A DNA stretch of 64,000 bases from a virus: IMG/VR virus record IMGVR_UViG_3300030098_005194, positions 38,397 to 102,396 of that record. One strand, written 5' to 3'. The position numbers and the translations under genes were made by a program. This document shows, piece by piece, positions 1 to 64,000 of this stretch. Below the pieces are notes generated by a model. That model was not told the origin of the DNA. It was given only the letters and a program-made list of their open reading frames with translations, and did no database searches. Each line of letters starts with the position of its first letter. Within the stretch, counting starts at the first letter, position 1.

Positions 1-1
1 C

Positions 2-94
2 AAGCAAATAAGGGAGTTGTTGCTAGTGAGTAACTACACTGTTGAAATGGATTTTACAATTTACTACAATCAAGGAGAGGAATACTATGTGTAA
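2..94 (+). CDS. 3' end of a hypothetical gene (partial, ...KQIRELLLVSNYTVEMDFTIYYNQGEEYYV*)
   Basis: Read manually; open frame from window edge to TAA 92-94, overlapping the next ATG. Confidence 0.45.
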   Translation, partial: KQIRELLLVSNYTVEMDFTIYYNQGEEYYV

Positions 95-173
95 ACATCC
101 AGAGTGCAAAAGCTGGACTAACCCGTTCACCAACCTGTGTTTTTACCACACTCTCTGGGGTGACGAGGAATGA
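87..173 (+). CDS. 28-aa Cys/His zinc-finger-like microprotein (MCKHPECKSWTNPFTNLCFYHTLWGDEE)
   Basis: GGAGAGG SD just upstream of ATG87; C-x4-C...C-x2-H pattern; ATGA overlap with next ORF. Confidence 0.55.
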   Translation: MCKHPECKSWTNPFTNLCFYHTLWGDEE

Positions 174-241
174 GCATCATATATGACCTGATGAAATCCT
201 TGCTCATGATTAATATTGAAGATTTGGAGGAGATAGAATAG
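170..241 (+). CDS. 23-aa hypothetical microprotein (MSIIYDLMKSLLMINIEDLEEIE)
   Basis: ATGA coupling with upstream ORF; GGGGTGA/GAGG SD upstream. Confidence 0.4.
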   Translation: MSIIYDLMKSLLMINIEDLEEIE

Positions 242-317
242 ACTCTGATGATGACGTTGGCGGAGTTGAGTTTCCAAGATTCTGGCACTGGGTAGCTACC
301 AAAGTGGGTCTTCTGCT

Positions 318-635
318 CTAACAGTCCACAGCGTCAGTGAAGCCCTCTTGGGTCTTCAGATGCAGGTAGCACTGCTTCAGTAAGTTATACTGAGTCTTAG
401 TGTTAGCAGTGTCCAATTCAAATTCGCCATTGAAACTACTGATTGCCGATGCGTCTTGCTCGTAGGCATCGTCACTGGCATACACCTTACCACGATATTT
501 GACATTGAATGACTTTACTTTATCACCATCCCCAGTGATATCTACCCTCTTATCCACACGGGCATCAACTATGACGCAATATGCGTAATCGCATGTTATT
601 CCGAACTCTGTCTCGTACTCTACCTTCAATGCCAT
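318..635 (-). CDS. putative tail fibre assembly/accessory protein (last gene of late operon)
   Basis: ORF track 318..668; likely start MALKV at 635 after GGAGAAGGT; position after fibre genes; C-terminal 'CYLHLKT..F.DAVDC' typical of such small phage proteins. Confidence 0.55.
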   Translation of the reverse strand: MALKVEYETEFGITCDYAYCVIVDARVDKRVDITGDGDKVKSFNVKYRGKVYASDDAYEQDASAISSFNGEFELDTANTKTQYNLLKQCYLHLKTQEGFTDAVDC

Positions 636-675
636 ACCTTCTCCTCCATATTTTTCTTTATTAAACATTTATCAC

Positions 676-1281
676 TTACGAGAATGTGTACTCTATATTT
701 ACAGAAGCAACAGCACTACCACCTGCGCTAGTGGCTGTGCAAGTAATAACCGTGTGCCATACATCACCTGCTGCTGGCATTAAAAATCCAGCCTTACTAC
801 CACCAAAAGTCAATCTAGCCTTTTCACCCACTCCATCATCAGTACCAGAGATAGCGAGAGAGTTTTGTGCTGTGCTTGCCGTCCCTATGATAGAAGCACT
901 ATTGCCGTTTGATAGGCTGTTGTTCTCACCTATGCTAACATCCCACTCAAATGTAGTACCAGCGGGCATACCACCAGCAGCAGAGGTGGTTAAGAAGCCA
1001 CCAAACTCCAAAGTTGCAGCGGATGCATTACCGGTGTACGCAGAAAGCACATCACTTGAGGCTATAGTAGCTTGATAAGCACCATTACTGAAACTGCTAC
1101 CATCGTGGGCAAATGGTGAAGAAAATGGCTCAACTTCTGCTATATCAACGGCATCATTGTTACCGCTACCGGAGGAGGGGTCATAATCGAATATTCTCAA
1201 ACCCGATGGTGCGGCTACAGTAGCATTTGCCGTTTTCAGTTGTTGTGCGACACCAGCGACACCTACCATTATCGAAGCCAT
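676..1281 (-). CDS. virion structural protein (S/G/A/T-rich beta protein, likely fibre tip partner)
   Basis: ORF 676..1305; GGGTGA SD supports start MASIM at 1281; composition and position. Confidence 0.6.
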   Translation of the reverse strand: MASIMVGVAGVAQQLKTANATVAAPSGLRIFDYDPSSGSGNNDAVDIAEVEPFSSPFAHDGSSFSNGAYQATIASSDVLSAYTGNASAATLEFGGFLTTSAAGGMPAGTTFEWDVSIGENNSLSNGNSASIIGTASTAQNSLAISGTDDGVGEKARLTFGGSKAGFLMPAAGDVWHTVITCTATSAGGSAVASVNIEYTFS

Positions 1282-1286
1282 CTCAA

Positions 1287-2933
1287 TCACCCAATGTATA
1301 TCCAAGTGTTAGCAGCAACCGCCACATAGGTTCTAGCAGTCTCATCAGACATAGCAGCATGAGCAGTCCACCCTGATGCTATTGCGTTTGATGTACCAAG
1401 TGCGGGTGTTGCTGAACCACCTGTGTTGTTGATGATTGTGTATTGCTGACCCGACTCTGCTGTTGCAGGTAGAGTCAGTGTACCTGCCGTCCAGTAGACG
1501 TATGAGCCGGATTGAGCATCTGTGAGTGTTGTGTTGCCACTTACCGCCTTTACCTTAATCTTGAGAGCCTTGATTCCGTTTGAATCTCCCTTTATCCAAG
1601 TAACCCCACCATCACCACTACCTATGATAATCTGGTCATCACCTGTTGCGACATCAACATCAAAGTTACCAATTACTAGATTGTTATCTCCCGTAGTGAT
1701 ATTATCCCCTGCTTGATACCCAATGCAGATATTGCTATCAGCAGCACCGGACATATTCCCTCCCGCTATATAGCCAATTAGAGTGTTGTTGCCACCACTA
1801 GCAATACCATCACCAGCCATAGAGCCGATAATTACGTTATAAGAGGCGTTGAGGCTTTTTCCAGCTTCTCTCCCAATAAATACGTTATTTGTACTACTGC
1901 TAGCAGTTGAGCCAGCATTGTAACCTACTGCTGTATTAGAACCCCCGCCGGTCAAAGCAGTTAGGGCACTCCACCCAACAGCAACATTTGCAGAAGCACC
2001 TGCTCCGTTATCTATAGTATATGCACCAATACATACGTTATCTTCTCCGTAAGTTATTGACTTGCCCGCATGATGGCCGATATATACTGCTTCATGTGAG
2101 TTAGTAACGCTTTTACCGGCTTCTGTTCCTATGGCTACGTTACTATGTCCAGAAGTCATACCAGCAGAAAATACATCTTTTCCTATTCCTATGTTATCTG
2201 TTGCACTACTTAGTGTGCCGCCTTGAGGTGGGGCTGCACCATCCGGTGAAATTAGAATACTGTCTGTGAAGTTAGTGGTGTTGCTGATTACATCTGTTAA
2301 ATCATTGAGAGCAGAAGCACCACCACCTGCATTAGCATCGACATACGCCTTTATGTTTCCTTGAGTTGCCAATTTGGTATCTGATGTACCAAGGTTATCG
2401 TTATCCTCTATCTCAGTGACCCTAGCCCCACTTCCAATCTGTAATCCTGAATCACTGATATTGAACCTAGCAGTTCCTCCTGTTTGGAAAGACTGCGTAT
2501 CTGTGCCAAATGCGATTTTGTTGTTAGTGTCTCCTGAGTGAATTAAGTCACTAGCGAGTGTGACTGTTGAGAACGTCACATCGTCTGAGGTTCCAACAGC
2601 CTGACCTATTGCTACATCATTTGCATTGACAGTCACACCAGTCCCTGCCCCTACTGCTAGGGTTCTAGTGGATGCGATAGTGCCTCCACCAGTCAGACCA
2701 TTACCAGCAGATATTGAAACGCCACTGTGGTCTATGTGTTCATTTGCCACGAAATCAGAGAAGCCATCATGGAAAGCACCACCTGATACTGCAACTGCTG
2801 TTCCACCAAGAGTAATTGCATCAGCCTCTAACGTACCATCAACATCTACGTCCCCCGATATATCGAGGCTAGCTGCCGTTACACCTTCGACAACTACAAG
2901 CCCTTTTTTTACCTTAAAATCTTTCTCTGACAA
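1287..2933 (-). CDS. tail fibre protein with N(T/V)x(V/I)GxxA beta-helix repeats
   Basis: ~10 repeats such as NVAIGTEAG, NTAVGYNAG, NVFIGREAG; N-terminus SEKDFKVKKGL shared with the 850-aa fibre. Confidence 0.8.
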   Translation of the reverse strand: MSEKDFKVKKGLVVVEGVTAASLDISGDVDVDGTLEADAITLGGTAVAVSGGAFHDGFSDFVANEHIDHSGVSISAGNGLTGGGTIASTRTLAVGAGTGVTVNANDVAIGQAVGTSDDVTFSTVTLASDLIHSGDTNNKIAFGTDTQSFQTGGTARFNISDSGLQIGSGARVTEIEDNDNLGTSDTKLATQGNIKAYVDANAGGGASALNDLTDVISNTTNFTDSILISPDGAAPPQGGTLSSATDNIGIGKDVFSAGMTSGHSNVAIGTEAGKSVTNSHEAVYIGHHAGKSITYGEDNVCIGAYTIDNGAGASANVAVGWSALTALTGGGSNTAVGYNAGSTASSSTNNVFIGREAGKSLNASYNVIIGSMAGDGIASGGNNTLIGYIAGGNMSGAADSNICIGYQAGDNITTGDNNLVIGNFDVDVATGDDQIIIGSGDGGVTWIKGDSNGIKALKIKVKAVSGNTTLTDAQSGSYVYWTAGTLTLPATAESGQQYTIINNTGGSATPALGTSNAIASGWTAHAAMSDETARTYVAVAANTWIYIG

Positions 2934-2958
2934 ATTACCACCATGATTTCACTTTCCA

Positions 2959-5511
2959 TCATAATACGAGTTGTGTTGCTACTGCTCTGAATTTGTAGTT
3001 TTCAGAAGATGAACCTACTGGGTCATACTTCACAACTACGTTGTCGCTGCTTACTGTGGCTGTGATTGTCGCTAGGTCTGTGGTTGTACTCATGTAACCA
3101 TATGTCGTGAGTTGAACATCGGACCCGCTTCTCCATTGGACAAGTGTTTCACCCATCTCAAATTGTGCTGTGCTAGCATCTCCAGTGGTTAGAAGCTCTA
3201 CTGACCACACTATCTTAGCTGCTCTGAAAACAGTCTTATCGAAGGTAAAGAGGTCGATTGCTGCACCACTTGAAGAAGAGGCGCTGTTACTAGAATTAAC
3301 TCCTAATACTGATACGCTGTTGACACCTAGAGTAGTCCCATTTACTTGACCAGCCGAACTGTATATCACAGCCTTGCTATTAACTATACTACCAGCGGAA
3401 GAACCATCCACCAGATTCAGCTCGGTGGCAGTGGATGAGATGTTTGTACCGCCGATATCAAGGGTGGTAGCGCTTAACTCGCCCGCAACAGTGACTATGC
3501 CGCTTGCTACTGTAATCAAGTCGGTGTCTCCAGTGTGACCAATGTTTGAGCCGTTTATGAGGACGTTATCGACTGTCAGGGTTGTCAGTGTACCCACAGA
3601 TGTCAAGCTAGAGCTTACGACACCTGACCCCAGCGTTGTTGCATTCAACACTGTCGTGCCATTGATGCTAAGGTGCTTACCATTGGCCAAGTCCAAATCA
3701 TCTGAGACTTGGAATCCGTGGCTACTGTCGTACTGAATGCTGTGTAGACTTGTGCCCGGCACGAAGATACCGCTACCGTCAGCAGTTGCTTCAGTGGTGT
3801 TGGCAGAGGAATGTTGCATAGTAGCACCAGCACCCACTGTACCAGAAGTACCATGACCATCTAGCACGAAAGTGTTAGTTGCTACACTGCTTACGGTATA
3901 TACTCCATCTGTAATGCTATTACCCATGTTTGAGACAAATATGGATTCGCCATTTGAGAAACCGTGACTTGCAGATGTCACTGTGACCGTCGAGGAGCTT
4001 CTAGCATATGTGGCGTCTTCCATTCCACCAGCTATGCCCAGAAGCATCGATTTGTCTTCGGCCACGATTGCCGTGGTGTTGATTACAGTCTGGTCCCCGT
4101 TTACAGTTAAATTACCAGTGATTGTCACGTTGTCACCAAAAGTAACCTCTGAGGTTCCATGTCCAATCGTAATCGCTGTGCCAGATATACCAGTCCCTAG
4201 CAGAATAGCCTCGCTGCTGTTAGCAGTAGAAACTGAAAAATACACATCTGAACCTTGTTTGATTGTGAAAGCAGCATCATCGTTATCATCCATAGCTACG
4301 TTTATGCTACTACCATCAGCAGATATGCTGTCAAGAGCTATATCCCCGACATTTGTTATATTTCCATCAGATACGCTCAAGCTATCTACTGTGGCCGCAC
4401 CAGTGTTAAATGTGCTACTACCGTTGTCTATGTTACCGAATCCTGATGATATTGCCCCAGCGTCTAGTGTGCCAACTGATGTAATCTGCGTTTGTGCTGC
4501 ATCCACAGCAAGCACACCACTTGAAGCAGTTAGTCCAGTGCCATCTATTGCGGCTATGATATCAGCTAACGATTCCTTTCTTGTTGCATTAGAGTCATTT
4601 GCATCTATTATGGCTATGCTATCATTGGCTATATCCACAGCGGCAGCAGTTAGACCATTCAAATCTAAACTGAAAGTAAGGTCGTAAGGGTCACCATCTG
4701 AACCATTTGATGTATCAGTCCAATTGATATCAAGACCACCAGTATCAATAAATTTGACTTCTTTATTTTCATCAATGGTAACTTCAGTGCCATCGCCGTC
4801 TTCTAGCACGAATCCGCTCCCCATGCCATCTGCGCCAGAGGCTGAATTAGTTGGCTCCCATACACCACTTGAACCGTTATAAGCCAAAACTTGACCATTA
4901 GAAGGAGTTGTTGCTATTCCTATCTTGGTAATTTCACCCGCGCTATTTATCCTGATGGATGTTTTGCTATCAACGCCATGAGTGCCATCCAGTCCTATTT
5001 CAAAGGTATCAGCGCTGTCATCGATACCCAATCTAAAATTTTTCTCGTTACCAAGAAAACGGAGCATGGTGTCCTCTGCTCCGCTATCACCTATCGATAG
5101 GGTTGGCGTAGTACCAAGGACTTGAACATCCTGATGGAATTCCACTAACTCAGAGCTATTAGTGGTAATAATTTTCATGTAGTTGTCTCCAGTGCTACTC
5201 ACTATACCAAGAGCCCCAGATTGGTTGTCAACGATGGTGATGCCAATGTCAGTGTTGTCAGCAGTAATGGTATCCAATGCTATTGAGCCTACGTTCGTGA
5301 TATTCTGGTCGTTGAAAGAAGTGGCTTTATGCAAGGTAATCGCTTCAGAGCTATTTGTCGTATCAAGAGTTATGTAGGCATTAGAGCCCTCTTTCACAAC
5401 TAATGATGTGCTACTGTTATCCAATATCTTCACAGAGGATGCGGCTTTGAACTCCAAATCCCCATTCTCTACAGTCAATCCTTTCTTTACTTTAAAATCA
5501 CGCTCGGTCAT
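2959..5511 (-). CDS. tail fibre / virion structural protein (850 aa)
   Basis: Ser/Thr/Gly-rich fibre repeats (LTSVGTLT, ATELNLVDG); C-terminal FRAAK...TTYG domain. Confidence 0.8.
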   Translation of the reverse strand: MTERDFKVKKGLTVENGDLEFKAASSVKILDNSSTSLVVKEGSNAYITLDTTNSSEAITLHKATSFNDQNITNVGSIALDTITADNTDIGITIVDNQSGALGIVSSTGDNYMKIITTNSSELVEFHQDVQVLGTTPTLSIGDSGAEDTMLRFLGNEKNFRLGIDDSADTFEIGLDGTHGVDSKTSIRINSAGEITKIGIATTPSNGQVLAYNGSSGVWEPTNSASGADGMGSGFVLEDGDGTEVTIDENKEVKFIDTGGLDINWTDTSNGSDGDPYDLTFSLDLNGLTAAAVDIANDSIAIIDANDSNATRKESLADIIAAIDGTGLTASSGVLAVDAAQTQITSVGTLDAGAISSGFGNIDNGSSTFNTGAATVDSLSVSDGNITNVGDIALDSISADGSSINVAMDDNDDAAFTIKQGSDVYFSVSTANSSEAILLGTGISGTAITIGHGTSEVTFGDNVTITGNLTVNGDQTVINTTAIVAEDKSMLLGIAGGMEDATYARSSSTVTVTSASHGFSNGESIFVSNMGNSITDGVYTVSSVATNTFVLDGHGTSGTVGAGATMQHSSANTTEATADGSGIFVPGTSLHSIQYDSSHGFQVSDDLDLANGKHLSINGTTVLNATTLGSGVVSSSLTSVGTLTTLTVDNVLINGSNIGHTGDTDLITVASGIVTVAGELSATTLDIGGTNISSTATELNLVDGSSAGSIVNSKAVIYSSAGQVNGTTLGVNSVSVLGVNSSNSASSSSGAAIDLFTFDKTVFRAAKIVWSVELLTTGDASTAQFEMGETLVQWRSGSDVQLTTYGYMSTTTDLATITATVSSDNVVVKYDPVGSSSENYKFRAVATQLVL

Positions 5512-5514
5512 CTA

Positions 5515-7950
5515 CTATGCCACCATCCCTTGCCAAGTGACTCTCGCATCGTACTGAACACTGTTTATCTCTGGTGTGATAACTAAATTAAGGTTACCGC
5601 TAGATACAGTGACGCTATAGGTCGCTTGGAGTGTTTCACTGGCGTTCGATTGCACAACGCCGTATGTTGTTATTCTACCATCAGAACCATCGTGGGTGAC
5701 CACTGCTTCTGCCGCCTCAATGACTCTATTACCGGGACTACCACCGCCTGTACCATCATCGCCATCAACTTCTATCAAAAGCTTGGCTGAACGGAATTGG
5801 GATACGGCAAACAGAGCCATTGTGATTACGTTGCTACCATTGTTGTCGGTGCTAGACAAAGTGCCTGTGACCTCACCAAAGCCCAAGTTGGCTATCTGTA
5901 GTGGAGCCAATGGTGTTGCTTGGTTAATACCGACTTTAGCGGGATTAGACCCGTCAGTATCCACTACGAAATCATTAGTATTGATAGCCACATCGCCTGA
6001 GCCTGTTATCGTTGAGAAGTTTCCAGCACCGTACACAGTGTCAAAGTAACCAGCGGTGAAACGTGTGGCATCTGCACCTATGTTGAAGCTACTGTCTGCG
6101 CTAGGGTATATGTTTTGATTGAAAGTCCAAGCATCATTGGCATTGCTCCATAGAATGCTTCTATCGCTTGCAGATTTGAGGATGAGTCCACCGCCGTCAG
6201 CATTAGCATCACTTGGGCTACCAACTGCATTGAGTTCCACATGCTTGTCATCCACAGTGATAGTGGTGCTTGAGATTGTGGTTGTGCTACCGCTAACAGT
6301 TAGGTCGCCTGTTACAATTAGATTCTGTCCTATCGTAACTGCTGCATCGCTTGGTCCTATCGATGTAATAGTCGGTTGTGCCGCATCAACTCCTATTACA
6401 GCGCTAGATGCAGTCAATCCTGTGCCAGCTAATAGCGTAGCAATATCGTCTATTGATTCCTTTCTTGTGGTATTAGAATCGGTTGCGTCAGCTATAGCGA
6501 GGAAATCTCCAGATGCTATTGAGGCTGCAGTCAGGGAGTGTATTCCTACTGTGCTTGTGGCAAACAAAGTCGCAAAATTTCCAGTAGTCAGAACAGCATC
6601 AGCGTTTAATCTCAGATAAGTACCACTGCCACTGTCCTTCCACAGTGTATTGGCGGCAGTGCCGGGATTGCTGGAGGTTGGTGTAAACTCAAGACCAGTT
6701 GGCGCTTTTAGGAGCGAGCCGGACATAATGATAGGTCCACCGACATTCAAAGTGTTAGTGCCTGTAGTGAATGAGAGGTCAGTATCGGAAGTGAAACCGC
6801 TAGACCCATCACTGAGTTGTATAAGTCCAGAAGCCCCTGATGCTGCCGTGGATGCTGATGTAGAGGAGAAAGCGGTGTACCAAGCAGTGCCATTGTAGAC
6901 TATCACAGCACCTGAGTTGCCGTTTATCGTTATGTCATTGGAACCATTCTCAAATGTTATTGCGTTACTGGAGTGCAGATTGCTAACATAAACAACGTGT
7001 CCGGGCGGGAATGGCGAGTCGCTTGTATCAGGAGTCAGAGTTATTGCGCTACTTGGAGTGAGTATGAAGAAGTTGTAACCATCGTACTCAAACGTCAAAT
7101 CACTGCTAGGACTAGAGACTAGAGCCTTGTTGGGTCCAAGCCTATGGGTTCTCCTAGAACCACCCTGAGTGCCTGAGAAAAACAGGACATCTTCGCCAGC
7201 AGGGTCACTGCTCATCCAGAGGGCTCCTAAATCTGAAGCTGTAAATGCCCCGTTTTCAGTGCCACCGCCCTGCATACCATCCAAATCCTGATGCTCGTTG
7301 ATTCTGTTGGAATCACTCACTGTGGCGCCAACTGCGCCAGTGGACATCCTACCGAGATAGATTGGGGAAGGTCTGATGAAGGTCCTGACATCGTAGATTG
7401 TCTGAATGTCTATGTCCATCGTTGTGCTGTTACTAGCATAATCGGCTTTGACTAAAGCTAATACCACAGTTTGGTCAACGTCGAGTGCGCCTCCCTCGTT
7501 CAAGAACGAGCTTGGCGTTACTGGGAAACTGGAAGTAGCGCTACTTCTCTCTATCCCTATTCTCTTTACGCCCGTAGAATTGTCGGTTGTGACATAAACC
7601 ACGAAAATAACGGACTGTCCACTAGTTAGAGCAGAACCGTAACTTGAATTGTCCAAATCGACATTGAATGTGTCTGCTGGTGCGTTCGATGAGTATCCGC
7701 CAGCAAAATCGACTAGTAAGCCGTCTATTACAGCAAATCCTCCTTTTATTCTGATTGTGCTTGCATCGACTTTCGACACTGCACCTGATAAGGAGGCAGG
7801 GGTGTTTCTGATACCAGAGCCAGTTGCATAGTCCTCTAGCATGAAAACGCCGTTTCCATGAGCTGCTTCTAGCATGTTAGTCAGTGATGAGGAAAATATG
7901 AATCCCCCATCCTGCAAGTTGTCTGTGTGTGTTTTCAACGGATTTGACAT
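5515..7950 (-). CDS. tail fibre / baseplate-attached protein (811 aa)
   Basis: Shares RKES..D..GTGLTASS module and C-terminal FRSAK...TTYG domain with the 850-aa gene. Confidence 0.75.
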   Translation of the reverse strand: MSNPLKTHTDNLQDGGFIFSSSLTNMLEAAHGNGVFMLEDYATGSGIRNTPASLSGAVSKVDASTIRIKGGFAVIDGLLVDFAGGYSSNAPADTFNVDLDNSSYGSALTSGQSVIFVVYVTTDNSTGVKRIGIERSSATSSFPVTPSSFLNEGGALDVDQTVVLALVKADYASNSTTMDIDIQTIYDVRTFIRPSPIYLGRMSTGAVGATVSDSNRINEHQDLDGMQGGGTENGAFTASDLGALWMSSDPAGEDVLFFSGTQGGSRRTHRLGPNKALVSSPSSDLTFEYDGYNFFILTPSSAITLTPDTSDSPFPPGHVVYVSNLHSSNAITFENGSNDITINGNSGAVIVYNGTAWYTAFSSTSASTAASGASGLIQLSDGSSGFTSDTDLSFTTGTNTLNVGGPIIMSGSLLKAPTGLEFTPTSSNPGTAANTLWKDSGSGTYLRLNADAVLTTGNFATLFATSTVGIHSLTAASIASGDFLAIADATDSNTTRKESIDDIATLLAGTGLTASSAVIGVDAAQPTITSIGPSDAAVTIGQNLIVTGDLTVSGSTTTISSTTITVDDKHVELNAVGSPSDANADGGGLILKSASDRSILWSNANDAWTFNQNIYPSADSSFNIGADATRFTAGYFDTVYGAGNFSTITGSGDVAINTNDFVVDTDGSNPAKVGINQATPLAPLQIANLGFGEVTGTLSSTDNNGSNVITMALFAVSQFRSAKLLIEVDGDDGTGGGSPGNRVIEAAEAVVTHDGSDGRITTYGVVQSNASETLQATYSVTVSSGNLNLVITPEINSVQYDARVTWQGMVA

Positions 7951-8297
7951 TATTTCACCTCTATCAATAATTGGATTTTTATCTCATTCTCAGTTGTTTT
8001 GAGAATTGGAGCGAAGACGTGTCTGCTTACTGGTGTGAAGCCACTGGTGTCCCTCATCTGAACATAGACTTCCTTGATGGTTTCATCGTAGCTTTCTGTT
8101 GTGGGTAGTGTGGCTTCCACTAACAGACTATTGCTATCAAGTATCTTGACGGTGGGGGTGAGAGTCACAGGGGCTGGTTTTCCGGGTGAGCCATCGCTAC
8201 TAGTTGCAGGTGTACCATCGAAACCTACTTTGACTTCGTTTATGTTATTGGCGATAGTCTCCACCAAGAGCCTCTTCAAATAATCATTAACTGCCAT
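7950..8297 (-). CDS. small baseplate/tail-fibre attachment protein
   Basis: G.DGT..T..D and IKEV...SRHVF.PI.KT pattern resembling fibre-anchor N-terminal domains; position. Confidence 0.5.
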   Translation of the reverse strand: MAVNDYLKRLLVETIANNINEVKVGFDGTPATSSDGSPGKPAPVTLTPTVKILDSNSLLVEATLPTTESYDETIKEVYVQMRDTSGFTPVSRHVFAPILKTTENEIKIQLLIEVK

Positions 8298-9691
8298 TAG
8301 AACACCAAAAACCTCTCATCTGCTTCTTTTTTACCGAGTCCAATCGTTTTTGCACTACCGCCTATACTAACTCTGTTTGCGTTACGGCCTATTAGAAGAG
8401 GTGTACCGCTAACATCTGTCACAGTGAGGAGAAGGGTGGTCTTTATATCAATTTCATCAAAGAAACCGTAGTCAACTTGCTTTATTTGCTCATTTAGGTC
8501 ATCGCTGGTTATCTCTTCAGCTATCGCTTCGTCCTCAAACACGGACCTGATTGCTGTATCAGCACCTGATTCTAGTGTAAGGAAAGTAAAGTCGCTTAGT
8601 TGTGAGGCTAACATGTGGCTAGCTGACATGACGACATATTTTCTGTTGCCGTAACTAACAATCTCTCCCGGTCTTATGAACCAAGATTTTGGATGGCCTT
8701 TTGTTTCCATTCTCGTTGCTAGGAGTCTGTTTGCCTTGAGCATCTGTCTTGCTACGGACCTTGACTCCTGTTCTGACATTATAGAATTATCAAAGTGCGG
8801 CATGGGTTCCTCTGCAATTTCGATATTGAACCTGCCTTGTTGAGTAGCGTCATTGAGAGTAACAGATGAATTGTCATTCAAGGCGATTTGACGACCGACC
8901 ACTGTAACTCTGTTTGCACTGTCATCCACTGTGTTGGTATTTTCACTGTCCGTTCTCAAACTCGCTGATAGGAAATGTGGTTTTCTAGAATAGTTGAAAG
9001 GTATGAACAATAAGTTGCCATGCATGTCGTAATCTAAGATTCTATTATCCCTTCTTCCCAAAGTCGTGAGAGCTGTCATCAGGCTGGCATTGTTGAAATT
9101 ATGAGCGAAGAAAGTCTTGCTGTGTTTTTGCCTCTGTGTTGTTGCGTTAGCCACGGACAAAGGCTCGCCTATTGAAAAAGACGTTACTGTGCCATCTAGC
9201 TCCTTGCCGATTTCCAAAGCCAAATCAGTTGTTCTAAATCCTACGTTTATTGGCTGACCCATTTTCACCTCATCAGAAAAACCAAATGTTGACAGATTTT
9301 CATTTTTCATATTTGGCAAATGAACTCTTATTTTTTTATCCAAAACCTCTATTTTTTGTCTTAAAAGACGTTTTTTATTATCATTAGCATCATACAAAAT
9401 TTCTGATGAAGAGTCATTTCCATATGGCGTAAAAATATTTTCTTCAAAGGTATGACCCGGAGTTTTTGTGTGTGACACAAGCAAGGAGGACTCCTCTTCC
9501 TCTATCCTGTAACTGCCTTCTTTTGATACTCTGTAGGAAGTTGTGGAAATTGTGACTTTTGGTTTTTCAGATTGTTGGGACTCGTATTTTCCGTAGTGCA
9601 GAGCGTTGTCAACAAAGACTGGTTTTCTGATATCTACCATAACCTCAGTTAGCGATTCGGAAAAAGCACCCTTGGTCGATTGTATCCTCAT
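8297..9691 (-). CDS. putative baseplate hub / tail tip protein (464 aa)
   Basis: Position; NRVTVVG, A..ML, IRPGEIV pattern typical of hub/Tal-like proteins. Confidence 0.55.
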   Translation of the reverse strand: MRIQSTKGAFSESLTEVMVDIRKPVFVDNALHYGKYESQQSEKPKVTISTTSYRVSKEGSYRIEEEESSLLVSHTKTPGHTFEENIFTPYGNDSSSEILYDANDNKKRLLRQKIEVLDKKIRVHLPNMKNENLSTFGFSDEVKMGQPINVGFRTTDLALEIGKELDGTVTSFSIGEPLSVANATTQRQKHSKTFFAHNFNNASLMTALTTLGRRDNRILDYDMHGNLLFIPFNYSRKPHFLSASLRTDSENTNTVDDSANRVTVVGRQIALNDNSSVTLNDATQQGRFNIEIAEEPMPHFDNSIMSEQESRSVARQMLKANRLLATRMETKGHPKSWFIRPGEIVSYGNRKYVVMSASHMLASQLSDFTFLTLESGADTAIRSVFEDEAIAEEITSDDLNEQIKQVDYGFFDEIDIKTTLLLTVTDVSGTPLLIGRNANRVSIGGSAKTIGLGKKEADERFLVF

Positions 9692-12600
9692 GGTGAGTCC
9701 CCGCTATGGTCATCAGTTCCGAATGTTACATCACCTTTGTGGCCTTTCGGATGGAGAGTTTGTGAAAATCTTGGTTTTACCGAGAAGTCACCAGCTCTCA
9801 CTGAATCAGCCCTGTGATGCTGTAAGGTGTTCTCAGACACCAATAATCTACCAACACCAGTTGTCAAATCGGTGTTGTCGAAGGAAGACTGCTCGCTTGT
9901 TTGTATTGTAGGGCCCTGTGAGCTTACAGTCCCGTAATCACTCGTGAACAAGACAACTGGGTAGTAAGGGCCGTTGGCATTCGGATTTGATGAGCCCACA
10001 TAGAAAGAAGAGCTAGCTGGATTGTCCACTTCGTAATTGAAGTAACCGTACTTGCCACCAGATGTGAAATTCAGATAGCCTAGTGTGTATTGAGGTGAGC
10101 TAGAGTGTAAATTGTCATTCAGTCTGTACATTTCCACATGTCTGTTGTCCAATTGTCTTATCGGTCTAATTAGGAATTTTACTGACTTATCGGTTCTGTT
10201 GTTTGGTTTTGTTGTGAGTTTTCTAGTGGCGTTTTGATATGGATTGGATGATTTTGTAGGGGAGGCAATGTTGTTCTTGCCCCAACCAGTGTCATCAAAA
10301 GAACCAGCGTAACTTCTGACTTCCAAGATGTAGGAGCCACCATACGGTCTGAATGAGTTTGTGTGTGAGAATCTCAAAATTCCAGAGGCTAACGAGCCAT
10401 CAGACTGCCTAGAGAAAGACGTTGGTATGTCTATATTAGCTGCAGTTCTGGCATCTCTTTGTAGTGATGCACTCAAAGACACTCTCTGTCCCATGTTACG
10501 GTCAGTGTGGAGGCTGTGTGCCTCTGTTGTGATGGCTACGTGATTCTCCTCCAATCCGTCATACAAGGGGGCGTCTATGCCTATTCTTGGGCTGGTCCTG
10601 CTTATTGGCTCCAGATGCTTGCTAGAGCCTACTATGGTGTCTGTTCTGCCTCCCACGTTAGCCTCTGGCTTGAGAAGCCCATCCTCTGAGATTGATAGCT
10701 TTGAGCTTATGCCACGCTTTATCTCATCGGCTTGCAGTACATCGTTACGGGGTCTTGTGAAACCAGCGCCAAGAGTTGGCTCACTAGTGTTGGAACTGAG
10801 GACTACACCAGTTTTTTCATCTGTAACTGAGACATCAGTGAAAATGCATTCGTTGAAGGATGTGGGGTATCTAGAACCCCTCCCGTTGCCCATGCAACCC
10901 ACCCTGAGTGAATGTACAGGGGAGAATACGTCCACTAGGTCATTGTTACTACCGTTTAGATTGGAGTCGTTTTGTGTGCCTCCAAATCTAGGAACGGTAA
11001 AATCTGCTGTAACACTTACATTTCCACTGGAATCAATTACGTTTTTGACATTGAAAAGTGGTTTACCACCATTCCAGATTCTATCGAACGGGGTATTGCT
11101 ACCCATCTTGTACGCATTGCCGCAGTCCCATGCTGGTCTGATACCGAATCCACGCACTGGGGCACGCCTTACGTCCTCTCCACGCTCATTACCCCACCAA
11201 TCTACCAAATAGTATTGAGATGCCTCAGATAGCTCTGTAATGCCCTTTGGCTCACTATCGCCCCACCAGTCCCTTTGCACAGTTATAGACTCCGACGTAT
11301 CAGTGGCAGGGTTTCTAAGCGTGCGTAACGGTGTACCGAAAGGCCGTGTCATCCTTCTTCCTTGTGCGTAACGCACCTGATGGCCAGCTATGTCGTTGTT
11401 CAGCATACCAGTGAAATTCGTGCTTCTCTCCAGTATGCCCGTGTAAGTGAGTGGTATGCTTCCATGGCTCTCCATCTGGATTATTGGGCCAGAATCGTAG
11501 TTTGTGGTGTTAAAAGCGCTACCAGAGGCGGTTCCCTCATAGACAGCGCGAGCTGGGAGAAGACCCCATCTGGGTCTGTTGTAGGCTTGCCGTACAGCGA
11601 TACGGTATCCAAAGGCTCTTCTCTTTGTATCTGAGGTGGACGAGCTGATTCCGCTAGAAACAGAGTAACTACCGTCATCGTCGTCATCTACCCAATTTAA
11701 GCCCATTTGGTCATAATCACCCGGTTTGCTCCAAGAAGCAGAAGCTATTGTGTATTCCTCCAAACTACTGGCTTGGGGGCCGCCCCTGCTACCACAAGGC
11801 CAGTATCTGTTGTATAGGACACTTCCAAACTCGCTACCAGATGCACCTCCAGCATCATTGTTAGCATCAACAGTATGTACACCACCCGTTGCATCAGTAG
11901 TTCTTTGTGCTTTTACTTTGAGTGAAAAAGGACCTAGACTCATTGCATATGTAGCAGAGTGATAATGTATAGTTTCATAATGCTCAGGTAGTGCATTATA
12001 CCTGTCAGCATCAACAGGTTCTGCATTCCAAGCACGACTAGTGCTTTCTGAAAATATAGTATATGGCCTACCTAGATTCTCATGCCATAAACATAGGAAT
12101 GCATCTGGTGGATTTAGGTTGTTAGTATCTCTAGTACCTAATTTAATATCATCTAAATTAGTTGCGAATATGCTTTTTGTCCTATCCTTAGCATAAGTAT
12201 TCTCAGATATTGTATTGTATGTGCTTGAAAGTGTAATCTCAGCACCGTCAAATATATTGTTTAGGAAGTTGGTACTAGTTGCAGTGCTTGGTAAGGTGAA
12301 TATAGTTGGTATATTTATCTCAGATGCACTAAATCCACTACGTGATGTATATGGTGCAGAATACGTTTTTCCGTCCTTTCCGGTGTATTGTAGGTGCTTT
12401 CCGAATCTAGGTAGACTAGGGAAACTACTTGCATTGTCAACTGTTATTTTTCTCGTACTTGTATTGAATGATTGTACTATACATGTAGGTATATTAGATG
12501 TATTTTGAAGTATATGTGAGTATATGTCGGGGTATATTGTAGGGTATCCTTGCATAGTTAGTGTATTTCCTATACTTCCATATGTACTTCTAGAATGTGA

Positions 12601-15600
12601 ATAGTAATTATGAGGCGCACTTTGTGCTAATCCTCTGAAGCCCTCATCATTTGATAAGTCATCACTAGCTATATCTGCGAATAAAACACTCCACCAAGGT
12701 ACATTCAAAGTAACTCCGGGTGTTGAATCTGAAAACATTGGTGAGTAAGGGAATCCCCTTCTTGAAAAGGAAGGACTCTCATTCAAATTTACACCATATG
12801 GGTTGTACAAAAGTAGTTTTGGTATATTTGTAAATTGACTTCCGAAATCAGGATTGATGTCCAGCATCATTTCGTTTATCATTACTTCACACCCTCTGAC
12901 ATCGGCTTCAGTAGAGCGAGCCAATACTAGTGTCATAGCACCAGTGTTGGATTCATCATGCTTTATTCCGATGACCGTATTGACTTGTTGAGCTGTTAAT
13001 GCATAGGTTGTGTCATCTGCGCCGCCTAGTTGATTGCTGAAAAGATTGGGCTGTATGACAATTTGGTACGCCCCCACTTCAGCCGGGTCTGGGAAGTGAT
13101 TTGCTAGCGTGTAGCTGGAGGCAGCCTGTAACGTGATACTGTGTCCACCTGCCTTGTTTATCGTACCAGCATCCCCCTGACTACCCAAAACCCCGTAACC
13201 GTCCCATTTTACAGCAGTTTCAAACATTAATGTGAAAGCACCACCGTGTAAGTCCGAAGGACCGCTAGGTGCAGCGTTTATCGCACTGAAGTTTATTTCT
13301 GCTTCCATTGGGTTTATGCTGTTTCCTATCGATAAGTCATCTTTTGTTGGTACGTTCTCAGCGCTGGCTTTTATTGCGTCCGACAAAATTTTTCCATCCA
13401 TTGTCTGTCTTAGCATGTTTTGCTCGGCTCTGTGTTTTTTGTACAGGGACTGGTACACTGGGTGAGCCCAATGGCCCGGTAGCATGGGTTGGGTTGCATT
13501 CACGTAATGATGGCCCATTCTTGGATATGGCATGGGTGTCATTACGGGTTTTGTGTATCTGTCGTAAGCGTTTGTCACACTAGTGATGTACTCAGTATGT
13601 GCCATATCAGGGGAGTTTCCGCTTACTTCAGCATGGTCACGTAGTCTTCTTGCTGCGAAGAATCTGTTGCTTCCTGCGGGTATGTAAAAAGATGGCACTA
13701 GAAGCAATGTGTCTGACGTAGCAGCTAGAGTTGTGAAATTTGCATCAGCCTTTACACCCGTGAAAGTGCTACCAGAAATGCCTGTATAGGTAGCTACACC
13801 GCTTTCTCCGGTAGTGGGATTGTACAATCTCATGTACCTTCTATCATCATTTTCTTCCCTTGAGCCAAAGTCTCTGGTTTCTTTGAATGTCAAAGTACCA
13901 TTAGTCACGCTACCCCCAGTAGTAGCTGCGCTTAACTCAAAGGAAGTGCTGTTCGATATGCTGGATATTATTGCGCCTGTTGGTATGCCTGTACCAGAAA
14001 CTTGCATTCCTATAACTAGGGAGGCAGTGCTATCTATCGATACACTGGTAGAGTTATTGTAATCACATGTGGCGTCCGTGAAAGTTCTCTTCCAGACATG
14101 TACGTTTGGAGCGGCGTTTACAGTGACAACTCCACTGGAGAAAGAAACGAATGTCAGAGTTTGTGTCTCTACGTCATTTGCAGCAGAGTTGGAACCAGTA
14201 GTGTACACGTTTGGATACCTGTGTGTGCTACTATGTCCCATCTTCGTAACATGGAAGAAAAGCGCCCTATCGTGCAATTCATACGAGTTTTTGAGAGTAG
14301 CAACATCCAAACCGCCTACCTTTGATTTTTCGTTAACTGGGTCGTAATGCTCCCATCCAACCTCCTCGTAAGTGGGATGTCCCTGCCCAATGCCGTATGT
14401 GGTATCATAGAAGCTACTCAGCCTAGTTGAGTTATCACCGGGGTGTTGCATGCCACCAGAACCAAAAGTCTCGTTTTGATACGCCTGTATGGGGTCAAAA
14501 CCAGAACGAACCACTAAGTTGCCCGGTATGCTATCCGGATTTGGCAGTTGTACCGCTAGTCTTGGTTTGAGTCCAGAATTAGCTAAAGCAGGTCCCGTCT
14601 TATTTTCTGTTACATTACTGAAGACACCAAGACCAGCATCGAACACGGTCGTTGTTTCTTGTGAAGTAAATTGACTGAGATTGAAAGTTCTGATGATTGT
14701 ACCAAGCGGGCTTCCTCCTTCTATGACATGCTCTTGCCCAGCATCGTCAACAACCAAAATTTCCTCAAATTGAATTTCTTCATTTGGAATTTGTAAAATA
14801 TTTTTTACATTGAAAATATTTTTTTCTGAGAGCTGTGGTTGGGAAATTTCTTGTGCTTGTAACACTGGCATCATAGCAGAATTGGTTGTTTCAAACGAAA
14901 AACGCACATTTCCATAAATTTTTTCTCCAGTCAAATATTTTGTATTGCTTTTTACACGGGTCACGAAAGGCACTGCACCAAGCCCTCTAGCATCCAAAGT
15001 AGGTAGACTTAGGTTACCTCCATCCATTCTTTTCCAAACAATATTTTCTACAGAAAAATTCTTTGCTGCAAATTTTTTCTGAGTTTGGAAACCATTTACA
15101 TCAGACAACCAATACTGATTTGAGAAGCCTGTTTCAGCCGTGTAAGCAGTGCCAGAATATTTGTCTTCAGCCACATTTCTTTCTGCTTCACCAGATTGTA
15201 GATTGAATGAACCGGGAGAGAAATCCAAGTCGTGTATCAAATCACCAGTCTTTGCTCTGTCTGGCGTGGCGTTGGAAAGTTTGGTATCTGAAGAAGGAGC
15301 GCTATGCATGTACTTGTAAGCAGGAGTCCCTCCAGTTGGGAACAAGTCATCAATCCAATTGGCATCTATGGTATCCACTGGAACTGTTGTGCCATCGGCA
15401 ATCAGAGCCTCTACGTTTGGCCCAGCATTTGCTGGCGCTGTGTATCTATCCTGACCGTGAATCCTATCGTCCCATATCGTAGTGCCAGAATCAGAGATGT
15501 CCTCCTCCTGTCTCAAATACAGCCAATCCCCAACAGCGCTTGTACCGTCCCTGTCTCTTTTTGCCACAAGTGCTAGCTCGCTTTCATAAGAAACAACTAG

Positions 15601-18600
15601 GAAAGCAGATGTGTAGACTCCTTGTGATTTTTGTAGCTCGTCGGGTAAAATGCTAGTGTTTGATGTATTTGCGTGCGACATCACATAATTTGTTGGGTCG
15701 GAAAAGAGATTGTTCGGTGCAGCGTCTTCTGCATCTTTGTAGTTGTAACTTCTACCGTATGACGAAAATGTGTTATTAGAATAGATACTATCAATGTATC
15801 CTTTTTGATTTGTAGCACTTTGCCCACCGTCTATGACTGGTGTGCTTTCGGGACTTCCGAACAGTGGTGCAATGAGAGGGAGCTGTCCATACGTATTCAT
15901 CACAGTGCCAGCCGACCCATATGGAGAGAAATTCAGGAAGGGGTGGTACGCCCCTAAACCAGCAGCATAACCAGTGGTATTCGTAGTGGTGGTATTTTTT
16001 GTGACACTGGTTGTAATCTTGAGACTGTTGAGATAGGAGTACCTTTCGCCATGCCATCCAACAGCTCCCACTGGTTTTGTTCTATCTACAGCATCCACTA
16101 TGCCTGAGAAGTGAACTTGTGTCATATGCTCACGACCACTACCACTCTCGTTGTCGTATCTAATGACCCCGCTCTTGGACCACACATAGAGGTTCTTTGA
16201 TGAGGAAGGTGTGACGCCACCGTTGTCGTGCAAGAAATTTGCGTCAGGAGATGAGGCGTTTTCTTTTCTGTTGGGGGCAAGATAGAATCTTGCTTTGAAA
16301 TCCGTTCCACTCAATATTATCTGCTTCATGAAATAACATGCATATGAAGCAGCATTGGTTGTGGAACTATTATCGATGTCACCCCTAATCCAACCTGAAG
16401 CTGGTAGGTTCTCAAGAAGGTCCCTATTGCTTGTGGCAACGCTTTCTATGTAGTACGGATGACTGCTGTTTTGGTATGTACCTGTTGCTGCGCCTATGTC
16501 TATCCAGCCGTATCTGTCTTGTCTCATTGCATTCCCCATGGAAGGCATATGTGTGCCTCCTATTGCCTTCAAAGCGCCTTTTCCGGGGAATGTGTTTATT
16601 GCTGCACCTAGTACGGTGGCAAGCTCCTCTCCATTCTGACAACGTGTAGCATCTACTGCTATGTATTCCATATCGGTGTCTTTGTCGGCTATCGTCGTAC
16701 TACCAGTGACAATGCTCTTCAACATCGCTCCAGCCACACGGAAAGCAGTTGGATTGATTTTGCTATATCCACTAACAGATATTCTAGCGTCATTTTTTGG
16801 TGGGTTGAAAGTCAGTTGGTCATCTAACCAAGAACCACCGGGATGGAAGCCACCGTCCATGTGGAACACGGTGTCTGCTGCCATTGCTATACCGAAGCCA
16901 ATGAAGGGAGTATGCCTGAGTGGTTGTGTTCTGTCATCAAAAGTAGACTCATCCCAAATCATCTGGCCGTACATTCTACCGTGTGAGGGCCTCTGTTTGT
17001 ATGTACGTCCCAAGGGATAGCCAGCGGGTGATTCCCAGTTCACCATAGCACGCCAATGATAAGCAGCATTTGCTAGATACTCTGTTTTATCGGGTGGCAG
17101 GTAATCCCTATCCTCGTTGTTTATGTGATTGTGGAAGGCTTTAGTCATCAAAGGAACCTTTGAGAATGAGTTACCAGTGGTAATCACACGACCCGGATGT
17201 GGTTCTTTTGGATTCGATACTGATGTCTCCTCCCTTATTGGGAATGCCTGACCGGGACCAAAAACAAGGTAAGTCGTCTTATTGTCCACTCCATTCACAT
17301 GGTCGTCATACCTTGCTGTCGGATGAGGGAACCTCAATACCAAAGGCACTGCTTTTGCCTTGACTACACCAGCGGCATAAGTCGTACCGCCCATATCCAA
17401 ATCAGTGCTTAACACGTTATCCTTGTTGAAAAATGGAGGTAGAGCGCTCGCTCTGTGCTGATTGAGCAGAGCTGTACCGGGGAAGAAAGCTAATATGGCA
17501 TTGCAGTCCAACATTGCGAAGCTAGTGGATATCTCGTTGGCGTTTTGAATCCCCGCTGTACCAGTGGGCCCGTTAGCGTAAGGGTGGGTGTAGAACTGCG
17601 AGTAGTCATTGTTGCTACCATCATTCACATCCATGACAACGCCACTGAATCCGCCACCGAAGAATAGTGGTACGCTGTGGTCGGGACTAGACTTACCGCC
17701 TCTGAAGAGGACTATTGGTTCTGAGAAGACGCTTCCTATGGAGCGTATGCCAGCGAATTTTCTCTCTAAGTGCAGATGTAAAAACTCGTCTTGTGCGGGT
17801 CTTGTACTGGGCCAATTTACCTCAGTATCAGAAAACCATTTCATACTATTGTTAGAAGCGAAACTAGCGCTGTCATTCACACTTTCAACCACAGCGTACT
17901 TCTCATTATCGAGATAGACGACTGCTTTCTGACCTATCGAACGAGAAGCATCGCCACTGACAAAACTGCTAGCTGGTATTAGGAAATGATATGCGTTTGT
18001 GACAGTTTTGAATTGATTATTAGTGGCCCAATTTGAATCAGTAAACTCGCTTCTGTCAATTTGTAGAATAGGATTGTCTATCTTTGGGATTATGTGGTCG
18101 CCTGATACGGAAGTGTAGGACTCACCAGTGAGATTCTTTCTCCATGCTACAGTAGAAACTGGGTTATTATCGCTATCTACGAACACAGGTGTGGCTGTGT
18201 TGGTGTTTGGACCGACTCCCTTCGTTCTTATTTCCAACAGAGTTTTTGGTATGTAACCACAATCTATTCTCATACCAGCGTCTATCTCAGCATCCGTGAA
18301 TGCATCATTAGTACCAAAGTCCCACACACCATCAGCCGTCAACTCAGCTTTCTGTATCTCACCAAACTCCAGATGTGCCGCTTGTATCCCCAAGTCTGGT
18401 GCGACTACGGCACTAAATAGCTTTGAAAGTGGCGTGACGTTCCTCTCTGTATTGAAAGCAACAATCTGTATGGCATCGGGTGTAACGCCCCACTCACCGA
18501 AGGTTCTACCATCAGCGGCGTACATGGAAGTGCAATCGAAGAAAGTAACGCTATTCGCATCTTCCTTGTTTATTGCAGCCGCCGTAACAGCGCTCATCAA

Positions 18601-21600
18601 CTCATCAGTAACTAAGCAACTCCAGTTGATGGTTGGAGATACTAGCTTAATATCAGTTCCAGATGTAGCTGGCGCATTTTGTACGTTGTAGAAGGTATTT
18701 CCATCCCTTCTCTCATATGATACCACCCTTCCAACTTCGTCATCTTGGGAAGTTACGGCATCGGTCATTTGTAACACACCATTCTCAAGTGGGAAGCCGA
18801 GATACCCTAAGATGTCAGGATGGGGATGAGTGAAAGTAAGAGTACCGTTAGTTACTGAACCGCCTGTAGTAGATGCACTCAACTCAAAAGTAGTGGCATT
18901 CGTTATGCTAGATACAGTAGCACCAGTGGGTATACCTGTTCCCGACACAGCCATGCCCGGTACTAGAAATGCGGTACTATCCATGGTTATGGTCGGGTCA
19001 TTGTTGTAATCGCACGTAGCATCAGTGAAGCGGTATGGTGCGCTCAAAGTAGCAGTGAAACTGGTTGATGCGAAAGCCAAAGACATCCTCACTGCAATCT
19101 CAGGCGCTGGCTTCGCATTCCAACGAGCGCCTCTCCAACTCTGGTCAGTGAATGAGCTAACTAACCTACCAGTGGCGTCACCAGAACCCATCATCGAGGT
19201 ACCAATCGTAAAACCACCTTGAGAGGAGGACCTGTCATCGAAGAAGACGCATATCTCATCTTGTAGGGTATCAGGAGTCTTGGTGTTGGTATTGGCGAAG
19301 ACCTGTCCCCTTCTGCTGTAGATGAATCTGATACCATGCTCACCACCCAGATGGTCCCTAAGTCTGAAGCCGTAGAGCTGTCCTTTCCCTATGTTCTCCT
19401 CGTCAAGCATATTGGCTGATATGTGTGAAGAGTATGTTCTTGTTGTGCTTGAGCTACCATACCTAGCGTTGTAAGTCGATTCGCCATTCTTGCCAAAGCC
19501 CCAAGTTCCGGCCACTGGAGCCCAACCGGGAACACCAGTTGCCACCAGACCACCGAAGTTTATTCTTGATATCGCTCTCTTCCCAATCCTCAGACCGTTG
19601 ACCAGAGTTGAGGTGCTGCCCTCCAAGTCAAAGGAGTCCCTGTTGATGCTGTTGTGATTCTTACCGCTTATGACATCAGAGATAGACATGAAATCGGTCT
19701 TTTCCTCCGTACCAATGTCAGCTACTGATACTACGTCTTCTCCACTCTCATCGCTGTCAATGTACTGCTTGAGCGTGGTGATTGGGGCGAATGGCCTACC
19801 GTTCTTGTCAAGAGGCATGGGAGCAGGATGCATGTTCTCACCCTCCCTCTCGTCTGGAAGGGCCCAGAAATTCCTCCACCTACCACCGTGTCCTATCAGG
19901 AACTCTGGTTTGTACGTAGTCTGAGATGTGCTGTTGTCCAGCCAGACGCAGAAGTTTCTACCTGATGCGCCGGGAACTGTGCTGTGAATCACTATGGTGT
20001 GACCGATATTACCATCAGCATCCTCAACTTCTCTTCCCAAGTGTGCCCTTAGATAGCCCATGTGAGTGCCAGAGTCTGTGCTTGTGAAAGCTTGGTTGAC
20101 ATCCCACCACACAGCAGGGTCGTGCGCTGAACCACCACCGACTATGGCTGTTGAAGTAACATTCAAACCAGCATCAAAAACTTCTACAGTCTTACCCATT
20201 CTAGCATTCAAAGCACCATACTGATTGATTTTTCTGACTATTTCAGTGACACCTGAAAGCACATCAACAACGCCTTCCTTCTCTGCTATCTCACCTGCGT
20301 CTATTGTGAGTCTTCTGACGAAATCCATGTCAGTCCATTGTGGTAGGTGTTTGATGCCTCTTAGCCCACTGCTCTGGTTAGCCTCTGCGTGACTGCTTAA
20401 GTCTAGTGAGCTAGAGCGAATGCCCTTGAGACAGAGGAAGGCTGGTATGACACGAGTGCCATCTGGTGTATCGAAGAACGTGGATGGGTCACGTAGTGAT
20501 TTGCCTGATACCTCTCTGAACTTAACCAACGAGTCAATAAAGCTCCTAGCGCTTTTTCTTGATAGGGAATGCCTGTCGATGGCTCTGTTCAGCGTAGTTA
20601 CACTTTCCTGTGTTCTAGGAGGCGTGCTGAATGAGTAGGATTGATTCGATGCTGCACCATTTATGCTGAAGCCTACGTGAACGTGGTGACCATGTGCCTT
20701 ACCAAACAATCTGGAGTAATTATTTATTCTAGCGTTGTTAGTTCTAGTAAATGTCAGTGTCGTATTCGTGTTAGTAGCTGTGGTATCATGACTTAAAGTG
20801 AACACGGTAGAACTATTGATAGCACTTATTGTTGCACCGCTAGGAATACCAGTGCCAGAAACTCCCATTCCTATTGATAAAAGTGATGTGCTGTCCATCG
20901 TAATATGTCTAACACTAGTCGTTGAACCATCACTAAGACCGCTAGTGTGATTAGTATCACAAGTGGCGTCAGTAAAAACGTCAGAATAGACAGTTTGACC
21001 TGTGAGGTCATCGCTCTGCTTGTTGGCTAAGTCATGTGCATATGCGCTCTCTATGAACTTGGATTGCTGTGTTGAGCGAATGTACCTGTTTTGAGAGGGG
21101 AAGCCATTAGCTACGTCTATCTGTGTGGTCCAAGCATATGGAGCGGCACCGTTAGTAGCTGGGAGGCTAACAGCCAAGTCCGTCATAGTCGTGTCAGTGT
21201 TTTCTACTACATGTCTGTTCCAACCTATGTGAGTAGCATCAGCCGATGACTGAACCTGCATGTGAATGTCTTGGAATGCAATGAACTCCCTGTCATGTAC
21301 AACATCATAGAGCAAGACCCTAGCATGTCCCTCATTGGCTAGGTATGGGTCTACGTATGCCACAGTGGGTGCTAGAGAAGCAGATAGACCAAGAGACACA
21401 TAGTTCTCCTCAATCGTTCTGTTGACGTGTTGAGCGTAGTTTCTGGCAGTCTCAAGGGCGTTAGCACCTATCAGGAAGTTCTCCAATGGTATGCTGTCTC
21501 TGGGGTTGCTAGCGGCTAAAGTTCCCTCCCCACCATTGAACTCGCTCCAGACCTCACCCTCGTTGTAGACACCCCTGCTCTTGGCAAAGAGTCCCTCAAC

Positions 21601-24600
21601 GGCATGTGGATTGTTGTAGGACATATTGGCCCAGATAGTGTCGCCATCCCTTAGCCCTCCCGGTGCATATGGATTCAACCAAGTAGCGTTTAGGACCGCA
21701 TCTACATCTTTGAAGTCATTGACTAAGACCCCAATCTGAGCCCCACCATCGGCGGCTAGTTGAGTTGTCACGGTGCTATGAAGATTGGTTGTGTCAATCT
21801 CAAACTTGAGTGCGTTGGTATCGGCTATATGCTCAGTTACGGTTCCTAAGAATCCTACTCTGACATCACCTAGACCATCTGCGTACTTGTAGAATATCTT
21901 GTCGTCCTTTCGCACGTTGAAATCAAACAGGTCATTCACACTGTTCGTTCCAGTGACTGTTAGCGTAGTTCCACCACCACCTGAAACCGAGGAGGCAAAA
22001 ACAGCGCCGAAGTAAATGTTGTTCAGAAGCTCCCTGTACAGAGGGTCTACAGTGCTTAGAGCAGGTGGTATGTTATTGGTGAAAGAACCACCAGCATAAG
22101 CGGCTATGTACTCATCATACATTATTCTCCTAGTCCTCTGCTTGAGAACAACCTCAGAGCCAATCAAATCACTAGGCGTGAAGTAACTGCCCGTCTTCTC
22201 GTAATGTGCTATGACTATCGCTGAGTTAGGTATGGCAGTGTTACTACTAGTGCCAGATATTTCATCAAGATGGCCGTAGTAGTGAAACCTGTATTCAGTG
22301 CCATTCACATCCACTACAGCTTCATACAATAGACTGCCTATTGTACCCCCGCTCGCTGTATTAGAATTGCGGCTACCAAGATTAGGAAAGCGAGCAAAGT
22401 CCTCTTCAGAAAGTGATACAACATACGTGTGACCTCCTTCAGCATTGTCTCTTTGTATATCAATTCCAACAATCTCTCCCTTTGCCCTCTTAGGTTCAAC
22501 ACGAGGAGCATGCGGATTGGTTTCGGGACCACTCTTGAAAGAAACAGCGCTGACGTACTGCCTGAGTCCGTAGTCAACATTCCCACCTTGCGTCATTGCG
22601 CTGGCTTGGTCATAATAATACTCACCTCTATTCTCAAAGTCAGATGACGGAGTGTAGACATCTGAGGCCATTGCCGTAGCTGTGTCATCATGTAGTCCAA
22701 CAAGCAGGGGTAGTCTTTCAGAGCGCCTGAGTTCATTGAGGAAATTAGTCGAAAACACATATGACAAGTTGGCTGGTACAGTCAAATAGTTGTTAGAAGT
22801 ATCAACTGCGCTGTACACTACCCACTCGCCACTACTCAAGAATGCCCTTCTGTATCTTGGCACCGATGTCAGATTCTTGAAAGAACCACTAGCCGATGGC
22901 GCTGGATACTTCGATGCATCCTCAACGTATATCCTTCTGTTGGAAGAATCCCATTTCACTATTCTGCTGTAAGGCACATGCTCGCCCTTAGCTATGGAGA
23001 TTGAGTAAGCCGAGTTAGCCTCCCTGTCTGCTGGCTCGATGCCCTTTGGTCTTCTACCCACAGGGCTAGGATTGTAGGTATGTGCCGTGTGAGTGGCGTC
23101 GAGATGAATCTTGAAGGCATTGCCGGGTCCAACGAATGTACCACTATCTGGATTATTGAAGAACTGGTTTGAGAAGAATGGTATCTCAACAAGTGCCCTA
23201 GTGCTGGCATACTGAGTACCAAGCTGATAGTCATGTGAGATATCACTGAGGGACTGGAACATTCTGTCATTCACGTTTGTGCCGTTGTCTATCATTGATT
23301 CATCGCCAAAGTCAGGTTCACTGAAGAGAGTGACGTTGAAAGCAAACACACCAGTAATTCCAGTAGCGGAATTGGTTGTTGCTCCTATGTTTTTCAACAA
23401 AGGTAGAATACCAGTGAACTCGTTCCCATCAGATGTGATGAAGTCCCCACTACCAGCAGTAGCATTGGAAAAAGTGAATGTAGTCAAGCTTCTTGAGTCG
23501 TATTTGGCGCTACTGCCATCAGCAAAGTAAACCCTACCAGAATTAGGAAAACCAAAGGTACCCCAGCTCTTCATATCAGATGATTGATTATTAAGCGGTT
23601 GCACTGTAATGATAAAAGCCCCACTTGAGTGATTGTAGTCAAATTGCTTTGTAGCAACAGCATACGCCCTCCTAGTTGAGAAGGGCTTGTGACTGAAGGG
23701 ACTCTTGGTGAAAGTGGGTTTGGTATCCACGCCTCCTTGACCCGGCCCTCCAAGAGTGACGGAAACAACAGGAGCATTAGGCTCAATCTCCTTGACCACG
23801 TTGGAATCAGGGCTACCTGAGCTAATCGCTGAGATGTTTCTACTGCCAATGTTGTTCTGCAAGCCCCAACACTCAACAGTGGTGTAGCTTCTACCCTCTA
23901 CGTTATCCTCCTCTAATACACCTTTCACCTTAGCACGGGACATCATGTAATGAATTGACACTTCATTTGGTGTTCCCTTGGTATTGAGTGCATCCTGAGC
24001 GTAGTGCAACTGGTTGGTTCTAGCCCTGTCGCTTGGATGTATTATCAATCTCATATTGGAGTCAACTGTGGTTATCTCCACATTGTCTATGATGTCAAAG
24101 GACTCGTATATGGGCGAGTTAGAGGAAGTAACCAATACATCTGGTTCACCTGCGTTAGTTCCAGATGATACGACATCCATTCTCTGAAAATCAGAAAAGT
24201 CAACTAGGTCCTTCTCTGATGGCAAAGGGTCAAAGAAGAGTTTGTGGAATGAGGACTCGTGTGTAGTGGTCTTACTGGTGGAATCCTCTATCACACTAGG
24301 TGTGGTGTTTGTGTTAGTATCAGAGGCATATGGGGTATAACCACTACCGGGTGTTAACGACTCGTCTAGAGTCAAATCGGCATCAAAGCCTTCACTGTTA
24401 TCGCCTGAGAGGGAATGTGGGTTCAAAAGCTCCTGCTTGTGCGTGAAATCATCTGTGTTAATGTCTATGTATCCACCGGGTGCATGCAATGTCAAACCAA
24501 CTCTAGTGAATGTCAATGTGGTATTCGTGTTAGTGGCCGTTGTGTTCTGACTGAGTGTAAATGTAGTGGAGTTATTGATAGCACTCACAGATGCGCCCGA

Positions 24601-26762
24601 AGGTATGCCAGCCCCTGAAACCTCCATTCCCACTGCTAAGGAAGAAGTGCTATCCATCGTGATGTGCCTTACACTGGTGGTTGAACCATCACTAACACCG
24701 CTAGTGTGATTGGTATCACAGGTAGCGTCTGTGAAAGTCCCCATTTGAGCATCAATCAAATCATAGATAGTAGTAGCGGCTCCACCAGTGCCGATGGCGG
24801 TGTCCCCGGCTGGCACGGTTTTCTCTACCATTAGACAAGCAACATTGTTTTCTGTTGCCATGCTAGCGCCACTCAAGTCTATGGCGTTGTAGTGTATCTC
24901 AACATAAGGGGACATGTTGTAGTCAGAACCTGAAAGAGCTGGTACGTTTAGGATTGCCACCCTACTGGTCTTGCTTGGTCTTAGATGATGTGTTCTTACA
25001 GTTGAGTCTAGTGTTGCACCCTTGTCATGTATTGGAGCTTTTAGGAAGAAAGGAGTGAAGTCAAAATTAGTCCCACCTATCGCTATGAGCTTTCTCGTCC
25101 CATTAGCCGTGCTACCAGTGCTTTGATGGGAGTTGTAGATTGTGTTCACAGTGGTACTACTGACCACTCTATTGACTGTGAACCGGCCTATGTTTCTTAG
25201 AATGCTTACCTCTGTGTTTACGGGCAACTGCTCTGCTATACCTTGTTGTGAGTCAACGTAGAGAGCTTTGTATTTATCAGCCACACCATTGATTTCCATG
25301 TCTATTATTTCCTCATTTGGCTTTGGTAGCATCCTGAGATAGTGGTGACCATCAACATGATTGAGAGTGTGACGCCCGGAGTGACCAATTGATAACTCAG
25401 TCGATATGGTAGTGGGCCAAGTCACTGCGTAGGGATTGTTTGGTGAATCAGTGCTAATCGCCATTTGTGAGGAGTAGACAAAACCATGTTGTCCCAAAGG
25501 TCCTTCGTCTATAACCATCTGACCAGTTCTATCGATGGCCTTTGAGGAATAGTGTGGAGGCTGGTACGGTTTACCTGTACCAGAGTCTAACAGCAGGTCA
25601 GCCCCTATCACAACGAATTGAACCCCACTAGCGTGGTCATGGAGCAAGCCCCTCTGACCACTGCTGGCTGTGTTGTAGTCAAGATGTATGCTGGCTACAG
25701 TCAAGGCGCCTGTGCCTACGTTTATGCTCTGTAGTCTGACTCTCTCAGGGGGAAGGCTAGTAGGTGCTTGTGTGAGGTCATTTACACCGACTGGCTTCAG
25801 AAGTAGATTGTATGGAACATGAGCCACATCGTGTTGGGTAACTCCGGATGATGTGCTTTGCAGGACCTTGTAGTTGCCGCTTGTGTATGGTGAAGATGTA
25901 AAAGTGATAGTGCCACTTGTGACAGATGAGCCTGTGAGTTTTGTCGCTAATGCAGCAGCCTCAGTTGTGCTTATGGAAATGCTAGTGGCACCAGATGATG
26001 CCGAAGATGCAAGTGTGTAGACATCATCATACGTTGTTATAGGCTCCTCAAACCTATAGAGCAACATAGTGGAGGCTGTTCTTAATGGGGCAGTTCTAGC
26101 AGTAAAGTCTGGATTGAAGTCATTGGTTATGTGTATGGCTTCTATTACTCCCCTGTACTCACCGCCCTTGCCACCAATGTAGAGATTCTCACTACTAGTT
26201 GCTAATTTCAAGGATTTGTCCTTCAGAATTTTTCTAGCCATTAGAACTCCATTGACGTAAAGCTCTATCCTACCAGAACGATACGTAGCTACGACATTTA
26301 GGAGTGGCCTGTGATTTCTATTCAGGCCGCTGTCCTTAGTATCGAACATACCGTTTTGCTCACTCAATGGGTATATCGCACCAGTGTACCTAGTACCATT
26401 GTGACTCCCGGTTGTGATTGTGTGAGATTCGACTGCCTCGCCATTGGTCAATTCTATCGTGAAAGTAGCTGGGGCGGCTTCTTGTATCTTGCCAACTGAA
26501 AGCTTGTACTGTCCACTCTTCTCAAGGACAGTGCCTCCTTGGTCTGGCATGAGCCAAGTCTCGATTGTAATCTCCTCGTTGAAAAGCCCTGATGTTATGG
26601 ACTCAGAACCACCTCTGGGCTCTGGATTGAGAAGACCCCTGATATCTTCTTGACCCTCTGGATTAGTTTTTCCGATGCTTGAGAAATCGCCTTGTGGAAC
26701 TACTATGCTATCGCTAACGCCATCGAAGAAAAACGCATGATTCCTTCTCCCCAGCACAGTCA
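9688..26762 (-). CDS. giant (~5690 aa) virion tail/adhesion protein with N-terminal LamG (concanavalin A-like) domain
   Basis: Uninterrupted 17-kb ORF (track start 26781; likely start MTVLG at 26763); FFFDG..D, ITIETW, LYVNG, LYIGG, YRG.I LamG motifs; internal FTDATCD repeats. Confidence 0.8.
13882..24735 (-). repeat. four dispersed FTDATCD...GIPxGA...TLTF domains (24502-24735, 20743-20976: 78 aa; 18829-19029, 13882-14082: 67 aa)
   Basis: Direct comparison of the translated copies. Confidence 0.9.
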
Positions 26763-26767
26763 TAAAA

Positions 26768-27886
26768 TCACAGCATCGCATCAGCAGGTAGGAAAGTCAT
26801 TGTATAGTTGTAAATGGCCTCACCAGCATCATATATTATGTCCATAGACGAGATGCCCCCTTGAATGCCCGTGAAGTCATTTGACTCATCGAACTCAACT
26901 CCTGCGGGTTTTGCGTTCGTGGAGTCCTTCTCATTCTTATTATAGAAACCAGTGGGCATGAAGAAGTTCTTGGCAGTGTACTCATTGTTACCGGCTTCTA
27001 TTTTGCTATTGTAGGGAATTTGTATTCCTACTATGTAATCGCTACCAGAACCACCTGAAATAATATCAGGTATAAATTCAAAATCGAAAAGTTCATTATA
27101 ATAAGTAGATATATCTTCAAGAGCTACTTTCCTGAGCGTTCTGCTACTGTTATTGACTATGGAATACAAGTCCTGAGCCTTGTCCCCTGCTGACTTCTGT
27201 TCAGCATCTCTACCACCTGAAAAACTCTCTATTTTTGGTGGATAGAAATTATACCCTGAATTTGAAAATGTAGGAGTAGATTTGCTATTACCAGCTTTTC
27301 CATTAGTTACTTGCTTAATCAAGACGCCTGAATCAGTTTGGGAATTGCCATCCTTATCCAATGCGTCGTATAGTGAGGCTGTATAGAGTGAGGAATGCTG
27401 GTCATTTATGGCTTGACTAACAGCAGTAGCTAACTGTGTTGCAGTAGTGCTAGTAGTATTGATTTTTAATACATTAGTGGACGTATTGTAATTAGTAGTA
27501 ACATCAGTGTCTTTTGTAAGAGTTATAGTAGAAATTGTTCCATTTGTGGATTGTAAGGTTATATTGTTAGTAGTTGAACCGAATGAAGAATACCAAGCGC
27601 CTAGATTATTAGATGAGACGAAACTTTGGTTTTGTGTGTTAACATTGAAATTTATCTTAGCTTCAGCAGCGGCTGCTCCTGTGGCTTGAGTATCATCAGA
27701 AAAGAAACCATCTATTCTGATTATGGCTTTGTTTATGTTCAAGTCTAAGGCAAGGCGCTGACTGCCAGCGAAGGGCATTGAGTTCGGCCCAAATTCTCTT
27801 TCAGTAGACAGTGCTATCTGAGTGGCATTCAGGGATATCAAACCGCCGTCCTCACGAACCAAACGGATTGGCGTCCCAGTGGCCAT
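26768..27886 (-). CDS. putative distal tail (Dit-like) protein with insertion
   Basis: Follows tape-measure-like gene; N- and C-terminal tube-like segments flank an Asn/Thr-rich insertion. Confidence 0.5.
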   Translation of the reverse strand: MATGTPIRLVREDGGLISLNATQIALSTEREFGPNSMPFAGSQRLALDLNINKAIIRIDGFFSDDTQATGAAAAEAKINFNVNTQNQSFVSSNNLGAWYSSFGSTTNNITLQSTNGTISTITLTKDTDVTTNYNTSTNVLKINTTSTTATQLATAVSQAINDQHSSLYTASLYDALDKDGNSQTDSGVLIKQVTNGKAGNSKSTPTFSNSGYNFYPPKIESFSGGRDAEQKSAGDKAQDLYSIVNNSSRTLRKVALEDISTYYNELFDFEFIPDIISGGSGSDYIVGIQIPYNSKIEAGNNEYTAKNFFMPTGFYNKNEKDSTNAKPAGVEFDESNDFTGIQGGISSMDIIYDAGEAIYNYTMTFLPADAML

Positions 27887-28455
27887 CAGAACAGGCCCCC
27901 GCTACCCGGTAAAACGCCTAGTCTTCTCTGGAACTGCCTCGACATCTCGTTAGCTATTTCTCCAGCTAGTTTCCTCTTATCCATTTTATCTGATATACCG
28001 CTCAAATTCTGTGTTATGGTAAAACTAAAATTAGGATTATTGGATGCCGTTTGATATGCTCCACCAGCAGCGGTAATCGCCTTCACAGGGGAGGCTATGA
28101 AGTCTGGAGCTAAATTGGTCACTACATCAGTGAAGCTGAAGTCCTTAATATCATCAATAAGAGTTTTGATATCTTCTAGTTTGTTTCTTAAAATATTAAA
28201 TGGGTTTACTAGATTGAAAGTCGGTATGCTTAGATTTGAAAGTGTATCGACTACGGGCTTTATGAGTGTGTTATACAAATCCGCTATGATGTCAAAAGCA
28301 GTAGTAGCTGCACCAGAGGCTATACTAAAAGCAGCGCTAAATGCACCGCCTATACCAGTGACTAAACCAGATAAGACGCTGACTCCAAGATTGCTTGTTT
28401 GAGTCAATCTATTGACTTCGACAAGAGCGTTTCTAAGTGTTAGTAACGCTACCAT
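27886..28455 (-). CDS. very short tape-measure-like protein (189 aa)
   Basis: Directly after the frameshifted chaperones; Ala/Gly amphipathic helix; C-terminal ITQNLSG...LAGEIA typical of TMP ends. Confidence 0.6.
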   Translation of the reverse strand: MVALLTLRNALVEVNRLTQTSNLGVSVLSGLVTGIGGAFSAAFSIASGAATTAFDIIADLYNTLIKPVVDTLSNLSIPTFNLVNPFNILRNKLEDIKTLIDDIKDFSFTDVVTNLAPDFIASPVKAITAAGGAYQTASNNPNFSFTITQNLSGISDKMDKRKLAGEIANEMSRQFQRRLGVLPGSGGLF

Positions 28456-28747
28456 CAGAACTCCTCCGAGTTTAGGAAGGAGTAGTCGAGTGTAATGGTT
28501 TCGTTACCAGTCTTGCTTTCCAAGGCTTGTCTAGCTCTTTCTTTGTTGTCACGGTCCTGCATGGCAAGAGCCCAAGTGAGTGATTGCTGGAAGACTGGTA
28601 TGCTCATTTCTAAAACCTCTGCTATCGATATGCCATAATGTTTCGCTACGAAATAGGCGAACAACTGATTTTGAAGAACCAATGCGTCTTTACCAGTGTA
28701 ATTCTTCTGCTCCAGATACCTCTGAATCCTCAGTTGTTCGCTTTCGT
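28455..28747 (-). CDS. tail assembly chaperone extension (gpT-like), reached by -1 frameshift
   Basis: -1 frame is open from the slippery site through YESEQLRIQRYLEQKNYTGKDAL into ORF 28455..28682; 'HYGISIAEVLEMS..F' gpT-like motif. Confidence 0.75.
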
Positions 28748-29095
28748 AAAACCCCCTTGCATCGCCTCCGCCAGCTCAGTGGGCTTGGGAAGTATAGAGG
28801 ATAATTGCTCACCAATGTAAGCATTTACGTCGCTCAACTCATCTGGTGTCATTGAGGGGTTGGTTCTCAATACCCAATGTCTGAAAGCGTATCTCCAGTA
28901 CCCTTCCAAATCTAAGCTGGCCGTACCGTCATTCTCCATCTTAAACATAGTTTGAGCGGCGTTCTGCATGTCAAGGAATGTAACATCACGAGTCCACACC
29001 TCCATTTTCAAATCGGGATTGTCCCGACTGGCGCTCAATACGTGTTTTTGTTCATTCCTCTTCGTCAATAATATCTCCTTGTCTGCTATCTGCAT
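28730..29095 (-). CDS. tail assembly chaperone (gpG-like)
   Basis: Between tail tube and TMP; GGTGA SD before ATG 29095; ends with slippery heptamer. Confidence 0.75.
   Translation of the reverse strand: MQIADKEILLTKRNEQKHVLSASRDNPDLKMEVWTRDVTFLDMQNAAQTMFKMENDGTASLDLEGYWRYAFRHWVLRTNPSMTPDELSDVNAYIGEQLSSILPKPTELAEAMQGGFTKANN
28748..28754 (-). other. -1 programmed ribosomal frameshift heptamer G GGT TTT
   Basis: X XXY YYZ in correct frame, 5 codons before the stop, joining two ORFs. Confidence 0.8.
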
Positions 29096-29717
29096 TTTCA
29101 TCACCTATGGTTACAGCCTCTTCCGAGGGGGCATCCGACTCTGCATCTACAGCCTCTTCCGAGGGGGCATCAGCTTCGTCTGTTGCGGCGTTTTCCATGA
29201 TACCATCATCGTATCGGTTGAGTCTGAGGACAACCTCAGACTTAGTGCCTCTAACGGTGATGTTACGCTCCTTGCACACTTCGCGCAATTCACGTACTGT
29301 CATGGAATTGTAATCTTTTACAGCAACGAATGGTTGCTCGACTGAGATAACTACTGTTTCTTTCTCAGGCTCAGGCTCTGGAGGGGCTACTTCTTCAACA
29401 ACCTCCAAAGGAGCTTCTTCAATCTCCTCCTCCTGTATCTCCTCGTGTATCTCTTCAACAACCTCTTCCTCGTCTTCGGATGAGGGCTCGATACCATCAA
29501 CCTCTTCGACAACTTCTTTTTTCTTAAGAGAGTCTAAAGCGGCTTCTACCCAAGGGGGAGTTTCTATCACATCTATCATTAACTCGTCAATCTGCTTTCT
29601 TGACATACGCCCTTCAACAGTGACTTCCTTACCTAGTATACCGTTCAACCAATCGACATAACCCGATGCACCTAGCTTTCGGAACTTCCATTTTCTGGTT
29701 CCAGCTCTTGGTAACAT
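29052..29717 (-). CDS. acidic protein with SAP/HeH DNA-binding domain
   Basis: YNSMTVRELREVCKERNITVRGTKSEVVLRL SAP motif; Glu-rich linker. Confidence 0.7.
   Translation of the reverse strand: MLPRAGTRKWKFRKLGASGYVDWLNGILGKEVTVEGRMSRKQIDELMIDVIETPPWVEAALDSLKKKEVVEEVDGIEPSSEDEEEVVEEIHEEIQEEEIEEAPLEVVEEVAPPEPEPEKETVVISVEQPFVAVKDYNSMTVRELREVCKERNITVRGTKSEVVLRLNRYDDGIMENAATDEADAPSEEAVDAESDAPSEEAVTIGDENADSRQGDIIDEEE
29112..29171. repeat. 24-bp perfect direct repeat (29112-29135, 29148-29171) encoding DAPSEEAV twice
   Basis: tacagcctcttccgagggggcatc twice. Confidence 0.9.
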
Positions 29718-29725
29718 GTTTCCTC

Positions 29726-31741
29726 CTAATAGTGAAACACTGTGTCTTGGGTGAAGACCCTCAGTGTCTTTGGCATAATCTTGAGTTTTGAGCGAAGTGG
29801 CCCTTTGTCATCAGGTATCGGCAGAGGGGCCTCAGTGATGAAGTAGTCATCCATCACTATATCCATGCTCTCTCTACCAGAGGAGGCTTCAGCCCCTTGC
29901 TTGGTGAAGGACAGTCTAACGAATTTAGTGGTATCATCAAAGCTCTCCACAGCTCTTCTCATTTGATGGTACAAGGTAGGGTCATCGACTATTATCTCCA
30001 TATCTAGTTCGTACTCAGTCTTACCCTCTATGGCTAGACTGGCATTTCTAGCACCACCAAACGGTATCTGGTCCGTAGCGGCATTGGCTATGTTATTACC
30101 AGATATGGTGTAATGCTGTGCTACCCCGGTTTTGCCCTTCAAATCGAAAGACACTACTTGTCCAAGAGTTACACCGCCGAGTTGTATGATGCCATTGTAG
30201 AACATGAAGGGCTTCTGGGTTCTCTTGCCTATACCAGCTATTCTTCTAGCTAGTTCAGTATTGGCTACATCCTCAAATATCCTATGTGGATTGTACCTAT
30301 CACCCTTATTGCTACTCTCAAGCCTACCAGTGTCCGTATAGCAAAGTGCTGCATCGAATCCTAAATTGAGCTTGACGGCAGCATCTGTATCAGCGGTCAT
30401 TGAGAATTCCTTGACCTTACAACCACGGAAGACACGAGTGAGTTGCTTCGCATCACTAGCTCCACCATCAACAGTTTCACCTGTAGTACCGTCATCATCT
30501 TGATTGTCCCTTCTCCTCACACTGACCTCCAAAGCAAAGGACGGAACCTCTGATTTTGAAAAGAGAACCCTGTTTACGGGGTCAGTGATAGTCCCAAAGG
30601 TGCTTTCTGCCGTACTCATTATCGGAGCTTTTGTGGTAGCGCTGTCGTATGCAGCGAATCCTATTGTCGTATTATCTGCATGCGAGAAATCCAAGGGACC
30701 ATCTAGCCATATATAGTGAGTTCCAGTGGAGCCATTGTGCCTTATTGCCGCTATTCTCCTCACTTCGTATTTCCTAGCTTGTGTTACTAGGTCCTCCGGT
30801 CCAATACTAGTTGAAGAACCATATGTCACGGGACTTGAGCCGACATCCTTGTGTAGATGTAGAGCTACTGTATCAGTGTCGTTTATGAAAACATAATCTC
30901 CAGCGGCAACAGTGTCACCGCTAGGAAGCGTTGGAGCGCTAGTGCTTCCACCATATTGTATAAAATTAGCACCGACATTTACCGCACCAGCTATACTGTA
31001 AGTTGTAGTGGGTGGTGGGTCATCTAAACGAACGGCCTCTTGACCCAAAGCGTAGTAGAGCCACCTAGCATTGTGCATAGCAGTCTCAAAAGCCCCGCCT
31101 ACGTTGGTGAATCTACCGGGCACTTGCACTGCTACGTCCCTACCTAAGCCAACCACATGCATTCTCTTAAGGTCAACTTTAGTTTCAGGTAACGATATGG
31201 TATTGATTAAACCAGCAAACTGGTCAGTGAGAACTGATTCTGACGATGCATTAGCATTAGCGTGGTACACAGAATCAACGTCTAAAGTAGGTGTCTTGAA
31301 AGGCATGATGTGAATTGTTCCGTTAGTAGTATCCACAGTCGTACAAGTATCAGCTTGGGCACTCAGCATCTTAGGTGTGATTTTCAAATCAGTATAGTCT
31401 GCACCACGAGCGTCTGACACTATCGTGTACCTTCTACCATCCTCAGAAAAATTGTCTCTTGAGTTGAAATTACCTGCTAAACCTGAGAAAACAAGCTCTG
31501 AACCGACAAGCATCCCAAGTGGGTAGACAATCACACCGCCCTCTACTGGAGTATCTGTTGCTCCTTTCTGCAATCTTATGGTAGTAGTATCTTCACTTTC
31601 ACTTTCAGCCTGAATCTTAAAGTGAAAACGAAGACCAGAACCTAAGCTACCATTATTGTCATAATCGGATTTCAAAGTGAGTCCAGACTCGTGCCCGAAC
31701 GATATTTCTGTCAGGTCACCCTTATACACTGTGGACGGCAT
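29726..31741 (-). CDS. major tail tube protein with inserted domains
   Basis: GAGGTGA SD before MPST; tube-like core (PSFALEVS, RVFRGCKV, PFMFYNG, EGK.EY.L); position before chaperones. Confidence 0.7.
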   Translation of the reverse strand: MPSTVYKGDLTEISFGHESGLTLKSDYDNNGSLGSGLRFHFKIQAESESEDTTTIRLQKGATDTPVEGGVIVYPLGMLVGSELVFSGLAGNFNSRDNFSEDGRRYTIVSDARGADYTDLKITPKMLSAQADTCTTVDTTNGTIHIMPFKTPTLDVDSVYHANANASSESVLTDQFAGLINTISLPETKVDLKRMHVVGLGRDVAVQVPGRFTNVGGAFETAMHNARWLYYALGQEAVRLDDPPPTTTYSIAGAVNVGANFIQYGGSTSAPTLPSGDTVAAGDYVFINDTDTVALHLHKDVGSSPVTYGSSTSIGPEDLVTQARKYEVRRIAAIRHNGSTGTHYIWLDGPLDFSHADNTTIGFAAYDSATTKAPIMSTAESTFGTITDPVNRVLFSKSEVPSFALEVSVRRRDNQDDDGTTGETVDGGASDAKQLTRVFRGCKVKEFSMTADTDAAVKLNLGFDAALCYTDTGRLESSNKGDRYNPHRIFEDVANTELARRIAGIGKRTQKPFMFYNGIIQLGGVTLGQVVSFDLKGKTGVAQHYTISGNNIANAATDQIPFGGARNASLAIEGKTEYELDMEIIVDDPTLYHQMRRAVESFDDTTKFVRLSFTKQGAEASSGRESMDIVMDDYFITEAPLPIPDDKGPLRSKLKIMPKTLRVFTQDTVFHY

Positions 31742-31754
31742 GCTCTCTCTCACC

Positions 31755-32204
31755 TCATGGGATTAGTTCCGCAAAGATAATCACTTCTATCTGGAAGGTC
31801 ATTCTGAACAGTTTTTTGCTCCTATCAGACAAATCCGTGCGGGTTTTGTAAACGAGTCTGTCGAAGTTTGTGCCGTCCCCCTTTCTCTTTGTATGAACTA
31901 ATCTTCTTATCTCGTTTTCAATTTTCTTAAGTCTCTCACGACTGTGCGTTGTCCTAGCATCGACTGTTATGTTTATCCTAGTAGTGACGAAATCAAAAAG
32001 CAACTCAGGCAACTCTTCGTTGTGTGCAGTCTCAAAGACCAATACAAAGTCCGATTTGTTCAAATCCAACCTCTTGCCTCTTTCCGCATCGGTGCTAGCT
32101 ATGTCTACGACTATCGGTTTGATATTGTCAGTGTTGCCACGATTCCAAGAGCCTGAAAGCAAATCAACTACAACATCAATTCCTTCTTTGAAGGTGGCTA
32201 CCAT
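31755..32204 (-). CDS. putative tail terminator / completion protein
   Basis: Size and position before tail tube; alpha/beta pattern. Confidence 0.55.
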   Translation of the reverse strand: MVATFKEGIDVVVDLLSGSWNRGNTDNIKPIVVDIASTDAERGKRLDLNKSDFVLVFETAHNEELPELLFDFVTTRINITVDARTTHSRERLKKIENEIRRLVHTKRKGDGTNFDRLVYKTRTDLSDRSKKLFRMTFQIEVIIFAELIP

Positions 32205-32581
32205 TACATCTCCCTCCTAGATTTCCTAGTTATCTTGTCCTTATCTGGTAGTATCTTACCAGCAACATTGTGCATCATATTCTCAAAGAGAATTGGGGAT
32301 TCTGTCATCATTCTCTTATCTACATTGTCAAGCACTTTGTCCATCTCTTCTTCCGAAACAGGATTATTCATTGATGTGAAAAAACCATCATCGGTTTCTT
32401 TGTAGGCATATACTCCCAACTCTTGTCTTAACACCATCTCCCTATACCCTTTAGTGACATCATCATCGTTGTAAAGTACAACCTGACTGATTTCTTCTTG
32501 GATGTCATTGTTCTTGAAAGCACTGTCCAACTCTTCATGAAGAGAATCTATCGTTACTCTTGCGAAGTCCCTATCACTCAA
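32204..32581 (-). CDS. hypothetical protein (neck region)
   Basis: Coupled ORF in operon. Confidence 0.6.
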   Translation of the reverse strand: MSDRDFARVTIDSLHEELDSAFKNNDIQEEISQVVLYNDDDVTKGYREMVLRQELGVYAYKETDDGFFTSMNNPVSEEEMDKVLDNVDKRMMTESPILFENMMHNVAGKILPDKDKITRKSRREM

Positions 32582-34139
32582 AGGCTACCACCTCGACATA
32601 TCGAGGGAGCATTCTATCGATATCCTGCCTATAGAGCTGTATTTTTGATGTCAAATCGACGTTCTGAGTGCCTTCTGGTATCAACACACTCCTATCGTCA
32701 CTCATCAGTATATCGATGGCAACCATCTTTGTGCAGATATCTTCGATGGCTTTCTCAAGATATCTTTCACCATAGACGTAGGAAACCTTGACAGCATTCC
32801 ACTCAAAGAAAGGATATGAGTTATTGAAGTAAACAATTCCCATCTCATGGTCCAACCAGTAGTCTCTGAGTCTACCTCTGTCCCCACTAGCACTTCCACC
32901 CTGCAAGTCCACTTGCATGATGTGCTGTGTCAAAGTTCCAGCTATGTCTGAGAGAGCTGACCCAACCACTATCACGCATCCAGTGAAAGTAGTATCTGTT
33001 TTCCCTGTGTATCGGAAGACATCACCACTGGAGTCAACAACCACACCTGCATCAACAAAACCGTTGGTGCTGTCCACAGTTATGGTGGTGCTAACTAGAC
33101 CACTGAAAGTGGCTGTTTTTATCGCTGTCTGCTCTATTGTAACGTTACTATCAGTTGAGACTAAGCTACATGACTCACCAGCTTGTGTTGACCTCATGCT
33201 AGTTACCTTAACATGACCGCTACCATAATCTGAATTAGCTGTAGCTAGGAACTCATTATTCACAGCTACGTTGGATGTGCTACCCTCTAAGGTGAAAGCT
33301 GGGCTAAAATCAACCGCCGCCTTACTAACTCTATCTTCCTTGTTAATTAAGTCAGCAAGGTTCTGTGCTGTGGTTATCTTATCGAAATCAGCTCTCCATT
33401 GGTTTGTTGCAGTACCGGCTGTCAACACAGCGGCAGAACCGTTACCCGGTGACATAACGATTGAACCAGAGATAGCTCTAACGCCATCTGGTATCTTTAT
33501 TCTAGCCTCAGAAGCGCCTATCTCTCTGTAGTCATCGCCCTGCCAAAGCTCTATTCTGAGCATCTGTTGTACGTTTCTAAAGAGGAGAGGGGTGGTTCCA
33601 ACATAGTCAGTATAGTATCTTCTTCTATATGGTTTGTAAGTGTCGAAGTTTATGTACTCAGCCATAACCAAGTTTGGCCTCCAAGAGTTGTGTGTCATGT
33701 TGTCTATCTTGTCTTGGGACCTCTTGATTAGCTCCTCTACCTTCGACCTCTTTACTCCTCTAGTCCTGCCATTTGTGAAAGATGCTAAATTTTGTACAAA
33801 AGTATTGTCAGCAGACTGGTAATCAGCCGCCGTTATAGTGGTTGAGAAATTTAGATTGACGCCATTGACTGAGGTGGTGATTGAGGAAATAGTCCTCTCT
33901 ACGCCAAGAGGGTCAGCGTCACTGTATATGAGTATGGTATCGTCAACCGAGAATCCTATGTTACGGAAGTCAGCACCCGTAACGTAGACGCCATCTGAGT
34001 CTGAGTCATTAGATACCGCTACTGCCTCTTGTGGACCTATCTCAAGCAAATCGGCTACTTTTTGAGCTGTGGTGTAAACTATCGCATCTGGGTCTAAGGG
34101 TCTTGTTTCTGCCTCACCGGGACTGAAGACCTGTGGCAT
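32574..34139 (-). CDS. head-tail adaptor/neck protein with insertions
   Basis: N-terminal YTT..KVADLL..LI.R..D.ID and C-terminal V.Y.YG....AIEDIC.K.VA helices typical of adaptors. Confidence 0.65.
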   Translation of the reverse strand: MPQVFSPGEAETRPLDPDAIVYTTAQKVADLLEIGPQEAVAVSNDSDSDGVYVTGADFRNIGFSVDDTILIYSDADPLGVERTISSITTSVNGVNLNFSTTITAADYQSADNTFVQNLASFTNGRTRGVKRSKVEELIKRSQDKIDNMTHNSWRPNLVMAEYINFDTYKPYRRRYYTDYVGTTPLLFRNVQQMLRIELWQGDDYREIGASEARIKIPDGVRAISGSIVMSPGNGSAAVLTAGTATNQWRADFDKITTAQNLADLINKEDRVSKAAVDFSPAFTLEGSTSNVAVNNEFLATANSDYGSGHVKVTSMRSTQAGESCSLVSTDSNVTIEQTAIKTATFSGLVSTTITVDSTNGFVDAGVVVDSSGDVFRYTGKTDTTFTGCVIVVGSALSDIAGTLTQHIMQVDLQGGSASGDRGRLRDYWLDHEMGIVYFNNSYPFFEWNAVKVSYVYGERYLEKAIEDICTKMVAIDILMSDDRSVLIPEGTQNVDLTSKIQLYRQDIDRMLPRYVEVVAFE

Positions 34140-35365
34140 TATTGACCAGCTCCTTGTTGTCCTCTGAATAGCTGGTTGAATATATCAGCTATTTCATTAG
34201 CAGAACCGGCCCCTTGAGACGAAGGACTGGGCTCAGGTATTGTCTGGGAAAGGTTGCCACTCGCATCGAATATGTCAGGCATTTTTGGTTGTAATGCCCT
34301 CACATCAGGGTAAGCTTCTGCTATCCTTGCCCTTTGCTCATCAGTAAGTTCATCGCTCGGCGCAGGTTTTGGTTCAGGTGCAAAGAATTGTTCTGTCCTC
34401 GCTTGTCTCTCATCGAAACGCCTATCAGATTGTTCTTGTGCTAATTGCGCGGGCTCCTTTACTTTCTCTTGAACAGGTCTAGAAACCTTCACTGGTGGTT
34501 TTCTCGTGGGTGGTTTCACAAACTGGTCCAGTGTCATTTGACCTTCCGGTGGCATCACTGGTGGTTTTTCCTCTGATGGTTTTGGTAGAATTGGATTTCT
34601 CACTAAATTAGCAGCTGCTATATTAGCCGCTGGAGATGCTTCAGGGACATCGAAACCATATTTTTGAGCAAGAGCATTTCTTATTTTTCCCCAGCTCTCG
34701 GTAGCTCTTTGATTCTCTGGTAGTGTAGCTAACAATTCTGCGGCTTTCTTGTTTATGTCCTGTAAAGTCTGTGGCGCAAAATTTCCTAAGTTCTGAAGCA
34801 CATTCTGCATTTCAGGCATATTTGGTCTTTCAGCGGCCATTTGGTCTGAGGTCAATTGCCTATCCAAAGCATCCATTCTACCAGTTCTAGCAGCTCTTGA
34901 CTCTGCACCAGTTAGTTTTCCTGCATCAGAAGCTGGCTTTGCATAACCCTTGAATTCCCTCATGAATGCTTCATGACCATTTTTCTCATAATAACTCCTT
35001 AAGCCACTTCTAATTTTAGTAACTTGGTCCCAGAAATGTTGATAGTTTTTCATTTTTCTTTCGTATTCTTTGGTAGCTTGTGAGTGTCTATCCATCATTA
35101 TTTGATTTTTAGGTTTGGACCTATCGAGTCCTTCCTTGAGTGGTGGCACCTCTGTGGGTTTTTTGAAAATTTCAGGACCCAAATTTGGAGCTACTTCTCG
35201 TAGATATATACTCTTAGCCATATCGGTTAAATATTGATTTAGTGATTGAAGTTTTGCTCCACCACGACCAGTGCGGTCTTGTAATCTAACAAATCTTGTA
35301 CCAGCTTTTGATTTCTTCTTCTTTTTCTTGGCTTTGAGAAAGTCCCAAGAATACTGAAATGTCAT
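34139..35365 (-). CDS. putative internal head protein (408 aa) with W..LK leader and PIP-like QMTLDQF motif
   Basis: N-terminus MTFQYSWDFLK|AKKK; Pro-rich C-half. Confidence 0.6.
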   Translation of the reverse strand: MTFQYSWDFLKAKKKKKKSKAGTRFVRLQDRTGRGGAKLQSLNQYLTDMAKSIYLREVAPNLGPEIFKKPTEVPPLKEGLDRSKPKNQIMMDRHSQATKEYERKMKNYQHFWDQVTKIRSGLRSYYEKNGHEAFMREFKGYAKPASDAGKLTGAESRAARTGRMDALDRQLTSDQMAAERPNMPEMQNVLQNLGNFAPQTLQDINKKAAELLATLPENQRATESWGKIRNALAQKYGFDVPEASPAANIAAANLVRNPILPKPSEEKPPVMPPEGQMTLDQFVKPPTRKPPVKVSRPVQEKVKEPAQLAQEQSDRRFDERQARTEQFFAPEPKPAPSDELTDEQRARIAEAYPDVRALQPKMPDIFDASGNLSQTIPEPSPSSQGAGSANEIADIFNQLFRGQQGAGQ

Positions 35366-35646
35366 TCTTTGACCCCCATGTTATAGTTCATGGGTTTTCT
35401 ACAGGAGCCACAGGTTTCCCTCCACATAAAGTGGAGAAGACCACAGTGCGTACATCGAGTGCCTGAGCCTATATTGAGTACATCGGCGGCTTTCTTGGCA
35501 TTTGCTCTTTGCTTGCGAATCGCCCCTTTTAGGGGATTCTTTTCATCAACCACTACATTAGCCTGATAATGAGTATCTGAACGAATGTTCTGCTTTTGAG
35601 CCCTTTCGATGTCGTCAATATCGAGAGTCTGCAAATCGAAACCCAT
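35362..35646 (-). CDS. zinc-ribbon protein
   Basis: CTHCG...CGSC. Confidence 0.7.
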   Translation of the reverse strand: MGFDLQTLDIDDIERAQKQNIRSDTHYQANVVVDEKNPLKGAIRKQRANAKKAADVLNIGSGTRCTHCGLLHFMWRETCGSCRKPMNYNMGVKE

Positions 35647-35661
35647 TCATACCCCTCACCA

Positions 35662-35856
35662 TCAAACGTATGTTACAAGAATGTAAACATTACCCAAGAC
35701 CATGAAAGGGTCCGAGGCAATTAGACTAGTCGTACTCGACGCATCACTCAACGTGCCCACTGCCGAAGCAATGGTCGTTGTCAGCGTAGACGTGTCACTG
35801 AACTCCTTCGGTGAGAAGGGTCCCACGACTTTGTACTTCGGTGTTAGATTAGCCAT
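35662..35856 (-). CDS. small hypothetical virion protein
   Basis: GGCGGTGA SD; in capsid operon. Confidence 0.6.
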   Translation of the reverse strand: MANLTPKYKVVGPFSPKEFSDTSTLTTTIASAVGTLSDASSTTSLIASDPFMVLGNVYILVTYV

Positions 35857-35869
35857 TTAGGTCACCGCC

Positions 35870-36150
35870 TTAACTGCGGTGTCCCATAGCAAACCATGTA
35901 CCGTCTTGTCCATTCACATTCTGAATGACTAGACTGGTGCCGTTAATGAGTGCGAACACCCCATCGACTCCAGCCCCTGTACCAGCGGTGCTGCTTCCTG
36001 CAACTGCGTTACAGGCTACTATGTCAGCTAGTAGACCAGAGAGGTCTATGCTTCCACCTGCATCGCTACCGCCGTTTGTGAAGGTCCCAGTAACCATTAG
36101 TAGGTTACCCATTACGTGTGGTCTTGTGTCTATTGTACTCTCAAATGCCA
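35870..36150 (-). CDS. small virion (decoration-like) protein
   Basis: GAGGAGTGA SD; beta-rich; follows MCP cluster. Confidence 0.55.
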
Positions 36151-36157
36151 TCTATCA

Positions 36158-36595
36158 TCACTCCTCTGTCAATTCTTGCTCTTCAACTGGTGCTGCCTCT
36201 TCTAAGACTTCCTCCACTGGAGGGGCCTCTACTACCTCTTCTTCGACTGGTGCTACTACTGCCGGTTCAGGATTTAGATAATCCTCAACTAATTTCAAAG
36301 CACCACTCTTTGTGGTGTATGTAGCTGTGGGAACTATGCCCCTTTCAGCCAACCAAGACAATATTTCGGGCCTTCTCCAACTACTGTCGGGGATGCCATC
36401 CCCACCCTCATCGTGGTGAGGAGGCTCATCCCCAAGCAGTGTCCAAGATGGCTCAACCAGAAATCTTCGGTAAGTATCGACCCATCCCTGCGAAACCTCC
36501 CTAACCTCACCTCTGGTGAAGTCAGGCATGTATGCATCGGGGCTCCTTGCGTAGAAGGATTTGCCATTATACCTAAGACTGGGCAAGTAGACCAC
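36158..36595 (-). CDS. protein with HeH/SAP-like domain and acidic tail
   Basis: SSWRRPEILSWLAERGI...TKSGALKLV. Confidence 0.55.
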   Translation of the reverse strand: MVYLPSLRYNGKSFYARSPDAYMPDFTRGEVREVSQGWVDTYRRFLVEPSWTLLGDEPPHHDEGGDGIPDSSWRRPEILSWLAERGIVPTATYTTKSGALKLVEDYLNPEPAVVAPVEEEVVEAPPVEEVLEEAAPVEEQELTEE

Positions 36596-36596
36596 C

Positions 36597-37025
36597 TCAG
36601 ACCACTATGAGCAGTAGCTCTGCTCCGCTCGTGTCGTTGGTAGTACCGTCAGTTGTCGCTTCTATGTCGAAGGTAAGCACGAGGTCGCTGGTTTTTACCA
36701 CTGCAAAGTTAGCAGTTGCGTCTGCGTGCTGTCCTACCACTGTCAAGATTTTGCTGCACTCGCCGCTTAGGGTTAGTGTTTCACCCTCGGCTAGAGCGCT
36801 GTTCATCGTAAGAGCGAGAAGTCTTGGACTCCTTCTGTCTACTACCTGTGTGTTGGTTGCCTGAAAACCGTCTAGGTTACCGGGGTAACCAGCGGTTGCC
36901 TGTCCGTCGAGCCATAGTGTCTCGTCTATGTCGCTACCAGCCCATAGTCCAAGGTCTAGGTTGACCGTGGTAGTTGCGCTGCCGCTTGTCGTGTATGTTA
37001 TTCCTCTGTGTGTTGTTGCTGCCAT
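36597..37025 (-). CDS. putative capsid decoration protein
   Basis: Immediately downstream of MCP; strong GAGGTGA SD. Confidence 0.55.
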   Translation of the reverse strand: MAATTHRGITYTTSGSATTTVNLDLGLWAGSDIDETLWLDGQATAGYPGNLDGFQATNTQVVDRRSPRLLALTMNSALAEGETLTLSGECSKILTVVGQHADATANFAVVKTSDLVLTFDIEATTDGTTNDTSGAELLLIVV

Positions 37026-37059
37026 ATCATTTCACCTCTTTTTTATCTCCTCTGCAACC

Positions 37060-38190
37060 TCACTTTAGGTCACGAATGCTCCCGTGCGCTCCAAAGAAAG
37101 TGGTCCATATCTCGCCCATAGTTCGGTACAGTCCTTCCTGTCCTAGTCTGTTGATGGCGAATGGGTCACCAGTCTCAATTCCGCTCTCAAAGTATTGCGT
37201 AGGAATAGCTGTGCTAAAGTGTACGTAGTCTGTGTCTAGGAAGTACATCCTGCTTAGGCTGTCCTTTGGCATGTCCTTGGTTGGGATGATTGGTACACCG
37301 TTGTAGGTTGCCACGATGAACCCTGCCTCTACACCGGGGACACCCTTTACACCGTTGTAGGTTGGGGTAACTCTCTTCTCTTCCATGAACCTCTGCTGGG
37401 ACTGTAGCAACTGCTGTAGCCTCATTAGGGTGTCATATCCTGTTAGGATGACCTTGGGGTTTCCACCGCGCTCCCAGATTTGCTGGAACAATGTGTCCAA
37501 GTGGTCTAGGGATAGTGTCCTGTTTGTGCTTGAGCTGTTAGCTTCATCTTCTGCGAAAGCCCATGTGTTAGCACTTCTGTCAATGGAGTAGATGTCCTCA
37601 TCTCCAGCGTCGTAGTGGGTACCAGAGGTCATTGATGTGTTTCCAGTGGTAACTCTGTCCAGCGACTCAAAGTTGTTAGCTGCTGCAGTGGTAACATCTG
37701 TTAGAAGCATCTTGTTGACCATCTCAGCGTGGTGCTTGCCCATTTCTTCCTTTAGGACTGAGCGGATGTCTCCCAATCCGTCGTCTCTGTCTGCTAGGAA
37801 GATAGCTGTCTCGGACATGTCGAACGTGTGTGCGACCGTCTTTGGTTTTGCAGCTACGTGCTGGAAGGTAGGCTTCACTGTGTCTGGCAGTGTTGCGTTT
37901 TCTGCAACTCCGCCATGTAGGGCACCGCCGTTTGGCTTGCCTGTGATGACTCTCCATCCTGACCTGTCCCAAGGCTTCTTGGGTAGGATGCTGAATGCGT
38001 TGAACTCTTGGTTCAGTTGCGACCAGACCTTGCGCCCGTAAATTGCTTGGTATGTACCAGCAGTTGTGGACAGCATAGGACTGTCAGCCTTGAGTAGCTC
38101 GCTACCTGAGTAGGAGTAACCCATTGCGTTCCCGGCGCCATAGTAATAGCGCTCCATGTCTGTTATTGTTCGTACGTAATTTCTTGCCAT
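37060..38190 (-). CDS. major capsid protein (HK97 fold)
   Basis: Follows protease; GVAENATLP, PKTVAHTFDMSE, FESLDR, YNGVPII motifs; likely start MARNY; ELLK|AD candidate maturation site at 38089. Confidence 0.9.
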   Translation of the reverse strand: MARNYVRTITDMERYYYGAGNAMGYSYSGSELLKADSPMLSTTAGTYQAIYGRKVWSQLNQEFNAFSILPKKPWDRSGWRVITGKPNGGALHGGVAENATLPDTVKPTFQHVAAKPKTVAHTFDMSETAIFLADRDDGLGDIRSVLKEEMGKHHAEMVNKMLLTDVTTAAANNFESLDRVTTGNTSMTSGTHYDAGDEDIYSIDRSANTWAFAEDEANSSSTNRTLSLDHLDTLFQQIWERGGNPKVILTGYDTLMRLQQLLQSQQRFMEEKRVTPTYNGVKGVPGVEAGFIVATYNGVPIIPTKDMPKDSLSRMYFLDTDYVHFSTAIPTQYFESGIETGDPFAINRLGQEGLYRTMGEIWTTFFGAHGSIRDLK

Positions 38191-38195
38191 ATATC

Positions 38196-39050
38196 TCACT
38201 CTCCTCTAAATGCCTTATCTGCTAGGGCGTGAACCTCATCCCATGACATCCTGTGCATGTCTACTGTGGAGGGTATTTCTACTGCTGGCTCTGCTTCGCT
38301 CTTAGCGATTGGAGTACCAGCTTCAACTGTTCCTATGTTGTCGATTCGCTCATTGAGGGCGCTGAGAGCCTTCATTACCTCGTCAAGAGGACCACGTGCA
38401 TCGTATGCAGCTGCCTCTGCTTTTGCGATTTCCTCTGCTCTCTCAGCAGCAAACCTGTCTGCAAATCGAGATTCTAGTGAACCCCTGAACTCTTGCTCCA
38501 TAGCTGCAGCCTTGTATACCTCGTATGCGGCTTCTACATCTGCCTCTGATACTAGGTCTGGAGTTAGGAAGTCGGATTTCTTGACCTCTTTCTTCTCTCC
38601 TTTTCCACCTAGTCTTGCTATGGCGTTCGTTGAAGGCTTGCCGTTTTCCGACTCTCTGTTAGGGGTCTGACCATAATCTAGGTCAAACTCTTCAGGAGTG
38701 GAACCAAGGTTAGCTTTTGCTAAGTCATCAAAGTGACCCCTAGCTCCTGCAACATCGACTCCGGCACTCTTCAGAGTGTTCTCCATCCAGTCAAGGTACT
38801 CAGATGAGATAACGTCAGAGTATTCATCTGACTTCATTTTCTTGTCGTCATCTGCATACATTTTCTCATCCTTGTCATCATCTTTCTTGTCTGGTGCTGG
38901 CGCCTTTTCTTTGTCGTCCTTTGCATCCTTCTTGTCTTTCATGGCTTCTTTCAGTTGTGGAGGCATTGCTTTCTCCATACTGTCAAGCCTAGTCTCTAGT
39001 CGAGCAAGAACATCGCCCAACTGTGTCTGCATGTCATTTTCTTCTGTCAT
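38196..39050 (-). CDS. nested in-frame scaffold protein from internal start (MTEEND...)
   Basis: AAGGTGAAAAAAATG: archaeal SD before an in-frame ATG right after the protease domain. Confidence 0.6.
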   Translation of the reverse strand: MTEENDMQTQLGDVLARLETRLDSMEKAMPPQLKEAMKDKKDAKDDKEKAPAPDKKDDDKDEKMYADDDKKMKSDEYSDVISSEYLDWMENTLKSAGVDVAGARGHFDDLAKANLGSTPEEFDLDYGQTPNRESENGKPSTNAIARLGGKGEKKEVKKSDFLTPDLVSEADVEAAYEVYKAAAMEQEFRGSLESRFADRFAAERAEEIAKAEAAAYDARGPLDEVMKALSALNERIDNIGTVEAGTPIAKSEAEPAVEIPSTVDMHRMSWDEVHALADKAFRGE

Positions 39051-39605
39051 TTTTTTCACCTTTTCTTCTGTGTTTTCTGAGTCAGTCTCCTGCTTTAGAA
39101 TTCTAAATGTAGCTTCTGGATTTATCCCTTTTTCACAAATTGTGATTTCATGAAGCTCAAGCTTGCTGATTTCTTGATAGTCGCCGTGTCTTGGGTCGCT
39201 CTTCCTGACTCGCTTGAATGCTTGTCCTCCGATGCTGAATCCCCGTAGTTTGCCTTTCCTAATTTCGGCGGCAACTTCTCGTGCTTTTTCGATGTCGTCT
39301 CTAAGTTGTATAACCACAAACATGCCAACATCGTCAACTTCGCTTTTCCATAACCTCCCTTCTGTATCTGTATATGATGGTACTACTTCTCCTACCTGTA
39401 TATTTGAGTGAGCTAGTTGGACGTTTCTGTATTTCGGGTCGCTCATGAATTTCCGAAATCCGTCCTTCAATGCCTCCTTTGTAATTAAATCGCCTTGTTT
39501 GTCTACTAGCTCCACACTAGCGTATCCTGCAACAACGAGGTCATTGCCAGCCTTAAGGAGTCCAATGGACTCATCAACACCATAGAGACGTTCTTGTGAC
39601 AGCAC
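38196..39605 (-). CDS. HK97-family prohead protease fused to scaffold domain
   Basis: VAGYASVELVDKQGD, H in LAHSN, GFSIGG catalytic Ser, EITICEKGINPEA; coiled-coil C-half. Confidence 0.9.
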   Translation of the reverse strand: MLSQERLYGVDESIGLLKAGNDLVVAGYASVELVDKQGDLITKEALKDGFRKFMSDPKYRNVQLAHSNIQVGEVVPSYTDTEGRLWKSEVDDVGMFVVIQLRDDIEKAREVAAEIRKGKLRGFSIGGQAFKRVRKSDPRHGDYQEISKLELHEITICEKGINPEATFRILKQETDSENTEEKVKKMTEENDMQTQLGDVLARLETRLDSMEKAMPPQLKEAMKDKKDAKDDKEKAPAPDKKDDDKDEKMYADDDKKMKSDEYSDVISSEYLDWMENTLKSAGVDVAGARGHFDDLAKANLGSTPEEFDLDYGQTPNRESENGKPSTNAIARLGGKGEKKEVKKSDFLTPDLVSEADVEAAYEVYKAAAMEQEFRGSLESRFADRFAAERAEEIAKAEAAAYDARGPLDEVMKALSALNERIDNIGTVEAGTPIAKSEAEPAVEIPSTVDMHRMSWDEVHALADKAFRGE

Positions 39606-39630
39606 ACTAATGAAGAAATGCGAAGCAATG

Positions 39631-39647
39631 CTATATCAATTAAGCGC
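39631..39647 (-). promoter_or_regulatory. putative late promoter GCGCTTAATTGATATAG upstream of protease gene
   Basis: Identical 17-mer at 46502-46518; ends 25 nt before the GTG start. Confidence 0.65.
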
Positions 39648-39670
39648 ATGTAAAAATATATTTCACAAAG

Positions 39671-42600
39671 TCAAGAATCGTTAGACCGAGAGGCTATTTT
39701 CTTTCTTTTTGGATAGTCTTCCGGCTTTTCAGGGTCTTGTTCTGGTCTTTCCTTCATATCATAATCCGGTAGAGTTGCCTCATTAGCCAACTTAGTGGGA
39801 CCTCTAGGACTGTCTATGTCACTACCAACGTCTACCCCTAGACCCTTACCCGCTGTCATTGGAAAATGTCCTTTTTCTAGAGTGTCTAGGATTTTCTCTA
39901 TTTTTTCCAAGGCTTCTAGAGTGCTAGGTTTGAGAAGAATATTCTGGTCCTCGTTTGGTTTTAGGACGCCTCCGCTCTGTCTGCCTATTCTCTTAGCATC
40001 CTCCTCGCTTATTCCCTCATCCTCTTCTTTATCGTCTTCATCTTCTTCAACGATTTCTTTTATTTTCCTTTTTTCTGCTTTGAGCATCTGTTGGAAAGCG
40101 GGCTCCCAGTATTTTTCCAGACTCTTTGCTAGTATCATCGTGTAATCCCGGTCTTTGAGGCCACCCAAAGCCGAACGTGGATTTTCCAAGCTATCCTCCA
40201 CTATGTCATACTTGAGTATGTCATGGTCAAAGTGCAGTATGAAGACCTCCCCATCTATCTCCATACCAAATGGCACATGGTAGTCATCATCGGATTTTGT
40301 CATTAGTATCCACTTCGGATGCTTCTCTTCTCCCTTCATGTAAGTGGATTTAGCATCCCTGAGTAGTAGCTTTGAGCCCTTATTCTCCCTCTGTAGGAAT
40401 TTTATCGCATCGCTCAAACCATCATCATCGGTGACTTTCAGATTGAACGGTCCGGGCACGAAAACGTCCTCATTGCTATCGAACTGCCCACGTAGTAGCT
40501 TTATCCTCTCCCTAGTGGGCATATCAGTAACATCGGTATCGTCGTAGTGCATGATATCGAATATGTGCAAACCAGAGCTGTTAAGCACAGCATCCATGAC
40601 ATAGTTGTTCTTCCCTATTTTTCTAAGGGAGCTTCTCATACCATCGCTTGTACCAACATCCTCATTGTCATCATCCTTGACCTCTATCCTATTCGACTTC
40701 CTAGTTACTTTCACTCTAGTGCCCTCTTCCATCACAGAGACAACCCATTCCCCAGTGAAACCCCGTAGCTCTTGCAGGTCCTCCATGTCGAATATCTTGT
40801 GATAGGGCTCTATTAGTGGCATTTCCTTTGGTAAGGACTTAGCTATCTCATGTGGGACCTGCAATCCTGACATTGGGTTGCTTTCCGATACCCTCTCCAT
40901 GTTGGAAGTGGTGCTTGGTAACATAGCCTCATTGACACCATTGACTTGGAAATAAGCATCCATCTGATTGTAAGAACCCTCTTGAAAGTGTTCCATCAAT
41001 TCTTTTATTACTGGCTCACTTGGCGGTACCGCTGGGCCAGCGCTGGTATTTGTCCCATACTCCATATTTCCATCGTAGCCTAAATTAAGCGAAGCAGAGG
41101 GTGCAGGTAGTTCCATACTCATTTGTAGTTGAAGACCTGCACTTGTGTAACGGGACCCGATTATGGCATCCGAATTTGGGTTAGTGACTGGACCTATCTT
41201 GGCATCGCCCATTTTTATCGGACGCTTCAAATTAGTGCCTGTATCACCAAATTGGTCCAGTGTCATCTGTCCTTCAGGCATAGCAGGAGGAGGCGTTGGT
41301 GCTGCCACCCTCGCCTCTGGATTGAAAAGAACTAGACTGTTGGCCTTTCTCTTGGCTCTGGCCATGGCCCACTCATAACGAAGTCTTTCTGCACCTTTGC
41401 CTTTATCCTCATTACCATGTATGTCTTTAGGTAAGTTACTCAAAGAAAGACCGTGTTGTATAGCAGTGTTGCCTTTGTGTGCCATGCTGAGTTTCATGTA
41501 ATTGTTATTTATCGAATTGTAATGCTCATTATTGTTATTAAAATCGTTTTTGTGATTGTCAGGAAGTTTAAGACCACGGATTTGACCCCTATAGCGTTTT
41601 AACTCATCCTCCATCAATTCATGGGCTCTCATTGGGTCATCTTTCATCCCATCATCGTCAAAGAGATGGAAGTCCTCGTTAGCGTGTGCTGCAAGTTGAG
41701 CGGTAGTCATTGCATAATGAGCGGGCTTGCCCTCCAGACTCTCTAGGAGTTCCCGCATGTACTCCCTGTATCCGGGGTTATCGTAGGGTAATCCCATGCC
41801 TATCAAACTCGCTGTGACATGCATATCTTCGACTTTTCCACTCTCTGGGAAACTAAGCAGAGTGCCCTCTTTCTCAAGCACATTGGCTTTTCGACGGAAC
41901 ATGTCGCCACCGACCATGGCATCTATCGTCTGCTCATCAACAGCATCCCCAATCATGATGTCCCTGATACTTTGACCATGGAAGCTGTGAGGCATGTGCT
42001 TCATAATCAACTCAGCATCATGCATGGCTTGGGATAGGTCAGCCACGGTTTGCTCAGGATTATTAGGGTCAAACAAGTTAGGATTTATCTCTAGCATAGC
42101 AGGTATGGTTATGTTCTTGGCAACTTCCATTCTAGCTCTTTCTTCAGCTTCTGCTCTTCTTTCTTTTTGTACAAGTGTATCCTTATTAAAGGAATTAAGT
42201 TTAGCTCGTAAATTAGATTGTTGCGTGTGTATGCGTCCCTTCAGTTCATCTATCAACTCTTGAGAGGCATCCTCGCCTGATAGCTCAATCTCCTCCAGCT
42301 CGCTTTGAAGCTCCGCTATCCTCTTTGTGTCTTCTATGCCCAAAGAGCCACCTAAAGCAAAAAGAGCTTTCTCAAACGCTGAGTATCCACCCTCTCCATC
42401 ATTTTCAAAAGGAAAACCGTGTTTGCCTTCAAGCATCTCATTGACTGGTATTCTCATCACAGGCGAGCCGAGCCTCCTCCTACCAGTGTTAGGGTCAATT
42501 GACCCGAACTTGTATTGGGCACCAGACATTAGATACTCACGCATTATCTCAGAGGAGTTATGTGCCTTCTTGCTATCCAGAGCCTCTGATTTTGTGTTAC

Positions 42601-44881
42601 CTGTTTTGGTTCCGAACTCATGATATTGATTCCTATGTATACCTCTTTTTCTACCATCTTTAGACCTTAGAAAACCAACACTGTCTCTGGTTATTTCAGC
42701 TCTTGGGTTCCTGCTCCTTGACCAGAAGGTAGTGGCTCTTGGCGTGAGTGAATGAGCGGTATCGCTACCATTAGCCCTGTTTCTTGGTTTTTTGTCACCT
42801 AAATCTACATGACTGGTACCCAAGCTCTGGTCGTGCATGCTCATTATCTCGGCAGGACTGAAGCTCTCGCCTCTCTCTCTGACAACGTGGTGCATGGCGC
42901 CCAAGAAGCCCGACATGTCTGGTCTGGGTACGAAGAAGCCATTCTCATCCATTTCGCCAAACAAACCCGGTGCGATACTATTCAGCATGTCAAAGAAAGT
43001 AGTGGATTCCATGGGATTGCTACCAACCTGCAAGTCATGTGCCCAGTAATCAGATAGTCCTCTCAAAGTCCCATTTTTCTCTATGAAGTGATTTCTTATT
43101 TCTTCGGGTGCATCCCTTATGTCCGGGCCCGCACTCTTGGCGAACACGGCATTGGCATTGGCTATGTCCTTGCTGTCACGAGCTAGTGACATTCCATCTC
43201 TATACATCTCCTCTAACTGGTTGATGTAGTCATCTGCCTTCATGTTCTCATGAGCGAGGGGCTTTTTACCCTCGTCAGTTAGAAGCTCAGAGAGGGGATG
43301 CTCCTTCAGATGCTTCTTCAACTGGGGTATGGTGAAATTACTAACGGGAGCATAATCCTCTACCCTCAAAACTTCTCTAAGAGCCTCCTTCTCATCCATT
43401 CCTTTTTCTATTCGCTCGTCTATTGCATCTCGTATTTTCTTAGTGCGTTTTTCGCCATAGATGGGTATGTGTGTTAATTTTTGGTCGCCCTGTAATTCTA
43501 GTAGCTCATTATAATGGTTCAATAAGGAGTCGAACATGTTTCCATGTACCCCATGGTCTATTTTTGCTAATAGACTACGAATTGGCTCCGTTTCACTACC
43601 AGTGTACTCTGTGCCATCCAGCTCATCGCTTTCCAAGTGTTTAGCTAGATTGGGCTGTCCCCGGTTATGGGGCATTTGGCTGTGGAGATACAAAGGCGTC
43701 ATTCTCTTCTGAAAGTTTCTCCTTAGTCTTCCAAGTGGTATTTCAGTGCCATCATCGAGCTTTATCTTGTCGCTTGTGTTTCCCTTGTTCTCCTTAAGAT
43801 GCTCTATGACTTTGGTTCTCTCAACAGGACTGAGCCATTCCAAGCCAAGGCCATATCCAAGAAGTCCAAGTCTGTGTGGGTGTTGCCTCTCAGTAGGAAC
43901 CTTTCTCTGAACGCTCTCTGCTACGCGAGAGCCCTCTTGTCTCTCCCCTGCTCTTTTGGGAAAAAGCTTGCTATAGATGTCATCATATTCTATTTTTTCT
44001 TCTTCAAAATTTCTACCCTGCCATAATTCAGCTGCTTTCTCAAGGTGCATTTCCCTGATATCCTTATCAGAGGCGCCTTGGGATTTAGCCTTGTCAATCA
44101 TCTCTTGATTTTGACTTGACCACTTTGTGAAAGCCCTCTCATACAGACCCTCTTGAAAAGCACCAGAAGTACCTACTTGCTCAGAAATGGTTCTATTTGA
44201 GTCGTTGGTGGTTAACCTGCCTAAGAAACCATGGGTAATCTCATCATCCATATCAGCTCTTTTTGATTTTCTGATTTGGCCTATGATTATCGGATTACGT
44301 AAATTATCGTAATGTGTCTCATGTGCCCTCTCCGCATCAGCATGCGAGGATGCAACGCTGTTTCCATCGTCGTCTTTTCTGACATAACCCAAGAGTTTCT
44401 CAACCATTCTAGAATTACCAGTAGAGCTGTTCTTCTTGCGTAGTGGGTGTATCGATTCATGGAAATGATGATGTTTGTAATTGCTATCACCGGGAACGAC
44501 CCTTGGGAAGAGCGAGGAAGCTAGCTCGATATTCTCATTGTCAATTAACTCATTCACATGCCTGTGGCTGGCAACAGCGGGACCAACAGTTCTTCTGCTT
44601 ATTCTGCCTTTTTTGTCGTAGTCATACCCCTCATCAGCACGCCCGCCAAACGCTAGCTCTGCTGAGAGGTCACCGATGGTTTTTTTGTACAACAACATCG
44701 TGCTGGCTTCATAGCAGAAATCATCAACAGGGTTGTTCTGTAATATCATTTCCTTATTCATTATGTTTCGTAGACTATCCATGTAGGCAGTAGCCTCTTC
44801 AGTGTAATCATCACAAGAAACTATGCTCTTGAGTAAATCATCCCTAGCGCGAAGATGAATGACATAATCGTTCTCTTGCAC
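39671..44881 (-). CDS. 1736-aa putative internal head polyprotein with degenerate ATP-dependent DNA ligase domain near C-terminus
   Basis: EWVVSVMEEGTR / YVMDAVL / HIFDIMHYD / ERIKLL / LLLRDAKSTY / KW align with ligase motifs I, III, IIIa, IV, V; lies between portal and protease. Confidence 0.75.
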   Translation of the reverse strand: MQENDYVIHLRARDDLLKSIVSCDDYTEEATAYMDSLRNIMNKEMILQNNPVDDFCYEASTMLLYKKTIGDLSAELAFGGRADEGYDYDKKGRISRRTVGPAVASHRHVNELIDNENIELASSLFPRVVPGDSNYKHHHFHESIHPLRKKNSSTGNSRMVEKLLGYVRKDDDGNSVASSHADAERAHETHYDNLRNPIIIGQIRKSKRADMDDEITHGFLGRLTTNDSNRTISEQVGTSGAFQEGLYERAFTKWSSQNQEMIDKAKSQGASDKDIREMHLEKAAELWQGRNFEEEKIEYDDIYSKLFPKRAGERQEGSRVAESVQRKVPTERQHPHRLGLLGYGLGLEWLSPVERTKVIEHLKENKGNTSDKIKLDDGTEIPLGRLRRNFQKRMTPLYLHSQMPHNRGQPNLAKHLESDELDGTEYTGSETEPIRSLLAKIDHGVHGNMFDSLLNHYNELLELQGDQKLTHIPIYGEKRTKKIRDAIDERIEKGMDEKEALREVLRVEDYAPVSNFTIPQLKKHLKEHPLSELLTDEGKKPLAHENMKADDYINQLEEMYRDGMSLARDSKDIANANAVFAKSAGPDIRDAPEEIRNHFIEKNGTLRGLSDYWAHDLQVGSNPMESTTFFDMLNSIAPGLFGEMDENGFFVPRPDMSGFLGAMHHVVRERGESFSPAEIMSMHDQSLGTSHVDLGDKKPRNRANGSDTAHSLTPRATTFWSRSRNPRAEITRDSVGFLRSKDGRKRGIHRNQYHEFGTKTGNTKSEALDSKKAHNSSEIMREYLMSGAQYKFGSIDPNTGRRRLGSPVMRIPVNEMLEGKHGFPFENDGEGGYSAFEKALFALGGSLGIEDTKRIAELQSELEEIELSGEDASQELIDELKGRIHTQQSNLRAKLNSFNKDTLVQKERRAEAEERARMEVAKNITIPAMLEINPNLFDPNNPEQTVADLSQAMHDAELIMKHMPHSFHGQSIRDIMIGDAVDEQTIDAMVGGDMFRRKANVLEKEGTLLSFPESGKVEDMHVTASLIGMGLPYDNPGYREYMRELLESLEGKPAHYAMTTAQLAAHANEDFHLFDDDGMKDDPMRAHELMEDELKRYRGQIRGLKLPDNHKNDFNNNNEHYNSINNNYMKLSMAHKGNTAIQHGLSLSNLPKDIHGNEDKGKGAERLRYEWAMARAKRKANSLVLFNPEARVAAPTPPPAMPEGQMTLDQFGDTGTNLKRPIKMGDAKIGPVTNPNSDAIIGSRYTSAGLQLQMSMELPAPSASLNLGYDGNMEYGTNTSAGPAVPPSEPVIKELMEHFQEGSYNQMDAYFQVNGVNEAMLPSTTSNMERVSESNPMSGLQVPHEIAKSLPKEMPLIEPYHKIFDMEDLQELRGFTGEWVVSVMEEGTRVKVTRKSNRIEVKDDDNEDVGTSDGMRSSLRKIGKNNYVMDAVLNSSGLHIFDIMHYDDTDVTDMPTRERIKLLRGQFDSNEDVFVPGPFNLKVTDDDGLSDAIKFLQRENKGSKLLLRDAKSTYMKGEEKHPKWILMTKSDDDYHVPFGMEIDGEVFILHFDHDILKYDIVEDSLENPRSALGGLKDRDYTMILAKSLEKYWEPAFQQMLKAEKRKIKEIVEEDEDDKEEDEGISEEDAKRIGRQSGGVLKPNEDQNILLKPSTLEALEKIEKILDTLEKGHFPMTAGKGLGVDVGSDIDSPRGPTKLANEATLPDYDMKERPEQDPEKPEDYPKRKKIASRSNDS

Positions 44882-44890
44882 TCATACCAC

Positions 44891-45040
44891 CTACGCCCCC
44901 ATGATTTGGCTAGTACGGATGGGACAATCCGCTACACTACCTCCCCTATTAATGGGAGACTGACAGCCGGTTTGCGATGTGCCACCACAAGGGCAAGCCA
45001 ACATGGAGGCCACCGCCTTTCTGACTGCCACCCTTGGCAA
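44891..45040 (-). CDS. 49-aa Cys4 microprotein missed by ORF track (MPRVAVRK|AVASMLACPCGGTSQTGCQSPINRGGSVADCPIRTSQIMGA)
   Basis: TTG start with GGAGGG SD; fills the intergenic gap exactly; VxVRK leader. Confidence 0.65.
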   Translation of the reverse strand: MPRVAVRKAVASMLACPCGGTSQTGCQSPINRGGSVADCPIRTSQIMGA

Positions 45041-45042
45041 TA

Positions 45043-45768
45043 TTATCCCTCCGTGAGATGTCCTCTTACTGGGTTCTCATGGGGATTCATGTTTGGCTGA
45101 AGAGCAGTTAAGTCAACTGAATGACTAGAAGCGCCCTTGTTTGCTACATCATCAGAATCTAATAAGGATTGATTAGTGTAGTAGAATGAATTGTATGTTT
45201 GGCCACCAGTCTCTATCATAAATTGGGCATGCTCTGGTTTTGTACCATAGCTTTGTAAATAATGATGTTCACCTTTCTTGAGTTTCTCGTTTTGTTTTCT
45301 ATGTGCCGGTGTGCAACCTGCTTTCATGGCTTTTGATGAGGTTGACATACACATTCCTTTCTCCATGTCCATCTTCCTCTCGCCACAAGACGGGCATATT
45401 CCCATGCCCTTTCCTTTTTGCAGACCATCCATTAAGACTACATCTCCATGTGGTGATATTTTTACGTTGTTCATTTTATCAATGACCTTTTTACACTCTG
45501 CTTTGGAAACTCCGCACTCTTTTGCGCAATCATCTAAGCTAGCTGCACCACCTTTTCTCTTAAGACAAGAGATAATTTTAGCCTCATGTCCCTCACCCTT
45601 TTTCTTTTCATCCTTACTGCCTTTTCCGTCAGCAGCAAAATGTGGAACTTTCTTTCCATCATGTTCAACCATCTCAAGTTTTTCTGCTTTCTCAAGAAGT
45701 CTCACGGCTTTCTTTAACATTTCACTGACTTCATATGAAGCCTCACTGGGTATTGGTCTTACTACCAT
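45043..45768 (-). CDS. multi-module head protein (KKVPHFAADGKG motif, winged-helix, CxxC)
   Basis: wHTH-like EAKIISCLKRKGGAASLDDCAKECGVS...; modules separated by xLxK|A/G sites. Confidence 0.6.
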   Translation of the reverse strand: MVVRPIPSEASYEVSEMLKKAVRLLEKAEKLEMVEHDGKKVPHFAADGKGSKDEKKKGEGHEAKIISCLKRKGGAASLDDCAKECGVSKAECKKVIDKMNNVKISPHGDVVLMDGLQKGKGMGICPSCGERKMDMEKGMCMSTSSKAMKAGCTPAHRKQNEKLKKGEHHYLQSYGTKPEHAQFMIETGGQTYNSFYYTNQSLLDSDDVANKGASSHSVDLTALQPNMNPHENPVRGHLTEG

Positions 45769-46100
45769 TAGTACATCTCCTGTGTGGTTTGATGTTGGGA
45801 AGCCATCTCATGAATCTCCTCCCAACTCATCTCATGAATTTCCTCATTTGTAAATTCATTTTGAGAATTGCTCTTCAAGATGTTGCTTTCAGCTTCAAGG
45901 TCACCTCTAAAACCATCAACCATCAAATCCTCAGTATGTGGTGTTCTCATAGCGACGTAACCAGCCTTCCTGAGTAGTGCGTTTGGTGAATTAACCGTTC
46001 CTTCTAATCTAGATAATTTAGCATCCATTTCTTCCATTTTTCTTATGAGCGTCTGCATGAGTTTCTGAGCAGTGCCTTCGTCGGTTGCTTCTTCACTCAT
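45768..46100 (-). CDS. small scaffold-like protein
   Basis: N-terminal coiled coil; C-terminal MSWEEIH matches the protease/scaffold MSWDEVH. Confidence 0.6.
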   Translation of the reverse strand: MSEEATDEGTAQKLMQTLIRKMEEMDAKLSRLEGTVNSPNALLRKAGYVAMRTPHTEDLMVDGFRGDLEAESNILKSNSQNEFTNEEIHEMSWEEIHEMASQHQTTQEMY

Positions 46101-46109
46101 TCAAAACAC

Positions 46110-46469
46110 CTACTGGGACCAGCGACCAAAAGTTCCAGAGACGTTTCTCATTGTGGGATTAGTTCTAGAGGGTATAATTGTACCCTTTAGAACTCTGTTC
46201 CTTTCAGCGGGGTCAAAAGTTGAGCCACTTTCATTGAACTTGATTACAGGCACTCCAGCAGCAAACTGGTCAACCCCTTCAGGTTCTGGCGTTTCCTCAG
46301 ATTTTCTGATTTCATTAGTCAAGTCATCTTGAAGGAAATCTGCATACTTTGAAATCTCATTCAAGTGAAATCTTGAACTAGCAGAATCATCAGCTTCCAA
46401 AGCCTTGTTCAACTCGTCCATGTGCAGACTCATTTTTCTAGCCATTGGGTCCATTTTACTCAAGTCCAT
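46110..46469 (-). CDS. hypothetical head protein
   Basis: Downstream of conserved promoter; EIRK|SE site. Confidence 0.6.
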   Translation of the reverse strand: MDLSKMDPMARKMSLHMDELNKALEADDSASSRFHLNEISKYADFLQDDLTNEIRKSEETPEPEGVDQFAAGVPVIKFNESGSTFDPAERNRVLKGTIIPSRTNPTMRNVSGTFGRWSQ

Positions 46470-46501
46470 GTCTGTACCTCGCTGTACCCACTAAAGCACC
46501 T

Positions 46502-46518
46502 CTATATCAATTAAGCGC
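46502..46518 (-). promoter_or_regulatory. putative late promoter GCGCTTAATTGATATAG
   Basis: Identical to 39631-39647; 32 nt upstream of ATG 46469. Confidence 0.65.
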
Positions 46519-48268
46519 CTCTTGGACGGGAAGCAGATGATATTCTCTGTTGGTTTCTCTGCGCTGGTGACAATGGTGGTCCTCTCTGCTGAACACTGGT
46601 ATTAGGACTACCAATGCCAAAAGAGCCTCTCATCTCAGGTCTTGCTGGTCCTCTATTACGTATGCCCACTCCTTGACCACCGGGATTAGGCGAAGGCATT
46701 GGAGGAGCCACACCCGGAGGCATATTTGTTACAGCCGAGTTCATTGGCATGCCGGGTGGCACTCCGGGTGGCATACCGGGTGGCATACCGGGTGGAATGC
46801 TGAGAGGCATACCGGGTCCTCCGGGTGGAGCCCCAGCTTGAGGTTGCTGTAATTTACTATAAACAAACCGTATATCTCTATTTCCAGTGCCCTCTTCTAA
46901 GAGTTCAGGTTGATAACCCAACATCATCATTCTCTGTGCGAGGTTGACTTCCATCTCATCTCTTCTGAGTCTGGTAATCTCATCCTCTTCCTCGTTTGGA
47001 TAGAGAGTTATTTTCCAATCAGTAACCCCGAACTGCTTTAACAATCTAGGGAATAGGATTTCGGTATACACTTTCTGACCAAACTCAACGGCTCTGTTAG
47101 TAACAAGTATCTGCATACCCTCGTTGTTCAGACCACCGCTCTTTCCGTTGTCTATCATGAAAACGTTACTCACGCCAAAGAAAGCAGACATCCTAGCACG
47201 AATTTCATCTCTTACAGCTATGTATTGCATCTCATCCAAAGTATCCATGAACTTGACCCAATTCACTCCACCCCTACCAGTGGAAGATTCAATACCTACC
47301 TTTGGTACATAATGAGGGTCCCTCTCCATTTTCTCATCGACTGCTTTCCAGAAAGATTTCATTGATTCCAGATTATCCGTAGTCACTGATATGATACCCT
47401 TTGGCATTCTTCTCTTCTGGTAAGCAGTATACATGTAATTGTCCATAGCCGTCAAAGTCATCGCTTGACGCCACATGGTGTTGACAGGACTTCTACCATA
47501 GAGTCTAGATGGATTGTACTTACTAATGTGTATGACTTCACCCTCTACGTAATACTGGGTCTTTCCACTTCCAGCCATATTGACATAGTGAACGTCCTGT
47601 AACTTGTTGCCACAAACTTCACAATTCTCATGTTGACCGGGATAAGCAACTTGGTCACGATGTAAAGGACAGACCTTGTATCTGCCACCGCGAATACCAC
47701 GCTTATCAGATACAATTCTCATGAATATAGGGTCACCTCTCATGACTTCCTTTATTCTGTAAAACATTATTTCGCCGGTTTCAGGGTCAACATTGTACTC
47801 CTTAATTAAAATGAGAAAAGCATCATCGACAACATTCAAGTCTCTTTCAATTTCATATAAAACATGTATGAAAGGCTGTTCCATGGAATTCTCTTGTTTC
47901 AAGACCCACTTTGGATACAACAACTGGTCTACGTCTGGCTCCCTCACTTCACCTCCGCACAATTTACACTGTACAACTGAATCACTATATTCTTCATGAC
48001 AATTAGTGCATTTGTATTGGAATGCTTTCTCCCAATAGTAGCCTCTTCTAAAAATCTCTTGAGTGAGTTTTGAGACTATGGTTCTCAAAACTAAGTTTTC
48101 ATTGGTGACTGCGTAAAGAGCTGGTAAAGTAATACCCTGAGCCATTACAGGTTCTTGTATGCCAGTCGTGTAGAGAGGCATGGTTGGCTCAGGTGTCTGA
48201 CGCCTACGGAACCTATCACCAAGACTGTAAAGAAAATTGGCTATTCTACCATTATCCTCATCTGCCAT
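46511..48268 (-). CDS. portal protein with two Zn-binding insertions and Pro/Gly-rich tail
   Basis: DL.V.DDAF, EVIH...YGRSP, MPKGII, FGVS motifs; likely start MADED at 48268. Confidence 0.85.
   Translation of the reverse strand: MADEDNGRIANFLYSLGDRFRRRQTPEPTMPLYTTGIQEPVMAQGITLPALYAVTNENLVLRTIVSKLTQEIFRRGYYWEKAFQYKCTNCHEEYSDSVVQCKLCGGEVREPDVDQLLYPKWVLKQENSMEQPFIHVLYEIERDLNVVDDAFLILIKEYNVDPETGEIMFYRIKEVMRGDPIFMRIVSDKRGIRGGRYKVCPLHRDQVAYPGQHENCEVCGNKLQDVHYVNMAGSGKTQYYVEGEVIHISKYNPSRLYGRSPVNTMWRQAMTLTAMDNYMYTAYQKRRMPKGIISVTTDNLESMKSFWKAVDEKMERDPHYVPKVGIESSTGRGGVNWVKFMDTLDEMQYIAVRDEIRARMSAFFGVSNVFMIDNGKSGGLNNEGMQILVTNRAVEFGQKVYTEILFPRLLKQFGVTDWKITLYPNEEEDEITRLRRDEMEVNLAQRMMMLGYQPELLEEGTGNRDIRFVYSKLQQPQAGAPPGGPGMPLSIPPGMPPGMPPGVPPGMPMNSAVTNMPPGVAPPMPSPNPGGQGVGIRNRGPARPEMRGSFGIGSPNTSVQQRGPPLSPAQRNQQRISSASRPRGA
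46746..46830. repeat. PPG(M/V) tandem repeats in portal C-terminus
   Basis: ggcataccgggt units. Confidence 0.8.
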
Positions 48269-49428
48269 CACAATCCCTCCTGCCATTTAGCCACAGCGTC
48301 TACGTCTACTCCCCACTCTGCGAGTAGCGACTCGGCTTTTGTTGTATCGTCACTCCAGTTGCTGTACTTAACGAGCTTCTTTAGTTCCTCTTTTCTCATG
48401 GTATCAGATTCATCTATGTATGCTAAGACTGCTTTTGCTTGAGTTTTCTTCATCTCCAAGTGTGGCATCAAAGCAGTTAGCAACTTCTTAATGTCACTTT
48501 TTGAGTAGAATTGTAATCTATGTTGACTTCTTTGACCATCTTTGTATATTTTCTGGTCCAACTGTAACACGCCGCAACCCAGTGTTTTTCTCAGATGCTC
48601 GCAGTGCGCTCTACCTCTAGTACCAGTAGCTATGAAACCAGCTCTAGGTTCGCCTCTCCCAGTGATAGTGATGTAGCCATCAGCATCCAAAAAACCACTG
48701 GCATACGCAAATGGGTCCTTTAGAATCAAACCAGTAGAGTCCATCTTCACAAAAGTGGAGCGAGTTGCACCACTCATGATGTCTACTTCTTCTCCATACA
48801 TACTAAGGAGCTTGGAAAGTTTCATTGGTGTCATTGTTTTGTGTAGAATATTTTTTTCATGTAGATTCTCAAATATTGAGCGAGCAGTCATAGGACCCAT
48901 TTTTTGTAATAATTCAGAGCTTTTATGCAAAGCAGTGGCTTCCTTATCAGTAAGTCTTTCCATCTGATGTAAGGTGTTCTTCCACATGAGTCTAGCATCA
49001 GCTCTTTCTTCCATGGCTTTGACCCAAGAATCTTTTTCATCATCACCCCAAACACCTTCGTGTTTTTCCAACATGCTTATTATTTCGTCAGACTTCTTCC
49101 ACTGATTACAGGCTCTAATTAGGTTGACTTGCCTTACATCGCCAAACTTTCTAAGAGCCTTCATATCTTTTTCACTTGGTGAGAAGGAGCGAACCACATC
49201 TGTGTAATTTCCTATCCAATCGTACATGTCAAGAGTTTTCTCAAACTCCAGAGCTTTGATTACACGAATGTCATTTATGATGTCATCAATTTCGTGTTTT
49301 TGTTGCTTATTGTATCTTCTTGATTTTCTCAATCTTTTGACTATATCAGAGGCGGTACAACCTAAGTGTGTCTCAAACCAACCCTCGCCTGTATTTGAGA
49401 AAAGCTCGTTCAATATTCTCACATCCAA
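48268..49428 (-). CDS. LAGLIDADG homing-endonuclease-domain protein with long N-terminal extension
   Basis: FAYASGFLDADGYITI; C-terminal LMPHLEMKKTQA typical of single-motif LAGLIDADG. Confidence 0.8.
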   Translation of the reverse strand: MDVRILNELFSNTGEGWFETHLGCTASDIVKRLRKSRRYNKQQKHEIDDIINDIRVIKALEFEKTLDMYDWIGNYTDVVRSFSPSEKDMKALRKFGDVRQVNLIRACNQWKKSDEIISMLEKHEGVWGDDEKDSWVKAMEERADARLMWKNTLHQMERLTDKEATALHKSSELLQKMGPMTARSIFENLHEKNILHKTMTPMKLSKLLSMYGEEVDIMSGATRSTFVKMDSTGLILKDPFAYASGFLDADGYITITGRGEPRAGFIATGTRGRAHCEHLRKTLGCGVLQLDQKIYKDGQRSQHRLQFYSKSDIKKLLTALMPHLEMKKTQAKAVLAYIDESDTMRKEELKKLVKYSNWSDDTTKAESLLAEWGVDVDAVAKWQEGL

Positions 49429-49518
49429 AAGGTTCTATTTTCATCATTATCCTTCTCTATGTAAGTGGTATTATTGTACCAATTACCGTCGTCTTCAGTG
49501 GTCACCATAACAAATCCC

Positions 49519-50994
49519 TCACGGCACCATCCACCCGCTGGATTTAGAGTTACCGTCAAACCAGCCGTCAAAGTTCTCCATTACATCATCAAGAAGAACA
49601 ACCGAGCCCTTGAACTCCTTAGTTGCCCAGTTAGCGAGAGCCAACCCCATAGCCAAGTCGTCATGAGTGCCAACACTTTCAAGTCGGCCATTTTTCTGCA
49701 TACCAAACCTATTGAGTTCTTGCTCAAGTTGATGAGTGAATTTGCGGCTCTTTTCATCACCATATGGAGTTTTAATATGGCCTTGCTCAAAGGCTAAAAG
49801 AAGTGACATGAAAAGCGATTCCTTTCTTGTTCTAGTAGTCATGAAAACTTTGATTGGCATGTCAGAAGCCATCTCCCTCATCTCAGCTTCAAGCATTCTT
49901 TGGAAGTTATTTCCCTCAAGTTCTATCAAATCAGGCTGGAACTTATTGTTTAGAATGACCATCATTCTTTTCTGAGCCATTGATGACATACCTCTCTCAT
50001 GCACAGCGTGTATTATCTGCTTATGTGGTTCATTAGGTAACATTCTGAGAACTACCATTGCTGTGAAATCTGCGTTTTTATCCGATGATATTGCGGGGTC
50101 ATGTCCTATGAAGTGTTGACCAAAGACACCATTAGGCTCTCCTTCCTCGTTGTATTCTGTGTCGGCTCTTTCAAGCAACACCAAGTCATTGTCACGAGCA
50201 AGCTCAAGTATGTCCATTGGAAACATACTCGCAACATCGTGAATCGGCTCGCATAGATACTCACGGCTGAATTGTATAGCTGGCATGGAGAGTCTTCTTT
50301 GTTCTAGAGCCTCCAAGTCCCAACGCTCAGGCCAAAGTGCGACTCCCTCTCTGTTTATGGCCGGGTAAGTCTCGACTGTGAAAGTCTCCTTCTGCTCCAA
50401 CTCAGCGTACAAGTCGTTGTAGCTAAATGGCGTTCCGACCATCATTAGTCTGGAGCTGTGGTGGAGAACTGGGAGAAGAACACCGTAGAACCAGTCTGCG
50501 GTTCTTTGTAGTTCGGTTCCGCTTGTGCCCCAAAGAATATCGTCACACACAACTACATCTGGGTGGAAACCACGAGTTGCTCCACCAACGGACTTTGCCA
50601 TTATACGAGAGCCGTTTGTAAACTCAAAGTATGATTTAGCCCAAGGTTTGCCTTGTGGTTTGAGGTGTCTGAGAACATCCGAACTCTCTATGTTGTTACG
50701 AATGAATCTCATATGCTCAAGAGTTTGCTCAAGGGAGTGAGAGAATATCATGATGTGAGTACCGGGGTTGAATGCAGCTAACCACAAAGCGTAAGACATG
50801 AAAAACACGGATTTGCCGTGGTCACGAGAAGCCTTGACGCAGTAGTATTGGTTCTCATCAAGGCCCTTTCCCCAAGACTCATGATGATGATTGTAGAGAA
50901 ACTCAAGAACATCAGTGAAAAAATACCTGAAGGACTTCTTGGACATCTCCCTATCCATCTCAAGGACGAACTCTTTCATGTCCTCCTTGACCAA
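49519..50994 (-). CDS. terL: terminase large subunit
   Basis: Walker A ASRDHGKS, Walker B VVVCDD, VGTP motif, nuclease GHDPA and HDDLAM. Confidence 0.95.
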   Translation of the reverse strand: MVKEDMKEFVLEMDREMSKKSFRYFFTDVLEFLYNHHHESWGKGLDENQYYCVKASRDHGKSVFFMSYALWLAAFNPGTHIMIFSHSLEQTLEHMRFIRNNIESSDVLRHLKPQGKPWAKSYFEFTNGSRIMAKSVGGATRGFHPDVVVCDDILWGTSGTELQRTADWFYGVLLPVLHHSSRLMMVGTPFSYNDLYAELEQKETFTVETYPAINREGVALWPERWDLEALEQRRLSMPAIQFSREYLCEPIHDVASMFPMDILELARDNDLVLLERADTEYNEEGEPNGVFGQHFIGHDPAISSDKNADFTAMVVLRMLPNEPHKQIIHAVHERGMSSMAQKRMMVILNNKFQPDLIELEGNNFQRMLEAEMREMASDMPIKVFMTTRTRKESLFMSLLLAFEQGHIKTPYGDEKSRKFTHQLEQELNRFGMQKNGRLESVGTHDDLAMGLALANWATKEFKGSVVLLDDVMENFDGWFDGNSKSSGWMVP

Positions 50995-50998
50995 TTAA

Positions 50999-51742
50999 TC
51001 ACCTCCGACTTCCAAACCTGCTGAAACCAAATTCATCTAAAGTAGGGGCTTCGCTTGCTTCAGTTCGTTGGTAGTTTTGTTGACTTACATCAATAGGTGA
51101 ACCGGGTATCACTGGCATCATTCTATTACCTGATTGTCTTATTACATTCTGCATGTCAGGAGTAATTGTTCCTTGCGTCGGCATCGTGTCACGACCAAAT
51201 GGTATGTTTGGGTTTTTTCCCATTTGTGAGGCTTCTTCAATCATTCTAGCAGAATCTGGAGTTTGACCGGGCATTGGAGGAAGAACTGGGTCTACTTTCA
51301 AATTTTGAGCCACTGTGTTTCCAGTGTTATCTGCTGGCATTTGAGTAGTGTTACTATCATCGCCACGAGCCATTTGAAGAATTTCCATCATGTTCATATC
51401 TGAAGTGTCTGGAGGAGGAGCTTCTTTTACACCAAATTTATCTCTGAAAAGTCTCTCAGCCCCTGCCCCCAACTGATTGAAAGTAGAGTAATTGGTTAAT
51501 CCAGCCATTCCTGCCGAAGCCAAAGCAGAGCCAAGGTCAGTCTGGTCACGACTAGCTAGAGTTCTAAGTGCGCCGTATCCACCTGCTAAGTAAGGTAAGA
51601 ATTTCAAGGGACTAGTCATTCCTTTGCCTGTGCCAATAGGAATCTGCAAGGAACCTTGACCAGATGAGTCCATTTGTAAAGCAGTTTGTGCAGGTATAAA
51701 TTCATCAGGATTCTGCTTCCTCAAAACATAGACATTACCCAT
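50999..51742 (-). CDS. putative internal virion protein (VYVLRK leader, Gly/Ala hydrophobic segment)
   Basis: GGGGTGA SD before MGNVYVLRK; C-terminal PTLDEF. Confidence 0.55.
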   Translation of the reverse strand: MGNVYVLRKQNPDEFIPAQTALQMDSSGQGSLQIPIGTGKGMTSPLKFLPYLAGGYGALRTLASRDQTDLGSALASAGMAGLTNYSTFNQLGAGAERLFRDKFGVKEAPPPDTSDMNMMEILQMARGDDSNTTQMPADNTGNTVAQNLKVDPVLPPMPGQTPDSARMIEEASQMGKNPNIPFGRDTMPTQGTITPDMQNVIRQSGNRMMPVIPGSPIDVSQQNYQRTEASEAPTLDEFGFSRFGSRR

Positions 51743-51743
51743 C

Positions 51744-54110
51744 TCAATCACCCCTGAAAGACAGCTTGACTATCTTGATATCTCTCTCAGAGAAACCGAA
51801 AGACTTGTTCAACCTCATCCAATCACCCTTGCTCTCGTTTATCAACCTGATATCTTGAGGGGCGAGGCCAAGCTTTTTGGCAATTGTGGAAACATCATGA
51901 GGAGAATCTATGGAAAGCTTATCTTTACTTACATGCTTGATTATTGTGGAATCGGTTTTAGCATCTTTGATTTGAAGTCTTTCCATGGTCTTGATTAGCC
52001 TATCTTGCACTTCTTCAACCGAACCCTCTCCTTTCATGTACTCTGTGATGAGTCTCTGGTACGGGTCACTGAAAGCGCCTCTAAAACGCTGTATTTCTGG
52101 TTGGGTAATTGGTGCAGTGCTACCACCAGACCTAGCACCGCCTGTTCTTATCAGTTGTCTCAACTGGTCATCACTAAGATTAGCCGCCCCTGCTCTAGCA
52201 GCGGTGATTTGCTCAGGCGTCAAACTAGGAGTTGCTAGATTTGCAGAAGTTGGTGGTTGTGTTTGTGCTACGTTACTAGGTGGTGTGGCCATTTGTGTCA
52301 CTTGAGGTACGACTGGTGCAGGTGGCAAATCTTGTGTTGAGCCACCCATCGCTTCTGTAGTTCCTTCGGCTATTGTGTTTTCAACAAGAGGGGAGTACCT
52401 TACATGGTCTGCCAAACTCATACCTTGATTAGTTGGTAATTGAAAACTGGTGCTGACCGCAGGTTGTGTTGGTAAGTCTATTGGATGAGTTAGTCTTGTT
52501 TCATGACCTTTCGCATCAGCTAAGAACTCTGATATCGCTTCCATGACACCTCTGATTTCCTCCACTTCGCCTTCATATGGCTCATGATGCTTTATGTTGT
52601 ACTTCGCTTCTAGCTCAGGGGTTAATTCTGTAGTTCTCAGTTTGAAATTACCAGCATTGTTACCCATCGCTTCCTCATGTCCACTATGAAGTGCCAAAGC
52701 ACGCATGTCCTTGGCTCTGAGATGCCTACCAGTTCCGTACCTCCCTTGTACAGCACCGACGTGATTTTGAATGCCACCTAAATCCAAAGCACCTGCTGGT
52801 AATTCAGCAGTGTCTTGGAGTCCCGTGTGCAACTCAGTGAAGGCGCTAGCAAGTCTACCAGCAGGTGAATCTGGTGAAGTTTTGCCAAATATTTTCATAA
52901 AAGCATCATAACCAAGTAATTTAAAAAGAAACTCTTCTCTTTGTCCGTCAGTAGCTAGAATTTGTGAAAGTGGCCTTCCCTGATACATAGTATTGGCAAG
53001 AGCAGGGTGTTCAAGTGGATTCAGAGTTTGCTTCACTCTTCCCGTAGCAATAGCTTCTCCACCTACACTACTGTGCCCTATCGCATCCATGATTTCTTGA
53101 TTAGCAACTCTTACTGCCCCTGTTGGTTCTGCACCCTCGCTATATTTTCGTGTGCCTTTTCTAACTCTTCTAAAGAATCTATCAGGTAACATATGTGCTA
53201 TGCCATATGCTGATGTATCAGGAAAAGCAATATCAGTATCTATCCCGGCTTCACTCAATCTAGAAAGTATATCATTTCTGAAAGCGTGCCTTGTCTGATA
53301 ATTACCACCATACACTTGCCCTGTTCTAGCTGAAGTATTATTTCTGTAATATTGCGGATTTTCAGGGGTTGATTTTGGACTTAGTGCAAAACTTAGGTAA
53401 GCGCTTCTTATATGTGGTCTGGTAAGAAAATCATTTCTACCTTGTGGTGGGTCAAGATTATGTTTTTCTTTTAGGATTCTAGCGAGAGCGGGTTGAAAAG
53501 GATTAGCCAAGGAATCTAGAAACATCCCGTGAGGTGATTTAACACCATGAAAATTTCTGTAACCAGTTATCAGTTGTTTCTGTCCATCGATGGTAACATA
53601 ATGCTGTCTAGCTCTTCCTTCTCGTTCAAATTGAGGTCCTTGGTAGTCACTCATGACTAGCCTTCGCCAAGCCTTATCACCTATATCGGGAAGGTGATTA
53701 TCTGGATTGTCTCTATATAGAGGGTCATTGTTTGTTGCTTCTATGGCTTCTTGAACCAACTTTGCAGCATCATCATCAATACCCTCACTCTTGAGTAAAT
53801 TACCCAAATTGTGTATAACACCATCTATACCATGAAAATGTAGGCCACCAAGCTCGTCTTTGTACACCAATTCGCCATGTGGTCCGATTTCATATTTTCC
53901 GGGTATTATATTTCCAACGCCAAACTCCCCTGTTTCTTCTTCAGCATGACTACCAGTATGTGCGAAAGGAGGAGCGTGGTCTATCCCGTTTGGGTCAGTG
54001 TTCTTGACCTCTTCCGGTGGATGTCTTTGGGCTCTTTGTTTTCCTTCCCAATAAATGAAATTTCCATCGCTCTTTTTCAGGGTTTTAGGTAGAACTCTAA
54101 CCTTGCTCAT
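51744..54110 (-). CDS. putative internal virion protein (788 aa)
   Basis: Leader MSKVRVLPKTLKK|S; QRLITEYMK|G before a helical C-terminal domain. Confidence 0.6.
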   Translation of the reverse strand: MSKVRVLPKTLKKSDGNFIYWEGKQRAQRHPPEEVKNTDPNGIDHAPPFAHTGSHAEEETGEFGVGNIIPGKYEIGPHGELVYKDELGGLHFHGIDGVIHNLGNLLKSEGIDDDAAKLVQEAIEATNNDPLYRDNPDNHLPDIGDKAWRRLVMSDYQGPQFEREGRARQHYVTIDGQKQLITGYRNFHGVKSPHGMFLDSLANPFQPALARILKEKHNLDPPQGRNDFLTRPHIRSAYLSFALSPKSTPENPQYYRNNTSARTGQVYGGNYQTRHAFRNDILSRLSEAGIDTDIAFPDTSAYGIAHMLPDRFFRRVRKGTRKYSEGAEPTGAVRVANQEIMDAIGHSSVGGEAIATGRVKQTLNPLEHPALANTMYQGRPLSQILATDGQREEFLFKLLGYDAFMKIFGKTSPDSPAGRLASAFTELHTGLQDTAELPAGALDLGGIQNHVGAVQGRYGTGRHLRAKDMRALALHSGHEEAMGNNAGNFKLRTTELTPELEAKYNIKHHEPYEGEVEEIRGVMEAISEFLADAKGHETRLTHPIDLPTQPAVSTSFQLPTNQGMSLADHVRYSPLVENTIAEGTTEAMGGSTQDLPPAPVVPQVTQMATPPSNVAQTQPPTSANLATPSLTPEQITAARAGAANLSDDQLRQLIRTGGARSGGSTAPITQPEIQRFRGAFSDPYQRLITEYMKGEGSVEEVQDRLIKTMERLQIKDAKTDSTIIKHVSKDKLSIDSPHDVSTIAKKLGLAPQDIRLINESKGDWMRLNKSFGFSERDIKIVKLSFRGD

Positions 54111-55408
54111 GCAGTGGCTCCCCCACGATTTTCAGGAAGGATACCTGTCATATCAGTGGCGTCCTCGGTTCCTCCTTGTGGTCGTGAGGTCTGTTTGAAT
54201 CCACCATTCTTGCTCTTGGGTTTGTCATCCCCAGCTCCAGCAGTGTCTTTGGTTCCCATCGATTTATTCTTCTTGTCCTTGTCTCTAAGTTCTCTTCTGA
54301 TTTCAAACAGCATTCTTCTCATCTCGGCTATATCCGATGCTGTAATTTTTGCTTTGAGAATATCACTGTATGGTATATGGTCAGAACTCATCTGAAACTG
54401 TTGGTTTGGGCTTGGCATCGGCATTGGTGGCGCTATCGCCGTGACTGGTGGAGGTCCCATTACGCTTTGTCTTAGACCCATTTTACCCATAGACAATCCA
54501 GCAGAAGGAGTCTTAGGTCTGTTTAAATGAGGCATCGAAACTCTATGTGACATTCTAGGAGAGTGTATTCTGGGCTTTCTAACACCAACTCCACTAAGAA
54601 GCCTACCGCCACCAGTTGGTCCTGCTTGGTATTTTCTTTGTCCAAACCTTCTTTGTGAAGATGTGTCTTGTCTTACTCCACCTAATCTTTTTCTAGCTTC
54701 CATCGCACCTTGATAATCTCTATATCTAGCAGGGTCTTTTGATAATGGTTGTTTGACCGACACACCCCTGTGTTCCATTTCAACTGCTTTTGGTGCATCT
54801 TTCATTCCAGTTAATTTACCTCTTGAAACTGCCCTTCTAACACTTTTTCTTCTTCTCTCAGTAGCAGTTTTTGGTCCCAAAGAACCACCGGGTGGCATCT
54901 TGAACTGTCCCGTAGAAGGTCGGAATTTCTTACTTCTCTCTTTCTTATCTTTCTTTGCTTTCTTACTTTCTTTTGATTTTAAAAGACTAGACCAAGCATT
55001 ATCCATAACCTCACTCATGGCGAACATATTTCCACCAGCAGCGCCGGGTCCTTTTGCTTGTGTAGCAAGACTTGTGAGAAAACCACCATTACCGGGTGGC
55101 CCAGTGATAGCTGAGATTTCTCTTTCAGCATTTCTTTTATCTGGGCTGTACATACCATCATCGTCATCTTCGTTCTCTTCAGAGGGTGGTAAGTCTTTCG
55201 GTCTAATACGAATGTGCTTTACTTTTGCACGCTCTCTCTTTTCCTTTTCTTTTCTTTTTTGTTTCTCTTCATATTTCTCATCACGATGCTTTGCGTCGTC
55301 AGGACTGTACGTATCTTCTTCGTGATTATTTCGATACATATGTGATGATTCACTACGTGGATTATACATCCTCGTATCGGAGGAACGTCCCTGCATACCC
55401 TCCGTCAT
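54107..55408 (-). CDS. basic low-complexity putative core protein (433 aa)
   Basis: Internal SEVMDNAWSSLLK|S tag followed by a very Lys/Arg-rich region; DILK|A. Confidence 0.6.
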   Translation of the reverse strand: MTEGMQGRSSDTRMYNPRSESSHMYRNNHEEDTYSPDDAKHRDEKYEEKQKRKEKEKRERAKVKHIRIRPKDLPPSEENEDDDDGMYSPDKRNAEREISAITGPPGNGGFLTSLATQAKGPGAAGGNMFAMSEVMDNAWSSLLKSKESKKAKKDKKERSKKFRPSTGQFKMPPGGSLGPKTATERRRKSVRRAVSRGKLTGMKDAPKAVEMEHRGVSVKQPLSKDPARYRDYQGAMEARKRLGGVRQDTSSQRRFGQRKYQAGPTGGGRLLSGVGVRKPRIHSPRMSHRVSMPHLNRPKTPSAGLSMGKMGLRQSVMGPPPVTAIAPPMPMPSPNQQFQMSSDHIPYSDILKAKITASDIAEMRRMLFEIRRELRDKDKKNKSMGTKDTAGAGDDKPKSKNGGFKQTSRPQGGTEDATDMTGILPENRGGATA

Positions 55409-55809
55409 AATTCCAACCCCGCGTATACTGTTATTTCATCGTTTAGTTTCTTAGAAAGAGTTTCGTAGAATTCTTTCACAAAGCCCGGACTTACGAAACA
55501 TCTAGCCATGACTGTACAAATGTAATTAAAATTAGAAAGCTCCTTGTGTAATTTTTTTCTTATTTCAAACACATGTTCAGGCTCATCAGTCACATGTAAT
55601 GAGGCCATTAAATCAACTATGTTAACTATACAATCTTTATTTTCAAGACTGGTTTGAAAATTCTTTTCGGAATGATGATTGAACCTCTCAACCACTGTTA
55701 CGCAATAATCTAAGAAAAGTGGTAAATCATCATCATGTATATTTTTCTGAGATATGTAATGTCTATGACCGGGATGGCTAATCTGCATGAGGTCACTTAT
55801 AGAAATCAT
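55405..55809 (-). CDS. hypothetical protein
   Basis: ORF 55405..55857; likely start MISIS overlapping the TerS stop. Confidence 0.6.
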   Translation of the reverse strand: MISISDLMQISHPGHRHYISQKNIHDDDLPLFLDYCVTVVERFNHHSEKNFQTSLENKDCIVNIVDLMASLHVTDEPEHVFEIRKKLHKELSNFNYICTVMARCFVSPGFVKEFYETLSKKLNDEITVYAGLEL

Positions 55810-56483
55810 ATTTCCTCGCCCTCCGCTTCCAAAAGTGTCTCTCTTATCCGCTTCCAAGTTTCTGGACTCTCTTTAGCAAGCTCGACTTTCAAGACGTTTA
55901 TTGTTTGATTTATTTGCGGTGTATCGCTTTGTGTGCCCCAAGTATCGTTCATTTTCAATAAATCCTTAACAGACTCCCTAACCTCTTTGTGCAAACTTAC
56001 TGCGTCCCTGACAAAACCATCCTCATGTATGCTAGTCTCGTCTAAGAATTCATTCAATCTACTGTTCAATCTTTCTACATTACCACGTAGTACATTCATC
56101 TCATTTCCAACTTGGATGGCTACTTCAGTTGCCGCTGATTTTTGCACTAAAGGTTGAAAATGAAATTTCATGTGATGGAACACTGTATTCTCCGCTACAC
56201 CCAATTCCTCTGCTATGGAATCTGACTCCGAGCCATTTGTGAAATATCGATGTTCAAACTCTGCTCTATCTGGATGTGAACAAATTACACAACTAGGATT
56301 CGCAGCCATATGGTACTCACCCATATGGTTTCTAAAATGCCTGTCAGCGGTGTTTGCTCTCCAGCTCATTTCTTTGTCTAATTGCTTGGCAGTCATCTCG
56401 CCATTGAGCATTGCTTCTTCATAAATTGCTCTATCAGGATGCTGACAAAATGCACAAGAGCGCTTGGTGACCTGCTCGCCCAC
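55806..56483 (-). CDS. putative terminase small subunit (duplicated CxxC-HTH-H domains plus coiled coil)
   Basis: CAFCQHPDR...HFRNH and CVICSHPDR...HMKFH repeats; upstream of TerL. Confidence 0.65.
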   Translation of the reverse strand: MGEQVTKRSCAFCQHPDRAIYEEAMLNGEMTAKQLDKEMSWRANTADRHFRNHMGEYHMAANPSCVICSHPDRAEFEHRYFTNGSESDSIAEELGVAENTVFHHMKFHFQPLVQKSAATEVAIQVGNEMNVLRGNVERLNSRLNEFLDETSIHEDGFVRDAVSLHKEVRESVKDLLKMNDTWGTQSDTPQINQTINVLKVELAKESPETWKRIRETLLEAEGEEI

Positions 56484-56515
56484 GGTGGTCCGATGTAGTG
56501 GGTAGTTTCATAATT

Positions 56516-56782
56516 CTATCTAGTGATTCTAGCATAAATAGACGTTAATAGCATAAATGAAATAAATACACCAATCATATATGACGATGTTTCAGATGCA
56601 GTTAACTCATTACCTCTAAAGAATAGAATACCTAGACCTAATAGAATTGCACTAATTAGTTGAACCATAACCATGTCAATGATTACACTTCTTTTCGGTG
56701 ACATCATTTGCATGGTCATTTCAGCAATTGGTTTTGGTATGTAATCCGTAGGACTTCCTGCTCCGCTCATCATTTTAATCAC
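56516..56782 (-). CDS. small two-TM membrane protein
   Basis: Two hydrophobic helices (VIIDMVMVQLISAILLGLGILFF; YMIGVFISFMLLTSIY). Confidence 0.7.
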   Translation of the reverse strand: MIKMMSGAGSPTDYIPKPIAEMTMQMMSPKRSVIIDMVMVQLISAILLGLGILFFRGNELTASETSSYMIGVFISFMLLTSIYARITR

Positions 56783-57387
56783 CTCAATCCGAATGCGCTT
56801 CTTATCATTCCACCAGCTGCGCTTCCGGCATTCTCAAGGAAAGTTTGGTCCTCCAAGGCTGCGCCCAGAGCGCCTTGAAGGAGACTTTGTTGTGAAATTG
56901 CTATTATTCTATCACGCTCTTGTTGAGCCATGGTAACAGCTTGTTGCGATGCATTTTGCATATTACTTAGTTGTGCTATTATGTTTTCAGCACTTAGAGT
57001 CTGTAGGTCAGATGGAAGAGACTGTAAATCCATTTTCATAACTCCCTCATCATCTAATTTGAAAGAACAGTTCTTTAGAATGTTAAGTATTGAAAAAGCA
57101 GAGATATTACTCAACATTTCTACAAATATAGGCATATTCTGACTAATAATGAATCTATCAATAGGTTGTATGGTACCAAGCATAGATGCTAGAATCTCAG
57201 TATCACTAGGTGGTGCGACTGGAGCATTGTAGTATTGCTGATTTACTCCCATACCACCCATCATACCATTCATAAAATTGTTCTGAGCCCCCATCATGCT
57301 ATTTTGTTGATATCCATTTTGCATACCAGAGACACCAAGAGAAAGGCCACTTTGCTGTGTGTTGTTTGAAGTTATGCCCAAACTCAC
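56779..57387 (-). CDS. hypothetical protein (Q/N/M/G-rich N-terminus, helical core)
   Basis: Coupled ORF in GTPase operon. Confidence 0.65.
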   Translation of the reverse strand: MSLGITSNNTQQSGLSLGVSGMQNGYQQNSMMGAQNNFMNGMMGGMGVNQQYYNAPVAPPSDTEILASMLGTIQPIDRFIISQNMPIFVEMLSNISAFSILNILKNCSFKLDDEGVMKMDLQSLPSDLQTLSAENIIAQLSNMQNASQQAVTMAQQERDRIIAISQQSLLQGALGAALEDQTFLENAGSAAGGMIRSAFGLR

Positions 57388-58358
57388 TGTGCCACCTCCT
57401 GTGTTGGCGGTAGAGGTGTTTGGGTTTGAGGCTGTTGGTTGAGAAGGGCTTGGAAAGCCGGTGTGGGCATAGATGCCTCTAGTAACTCCTTCTGGAACAT
57501 TCTCATATCAAACTGAACCATGGTGATGTCATTATTGCCAGTTTCAGGATTTGGAATATGCCAAACATTAATTCCTTTAGATTTGATTGCGTCTTTCTCT
57601 ATTTCAGTAAAGAAACTCTCATATTTCTGAACTAAGCTATGTGTAGGACCTTGTTTTTGAGACATGATGGATACAGGAACAGTAACTAAACTAACTCCTT
57701 TCTTCATCTTATCGCGGAATCTAGAAGGTTTCATCTCATCTTCTCTCTCCTGTTCAGCTTCCCATTTGCATAATAGATGATACAAATGTAGATGCTCTGG
57801 GCAGTAAGTGCCCTTCATTCTTCTACCACTAGTGACTCCCTCACGAGCCACAAACGCTTCAGTCTGTCCAGTTACAGGATTTTGCCAATACATATCCCAC
57901 AGACTTCTTCCTGTTTCCTCATCAGTTATACGTGCGTAAAGATTGTCGTACTCAATAAGTTCCTTAACATTACACCCATCAATAACACAAGTACCTGTGT
58001 CTTTAGTATACCTGTATTTACTACCGAGCCATCTTCTAGGGTCTAATATAGAGCGTTTTGTGGGCCTAAGTAATTTGTAAGCCTGTTTTATGTCTTGCTT
58101 TCTAGCTTTTCTAGGGTCTGGATGTGTACTAGGATAAAAATTCACTTTGGGAACTTCAAGGTTTTTCTGTTGACCCATAGCTTGCATTTGCTGTTGTGCA
58201 ACAGCTTGTTCAACCAACGCAGCGTGTGAAAGATTTTGGTTTCCTTGTTGAGACAAGGCTAGCATAGCTGCCTCGTTCATTTGTGAAAGCGACTGCGTTG
58301 GTTGTAGTCTTTGTCCAGTCACTTGGCGATACATGTTGTCTGGGATATCAAGCACCAT
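57384..58358 (-). CDS. hypothetical protein with CxxxxC...CxxH zinc motif
   Basis: CVIDGC and YCPEHLHLYH; likely start MVLDIP. Confidence 0.65.
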   Translation of the reverse strand: MVLDIPDNMYRQVTGQRLQPTQSLSQMNEAAMLALSQQGNQNLSHAALVEQAVAQQQMQAMGQQKNLEVPKVNFYPSTHPDPRKARKQDIKQAYKLLRPTKRSILDPRRWLGSKYRYTKDTGTCVIDGCNVKELIEYDNLYARITDEETGRSLWDMYWQNPVTGQTEAFVAREGVTSGRRMKGTYCPEHLHLYHLLCKWEAEQEREDEMKPSRFRDKMKKGVSLVTVPVSIMSQKQGPTHSLVQKYESFFTEIEKDAIKSKGINVWHIPNPETGNNDITMVQFDMRMFQKELLEASMPTPAFQALLNQQPQTQTPLPPTQEVAQ

Positions 58359-58545
58359 CGGAGACACCTCGTGGCTTTACCTTGATGAACAATTCCCCAG
58401 ATTCATCGGATGCGACCTTCCATTCTACCTTTTGTCCGGATTTCAACTCAAACTGTTCAACCAGCCACATAGGAAAAGTGGTTCTGAGAGAGTTGCTTTT
58501 CCCACCTGTGGACACAAGAACTGTGGTGGAACCGCCGCCAGCCAT
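58348..58545 (-). CDS. AbrB/MazE/SpoVT-family DNA-binding protein
   Basis: SLRTTFPMWLVEQFELKSGQKVEW swapped-hairpin signature. Confidence 0.85.
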   Translation of the reverse strand: MAGGGSTTVLVSTGGKSNSLRTTFPMWLVEQFELKSGQKVEWKVASDESGELFIKVKPRGVSDGA

Positions 58546-58580
58546 GTTAATCGCACCATGTCATATATCAAAAAGGTCAC

Positions 58581-59294
58581 TCATGAGGTCAGAAGTTCTA
58601 TCATAGTAGGTTCGACGTTCCAACCTATCCTCGTAGCCATAAAGGAACGTTTAGTGGGTATGCCCGCTTTTTGTAGTCTAATGAGGTCATCTCTGAATGG
58701 GTCGAATATCTTGTGTTCGCCTATTCTTCCCTGTGGCCATAATCTACTAGCAGTCTCATCAAAGAACCTATCCGCCTTGTTAGCCACTAGCATAATCACC
58801 TTTGGGGAGTATTTCCTTCCCTTCCACCAAGAACGTAGATTTCGATATCTCCAGTTTCTAGTGGTAAGCACATCCACTAAAAATTTGAAACCTGCTATTT
58901 GGTCAAGACTTTCCTTCCCCCCTTTGAATGCTCGGTCATCAAACATGAAAACTACAGCCTCCACCTGTCTGGCGACCATATCATCTATCCAAAGATTCCA
59001 GTATTCTTTCTGACCGCCCATATCAGAAGAGTGAACTAATCTAGTGTGATTGTCATATTTCACTCTTTTAGCCGTGGGTTTAGGTAGAATGTATTGACTT
59101 AACAACTTGTAATGCTTAGTCCTATCCTCTTCAGGTATCTCCTCCATCTCACCGGGTGTGGTCATGTATCTATCGAGAGTGGTTTTTCCAACTAAAGAAG
59201 CACCATAGATTCCCACTCTTCTTGGCCTCCAAGAGTCATAGAGGGTTCTACCCCAAATGGCTGCGCCAACTAAGGCGCTTCCAGCCATGCTCAT
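58581..59294 (-). CDS. Arf/Sar1-like small GTPase
   Basis: G1 GASLVGKT, G3 DMGGQ, G4 NKAD, G5-like MAT; N-terminal hydrophobic/amphipathic helix. Confidence 0.85.
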   Translation of the reverse strand: MSMAGSALVGAAIWGRTLYDSWRPRRVGIYGASLVGKTTLDRYMTTPGEMEEIPEEDRTKHYKLLSQYILPKPTAKRVKYDNHTRLVHSSDMGGQKEYWNLWIDDMVARQVEAVVFMFDDRAFKGGKESLDQIAGFKFLVDVLTTRNWRYRNLRSWWKGRKYSPKVIMLVANKADRFFDETASRLWPQGRIGEHKIFDPFRDDLIRLQKAGIPTKRSFMATRIGWNVEPTMIELLTS

Positions 59295-59552
59295 CTAAGG
59301 CACCAGACCAATCAACCAATTACCAAAATCTGAGATTAAGCCGTAGCCCCATTCTACGGTCATTTCCCAAAGACTGTATGCACTATTTGCCTCTACAGCA
59401 CTAACAGCTAATGCGGTAGCGCCACTGATGATGATTGTTCTAAGCCAACCAACGCCCCATTCGTATGTATTATCGAATGTATTAGCCAAGTGCATGGCTC
59501 TCAATGTTTCTTCTACGGAATCATCCTTTGGGGTTTTGAATATGCGTCCCAT
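59295..59552 (-). CDS. small membrane-associated protein
   Basis: Hydrophobic helix WLRTIIISGATALAVSAV and Trp-rich amphipathic C-terminus; GAGAGG SD before MGRIF. Confidence 0.65.
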   Translation of the reverse strand: MGRIFKTPKDDSVEETLRAMHLANTFDNTYEWGVGWLRTIIISGATALAVSAVEANSAYSLWEMTVEWGYGLISDFGNWLIGLVP

Positions 59553-59563
59553 TGGAACCTCTC

Positions 59564-60196
59564 TCAATTGTTTTTGTATCTAAGGTCTGGGGTCCCGTCC
59601 TTCTTTAAACGCACTTTAGACTTCTTTTCCTCTTCTACCAAATCATCAGCCATTTGATTTAGGGAAAGAGTAGTGACGCCGGGATTTTGCACAACTCTAG
59701 GCGCAGTATACTCTTGCTGATTGTTGCCTAATTTATCAAGACCTAAGCTCATTACTGTGTTCTGTGGCTTCGGTGGAACTGGTACAGTAATTGTTTCCTG
59801 CATTAAAAGACTAGGATTTTGCTTGTAAGCCATTAATTCTCTTTCTAATTGCATCTCCTGTATTCTAAGTTCCATGTCGATTCTTCTTTGCTCATGCTCT
59901 GTTTGCATGCTTCTAAGCCTAATTTCCCTCTCACGTTGTAGATTCTGAGTATTAACTCTCACCTTCATAGACTGTTCAAAGAACATTTTGAAAACGTAGT
60001 AAGCTAAAATCTGAACTGCTAAAGCACCCATTGCGTATGTCATACCATTTACTATGTGGTCGCCATCACCTGCTGGCAACCATATCCCTGAGTCAAAGAC
60101 TCCCACTGCTACTCCTATTAATGCTGATTGTGCTAAAATTAAACCTGTCAATCTTAGTTCAGCGTTATCAACCTGACCATCGTTGTTCCAATCCAT
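59564..60196 (-). CDS. two-TM membrane protein with long coiled coil and C-terminal KKDGTPDLRY motif
   Basis: Two TM helices; Q/R/E-rich coiled coil; N-terminal DWNNDGQVD. Confidence 0.75.
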   Translation of the reverse strand: MDWNNDGQVDNAELRLTGLILAQSALIGVAVGVFDSGIWLPAGDGDHIVNGMTYAMGALAVQILAYYVFKMFFEQSMKVRVNTQNLQREREIRLRSMQTEHEQRRIDMELRIQEMQLERELMAYKQNPSLLMQETITVPVPPKPQNTVMSLGLDKLGNNQQEYTAPRVVQNPGVTTLSLNQMADDLVEEEKKSKVRLKKDGTPDLRYKNN

Positions 60197-60279
60197 GTGA
60201 ACTGACCTCGTACTGGGGCACAGTAGGGGACATCTTAAGACTTTTGACCTAATTATAGGTTAGATTGGAGGATGTTTTC

Positions 60280-60347
60280 AATTATTCATTATTCTTTCTA
60301 TACACTATAATAATTATTATTTCATCTAAAGGAATAATAGAATAATT
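60280..60347. repeat. AT-rich dyad: (ATTATTC)x2 - ATAATAATTATTAT palindrome - (GAATAAT)x2
   Basis: Inverted arms centred on the 14-bp palindrome 60307-60320. Confidence 0.8.
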
Positions 60348-60351
60348 AGAA

Positions 60352-60672
60352 TTATACGATTTTAACCCAATTAGACTTAACAATCGTCGGTTTCCCACCA
60401 ACACCCTGCTTTTTGGCCCGCTTTCTTTTTGTTGCGGCCCGTTTCTGTCCACTTGACATGCTTCCAGATGTCTTCGGAGTCTTGCTCGATACCTTTACTG
60501 AGGGTCTGCATTTCGGGTAGCCCTTTCCTGATAATTTTGCCTTTGACCGTCCACAAGGAGGATGTTTGCCTGTCTTCGGGTCCTTCCTCGATACGTCCAC
60601 CCACTTCTCCTTGAACCAACGATTCAGGTTCTTCACAACTAACGTGTTGTGGCAGGTGCAGCGTTCGCTCAT
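60352..60672 (-). CDS. small basic protein (RWFKEKWVD...CGRS...YPKCRP family)
   Basis: CTCH...LVVK|N leader; very basic. Confidence 0.7.
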   Translation of the reverse strand: MSERCTCHNTLVVKNLNRWFKEKWVDVSRKDPKTGKHPPCGRSKAKLSGKGYPKCRPSVKVSSKTPKTSGSMSSGQKRAATKRKRAKKQGVGGKPTIVKSNWVKIV

Positions 60673-60863
60673 TTCTTCTTCCCCTTCTTGCCTCTGAATT
60701 TTCCTCTACAATACTGTACGGCCCATCCATTAGCATAGGCAGAGGGATAAACTTTGAATTTTCTTTTTGCTGCCGCTTTTCCTTCCGGGCAGAGTTTCTT
60801 TTCCAAAACATCCCAAGCACCGTTCATACCTACGCAGTGACCACAACCACAAGAACCTATCAT
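60669..60863 (-). CDS. small basic protein (KRKFKVYPSAYANGW family)
   Basis: CGCGHC + MNGAWDVLEK leader. Confidence 0.7.
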   Translation of the reverse strand: MIGSCGCGHCVGMNGAWDVLEKKLCPEGKAAAKRKFKVYPSAYANGWAVQYCRGKFRGKKGKKK

Positions 60864-60877
60864 CTAATATCCCACCG

Positions 60878-61159
60878 TTATTTTTTCTTATTATCCATTT
60901 CTTTTAATTCAGGATGATATAGCATTTTTACTTTCTTGGCGTCTTTTTTAATAGATTTTCCATCTACTAAGACTTCTATTGGATATGGTTCATGGTCATC
61001 ATACCAATAAGCCATTTCATAGGCTCCATTTTTCAATAGTTTTACAATTAAACCCCTTTTGTGTTTTTTATCATCTGCTTCAAGAATCATTTCCTTACCT
61101 TGTGGAAGAATCAAATCAGCTTCCTTTCTCTTTTTTAATAAGTACCACCAGTCCGACAT
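60878..61159 (-). CDS. small protein with WWYLLK leader
   Basis: Start MSDWW coupled to upstream stop (TGATG); AT-rich gene. Confidence 0.65.
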   Translation of the reverse strand: MSDWWYLLKKRKEADLILPQGKEMILEADDKKHKRGLIVKLLKNGAYEMAYWYDDHEPYPIEVLVDGKSIKKDAKKVKMLYHPELKEMDNKKK

Positions 61160-61911
61160 CAACAGTTCCACCTCTTCAATGCTGCACCTTTGGGAGTTAG
61201 TTTACCGTCCTTACTAGTTGGTCCCTTAGAACCACTCATACGAGCGCAGAATGACTTGCGCCTTTTGGCCCTCTTGCTTCCGGGTTTGAGTTTGGATGGC
61301 TTGGTTGTGACAGGTGGTTTTAGATTAGCGCCTGTCTCTCGCTTGAACTTAGCACGACCAGCAGCATTTAAGCCACCCTTTCTATGATGCCTCTTGGGAT
61401 TGTAACCGTGAAACGGCTTTGACTTCTTCTTTCCTTTTTCAAAAACAGAGTCCAAAAGAGCCATGGAAGCCTGTTGCATTGGTGTGCAACAATCACAGGT
61501 TTCAGATTTCAAAGTCAATGGCACAAGGTTCTGTCTAGGTATACCACCAGCTCTGACATTACTCTCAGTTCCAGCAAATACACCACCTGCTGGCTCTGCT
61601 TGTCTTACTGGTTCTGAAAGTCCCCCTGCTCTCACGCCAACCACGCCTACGCTACTCTGAGGTAAGCCTAGCTTTTTGGCTCTTTCTTGTGCAAACCTAA
61701 GTGCCAGCTCCCTATCAGGTGAAGTGTATGATATTTTTTCCTCTCCCCTTAGTGGTTTGGGAATGTAGCGTTTGGACCTACCTGTGGTTGGACCTCCCCT
61801 GATTCCCTCTTCCATAACTGCTGGCATATCAACAGTACCATGATATTCGCTAACTGGGCCCATGCTACTAGGAAAATCTTGATGAAACTCACCGAGTTCA
61901 GTCTGTCTCAT
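61159..61911 (-). CDS. two-domain protein: ADP-ribosyltransferase-like domain + basic SFCARM...WNC domain
   Basis: YHGT...GI...YTSPDRELALRFA...IP..NL ART pattern; internal tag; GGLNAAGR...RRKSFCARM...RWNC. Confidence 0.65.
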   Translation of the reverse strand: MRQTELGEFHQDFPSSMGPVSEYHGTVDMPAVMEEGIRGGPTTGRSKRYIPKPLRGEEKISYTSPDRELALRFAQERAKKLGLPQSSVGVVGVRAGGLSEPVRQAEPAGGVFAGTESNVRAGGIPRQNLVPLTLKSETCDCCTPMQQASMALLDSVFEKGKKKSKPFHGYNPKRHHRKGGLNAAGRAKFKRETGANLKPPVTTKPSKLKPGSKRAKRRKSFCARMSGSKGPTSKDGKLTPKGAALKRWNC

Positions 61912-63320
61912 CTTACTTTCACTCTCCTTAGAGTACCTCGATTCTTGAAATGTCTGGCTCTATTAGCATGCTCAGGCTCAAGAGTCAACTTACCGCCTTG
62001 TGTGTGGCTCACATCCATGTGGTCGCCAGAGCCGTAAATGCCTCTTTTTCTTCTTTCAGCATGTAATTCACGCTGGTACTTTCTTCTCTCAGGGGTCTTT
62101 TCATACCTCTTGTCATACTCCAACTTACGCCTCATAGCTTCTGGTGACTTACGTTCTTTGAGCAACTGCATTGCGATGTCCATTGGTTCGCTACGGGTAA
62201 AACGAGTAGCATCATTAAATGGAAATCCATAGAAAGAAGGGCCTTCATCATCCTGTATTCTAGCCTGATTAACTCTTATTGGTAGTTCATTGTATTGTCC
62301 CAATACTAATGCTCTTAAAAGCGCAATATCCCTAACGGATAAGTCTCCTAAGTCTCCAGTATTGATTCCCCGCTCGACAGCGTTGATATGGCCTGATGTG
62401 AACTCAACATCGCCTTCTTTTGTGCCGGTTGTTTCAGTCTGTTCAGGTAATCCTTGCCACCATGGACCGTATTCACCGGGGTCGTATCTCCCATCAATAT
62501 ACGCCTCTCTGTAAGCGTTTGCTCTTCGATTAGATTCATCGGATAAAGATGAGTCGCCTTCCAAACCCAACTCCGATACGTGACCCGGATGAATATCGGG
62601 AGCGCGTTCACCGAATACTTCCTCATATGATTCACGGGGAAAATCATCTTCTTTGAGCAACTGCATTGCTATGTTCATTGGTTCCCCAGTTCGGATGGTA
62701 CGATTTTGCCTTCTCATGGCCGCCAACCTCTTCATCTGTTTCTTCGACATACCGTGTGCATTTACTACTTTATCGACACTCATAGCGGCAGCCTTGAATG
62801 GTTGAGGTGCCTCGTGATGCATCTCCGAGCGACGTAGCATGACTGTGTTTAGCTCAGGTTTCATGTTATTTTTTCTATGTGGTCTTACGATAGCAACAAT
62901 TGAATCACCGTTGCTCTTTGTGTAAGTTTCATCTGGTATTCTATGTTCATCCAAAATGTGAGTTCTGATTGCTAAGTTTCTTGGCGCACCGGGTTTGTAA
63001 AGACCGTATTCATCCAAAAAATCTCCCATAGCGCTTGTTATTCTATCTCTAACCTCTTGTTGTTCTCTCTCATTTACTACTCTTTCTCTGTCAGTCAATC
63101 TCTCATGAGAGTGAGGAGCGAAGAAATTTTGACCCAAATTAACAACAGGGGGTCTAGAAACATCGACTTGTGGTGCAGTAACTGGGTTTGGTTTTGCATA
63201 TTGCATCTGCCAAGCTCTTTCTGCTGCATCCAAATCCTTCTCTTCATTACCAATTTGTGTGTAATTAGGAGGTAGCATCTCCTTCAACAAGAGCATCCAA
63301 GCTTGCTCAAAAGGGTTCAT
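61908..63320 (-). CDS. three-module polyprotein (RNase-like / acidic / HNH-like) separated by repeated tags
   Basis: MNPFEQAWMLLLK; two EPM(N/D)IAMQLLKE; C-terminal DHMDVSH...HANRAR. Confidence 0.7.
   Translation of the reverse strand: MNPFEQAWMLLLKEMLPPNYTQIGNEEKDLDAAERAWQMQYAKPNPVTAPQVDVSRPPVVNLGQNFFAPHSHERLTDRERVVNEREQQEVRDRITSAMGDFLDEYGLYKPGAPRNLAIRTHILDEHRIPDETYTKSNGDSIVAIVRPHRKNNMKPELNTVMLRRSEMHHEAPQPFKAAAMSVDKVVNAHGMSKKQMKRLAAMRRQNRTIRTGEPMNIAMQLLKEDDFPRESYEEVFGERAPDIHPGHVSELGLEGDSSLSDESNRRANAYREAYIDGRYDPGEYGPWWQGLPEQTETTGTKEGDVEFTSGHINAVERGINTGDLGDLSVRDIALLRALVLGQYNELPIRVNQARIQDDEGPSFYGFPFNDATRFTRSEPMDIAMQLLKERKSPEAMRRKLEYDKRYEKTPERRKYQRELHAERRKRGIYGSGDHMDVSHTQGGKLTLEPEHANRARHFKNRGTLRRVKVR
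62154..62684. repeat. 36-bp direct repeat (62154-62189, 62649-62684; 34/36 identical) encoding EPMxIAMQLLKE
   Basis: ttctttgagcaactgcattgc(g/t)atgt(c/t)cattggttc. Confidence 0.9.
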
Positions 63321-63646
63321 TTTGCTCTCTCCTTGGTTTTCTTCTTTTGTTGCTCAATAAATCTCCTGTATATTGCAGCCTCACTGGTCTTGCCCATCTC
63401 CCTCGCCCTCTGCTCCATGGCTATCGCGGCTTGGGTCTTGTGAGCGTGACTGCGACTGCTGCCGCGTATCTTCGCCACCGACGCTCTGGCCTTCGCCGGG
63501 TCCTTGAAGCCGAGGCCGTGTATCGTGCCCTTTGGGTCTTCATCGGTATACAGGTCAGAGTGCTTTTTGGATTTCGCGGGCTGCCCCTTCTTGCGTGCTA
63601 TCCTCGGTCCCTTCAGCACAGTCCACGCTTGGTCGAAGGCGTTCAT
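63317..63646 (-). CDS. basic protein (KKHSDLYTDEDPKGTIHGLGFKD family), GC-rich gene
   Basis: MNAFDQAWTVLK|G leader; GGTGAG SD. Confidence 0.75.
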   Translation of the reverse strand: MNAFDQAWTVLKGPRIARKKGQPAKSKKHSDLYTDEDPKGTIHGLGFKDPAKARASVAKIRGSSRSHAHKTQAAIAMEQRAREMGKTSEAAIYRRFIEQQKKKTKERAK

Positions 63647-63852
63647 TTTCTTCTCACCACTCTGACAAGTCCAGTTTGTCTACGCATCTTTGGTCTAATG
63701 TTACCGCGAGATAAATTTCGGGCATACCTAGCCCTAGTTTTGCGATTTTTGGTTTTTCTAGCAAGCCTCTGCACTTTGGCTTGTGCTAATCTTTTTGGCC
63801 TATCTTGTATGTAAGAGCGACCCTTGTAGACCAATACCTCACGGTCACCCAT
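63643..63852 (-). CDS. small Arg/Lys-rich protein
   Basis: VLVYK|G leader; protamine-like composition. Confidence 0.65.
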   Translation of the reverse strand: MGDREVLVYKGRSYIQDRPKRLAQAKVQRLARKTKNRKTRARYARNLSRGNIRPKMRRQTGLVRVVRRK

Positions 63853-63891
63853 GAAATGTGGTACATTGCGATACTGTTTTTATGTTCCGCT

Positions 63892-64000
63892 CTATCCGAC
63901 TATCATGCCAGCAGCAGTAGTAGCTCCATTAGTGGCGCCTGTAGTAACAGGTGCAGCAGGTGCAGCAGGTGCAGCAGGTGCAGGTGCAGCAGGTGCAGGT
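63892..64000 (-). CDS. 3' end of a gene with Pro-Ala tandem repeats (partial)
   Basis: ...PAPAAPAPAAPAAPAAPVTTGATNGATTAAGMIVG*; gcaggtgca repeats 63948-64000. Confidence 0.6.
   Translation of the reverse strand, partial: PAPAAPAPAAPAAPAAPVTTGATNGATTAAGMIVG

Follow-up and report, generated by a model that had tools for sequence, protein, structure and literature searches.

In bacteriophage T4, the sliding clamp gp45 serves as a platform for late functions through clamp-binding C-terminal tails on gp33 and gp55. In archaea, FEN1, RNase HII, the RFC large subunit and PolB/PolD carry PCNA-interacting (PIP) boxes at the extreme C-terminus, and solved examples include the Archaeoglobus fulgidus PCNA-FEN1 tail (1RXM) and the Pyrococcus furiosus PCNA-RFCL peptide (1ISQ). 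The client site of PCNA is also occupied by small or disordered inhibitors, namely the Thermococcales inhibitor of PCNA, TIP (PDB 5DA7, 'monomeric PCNA bound to a small protein inhibitor'), and p21-type proteins. Among archaeal viruses, SIRV2 gp1 and others bind host Sulfolobus PCNA, according to the passage of PMC5537682 that cites Gardner et al. 2014.

In the magrovirus analyzed here, proteins of the late operon probably hook onto a DNA sliding clamp by means of host-like PIP peptides. The window, a stretch of 64,000 nucleotides (positions 38,397 to 102,396 of IMG/VR record IMGVR_UViG_3300030098_005194), is the morphogenesis half of a magrovirus of about 102 kb, an uncultured tailed virus whose host assignment is marine Poseidoniales archaea. 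Magroviruses are abundant in the ocean and, to our knowledge, neither a member nor a host has been cultured, so that their biology is readable from sequence alone. The complete record is 102,396 bp long; the opposite strand of its remaining 38 kb encodes an RFC-like protein along with PolB, a primase and a chaperonin, and the layout matches that described for Magrovirales (PMC10768690). TerL, portal, protease and MCP were identified with PHROGs, and the MCP is 34% identical to those of haloviruses HCTV-1 and HVTV-1. The features of the window are as follows.

34139-35365, minus strand: 408-aa accessory protein, N-terminus MTFQYSWDFLKAKKKKKK, in a variable slot between homologues of 94-aa and 521-aa proteins
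34520-34540, minus strand: QMTLDQF in the context PPEGQMTLDQFVKPP (PPEGQMTLDQF), residues 276-282 of the 408-aa ORF, in a Pro/Lys-rich segment (translation)
37060-38199: MCP (PHROGs, gene order)
38196-39605: maturation protease (PHROGs, gene order)
39671-44881, minus strand: 1736-aa protein, its gene between the portal and maturation protease genes
41249-41269, minus strand: QMTLDQF in the context AMPEGQMTLDQFGDTG (MPEGQMTLDQF), residues 1205-1211 of the 1736-aa ORF (translation)
46511-48286: portal (PHROGs, gene order)
49519-50994: TerL, the next gene after the 250-aa protein at 50999-51751 (Pfam/PHROG searches)
50999-51751, minus strand: 250-aa protein immediately upstream of TerL, candidate small terminase by position
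51029-51046, minus strand: PTLDEF (APTLDEFGF), a degenerate copy without Gln, residues 236-241 of this 250-aa ORF, nine residues before its end
51744-54110, minus strand: 788-aa conserved magrovirus protein, two genes upstream of TerL
52035-52058, minus strand: QRLITEYM followed by K-G, residues 685-692 of the 788-aa ORF, in a low-confidence segment between helices
61159-61911, minus strand: 250-aa protein with a putative ART-like N-terminal domain and DUF6321 (Pfam DUF6321, E 1.5e-17, residues 176-248)
61885-61905, minus strand: QTELGEF, preceded by M-R, residues 3-9 of this second 250-aa ORF

A sequence-only reading of the window had proposed five PIP-like motifs, and translation confirmed the positions of all five, on the minus strand. 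Four of them contain the PIP core Q-x-x-[LIMV]-x-x-[FYW]; PTLDEF lacks the Gln. In late-operon proteins the motif takes the form (G)-Q-x-[ST]-L-x-[DEQ]-[FWY] within flexible Pro/Thr/Gln-rich segments. Textbook PIP boxes have a second aromatic residue, which is missing from the viral motifs and also from the host FEN1 tail ...GQTSLFSF. Qxx[LIM]xx[FYW], the loose pattern, matched 10 times across the 49 proteins of the window against 8.3 +/- 2.7 expected, which is chance level, and motif counting within the window alone is therefore no evidence; the stricter pattern Q.[ST]L[DE].[FYW] matched twice against 0.055 expected. Chance matches devoid of function would account for the yield of the loose pattern and for PTLDEF, which is degenerate and not conserved, but this explanation is extremely improbable in view of conservation within families of 10-30% identity, enrichment over matched controls at the level of families and loci, and the two copies of PEGQMTLDQF. 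The 408-aa and 1736-aa proteins are otherwise unrelated, the motif itself being their best BLASTP alignment, and the ten codons common to the two genes show four synonymous and no non-synonymous differences.

The 408-aa protein has no family match in Pfam or PHROG and only two credible relatives among 1.84 billion representative proteins, and most of the 55 related loci that were examined have no gene in its slot. Otherwise unalignable proteins in this slot keep QMTLDAF, QRSLEEF, QTKLTDF, QMTMDDW and QPTLDDF; exactly one Q..[LM]..[FW] occurs in six of eight lineages with 10-27% mutual identity (shuffle probability per lineage 0.05-0.15). The 1736-aa protein has a weak, sub-threshold ligase-like Pfam match at residues 1437-1518. 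Its motif is confined to near-identical relatives (L001, L002 and L088), and the remaining homologues show DEGxxxx...GDxG at the aligned position, which indicates that the motif arose in place within a linker.

For the 788-aa protein no match was found in Pfam, PHROG, PDB-profile, Atlas, Foldseek or BFVD searches, and its last 50 residues bear a weak likeness to an HTH (Z 4.8). The motif triad was retained in 40 of 40 homologues (Q, [LIMV] and [FYW] in 100, 100 and 98%, respectively) at a mean identity of 30%; of approximately 40 families tested, no other highly divergent one showed this. An alignment of 24 sequences has 18 invariant columns, Q685 among them, and the family consensus reads [SG]DP[YQR]-Q-x-x-[LI]-[TS]-[DQE]-[YF]-x-[KR]-[SGA]. 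AF2 pLDDT falls below 50 at residues 683-695, and the flanking linkers vary in length.

The protein upstream of TerL and 10 positional counterparts likewise had no family match. PTLDEF is missing from a relative with 89% identity, which ends ...GTQTTLF instead, and a chance origin is possible for PTLDEF alone. Among the TerL-upstream proteins of relatives, 24 of 59 unique sequences contain Qxx[LIM]xx[FYW], compared with 8.0 +/- 2.5 expected, examples being QTTLDEF, QTTLNDF, QSSLGEF and QRILDEYGFDF. For the DUF6321 protein, homologues of its N-terminal domain retain QTELGEF as Q[TS][ET]LGE[FY]; this motif is inseparable from the domain fold and may be simply part of a folded domain. In some relatives this sequence comes straight after an ...AWxxLK(AT)R tag.

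The sequence-only reading had called for conservation of the motif in otherwise divergent orthologues. This was found for the accessory-slot, 788-aa and TerL-upstream proteins, but not for the 1736-aa family or for PTLDEF. Conservation in relatives raises four of the five instances above chance, and chance is already disfavoured for QMTLDQF and QRLITEYM. The viral motifs, with QTELGEF a possible exception, stand as conserved islands inside disordered or variable segments.

The motifs were compared with client tails from Poseidoniales genomes, which were named via their PCNA clusters as Poseidoniaceae, Poseidonia alphae, Poseidoniales or Thalassarchaeaceae. FEN1 in these genomes ends in GGQTSLFSF, KGQSTLFDF, AGQSTLLDF or SSQP[ST]LFDF, and RNase HII in QSSLDEW, QSTLEDW, QRSLDDF, QTTLDLF or QRTLF. 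The viral QMTLDQF, QRSLEEF, QTSLDDF, QTTLDEF and QMTMDDW have the same shape: they share the Q-x-x-L-x-x-aromatic core of archaeal PIP boxes in general and, with the Poseidoniales tails in particular, Ser/Thr at position 3 and acidic residues at positions 5-6. Three differences were apparent. The archaeal boxes stand at the extreme C-terminus, whereas most of the viral ones lie within the chain, in long disordered linkers; the archaeal carriers are replication and repair enzymes, whereas the viral carriers are proteins of a morphogenesis operon; and the second aromatic is usually missing from the viral motifs. Magroviruses have been assigned to Poseidoniales in the literature (PMC10768690). 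Insofar as the motif form is that of the FEN1 and RNase HII tails of the same order, it adds independent support, and from the two together we infer a Poseidoniales host for this virus.

In 240 magrovirus loci (928 k residues), with homologous copies counted and the same bias present in the controls, Q.[ST]L..F was seen 32 times against 12.2 +/- 3.4 expected. Of 13 control patterns only Q.[ST]L..Y, itself PIP-like, was enriched (22 seen, 10.4 expected); the other 12, which included the reversed motif, other residues and other spacings, were not enriched in these loci (ratios 0.08-1.34). These counts bear on the proposal that the motif is a signal internal to the virus, such as a capsid-targeting, scaffold- or portal-binding or protease-recognition sequence, with a coincidental likeness to PIP boxes. 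HK97-fold shells, encapsulins among them, are known to have short helical peptides for targeting, all of the carriers lie in the morphogenesis operon, and the motif often adjoins Lys-ending tags and conserved K-[SGA] sites. A signal of this kind is nevertheless very unlikely. Conservation falls precisely on Q1, L4 and F/Y/W7, and patterns with altered spacing or altered residues are depleted or not enriched; host FEN1 and RNase HII terminate in the same shape, and the peptide was modelled in the PIP pocket while controls scored zero.

Modelling with Poseidoniales PCNA had been suggested as a check on the sequence-only reading, and in the resulting complex the 408-aa copy docked at the canonical PIP site. 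Residues 256-300 of the 408-aa protein with Poseidonia PCNA gave a median ipSAE of 0.82 (runs 0.83, 0.82 and 0.76) against 0.00 for the controls (best of 3), a pass that signifies likeness and may stem from the PIP-PCNA complexes already solved. Of 80 solved complexes 58 attain that mark, as do 2 of 110 mismatched pairs. The runs shared at least 77% of contacts, with a partner pLDDT of at least 57. Modelled contacts joined PCNA residues 39, 41-46, 122-124, 194, 219-220, 237 and 239-244 to partner residues 270-284, centred on L279, and the peptide occupied the canonical PIP pocket, touching the interdomain loop and the LAPR C-terminal tail of host PCNA. In the most likely mechanism, the motif would fold as the usual short helix, its Leu and Phe would enter the hydrophobic pocket under the interdomain connecting loop, and it would pair with the PCNA C-terminal tail. 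The carrier would thereby be tethered to the sliding clamp on DNA, or the client site of the clamp would be occupied. Occupancy of that site is as far as the likeness to TIP and p21 extends; those inhibit PCNA and are small or disordered, whereas the magrovirus carriers, which are large and multi-domain or else disordered, show no evidence of inhibition.

The virus encodes a clamp of its own, so that a target other than host PCNA is possible. A 265-aa protein (G000 26746-27543, outside the window), adjoining the RFC-like gene and PolB, escaped the Pfam PCNA_N model; its AF2 prediction (pLDDT 85.5, pTM 0.82) has the two-domain beta-alpha-beta-beta-beta clamp fold and resembles archaeal PCNAs (Foldseek probability 1.0, TM 0.60-0.67, 13-15% identity). 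SIRV2 provides a precedent in that proteins of an archaeal virus engage the host sliding clamp, as the model predicts here. It is, however, a rudivirus without its own clamp, and its PCNA binders are early proteins linked to replication or recombination, whereas the magrovirus candidates belong to a late structural operon. T4 resembles the magrovirus in having its own clamp and loader, and in placing short clamp-binding peptides on non-replisome proteins so that late functions are tied to replicated DNA; it is a bacterial system with a different peptide, and no late-transcription factor was identified among the magrovirus carriers. On the T4 gp45 pattern, the motifs would dock late on the divergent viral clamp and couple packaging or other late functions to replicated DNA. 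The presence of that clamp and the position of the late-operon carriers near the terminase fit such an arrangement, which we consider possible but unlikely. The ends of the viral PolB, RFC-like protein, nuclease and primase lack the motif, so that the viral clamp may read a different peptide, and this mildly favours host PCNA; furthermore, where host PCNA has the LAPR tail, a contact of the motif in the model, the viral clamp has …IVVIDQQA at its C-terminus, and the motif closely matches host client tails.

Beyond the computed features, namely the motifs, their conservation, host likeness and enrichment, and a confident docking model, we infer that binding occurs in cells, that host PCNA rather than the viral clamp is the target, and when binding takes place. 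The sequence-only reading had the carriers packed in the capsid, entering with the DNA, and docking on or sequestering host PCNA at once, before any viral clamp is made. The gene for the 1736-aa protein lies between those for the portal and the protease, an interval that in tailed viruses often houses genes for head-internal proteins. An N-terminal F..AW..LLK tag is common to the 408-aa protein and others, the PIP-like motif adjoins such tags in relatives, and the motif copies host PIP boxes, unlike anything seen on the viral replisome. Against this, no homologue of the carriers was found in cultured phages or haloviruses, and hence none in a cultured virus with a known virion proteome; Pfam and PHROG gave no match to Phage_Mu_F or another head-internal family, and neither virion proteomics nor other evidence of packaging was found. 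In addition, the motif is most frequent in the terminase-adjacent protein and invariant in the 788-aa protein beside it, a packaging-module position, and in tailed viruses the products of the terminase module are normally absent from the virion. Delivery with the genome thus appears unlikely. Docking late in infection on clamps left on replicated viral DNA, linked to packaging or head filling, seems at least as likely as action after injection.

An elaboration of the injection proposal, which we regard as quite unlikely, is that capsids carry a varying cargo of proteins, either disordered or derived from polyproteins, each with a copy of the host PIP box. On entry this cargo would seize Poseidoniales PCNA, stopping host replication or handing the clamp to the incoming genome, and once cut by the protease at neighbouring Lys residues it would present the motif at a chain terminus, as FEN1 does. 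If true, an injected clamp-targeting arsenal would be described here for the first time in an archaeal virus, and PIP mimicry would provide a sequence-based host assignment for uncultured archaeal viruses.

The PIP-type reading of the motifs was upheld by their conservation, by their likeness to host FEN1 and RNase HII, by enrichment across magroviruses and by the docking model. The explanation favoured here, with reasonable though far from complete confidence, is that late-operon proteins carry a host-type PIP box that tethers them to a clamp or occupies its client site. Conserved host-like PCNA-docking peptides on many late-operon proteins constitute a concrete interaction that is testable without culture, and they give a first handle on three conserved unannotated magrovirus families, the 788-aa, TerL-upstream and accessory-slot proteins. 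They also point to a part played by the sliding clamp outside replication in magroviruses, either during packaging and head filling or during takeover of the host.

The virus matches the published description of the magroviruses (order Magrovirales), which have been associated with Poseidoniales archaea, in its size, in having two divergent modules, a replisome of its own and a chaperonin, and in its kinship with HCTV-1 and HVTV-1 (PMC10768690). The source record is 102,396 bp long and rated 97% complete, and the window corresponds to its bases 38397-102396. All substantial open reading frames (ORFs) of the window are on the minus strand, and these include the following genes, assigned with PHROGs and Pfam:

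37060-38199, minus strand, HK97-type major capsid protein
38196-39605, minus strand, head maturation protease
46511-48286, minus strand, portal
48268-49428, minus strand, HNH endonuclease
49519-50994, minus strand, large terminase (TerL)

The capsid protein shares 34% identity with its counterparts in HCTV-1 and HVTV-1, both haloarchaeal tailed viruses. The remaining 38 kb of the record is transcribed in the opposite direction to the window and codes for an SNF2 helicase, an RFC-like clamp loader, a family B polymerase, a PD-(D/E)XK nuclease, a primase-like protein and a group II-type chaperonin. Many of the early-module proteins encoded there (record positions 1-38000, plus strand) have acidic C-terminal tails (...GEEE, ...GDEE, ...DEEE), which may be a by-product of the next gene's purine-rich ribosome-binding sequence inside the preceding reading frame. 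The window itself has, downstream of the tail genes, a single ORF of 5697 codons (9688-26781, minus strand), extraordinarily large for an archaeal virus. Public MAGs named as Maricaulis sp. and Legionellales bacterium include contigs identical or nearly so to this virus (related locus L083, NZMJ01000138.1; protein P0013), probably because viral contigs were mis-binned.

Five peptides resembling the PIP box, a short PCNA-docking motif, had been proposed in putative virion-delivered proteins of the window, and all five were found on the minus strand at the coordinates given. The core Q-x-x-L-x-x-aromatic is present in four of them, the Gln being absent from PTLDEF. Across the 49 proteins of the window (20,819 residues), the loose pattern Qxx[LIM]xx[FYW] was observed 10 times, against 8.3 +/- 2.7 in shuffles; counting it within the window was dropped as evidence for PIP boxes, the count being at chance. 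QMTLDQF had been noted in two unrelated proteins, and the 408-aa accessory protein (peptide at 34520-34540) and the 1736-aa protein (41249-41269) are indeed otherwise without relation, with PEGQMTLDQF common to both. Among its ten codons the two copies differ at four synonymous and no non-synonymous sites. Because the differences are synonymous only, the sharing points to selection on the peptide and not to a recent DNA duplication.

QRLITEYM (52035-52058) belongs to the best-conserved short element in the family of the 788-aa protein, which is kept across magroviruses:

788-aa protein, 51744-54110, minus strand; its motif sequence, DPYQRLITEYMKG

In a 24-sequence alignment of this family Q685 occupies one of 18 invariant columns, and the Gln/Leu/aromatic triad was kept in all 40 sampled homologues at a mean identity of 30%, bearing out the expectation that the motif would be conserved in divergent orthologues. 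Only two other families, among about 40 tested alike, had a conserved triad, both at 65-71% identity, and one of these triads falls inside an HNH endonuclease family match. For the 788-aa family the consensus is [SG]DP[YQR]-Q-x-x-[LI]-[TS]-[DQE]-[YF]-x-[KR]-[SGA], with many members reading QTFLTDY, a Thr-Asp form that is also that of strong PIP boxes such as the one in p21. An AlphaFold model puts the motif in a segment (residues 683-695) with pLDDT <50, between a disordered linker (578-632) with short helices on the upstream side and a helical C-terminal domain downstream; homologues have extra motif copies in linkers (GQMTLGDFP, GQTSLTDF). The N-terminal domain (about residues 12-575) was modelled confidently and had no PDB or BFVD match. 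The full protein had no match in Pfam, PHROGs, a PDB profile search, ESM Atlas, Foldseek against PDB and BFVD, or VIA-align wide, and its last 50 residues gave a weak HTH-like match (Z 4.8).

The 408-aa gene (34139-35365) occupies a slot of variable content, flanked by conserved genes for homologues of the 94-aa and 521-aa proteins. Of the 55 related loci inspected, most leave this slot vacant. The slot proteins are only 10-27% identical to the window's copy and unalignable with it, and most have exactly one motif (QMTLDQF, QMTLDAF, QRSLEEF, QTKLTDF, QMTMDDW). The motif was present in six of eight slot lineages (shuffle probability 0.05-0.15 each), so here too it persists in otherwise divergent relatives. 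In a representative library the 408-aa query retrieved one close relative and one distant relative (27% identity) with the motif kept as QPTLDDF; a third match was rejected as a low-complexity false friend. Across related loci L001-L080 the slot is a gene-turnover hot spot, occupied, where not vacant, by disordered proteins (170-780 aa) that do not align.

The same expectation failed for the family of the 1736-aa protein (39671-44881), in which QMTLDQF is confined to near-identical relatives. At the aligned place the remaining homologues carry DEG......GDxG; substitution within a linker, beside a proline-rich insertion, therefore gave rise to the motif. No homologues of the 1736-aa or 788-aa proteins were found in cultured phages or haloviruses. 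Residues about 1350-1560 of the 1736-aa protein gave a weak sub-threshold match to an ATP-dependent DNA ligase adenylation domain (Pfam E 0.0023); motif I of this ligase-like region is MEEGTR, and the catalytic Lys is absent.

For the 250-aa protein encoded upstream of TerL, conservation of the peptide itself did not hold, PTLDEF (51029-51046) being absent even from an 89%-identical relative, but the position was strongly enriched for the full motif, found in 24 of 59 unique proteins against 8.0 +/- 2.5 expected (for example QTTLDEF, QTTLNDF, QSRLTDF, QSSLGEF and QRILDEYGFDF). In the window, APTLDEFGF looks like such a motif minus its Gln. No small-terminase signature was found in the TerL-upstream proteins with PHROGs. 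For QTELGEF (61885-61905) in the DUF6321 protein, homologues of the N-terminal domain retain the form Q[TS][ET]LGE[FY], and a free peptide and a fold element are not separable there. In some relatives this domain is fused straight after a ...AWxxLK(AT)R tag, and the M-R-Q start of the window's protein therefore falls at a module boundary.

N-terminal tags of this kind are genuinely shared and frequently lie next to the motif. One Lys-ending tag, F..AW..LLK, was found at N-termini and internal module borders, and another, MSK[IV]LV[KR]K, at the N-termini of TerL-upstream, 788-aa (MSKVRVLPK) and some accessory-slot proteins. In relatives a PIP-like motif directly adjoins a tag (...AWRFLKATR-QTTLGEF; QTSLGQF-DKMDLAFSLI). 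The recurring tags are located as follows:

63317-63646, window
61908-63320, window
54107-55408, window
34139-35365, window, N-terminus
TerL-upstream ORFs of related loci L089-L149

Poseidoniales genomes were picked out among Thermoplasmatota by a phylum-wide search for rhodopsin genes (none was found in ten genomes chosen by PCNA score), and NCBI names of the PCNA clusters confirmed the choice (Candidatus Poseidoniaceae, Poseidonia alphae, Poseidoniales, Thalassarchaeaceae). Their FEN1 proteins end in ...GGQTSLFSF, KGQSTLFDF, AGQSTLLDF or SSQP[ST]LFDF, and their RNase HII proteins in QSSLDEW, QSTLEDW, QRSLDDF, QTTLDLF or a short QRTLF. The viral motifs resemble these tails in having Gly or another small residue ahead of the Gln, Ser/Thr at position 3, Leu at 4, acidic residues at 5-6 and Phe/Trp at 7, with a second aromatic usually absent. 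Among the non-redundant plus-strand reading frames of 240 magrovirus loci (928,281 residues), the host FEN1-derived pattern Q.[ST]L..F occurred 32 times against 12.2 +/- 3.4 expected, and Q.[ST]L..Y 22 times against 10.4. Ratios for twelve control patterns (the reversed motif; N, E or K for Q; V, I or A for L; L for F; four altered spacings) were 0.08-1.34; homologous copies raise the motif counts, and the controls are raised equally. The matches are spread over many different late-operon proteins, in Pro/Thr/Gln-rich stretches.

Complex prediction used Poseidonia alphae PCNA (10-row alignment) and residues 256-300 of the 408-aa protein (4-row alignment). The median ipSAE was 0.82 (runs 0.83, 0.82 and 0.76) and the best of three controls scored 0.00; contact agreement between runs was at least 77% and partner pLDDT at least 57. 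Of 80 solved complexes 58 reached the mark applied, as did 2 of 110 mismatched pairs, counts that hold only roughly because the alignments were user-supplied. Modelled contacts involve PCNA residues 39, 41-46, 122-124, 194, 219-220, 237 and 239-244 and residues 270-284 of the 408-aa protein, with L279 central. In this model, the contacted PCNA residues are the pocket strand, interdomain connecting loop and C-terminal LAPR tail, the canonical PIP site. Since many PIP-PCNA complexes have been solved, the result expresses likeness to these and may reflect structures memorised by the predictor.

The virus's own sliding clamp is also a possible target of the motif. This 265-aa protein is encoded outside the window, between the RFC-like gene and PolB (record positions 26746-27543; 7746-8543 in related locus L082). 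It had no match to Pfam PCNA (PCNA_N) and was recognised by position, a weak PHROG match and fold (model pLDDT 85.5; Foldseek probability 1.0 to archaeal PCNAs, TM 0.60-0.67, 13-15% identity). Its C-terminal tail is unlike the host PCNA tail touched by the peptide in the complex model, and the motif was not found at the ends of viral replication proteins; both count against it, and host PCNA is the more likely target. Two early ORFs have PIP-like sequences near their ends: a 124-aa ORF beside the RFC-like gene (record positions 22487-22861; L082 3487-3861) has the terminal tail ...KQFDLAVF, its two close homologues making conservation uninformative, and a 160-aa ORF (record positions 14712-15194) has TMTLQTWF.

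With moderate confidence, the best explanation of the peptides is that they are PIP-type motifs for docking on a clamp, mimicking the client tails of the host. The sequence-only reading had placed their action right after infection. No head-internal family signatures were found in the carriers with Pfam or PHROGs, and two of the most consistent carriers, the 788-aa and TerL-upstream proteins, are encoded beside the terminase, whose module's products normally stay in the cell. Clamp docking could be either late and packaging-linked or after injection. Within the searchable library, a literature search found no paper linking magroviruses with PIP boxes; PCNA-engaging proteins are known from other viruses, SIRV2 among them (cited in PMC5537682). 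What is unusual in the magroviruses is that the carriers belong to a morphogenesis operon and that the motif extends across many fast-evolving proteins.

Follow-up and report, generated by a model that had tools for sequence, protein, structure and literature searches.

A virus-specific small-GTPase module of magroviruses, inherited with membrane proteins and two conserved partners

In Haloferax, vesicle budding is driven by ArvA, a GTPase with an N-terminal amphipathic helix, and over-expression of this protein raises vesicle output (PMC10927574). For the tailed viruses of archaea, the egress mechanism is unknown (PMC10791045). The window analyzed here, a 64,000-nucleotide stretch of viral DNA, is the right arm of a 102-kb genome that belongs to a magrovirus, a tailed virus of marine Poseidoniales archaea. 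Magroviruses have been reported among the most abundant viruses of the ocean. The genome encodes a family B polymerase, a thermosome, TerL, portal, protease and major capsid protein, with head genes of the HK97 type, and a related 106-kb contig is present in a Poseidoniales single-cell genome. The GTPase family described below was detected in one of 151 Poseidoniales genomes, there on a virus-like contig. ArvA itself was found in none of 101 Poseidoniales genomes searched and OapB in none of 61, versus 95 of 201 genomes in a phylum-wide sample. A GTPase membrane-switch function is unreported for magroviruses in the literature searched.

An earlier note on this DNA, made from the letters alone, had described a tight gene cluster at 56516-60196, and all seven ORFs (genes A to G) are present there on the minus strand. 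Each of these co-oriented genes appears to be under purifying selection, with a rough dN/dS of 0.1-0.3 at saturated dS. Gene B abuts the GTPase gene (gene C), and 4-nt overlaps join E to F and F to G. Tight junctions run on downstream into genes H to K, with further 4-nt overlaps at I/J and J/K, and therefore set no boundary to the cluster. On the upstream side lies a non-coding, AT-rich gap of 155 nt (60197..60351, assigned to neither strand) with palindromes and TATA-like runs, a probable promoter or transcription-unit start. It contains the region's only 11-of-12 sigma-70-like match, which has limited meaning for an archaeal host, and the motif GAGGT lies 8 nt ahead of the gene A ATG at 60196.

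Gene C (58581..59294, minus strand) encodes a 237-aa small GTPase. The four G motifs quoted in the earlier note were all located in this protein, on the same strand: G1 GASLVGKT (residues 31-38, 59181-59204), G3 DMGGQ (residues 91-95, 59010-59024), G4 NKAD (residues 172-175, 58770-58781) and G5 MAT (residues 219-221, 58632-58640). A switch I of sequence EIPEEDRT lies at 59118-59141. The N-terminus is hydrophobic at residues 4-26, and the previously noted hydrophobic helix, here followed by a basic patch (helix and patch at 59217-59285, minus strand), is conserved in this arrangement in all lineages of the GTPase; the segment is short (~15 residues) and weakly amphipathic, with a hydrophobic moment of 0.22-0.37. 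Among close relatives G1, D91/G93/G94 and NKxD are conserved, N172 and D175 being invariant and K173 retained in at least 90%, and residues G36, K37, D91, G94 and N172 are still invariant at 23% identity. A tryptophan 11 residues past the G3 aspartate is nearly invariant in the viral family. The glutamine of DxGGQ, which had been singled out as a defining feature, is not one, since its position varies between Q, E, D, H and A across the family; the hydrolysis chemistry is therefore uncertain. Gene C has the highest conservation in the cluster (median 71% identity) and founds a virus-only family common to >500 protein clusters. This breadth, together with the conservation of the motifs and the low dN/dS, indicates that the GTPase cluster is more than chance.

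The AF2 model of the GTPase (pLDDT 66.9, pTM 0.70, with low confidence in the N-terminal helix region) matches small GTPases in Foldseek with a probability of 0.99-1.0. VIA-align was run on Foldseek's own 1000 candidates, Ras, Rab and Rho among them, and its top 50 held only Rag, Arl/Arf, SRbeta and Galpha proteins plus the translational-type CysN (Z 7.2-9.0), with no Ras, Rab or Rho protein. LokiRagO and Arl8/ARL10B both reached Z 9.0, followed by SRbeta (8.6), Arf1 (8.5) and Asgard Arfs (7.6-8.0). A wider structural scan placed the same families at its head and unrelated Rossmann-like folds lower, at Z ~7, and in a protein-language-model search of the Atlas, Arf-bearing clusters ranked next after the family's own viral clusters. 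The GTPase reaches no Pfam cut-off at all. Among 24 family members, nine matched Pfam Arf, none of them above its cut-off (best E 0.0048), and a Roc match was commoner than Arf; HMMER against solved structures returned no match, including to any solved Arf. The protein is a genuine small GTPase, as first read, with conserved G motifs and a matching fold, and it is a very divergent G-domain protein of the Arf/ArvA-like kind. The narrower label of Arf/Sar1-like holds in part: the tryptophan spacing and the best structural alignments speak for it, whereas the unmet Pfam Arf cut-off and the variable glutamine do not. No link emerged between the family and Asgard or eukaryotic Arf origins, and the suggested relevance to the origin of the Arf family was not upheld.

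Weak MMR_HSR1 and EF-Tu Pfam matches in some family members, and the Era-like annotation that ArvA relatives often carry, could point to a GTPase of the Era/EngB type that works in the cytosol, on ribosomes or some other soluble target, with unrelated membrane neighbors that merely share its operon. We regard this as very improbable, given a hydrophobic N-terminus conserved in every lineage, two upstream transmembrane (TM) proteins that stay constant across changed contexts, a GTPase free of KH or other RNA-binding domains, and best structural matches of the Arf, Rag and SRbeta types.

By profile search, the nearest cellular relative of the GTPase appears to be ArvA (OapA), the archaeal vesicle-forming GTPase. 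The viral family profile, searched against five ArvA-positive archaeal genomes, matched ArvA alone (E 1e-4 to 4e-4; next best 3.95), and four of these five also encode proteins above the Pfam Arf cut-off. In hhalign comparisons with the viral family, ArvA scored 97.8-98.7% (E 1e-12 to 4e-15), archaeal small Arf/Rab-like GTPases 96-97%, and the KaiC-Arf class 83-91%. The similarity to ArvA rests mainly on 40-60 N-terminal columns, and the reciprocal search was marginal (E 0.012-0.017), other GTPases scoring equally in one genome.

Gene order is collinear in all 80 related loci. The GTPase and the products of genes E and F are homologous in four lineages (that of the window, L085/L086, L087 and P0144) whose flanking genes differ, and each lineage has two TM proteins upstream of the GTPase. 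Neighbors are co-conserved even where the surrounding genes change. The GTPase is inherited as a unit with E, a Zn-binding protein, and F, a helical, low-complexity protein, and we read the cluster as a magrovirus module, specific to the virus, that is built around a small GTPase.

E and F are the core partners of the GTPase. Gene E (57384..58367, minus strand) encodes 327 aa. Its N-terminus is rich in Q and its strongly conserved core holds the Cys/His ligands; C127, C189, H192 and H197 are invariant, in agreement with its first description as a Zn-motif protein. In each of the four lineages it comes after the GTPase, as the immediate next gene where gene D is missing, and it aligns with slot +1 of the P0144 type at 96.7% in hhalign. 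No match to E was found in Pfam, PHROG, PDB or the Atlas, and the best structural Z of its AF2 model (pLDDT 68.7) is 6.6, which is noise level, with no recognized fold. Gene F (56779..57387, minus strand; 202 aa) combines a Gly/Met/Gln/Asn-rich low-complexity N-terminus with a helical domain. All 80 loci have it, as do L085, L086 and L087, and it aligns in hhalign with P0144-type slot +2 at 90.1% (E 1.6e-6); family searches returned no match.

Gene D (58348..58545, minus strand; 65 aa) is an AbrB/MazE-like swapped-hairpin protein and probably a DNA-binding regulator. The AbrB regulator of the earlier note is backed by a conserved SLRTTVPxW motif and a MazE_antitoxin Pfam match below cut-off (E 0.014), but it is accessory: tblastn found it in 73 of 80 close loci, and in L085, L086, L087 and the P0144 lineage the GTPase and E have no such gene between them. 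Gene H (55806..56483, minus strand; 225 aa), on the other side of the cluster, carries two CxxC...HPDR plus HTH repeats and a C-terminal coiled coil. It gave weak HTH_20, GerE and Sigma70_r4 matches in Pfam and profile matches to GerE/NarL structures in the PDB (E about 0.04-0.06), and it had no tblastn match in L087 and no HMM match in the P0144 lineage. The cluster had been placed just upstream of TerS, but this neighbor is a CxxC/HTH protein whose identity as TerS is unproven; TerL lies ~5 kb beyond it, at 49519-50994. Both the AbrB-like gene and the 'TerS' link fall outside the module core.

The product of gene A (59564..60196, minus strand) is a membrane protein of 210 aa in which two hydrophobic helices are combined with a charged stretch that resembles a coiled coil, and the tail is basic. 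Its first TM segment spans residues 14-38 (hydropathy 2.04), and the second is clear in distant homologs. Gene A is present in 77 of 80 related loci and missing only where loci are cut short upstream. An EF-hand-like loop in this protein is limited to the window and L005. Gene B (59295..59567, minus strand; an ORF of 90 aa for a protein of about 85-90 aa) combines a conserved helix at the N-terminus with one TM segment and a tail rich in Trp, and probably starts at an internal ATG at about 59552 (MGRIFKTP...). It occurs in 80 of 80 loci at a median identity of 60%; here it falls under the hydropathy threshold, while distant homologs show one clear TM segment. Sequence homology of A and B is shown within the lineage of the window only and is weak across lineages, where their equivalence rests on position and architecture: an analogous TM protein fills the gene A slot elsewhere (in P0144 with weak profile similarity, 18% probability), and a ~74-aa TM protein occupies the gene B slot in P0144. 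Gene G (56516..56782, minus strand; 88 aa) has TM segments at 30-58 (hydropathy 2.47) and 68-87, the strongest hydropathy signal of the genome. All 80 close loci carry it, and so do L085/L086; L087 gave no tblastn match and has an 846-aa ORF after F, and no counterpart was detected in the P0144 lineage. Only three of about 103 ORFs in the 102-kb genome reach a hydropathy of at least 2.0, and A and G are two of them.

The constant inheritance with small membrane proteins and two partners suggests that the GTPase may act as a late-infection membrane switch. Egress, an assembly site and superinfection exclusion are each conceivable roles. We tentatively propose, at somewhat less than an even chance, that the module is a membrane-bound GTP switch that reshapes or breaches the membrane late in infection. 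GTP binding would expose the N-terminal helix or fix it on the host cytoplasmic membrane, placing the GTPase beside A and B (and G where present), with E and F as regulators or effectors there. The assembled complex would then reshape or breach the membrane, and GTP hydrolysis would provide timing or reset. The purpose would most probably be virion release from a host that lacks a murein wall and, in the genomes searched, an ArvA/ArvB vesiculation system of its own.

The module is co-oriented with the structural (late) genes in every case, embedded in them or adjoining them, and placement inside structural gene blocks suits assembly as well as release. The GTPase and its partners could accordingly be a morphogenesis accessory that takes no part in release and organizes a membrane site where DNA is packaged or where proheads, portals or tails are assembled, by analogy with T4, whose prohead assembly starts at the membrane. 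In the window, the HTH protein H and the J-K-TerL-portal block lie downstream of the module, and translational coupling extends into genes H to K; in P0144 the module follows ORFs read as protease and capsid by position and size only. We nonetheless consider this role rather unlikely, because the flanking structural genes vary by lineage while the module is constant, and because neither E nor F resembles known head or tail proteins. We also know of no tailed-virus assembly pathway with a small GTPase.

A further role, which we think unlikely, is host takeover, superinfection exclusion or counter-defense at the membrane, for example by blocking entry of a second virus or switching off a host membrane process. 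Exclusion systems typically pair small membrane proteins with a switch protein, and the module lies near a genome end, adjoining a variable region of small basic proteins. Exclusion and anti-defense genes evolve fast, whereas at least four lineages keep this module as a fixed core and no gene of the region is more conserved than its GTPase; PADLOC returned no matches.

Compared with ArvA (HVO_3014 family; PMC10927574), the viral GTPase is likewise a small stand-alone G domain with an N-terminal helix and basic residues directly before strand 1. The two share (I/V)G(I/V)YG..x.GKTTL, a switch I of EIPxExR, NKxD and a G5 of the type SA..G(W/Y)N(V/I)E, and in both systems a Zn-binding protein is encoded downstream in the operon. 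They differ at G3, where ArvA has DTPG(I) and a ~23-residue insertion and the viral protein has DxGG(Q/E/D/H/A) with a short switch II, and the viral protein carries additional inserts, one ahead of G4 and another in the G4-G5 interval. The viral partners are membrane proteins together with E and F, and no counterpart of ArvB (OapB/DUF2073) or ArvC (OapC/DUF2072) was found for the module. These differences bear on a quite improbable alternative, in which the virus supplies an ArvA-type GTPase for vesiculation to a host lacking one, yielding membrane vesicles that might, for example, serve as decoys, spread nucleic acid or allow non-lytic release. The specific profile link, the absence of ArvA and OapB from the Poseidoniales genomes searched and the effect of ArvA over-expression would fit it. 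The divergent switch II and the missing partners argue against it, as knockout of ArvB cuts Haloferax vesicle output about three-fold, and tailed virions of a 100-kb genome are not, to our knowledge, known to exit cells in vesicles.

With Arf/Arl/Sar1 (PF00025), the protein of the window shares DxGGQ and a hydrophobic N-terminal extension. It has a tryptophan at +11 from the G3 aspartate, as in Arf, Sar and Galpha, and its distance from switch II to strand 4 is within two residues of that of Arf1. Unlike Arf, it has no Gly2 for myristoylation, a G1-to-G3 stretch longer by roughly 15-20 residues and an unconserved glutamine, and the alignment Z is modest, on a model of pLDDT 67.

Our proposal of a membrane-bound switch for release also invites comparison with phage lysis cassettes, in which a holin, spanin and the like sit beside the packaging genes, as in lambdoid phages. 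The analogy is positional only: the module lacks a wall-degrading enzyme, none of its proteins resembles a holin family, and its GTPase and two soluble partners have no counterpart there. What the two arrangements have in common is a cluster of small membrane proteins that adjoins the head and packaging genes within a late transcription unit, here the only such concentration in the genome.

All seven open reading frames that the earlier note had placed at 56516-60196 on the minus strand were found as described, namely a 210-aa transmembrane (TM) protein (A), a 90-aa TM protein (B), the 237-aa GTPase, a 65-aa AbrB-like protein (D), a 327-aa Zn protein (E), a 202-aa protein (F) and an 88-aa protein with two TM segments (G). 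The GTPase motifs also lie where that note had put them. The tight coupling that it described holds insofar as neighbouring genes touch or share a few bases, and a 155-nt AT-rich gap precedes the cluster. However, the same coupling persists through genes H to K further downstream, and the end of the cluster is therefore not the end of the operon. Every cluster gene is under purifying selection, with a rough dN/dS of 0.10-0.30 at saturated dS.

In related viruses, 80 of 80 IMG/VR loci share the order A-B-GTPase-(D)-E-F-G-H-(I)-J-K, and conservation is highest for the GTPase. The genes at 60352-63852 (minus strand), which separate the module from the genome end, encode small, very basic products; since they occur in part of the related loci (27-70 of 80), this stretch is a variable region flanking the conserved module. 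Three further lineages carry a GTPase of approximately 35% identity. The first, represented by the contigs L085 and L086, has no gene D. The second, contig L087, has a thermosome gene upstream of the module and an 846-aa gene downstream, and tblastn found no counterparts of G and H in it. The third, P0144, is abundant (140 IMG/VR stretches) and its module follows ORFs that we read as protease and capsid from position and size only. In all three lineages two TM proteins, one of 135-258 aa and one of ~72-77 aa, precede the GTPase, and E and F homologues (96.7% and 90.1% by hhalign, respectively) come after it. Because the succession TM, TM, GTPase, E, F is kept across such divergent lineages, these five genes form the core of the module. 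D, G and H, each of them not found in some of the ~35%-identity lineages, are lineage-specific additions to that core. For the most distant family members, P0202 and P0160, no viral loci were recovered for context.

Scans of all cluster proteins against Pfam, PHROGs, NCBIfam and PADLOC returned nothing over any cut-off. Genome-wide, no more than three ORFs reach a hydropathy peak of at least 2.0, and A and G are two of them. Gene A begins with a canonical EF-hand-type loop, DxNxDGxVDxxE (60152-60187), only in the window and in one related locus, L005; we rejected it as a functional feature, as it occurs in 2 of 23 homologues. A similar DxDxDG loop lies on a separate small ORF between G and H in L086 (6095-6379) and L085 (7040-7306), and the L086 ORF has Cys pairs as well. 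The 65-aa protein D matches PF04014 below threshold (E 0.014; 15.8 bits, cut-off 24.7), and its conserved motif is compatible with an AbrB/MazE (SpoVT-AbrB) fold. In E, the Cys/His ligands are invariant, yet neither a family nor a fold could be detected for it. Its AF2 model (pLDDT 68.7) finds helical bundles as best VIA-align matches, at Z 6.6; a search of solved-structure sequences gave nothing for E, BFVD gave nothing at E <=0.001, and the Atlas gave no usable match. A complex prediction of the GTPase with E residues 66-300 scored 0.00, which counts neither for nor against contact.

The downstream 225-aa protein H had been taken for TerS. It yields HTH-type matches only and is separated from TerL by four genes and ~5 kb; it could be either TerS or a late regulator. 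H (55806-56483, minus strand) contains two tandem repeats, each with CxxC-x-HPDR followed by an HTH and HxxxH, and a C-terminal coiled coil after them. The repeats may form a Zn-stabilised HTH pair.

The record is a linear IMG/VR sequence of 102,396 bp with an estimated completeness of 97%, of which the window covers bases 38397-102396. Its right arm lies wholly on the minus strand and encodes TerL, a portal, a prohead protease and an HK97-type capsid protein. The two-arm layout, size and gene set agree with descriptions of magroviruses (PMC5434244, PMC10768690), which are reported to rank third in abundance among marine virus groups, behind SAR11 phages and cyanophages (PMC5434244). The structural arm also holds two giant ORFs, of 5697 aa (9688-26781, minus strand) and 1736 aa (39671-44881, minus strand), which may encode a tail fibre (or adhesin) and a tape-measure (or internal) protein. 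In the left arm of the genome, L002:13610-14719 encodes a 369-aa protein with a protein-tyrosine-phosphatase domain (Pfam Y_phosphatase, E 1.9e-5).

Assignment to a Poseidoniales host is supported by a cluster copy at 35% identity on a 106-kb contig, NODE_2 (our L086), of the Poseidoniales single-cell genome AG-422-I20. This magrovirus-sized contig carries the module, along with H, I, J and K homologues, inside the single-cell genome of the presumed host, and is a direct virus-host linkage. Three other magrovirus-like contigs with the module were binned in MAGs named Maricaulis sp. (L084, 8.8 kb, with a GTPase 100% identical to that of the window), Parvibaculum sp. (L085) and Flavobacteriales (L087, 101 kb). 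These are almost certainly viral contigs that were mis-binned.

The GTPase retains the G1, G3 and G4 motifs of small GTPases (TRAFAC class, Ras-like superfamily) across a family of 24 aligned sequences that reaches down to 23% identity. The G1 P-loop GxxxxGK[ST] reads GASLVGKT at residues 31-38, with G31, G36 and K37 invariant. G3 (DxxG) and G4 ([NT]KxD) are likewise present: D91, G94 and N172 are invariant, and K173 and D175 are found in at least 90% of members. G5 is MAT in close members versus SA(R/K/Q/L) in distant ones, and T59, the putative switch I Thr of G2, is invariant within the close set. The Gln of DxGGQ (DxGGH in Sar1), which had been offered as an Arf hallmark, is kept in the window protein, but many members have E, D, H or A instead of Q at this position and one member reads DVPGQ at G3; the hallmark does not carry over to the family. 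W102, in switch II and 11 residues past the G3 Asp, is nearly invariant (at least 90% of members). We take it to be the equivalent of the switch II Trp in the Arf1 motif. As to the proposed N-terminal amphipathic membrane helix, in all lineages the N-terminus is hydrophobic and basic residues come after it; the hydrophobic moment is only 0.22-0.37 and model confidence is low there. With a length of ~15 residues, this segment is not a full transmembrane helix, one distant member excepted.

More than 500 clusters at 90% identity match the GTPase; nearly all come from marine metagenomes and are ~237 aa long. When 1.8 billion representatives were searched with a profile, 82 clusters matched at E <=0.001, mostly fragments. 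That library is unannotated, so membership was judged from alignment of the full-length clusters examined; those fetched from the 82 align over the whole protein as divergent family members. For the window GTPase, Pfam returned no family at E <=0.1, and TIGR00231 scored 17.8 bits against a cut-off of 42.5. Across the 24 members, sub-threshold Pfam matches were to Roc (16 of 24), Arf (9 of 24, best E 0.0048, below the gathering score) and MMR_HSR1 (7 of 24). Neither phmmer nor a profile hmmsearch matched a GTPase among solved-structure sequences, and tblastn found no match in INPHARED, a collection that lacks the Aoguangviridae exemplar ON649702. Membership of the PF00025 (Arf/Sar1) profile was therefore rejected, given that Arf scores stay below the gathering score and solved Arf sequences go unmatched.

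The AF2 model of the GTPase is of moderate quality (pLDDT 66.9, pTM 0.70) and shows a G-domain alpha/beta fold. Foldseek matched it to small GTPases only, weakly, with a probability of 0.99-1.0 to Rab, Rac and Ras. VIA-align gave Z up to 9.0 over ~145 residues. Against 48,161 representative chains, its top matches (Z 7.7-9.0) were LokiRagO, ARL10B, SRbeta, Arf1, Galpha, ARL15, Arl2, Arf6, Asgard Arf and Sar1, and lower rows at Z ~7 comprised translational GTPases and unrelated Rossmann-like folds (short-chain dehydrogenases, sugar epimerases). When Foldseek's own 1000 candidates, many of them Ras, Rab and Rho, were re-scored, the top 50 consisted of Rag, Arl/Arf, Galpha and SRbeta, with CysN the sole addition. 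A language-model search has the same lean, with Arf-bearing clusters ranking next after the family's own viral clusters. With such small differences in Z and an imperfect model, we regard the predicted closeness to the Arf/Rag/SRbeta/Galpha group as a lean rather than proof. Similarity of the viral family to Arf, Sar1, SRbeta, MglA and Roc is too low for reliable alignment, and a link to the origins of eukaryotic Arf is unsupported on present evidence.

The nearest cellular relative that we found is ArvA (OapA), a small GTPase that drives vesicle budding in Haloferax and whose operon also encodes ArvB (OapB) and ArvC, a Zn-ribbon protein (PMC10927574). ArvA sequences were recovered as neighbours of OapB matches in archaeal genomes. 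In each of five ArvA-positive genomes, ArvA was the sole match to the viral profile (E 1e-4 to 4e-4; next best 3.95), and proteins passing the Pfam Arf cut-off are present in four of these five. The same profile found nothing in 150 other Poseidoniales genomes except one chance-level P-loop match (E 0.0067). ArvA was found in 0 of 101 Poseidoniales genomes and OapB in 0 of 61, against 95 OapB-positive genomes of 201 sampled across the phylum. As far as these genomes were searched, the virus thus supplies a membrane-type GTPase to a host without the cellular one. A rival explanation of the module is accordingly ArvA-like vesicle induction.

We favour virion release as the function of the module, because archaeal tailed viruses lyse their hosts and leave the cell by a route that is an acknowledged open question (PMC10791045), and because small membrane proteins cluster nowhere else in this genome. 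What the sequences show is a G domain conserved together with a hydrophobic helix at its N-terminus, co-orientation with late genes and a fixed tie to membrane proteins, E and F. A GTP-controlled complex would assemble at the host cytoplasmic membrane late in infection. Such a complex could instead serve as a membrane-bound assembly platform, or in exclusion or takeover. The most far-reaching reading, in which an ArvA/Arf-like switch, membrane receptors of its own and a pair of novel effectors make up a self-contained GTPase-driven membrane-remodelling machine, the long-sought egress system of archaeal tailed viruses in hosts without ArvABC vesiculation, seems to us rather unlikely.

We found no mention of a GTPase in the magrovirus literature as far as searched, nor, in the literature searched, a link from ArvA to any virus-encoded homologue. 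That a GTPase-like gene exists here is in itself no novelty, since JGI annotation labels some family members 'GTPase SAR1 family protein'. What is new is the definition of the family, the link to ArvA, the conserved five-gene module and the contrast with hosts without ArvA. A virus-only conserved small GTPase tied to membrane proteins and two unknown partners is a concrete candidate for a membrane-directed late function, and the compact five-gene system could be rebuilt on liposomes or in a model archaeon.

Profile comparison supports a relationship of the viral GTPase to ArvA, albeit a remote one. By hhalign, the match to ArvA is 97.8% in local mode (N-helix, P-loop and switch I) and 98.7% in global mode, with G1, G3, G4 and G5 in register. 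Controls score lower: archaeal small Arf/Rab-like GTPases reach 96-97% (score 68 versus 88) and the KaiC-Arf class 83-91%. This latter control set consists of ~390-aa proteins from ArvA-positive archaea (L096-L100 and similar loci), with an N-terminal part that is KaiC/RecA-like by eye and a C-terminal part that passes the Pfam Arf cut-off. The reciprocal search, from an ArvA profile to the viral family, was marginal. The partners differ as well. ArvB (OapB, PF09846) and ArvC (OapC, PF09845) have no viral counterpart: OapB was absent from the viral genome at E <=1, no cluster protein had a Pfam match, and A, B, D, E, F and G, each compared by hhalign with alignments of ArvB and of ArvC, stayed below 1%. 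In switch II, ArvA has DTPG with a ~23-residue insertion, whereas the viral family has DxGG without it. We conclude that the viral GTPase founds a family of its own, confined to viruses, in which the N-terminal half is nearest to ArvA and switch II resembles that of Arf, Rag and Galpha. It extends to viruses a type of prokaryotic membrane GTPase, that of ArvA, which was described only recently.

Follow-up and report, generated by a model that had tools for sequence, protein, structure and literature searches.

A 12-residue helical tag ending in lysine recurs on unrelated proteins of a group A magrovirus and may address them to the capsid

Here we describe a 12-residue helix with a terminal Lys that is common to many unrelated small proteins of a marine virus of archaea, a group A magrovirus with a 102-kb genome, of which a 64,000-nt stretch (the window) was analysed. 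Our preferred explanation, which we regard as evenly balanced on sequence evidence, is that this tag acts as a portable address-and-cut label, analogous in function, but not homologous, to the T4 capsid-targeting sequence. We base this reading on the portability of the tag, selection at the peptide level and an apparent action on whatever lies downstream, together with the matching signature of the viral prohead protease, the distribution of the tag, and the precedents of T4 and HK97. The sequence-only reading of the window had likewise proposed a capsid-loading tag, an interpretation that the comparative data now partly support. A literature search found no paper on the motif.

The tag follows the pattern [M/S/G]-[N/T/E]-[P/A]-[F/M]-[D/E]-x-A-[W/M/F]-x-h-L-(L/E)-K. 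In the 102-kb genome, six clear copies, each scoring 12-17 bits, are recovered with a profile made from related viruses, and a seventh, diverged copy in p408 is recognised through its orthologues. A strict regular expression gives seven matches against 0.96 expected from shuffles (maximum of 5 in 300), four of the seven falling within the first 10 residues of a protein. The nine peptides listed by the sequence-only reading all translate as given from the minus strand, with two coordinate ranges one codon off; as instances of the tag, six are recovered by the profile and p408 through orthologues, but two or three are degenerate. The relevant features of the window are as follows:

63643..63852, minus strand: p69, a basic protein and first complete gene of the array, untagged, with homologues in 31 loci
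63611..63646, minus strand: tag MNAFDQAWTVLK, N-terminal type, in p109 (63317-63646), 16.7 bits
63282..63320, minus strand: tag MNPFEQAWMLLLK, N-terminal type, in polyprotein p470 (61908-63320), 12.1 bits
62652..62687, minus strand: tag GEPMNIAMQLLK, internal in p470, 12.2 bits
62157..62192, minus strand: tag SEPMDIAMQLLK, internal in p470, immediately 5' of the phrog_6437 module, 14.7 bits
61513..61869, minus strand: predicted ART-fold cargo domain of p250 (61159-61911), untagged here (AF2 and Foldseek)
61435..61479, minus strand: tag-like MQQASMALLDSVFEK, degenerate or doubtful, internal in p250 with CDCC before and DUF6321 after, no profile match
61168-61386, minus strand: DUF6321 module of p250 (Pfam, 1.5e-17)
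61133..61159, minus strand: MSDWWYLLK, a doubtful tag at the probable start of p97 (60878-61171), no profile match
60798..60836, minus strand: tag variant CVGMNGAWDVLEK, Cys-flanked, in p64 (60669-60863), 12.8 bits
54977..55015, minus strand: tag SEVMDNAWSSLLK, internal in p433 (54107-55408), 15.3 bits
38196..39605, minus strand: prohead protease (Peptidase_S78, PF04586; Pfam, 4.5e-9) fused to a scaffold-like C-terminal part
38089..38103, minus strand: capsid protein junction SELLK/ADS (K34/A35), a putative maturation cut, invariant in close relatives
35333..35365, minus strand: MTFQYSWDFLK, diverged N-terminal tag of p408 (34139-35365) in the head-tail region, no profile match

Within this genome, p470 is a single ORF that joins several unrelated modules and carries three tags, all predicted helical (residues 3-15 for the N-terminal tag and 213-223 for the tag at 62652..62687, the latter with low-confidence linkers on either side); given the low confidence of the model (mean pLDDT of 52), only the helix positions are used. 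The phrog_6437 module that follows the last tag Lys of p470 has matches among small proteins of Synechococcus phages (Syn5 gp50 is one) and occurs as a stand-alone 101-aa ORF in relatives; no tag is present in Syn5 gp50 or S-CRES1 gp96, the two that were translated. Similarly, the homologue of the p109 cargo, the N-terminus of the cyanophage protein SynMITS9220M01_097, is untagged. The p433 tag is directly followed by a very basic module of ~275 aa, whose cargo cluster accounts for 75 tagged copies in 80 related loci, with two tags in some orthologues. Orthologues of p408 bear canonical tags at the same N-terminus (e.g., VSAFDEAWSVLK and MNKFDIAWSVLK), ~2.9 kb after the start of the major capsid protein (MCP) gene. 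At the position of the p250 peptide MQQASMALLDSVFEK, a relative has APFDEAWGLLK ahead of its DUF6321 module, and the sole relative of p97 has MSWFEILK. The p64 variant is kept in 72 loci; p64 and p106 (60352-60672, minus strand) jointly span Pfam DUF5872, and the variant, lying between Cys motifs, may be part of a zinc-binding fold. Outside the window, a tenth copy, the tag-like MNRPPLEAWTFLK, is found in the replication half of the genome.

Across 80 related loci, the coding strand has 387 tags and the opposite strand 14. The tag precedes ~102 unrelated cargo clusters, 63 of which are singletons, bearing out the suggestion that the motif is portable between unrelated domains. Tags either open a protein or separate the modules of a polyprotein, with up to four in a single ORF of relatives and a conserved start of their own, [S/G]-E-P-M, at internal positions; the same cargo modules occur fused in polyproteins or as separate genes. 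Since 142 of the 387 are N-terminal and only 11 lie near a C-terminus, the tag appears to act on what comes after it. Of 228 copies, 223 have the Lys and two have Arg, and conservation ends at this Lys when tallied per cargo cluster, the following P1' residue being weakly constrained (A 21, E 14, S 9 and G 9 among cluster representatives). That a distinct domain begins right after the Lys, as first proposed from the window, agrees with this end of conservation as well as with untagged cyanophage homologues, which begin 0-2 residues from the tag/cargo boundary, and with p250, which begins exactly at the residue after the tag of its relatives. In those relatives, MNPFDQAWTLLK stands immediately before the RQTTLGE of the ART-fold cargo, which may be tagged, untagged or preceded by another N-terminal module, always with the same junction residue. 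Tag codons vary from copy to copy, placing the conservation at the level of the peptide and not the DNA, and the hydrophobic moment of the tag is 0.52, compared to 0.31 in shuffled tags.

The cargoes range from an ART-fold enzyme and an HD-type hydrolase to many basic modules and many unknown proteins; among 20 cargo representatives, only HD_4 and DUF6321 exceed the curated Pfam cut-off. For p250, residues 15-133 are modelled by AF2 with pLDDT of 85-91, and nearly all leading Foldseek matches (E of 3e-3 to 0.2) belong to the ART superfamily, among them KptA/Tpt1, pertussis S1, Arr and cholera A1, so that the modelled cargo domain is assigned an ADP-ribosyltransferase fold. The sequence-only reading had envisaged an exchangeable array of injected effectors and DNA-condensing proteins at 60-64 kb. 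This region is indeed one of the arrays of such genes that recur throughout the virus clade; the arrays are hypervariable, differing among relatives with up to 12 tags per 14.8 kb, but the p69 and p106 modules never carry a tag (0 of 20 distinct p69-like ORFs from the 31 loci, and 0 of 46 for p106), and only ~30% of cargoes are basic. The arrays are located upstream of the terminase genes and adjoin a GTPase operon that is conserved in >185 relatives. Their genes could be early genes; no common promoter motif was seen by eye in the intergenic regions, and a single marine metatranscriptome has no more than six short contigs on these genes (covering p433, p250, p470, p109, the surroundings of p64 and the first part of the stretch), which give no indication of timing or transcription.

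The h-L-K end of the tag matches h-x-K junctions in the capsid protein and in the HK97-type protease itself, whose S78 gene lies directly upstream of the MCP gene. Among 123 divergent MCP representatives (31-58% identity), 120 have Lys at the junction, preceded by a hypervariable leader of 5-160 aa and followed by a conserved [AST]D-xP-xL-TTT-G, with a hydrophobic P3 residue in 85%. Two representatives have Gln or Arg at the junction; a viral contig scan with one such representative, P0158, returned no close relative, and the distant-MCP scan yielded mostly the same clade. By sequence, no solved structure is related to the MCP, and two halovirus papers make no mention of capsid cleavage. In the protease, the N-terminal leader terminates in GLLK/AG (39552-39605, minus strand) and the protease domain in FRILK/QE; all 59 distinct orthologues show a variable leader followed by an invariant h-[LI]-[LIV]-K/[AGS]. 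Nevertheless, h-L-K tripeptides are common, and what the junctions of the capsid protein and protease mark could be the edges of folds instead of cuts. The tails of the protease and p110 (MSW[DE]E[VI]H) gave no tag-profile match, sharing only W-x-E-h with some tags.

The tag is restricted to this virus clade and, within it, concentrated around the arrays, at ~0.3/kb versus 0.01/kb around the capsid gene. Four complete relatives contain 32 AWxxLK matches, compared to none for reversed-pattern controls, and 30 of the 32 lie on one strand, which would be the structural strand if these relatives are organised as the studied genome. The motif is rare near the capsid gene and largely off the replication strand; one tag-like gene lies in the replication half. 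Halovirus HVTV-1 has no AWxxLK match. A relative of 69 kb, estimated to be 83% complete, shares the capsid junction but has no AWxxLK match either, indicating that a Lys-cutting protease does not entail the tag. A host-type targeting signal was rejected for a sample of 401 Thermoplasmatota genomes, whose share of Poseidoniales is not reported, as the motif there is at chance level (8 matches versus 5 reversed-pattern controls).

Under the address-and-cut label, residues 4-11 would fold into a short amphipathic helix, one face of which bears F/M, A-W and h-L. By this helix the protein behind the tag would dock onto some component of the procapsid during assembly, the likeliest partners being the scaffold portion of the protease-scaffold protein and the capsid protein's inner face. 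The S78 prohead protease would then cut at the invariant h-L-K that closes the tag, releasing cargo within the head and separating the modules of polyproteins such as p470 and p433, and the cargo would leave the head along with the DNA. Docking, cleavage, packaging and delivery are inferred roles of the tag, and we count against them the weak constraint at P1', the commonness of h-L-K tripeptides, the possibly early expression of the arrays, the untagged p69 and p106, the potential zinc-binding context of the p64 variant, the tag-free 69-kb relative, and the tag-like gene of the replication half. A membrane-binding amphipathic helix is an unlikely role for the tag, judging by its net neutral or acidic rather than cationic character.

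An alternative, which we consider unlikely though worth keeping in mind, is that the tag is an uncut docking helix for a hub outside the capsid, such as a host factor, the viral thermosome, or the adjoining operon of GTPase and membrane protein, and serves a shifting repertoire of host-takeover proteins that are produced in the cytoplasm. The F-x-x-x-W-x-x-L spacing on an amphipathic helix is typical of short docking motifs, the arrays are as variable as early or accessory genes and sit beside the conserved GTPase operon, one tag-like gene belongs to the replication half, and the virus does encode a thermosome (PMC5434244). However, a near-absolute Lys with little Arg, at which conservation ends, better fits a P1 residue; furthermore, the tag shares its end with the capsid and protease junctions, lies almost always on one strand in complete relatives, and has no detected users among the sampled host-lineage genomes.

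Cutting without targeting, in which the tag is simply a polyprotein linker and N-terminal copies are leftovers of gene fission, appears less probable again. The two to four internal tags of polyproteins, their distinct [S/G]-E-P-M start and the occurrence of modules both fused and separate all agree with such a processing site, yet ~140 of the 387 tags are at true N-termini, where a cut would take off just 12 residues. The eight positions before h-L-K are moreover conserved far beyond the h-x-K of the capsid junction, implying information beyond the needs of a cut alone. HK97-type prohead proteases act inside procapsids, so cutting by this S78 enzyme would already imply packaging. A DNA-level element for recombination or translation start, with the peptide as by-product, is very improbable: the internal p470 pair forms a 36-nt repeat at 94% identity (the sole such nucleotide sharing among copies), the p109 and p470 starts have a common GG(A/T)GAGA-type leader, and module junctions fall at the tag, but internal copies have no start codon at position 1, the amino-acid pattern is kept over hundreds of diverged copies, and a nucleotide-level repeat was rejected because synonymous positions differ freely between copies.

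In the surface ocean, magroviruses count among the most abundant viruses of archaea; both viruses and hosts are uncultured. The tag flags, by sequence alone, the accessory proteins likeliest to travel in the particle and act first in the host, a set of >100 families including ART-fold and HD-type enzymes. If the address-and-cut label is correct, tag-and-cleave loading arose independently on an HK97-type assembly line, and proteins could be loaded into HK97-like shells by means of a compact natural tag. It is further possible, at slightly under an even chance, that group A magroviruses possess a general loading system in which the 12-residue tag suffices to send any protein or polyprotein into the capsid and the S78 protease clips the tag off. 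The virus could then deliver a dozen or more enzymes and DNA-binding proteins, in a rapidly changing assortment, into Marine Group II archaea. Such a capsid-targeting system would have no precedent outside T4-like phages or in any archaeal virus, and its polyprotein cargo would likewise be a first.

The literature documents both precedents raised for the window: HK97 cleaves its capsid protein at K103/S104, and T4 has a capsid-targeting sequence. The giant phages phiKZ and SPN3US offer a further parallel, with many head-internal proteins, including ejection proteins with propeptides, that a single prohead protease cuts at the short consensus A-X-E (PMC10052503). These propeptides are long and mutually dissimilar, and are not known to include a portable 12-residue tag common to unrelated cargo. 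In HK97, the cut at K103/S104 removes the delta domain of the capsid protein (PMC10275583), and the virus studied here resembles HK97 in having an S78 protease gene next to an HK97-fold capsid gene and a putative cut after Lys where a variable leader gives way to a conserved mature N-terminus. Whereas HK97 carries its scaffold on the capsid protein, here the scaffold is fused to the protease and the MCP leader has only 34 residues. To our knowledge, HK97 does not load unrelated cargo by a common tag.

T4 does so with its capsid-targeting sequence. This peptide of 10 N-terminal residues is shared by divergent internal proteins; targeting requires positions 4 and 7, processing positions 8 and 10, and the prohead protease gp21 also cuts Alt, an ADP-ribosyltransferase that is packaged too (PMC9026906). 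The likeness to the magrovirus tag lies in a short N-terminal peptide common to divergent proteins (10 residues in IPI-III versus 12 here), with an aromatic residue at position 4, hydrophobic residues near the end and a stop at the protease P1 residue (putative here), and in cargo that varies among relatives, is often basic and includes a (here predicted) ADP-ribosyltransferase. In contrast, the two peptides have no sequence similarity, the putative P1 here is Lys and that of T4 is Glu, the host is archaeal, and the magrovirus tag, known from sequence alone, is also found internally, giving polyproteins of 2-4 modules, and precedes far more cargo families per virus clade. With an HK97-type S78 protease in place of gp21 and a motif unrelated to the T4 peptide MKTYQEFIAE, the system proposed here would be an analogue of the T4 system and not a member of it.

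The nine lysine-ending peptides that a sequence-only reading had listed in the source genome, a group A magrovirus record, and interpreted as a portable head-targeting and cleavage tag, each translate as written there. Related viruses supplied 268 copies for a tag profile of 13 columns, which scores six tags of the source genome at 12-17 bits and its next best match there at 5.9 bits.

Profile-positive tags in the source genome (predicted proteins, minus strand)
p109: one tag
p470: three tags
p64: one tag
p433: one tag

A strict regular expression gives seven matches against 0.96 expected, four of them inside a protein's first ten residues. The p408 peptide MTFQYSWDFLK has no match with the profile; p408 orthologues begin with canonical tags (e.g., VSAFDEAWSVLK), so the peptide is a diverged true copy. 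Degenerate tag-like peptides are MSDWWYLLK (p97) and MQQASMALLDSVFEK (within p250), and the tag-like MNRPPLEAWTFLK starts a 225-aa gene product in the replication half, outside the window, whose sole relative begins MTIHDAWAFLK. A Cys-flanked subtype may belong to a zinc-binding fold and not be a free tag:

60798-60863 and 61435-61510, minus strand: two tag-like peptides ending L-E-K or F-E-K, with Cys clusters before them (CGCGHC, CDCC); the p64 peptide has a further Cys after it (KLCPEG)

Across 80 related loci, fetched with the GTPase gene beside the arrays as anchor, the profile at 8 bits or more detects 387 copies on the coding strand versus 14 on the opposite strand, with the consensus [M/S/G]-[N/T/E]-[P/A]-[F/M]-[D/E]-x-A-[W/M]-x-h-L-K; these counts are low estimates, since the W position is F or L in some copies. 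An exact DNA pattern for P-F-D-x-A-W-x-x-L-K retrieves 79 IMG/VR stretches, most with several tags (maximum 12 in 14.8 kb), and these are arrays of successive small genes with a tag at the start of each. In 401 Thermoplasmatota genomes the motif is no commoner than chance (8 matches versus 5 in controls), and it is absent from HVTV-1 and from a relative of 69 kb (estimated completeness 83%; capsid protein 49% identical). The tag is a hallmark of this virus clade; none of the papers searched mentions it.

58581-59294, minus strand, and neighbours: the small GTPase-like gene beside the arrays, with at least 185 relatives in IMG/VR (identity 66-99% among the 80 listed); many contigs carrying it stop 1-9 kb upstream of it

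The source record comprises 102,396 bp in IMG/VR, with an estimated completeness of 97%; the window covers its bases 38397-102396. Genes run on the plus strand in its first 38 kb, which encodes an RFC-like clamp loader and a thermosome subunit (recognised from N-terminal sequences), and all run on the minus strand from 38.5 kb of the record onward, where they include a large terminase, an HNH endonuclease, the portal, a 1736-aa protein, a prohead protease of family Peptidase_S78 that carries a fused scaffold-like part, an HK97-fold capsid protein (MCP) and a 5697-aa ORF. The closest cultured relatives of the MCP belong to HVTV-1, HCTV-1 and HCTV-5, 100-kb haloarchaeal siphoviruses (33-34% identity), and gene content and relatives agree with what has been published on group A magroviruses, viruses of Marine Group II archaea (PMC5434244). 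A 21.8-kb contig in an alphaproteobacterial bin (NZMJ01000138.1, 'Maricaulis sp.' MAG) carries a thermosome 100% identical to that of the source genome and is probably mis-binned magrovirus DNA.

9688-26781, minus strand: the single 5697-aa ORF, in the tail region
39671-44881, minus strand: the 1736-aa protein, between portal and protease, with a weak, sub-threshold ATP-dependent DNA ligase domain match (18 bits, residues 1437-1518); its positional counterpart in HVTV-1 has 1314 aa and is annotated 'zeta toxin'

The sequence-only reading would have been refuted by a tag just as common among tail or replication proteins, which is not what the counts show. The GTPase-anchored loci hold ~0.3 tags per kb and the 569 kb surrounding the capsid gene 0.01 per kb, every match in the latter being the p408 orthologue. 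AWxxLK occurs 7-9 times per genome in four complete relatives (reversed-pattern controls, 0), with 30 of 32 matches on one strand (binomial p ~7e-5, if these relatives are built like the source genome, whose replication strand makes up 37% of the DNA).

The tag is portable. Sequences following it form ~102 BLAST clusters, 63 of them singletons, and many of these cargo clusters are found both as stand-alone genes and as polyprotein modules. The p109 cargo resembles the N-terminus, without a tag, of a T4-like cyanophage protein, and the last p470 module resembles small Synechococcus phage proteins, of which the two translated, Syn5 gp50 and S-CRES1 gp96, are tagless. In relatives the p250 N-terminal domain directly follows MNPFDQAWTLLK, and p250 of the source genome has its Met start exactly at the relatives' tag junction; another relative has a different module fused at the same junction. 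Conservation stops at the Lys (one count per cargo cluster). Tags near the C-terminus are rare (11 of 387), so the unit is the tag plus what comes after it.

L003 (fetched locus), 1-1789: protein 097 of Synechococcus phage SynMITS9220M01, a T4-like cyanophage protein, a string of modules with no tags between them that resemble the array's small basic modules (p109-type by BLAST, DUF5872-like by eye), with an apparent DUF192 domain as well

The cargo is varied. Residues 15-133 of p250 have a predicted fold (pLDDT 85-91) whose leading PDB matches are nearly all of the ADP-ribosyltransferase superfamily (KptA/Tpt1, pertussis S1, Arr, cholera A1); with weak E-values (3e-3 to 0.2), this predicted structure supports a putative ADP-ribosyltransferase fold. 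One further cargo cluster is an HD_4 domain, and several modules at 60-64 kb belong to basic families also known in marine phages (DUF6321, DUF5872, phrog_6437), cargo overall being ~30% basic and 27% acidic. The proteins p69 and p106 never occur with the tag. The leftward gene train of the record begins upstream of the array, since an ORF upstream of p69 runs off the contig.

60352-60863, minus strand: DUF5872 split over genes overlapping by ATGA, p64 covering profile positions 5-43 and p106 positions 55-114; homologues of both occur in more than 60 related loci
63892-64000, minus strand: the Pro/Ala-rich ORF upstream of p69, running off the contig end

The tag ends in h-L-K, which also occurs at junctions of the MCP and the protease. 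In an alignment of 123 divergent MCP representatives (31-58% identity) the leader spans 5-160 residues and varies in both sequence and length; 120 of them have Lys after it and then the conserved [A/S/T]-D-x-P-x-L-T-T-T-G, with a hydrophobic P3 in 85% (SELLK|ADS in the source genome; MSK|ADN or VSK|ADN in haloviruses). The protease (59 distinct orthologues, the most distant 56% identical) likewise has a variable leader of ~15 residues ending in an invariant h-[LI]-[LIV]-K|[A/G/S] before DLVVAGYASVE, and its domain ends at FRILK|[E/Q], followed by a variable-length linker. HK97, whose protease is the S78 type member, has its capsid protein cut at K103/S104 (PMC10275583). When tags are anchored on [PA][FM]xxAW alone, 223 of 228 distinct copies close with Lys and 2 with Arg. 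This conservation suggests that the tag would be cut after its Lys.

37060-38190, minus strand: the MCP
38196-39605, minus strand: the protease-scaffold, with the S78 domain at about residues 19-171
38196-38260 and 45768-45830, minus strand: a shared C-terminal end, MSW[D/E]E[V/I]H-x-[L/M]-A, on the protease-scaffold and on the 110-aa protein encoded after the portal; it is kept in every protease orthologue and is likely a capsid-binding tail of scaffold-like proteins

We put tag-and-cleave loading into the head at about an even chance. For the tag's helix part the hydrophobic moment is 0.52, versus 0.31 in shuffled tags, and a low-confidence model of p470 places its three tags in helices (3-15, 213-223 and 378-389) with poorly predicted linkers between them; such a helix could also dock, uncut, on a hub other than the head, which we think unlikely beside the near-invariant Lys. 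A role in processing only is a still more doubtful reading, given a consensus that extends well before h-L-K. An element acting at the DNA level seems very improbable: codon use varies freely between tag copies, except for the two inside p470, which form a 36-nt repeat (94% identical).

For the favoured reading, loading into the head with cleavage, the nearest known system is, by analogy, the T4 capsid-targeting sequence. This comprises 10 N-terminal residues, positions 4 and 7 being needed for targeting and 8 and 10 for processing, and is carried by divergent, often basic internal proteins; T4 too packages and processes an ADP-ribosyltransferase, Alt (PMC9026906). On this reading the logic of the two would agree point by point, but the peptides have no sequence in common, the protease families differ, and the magrovirus tag ends in Lys where that of T4 ends in Glu. 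Unlike its T4 counterpart, the magrovirus tag is also used internally, building polyproteins.
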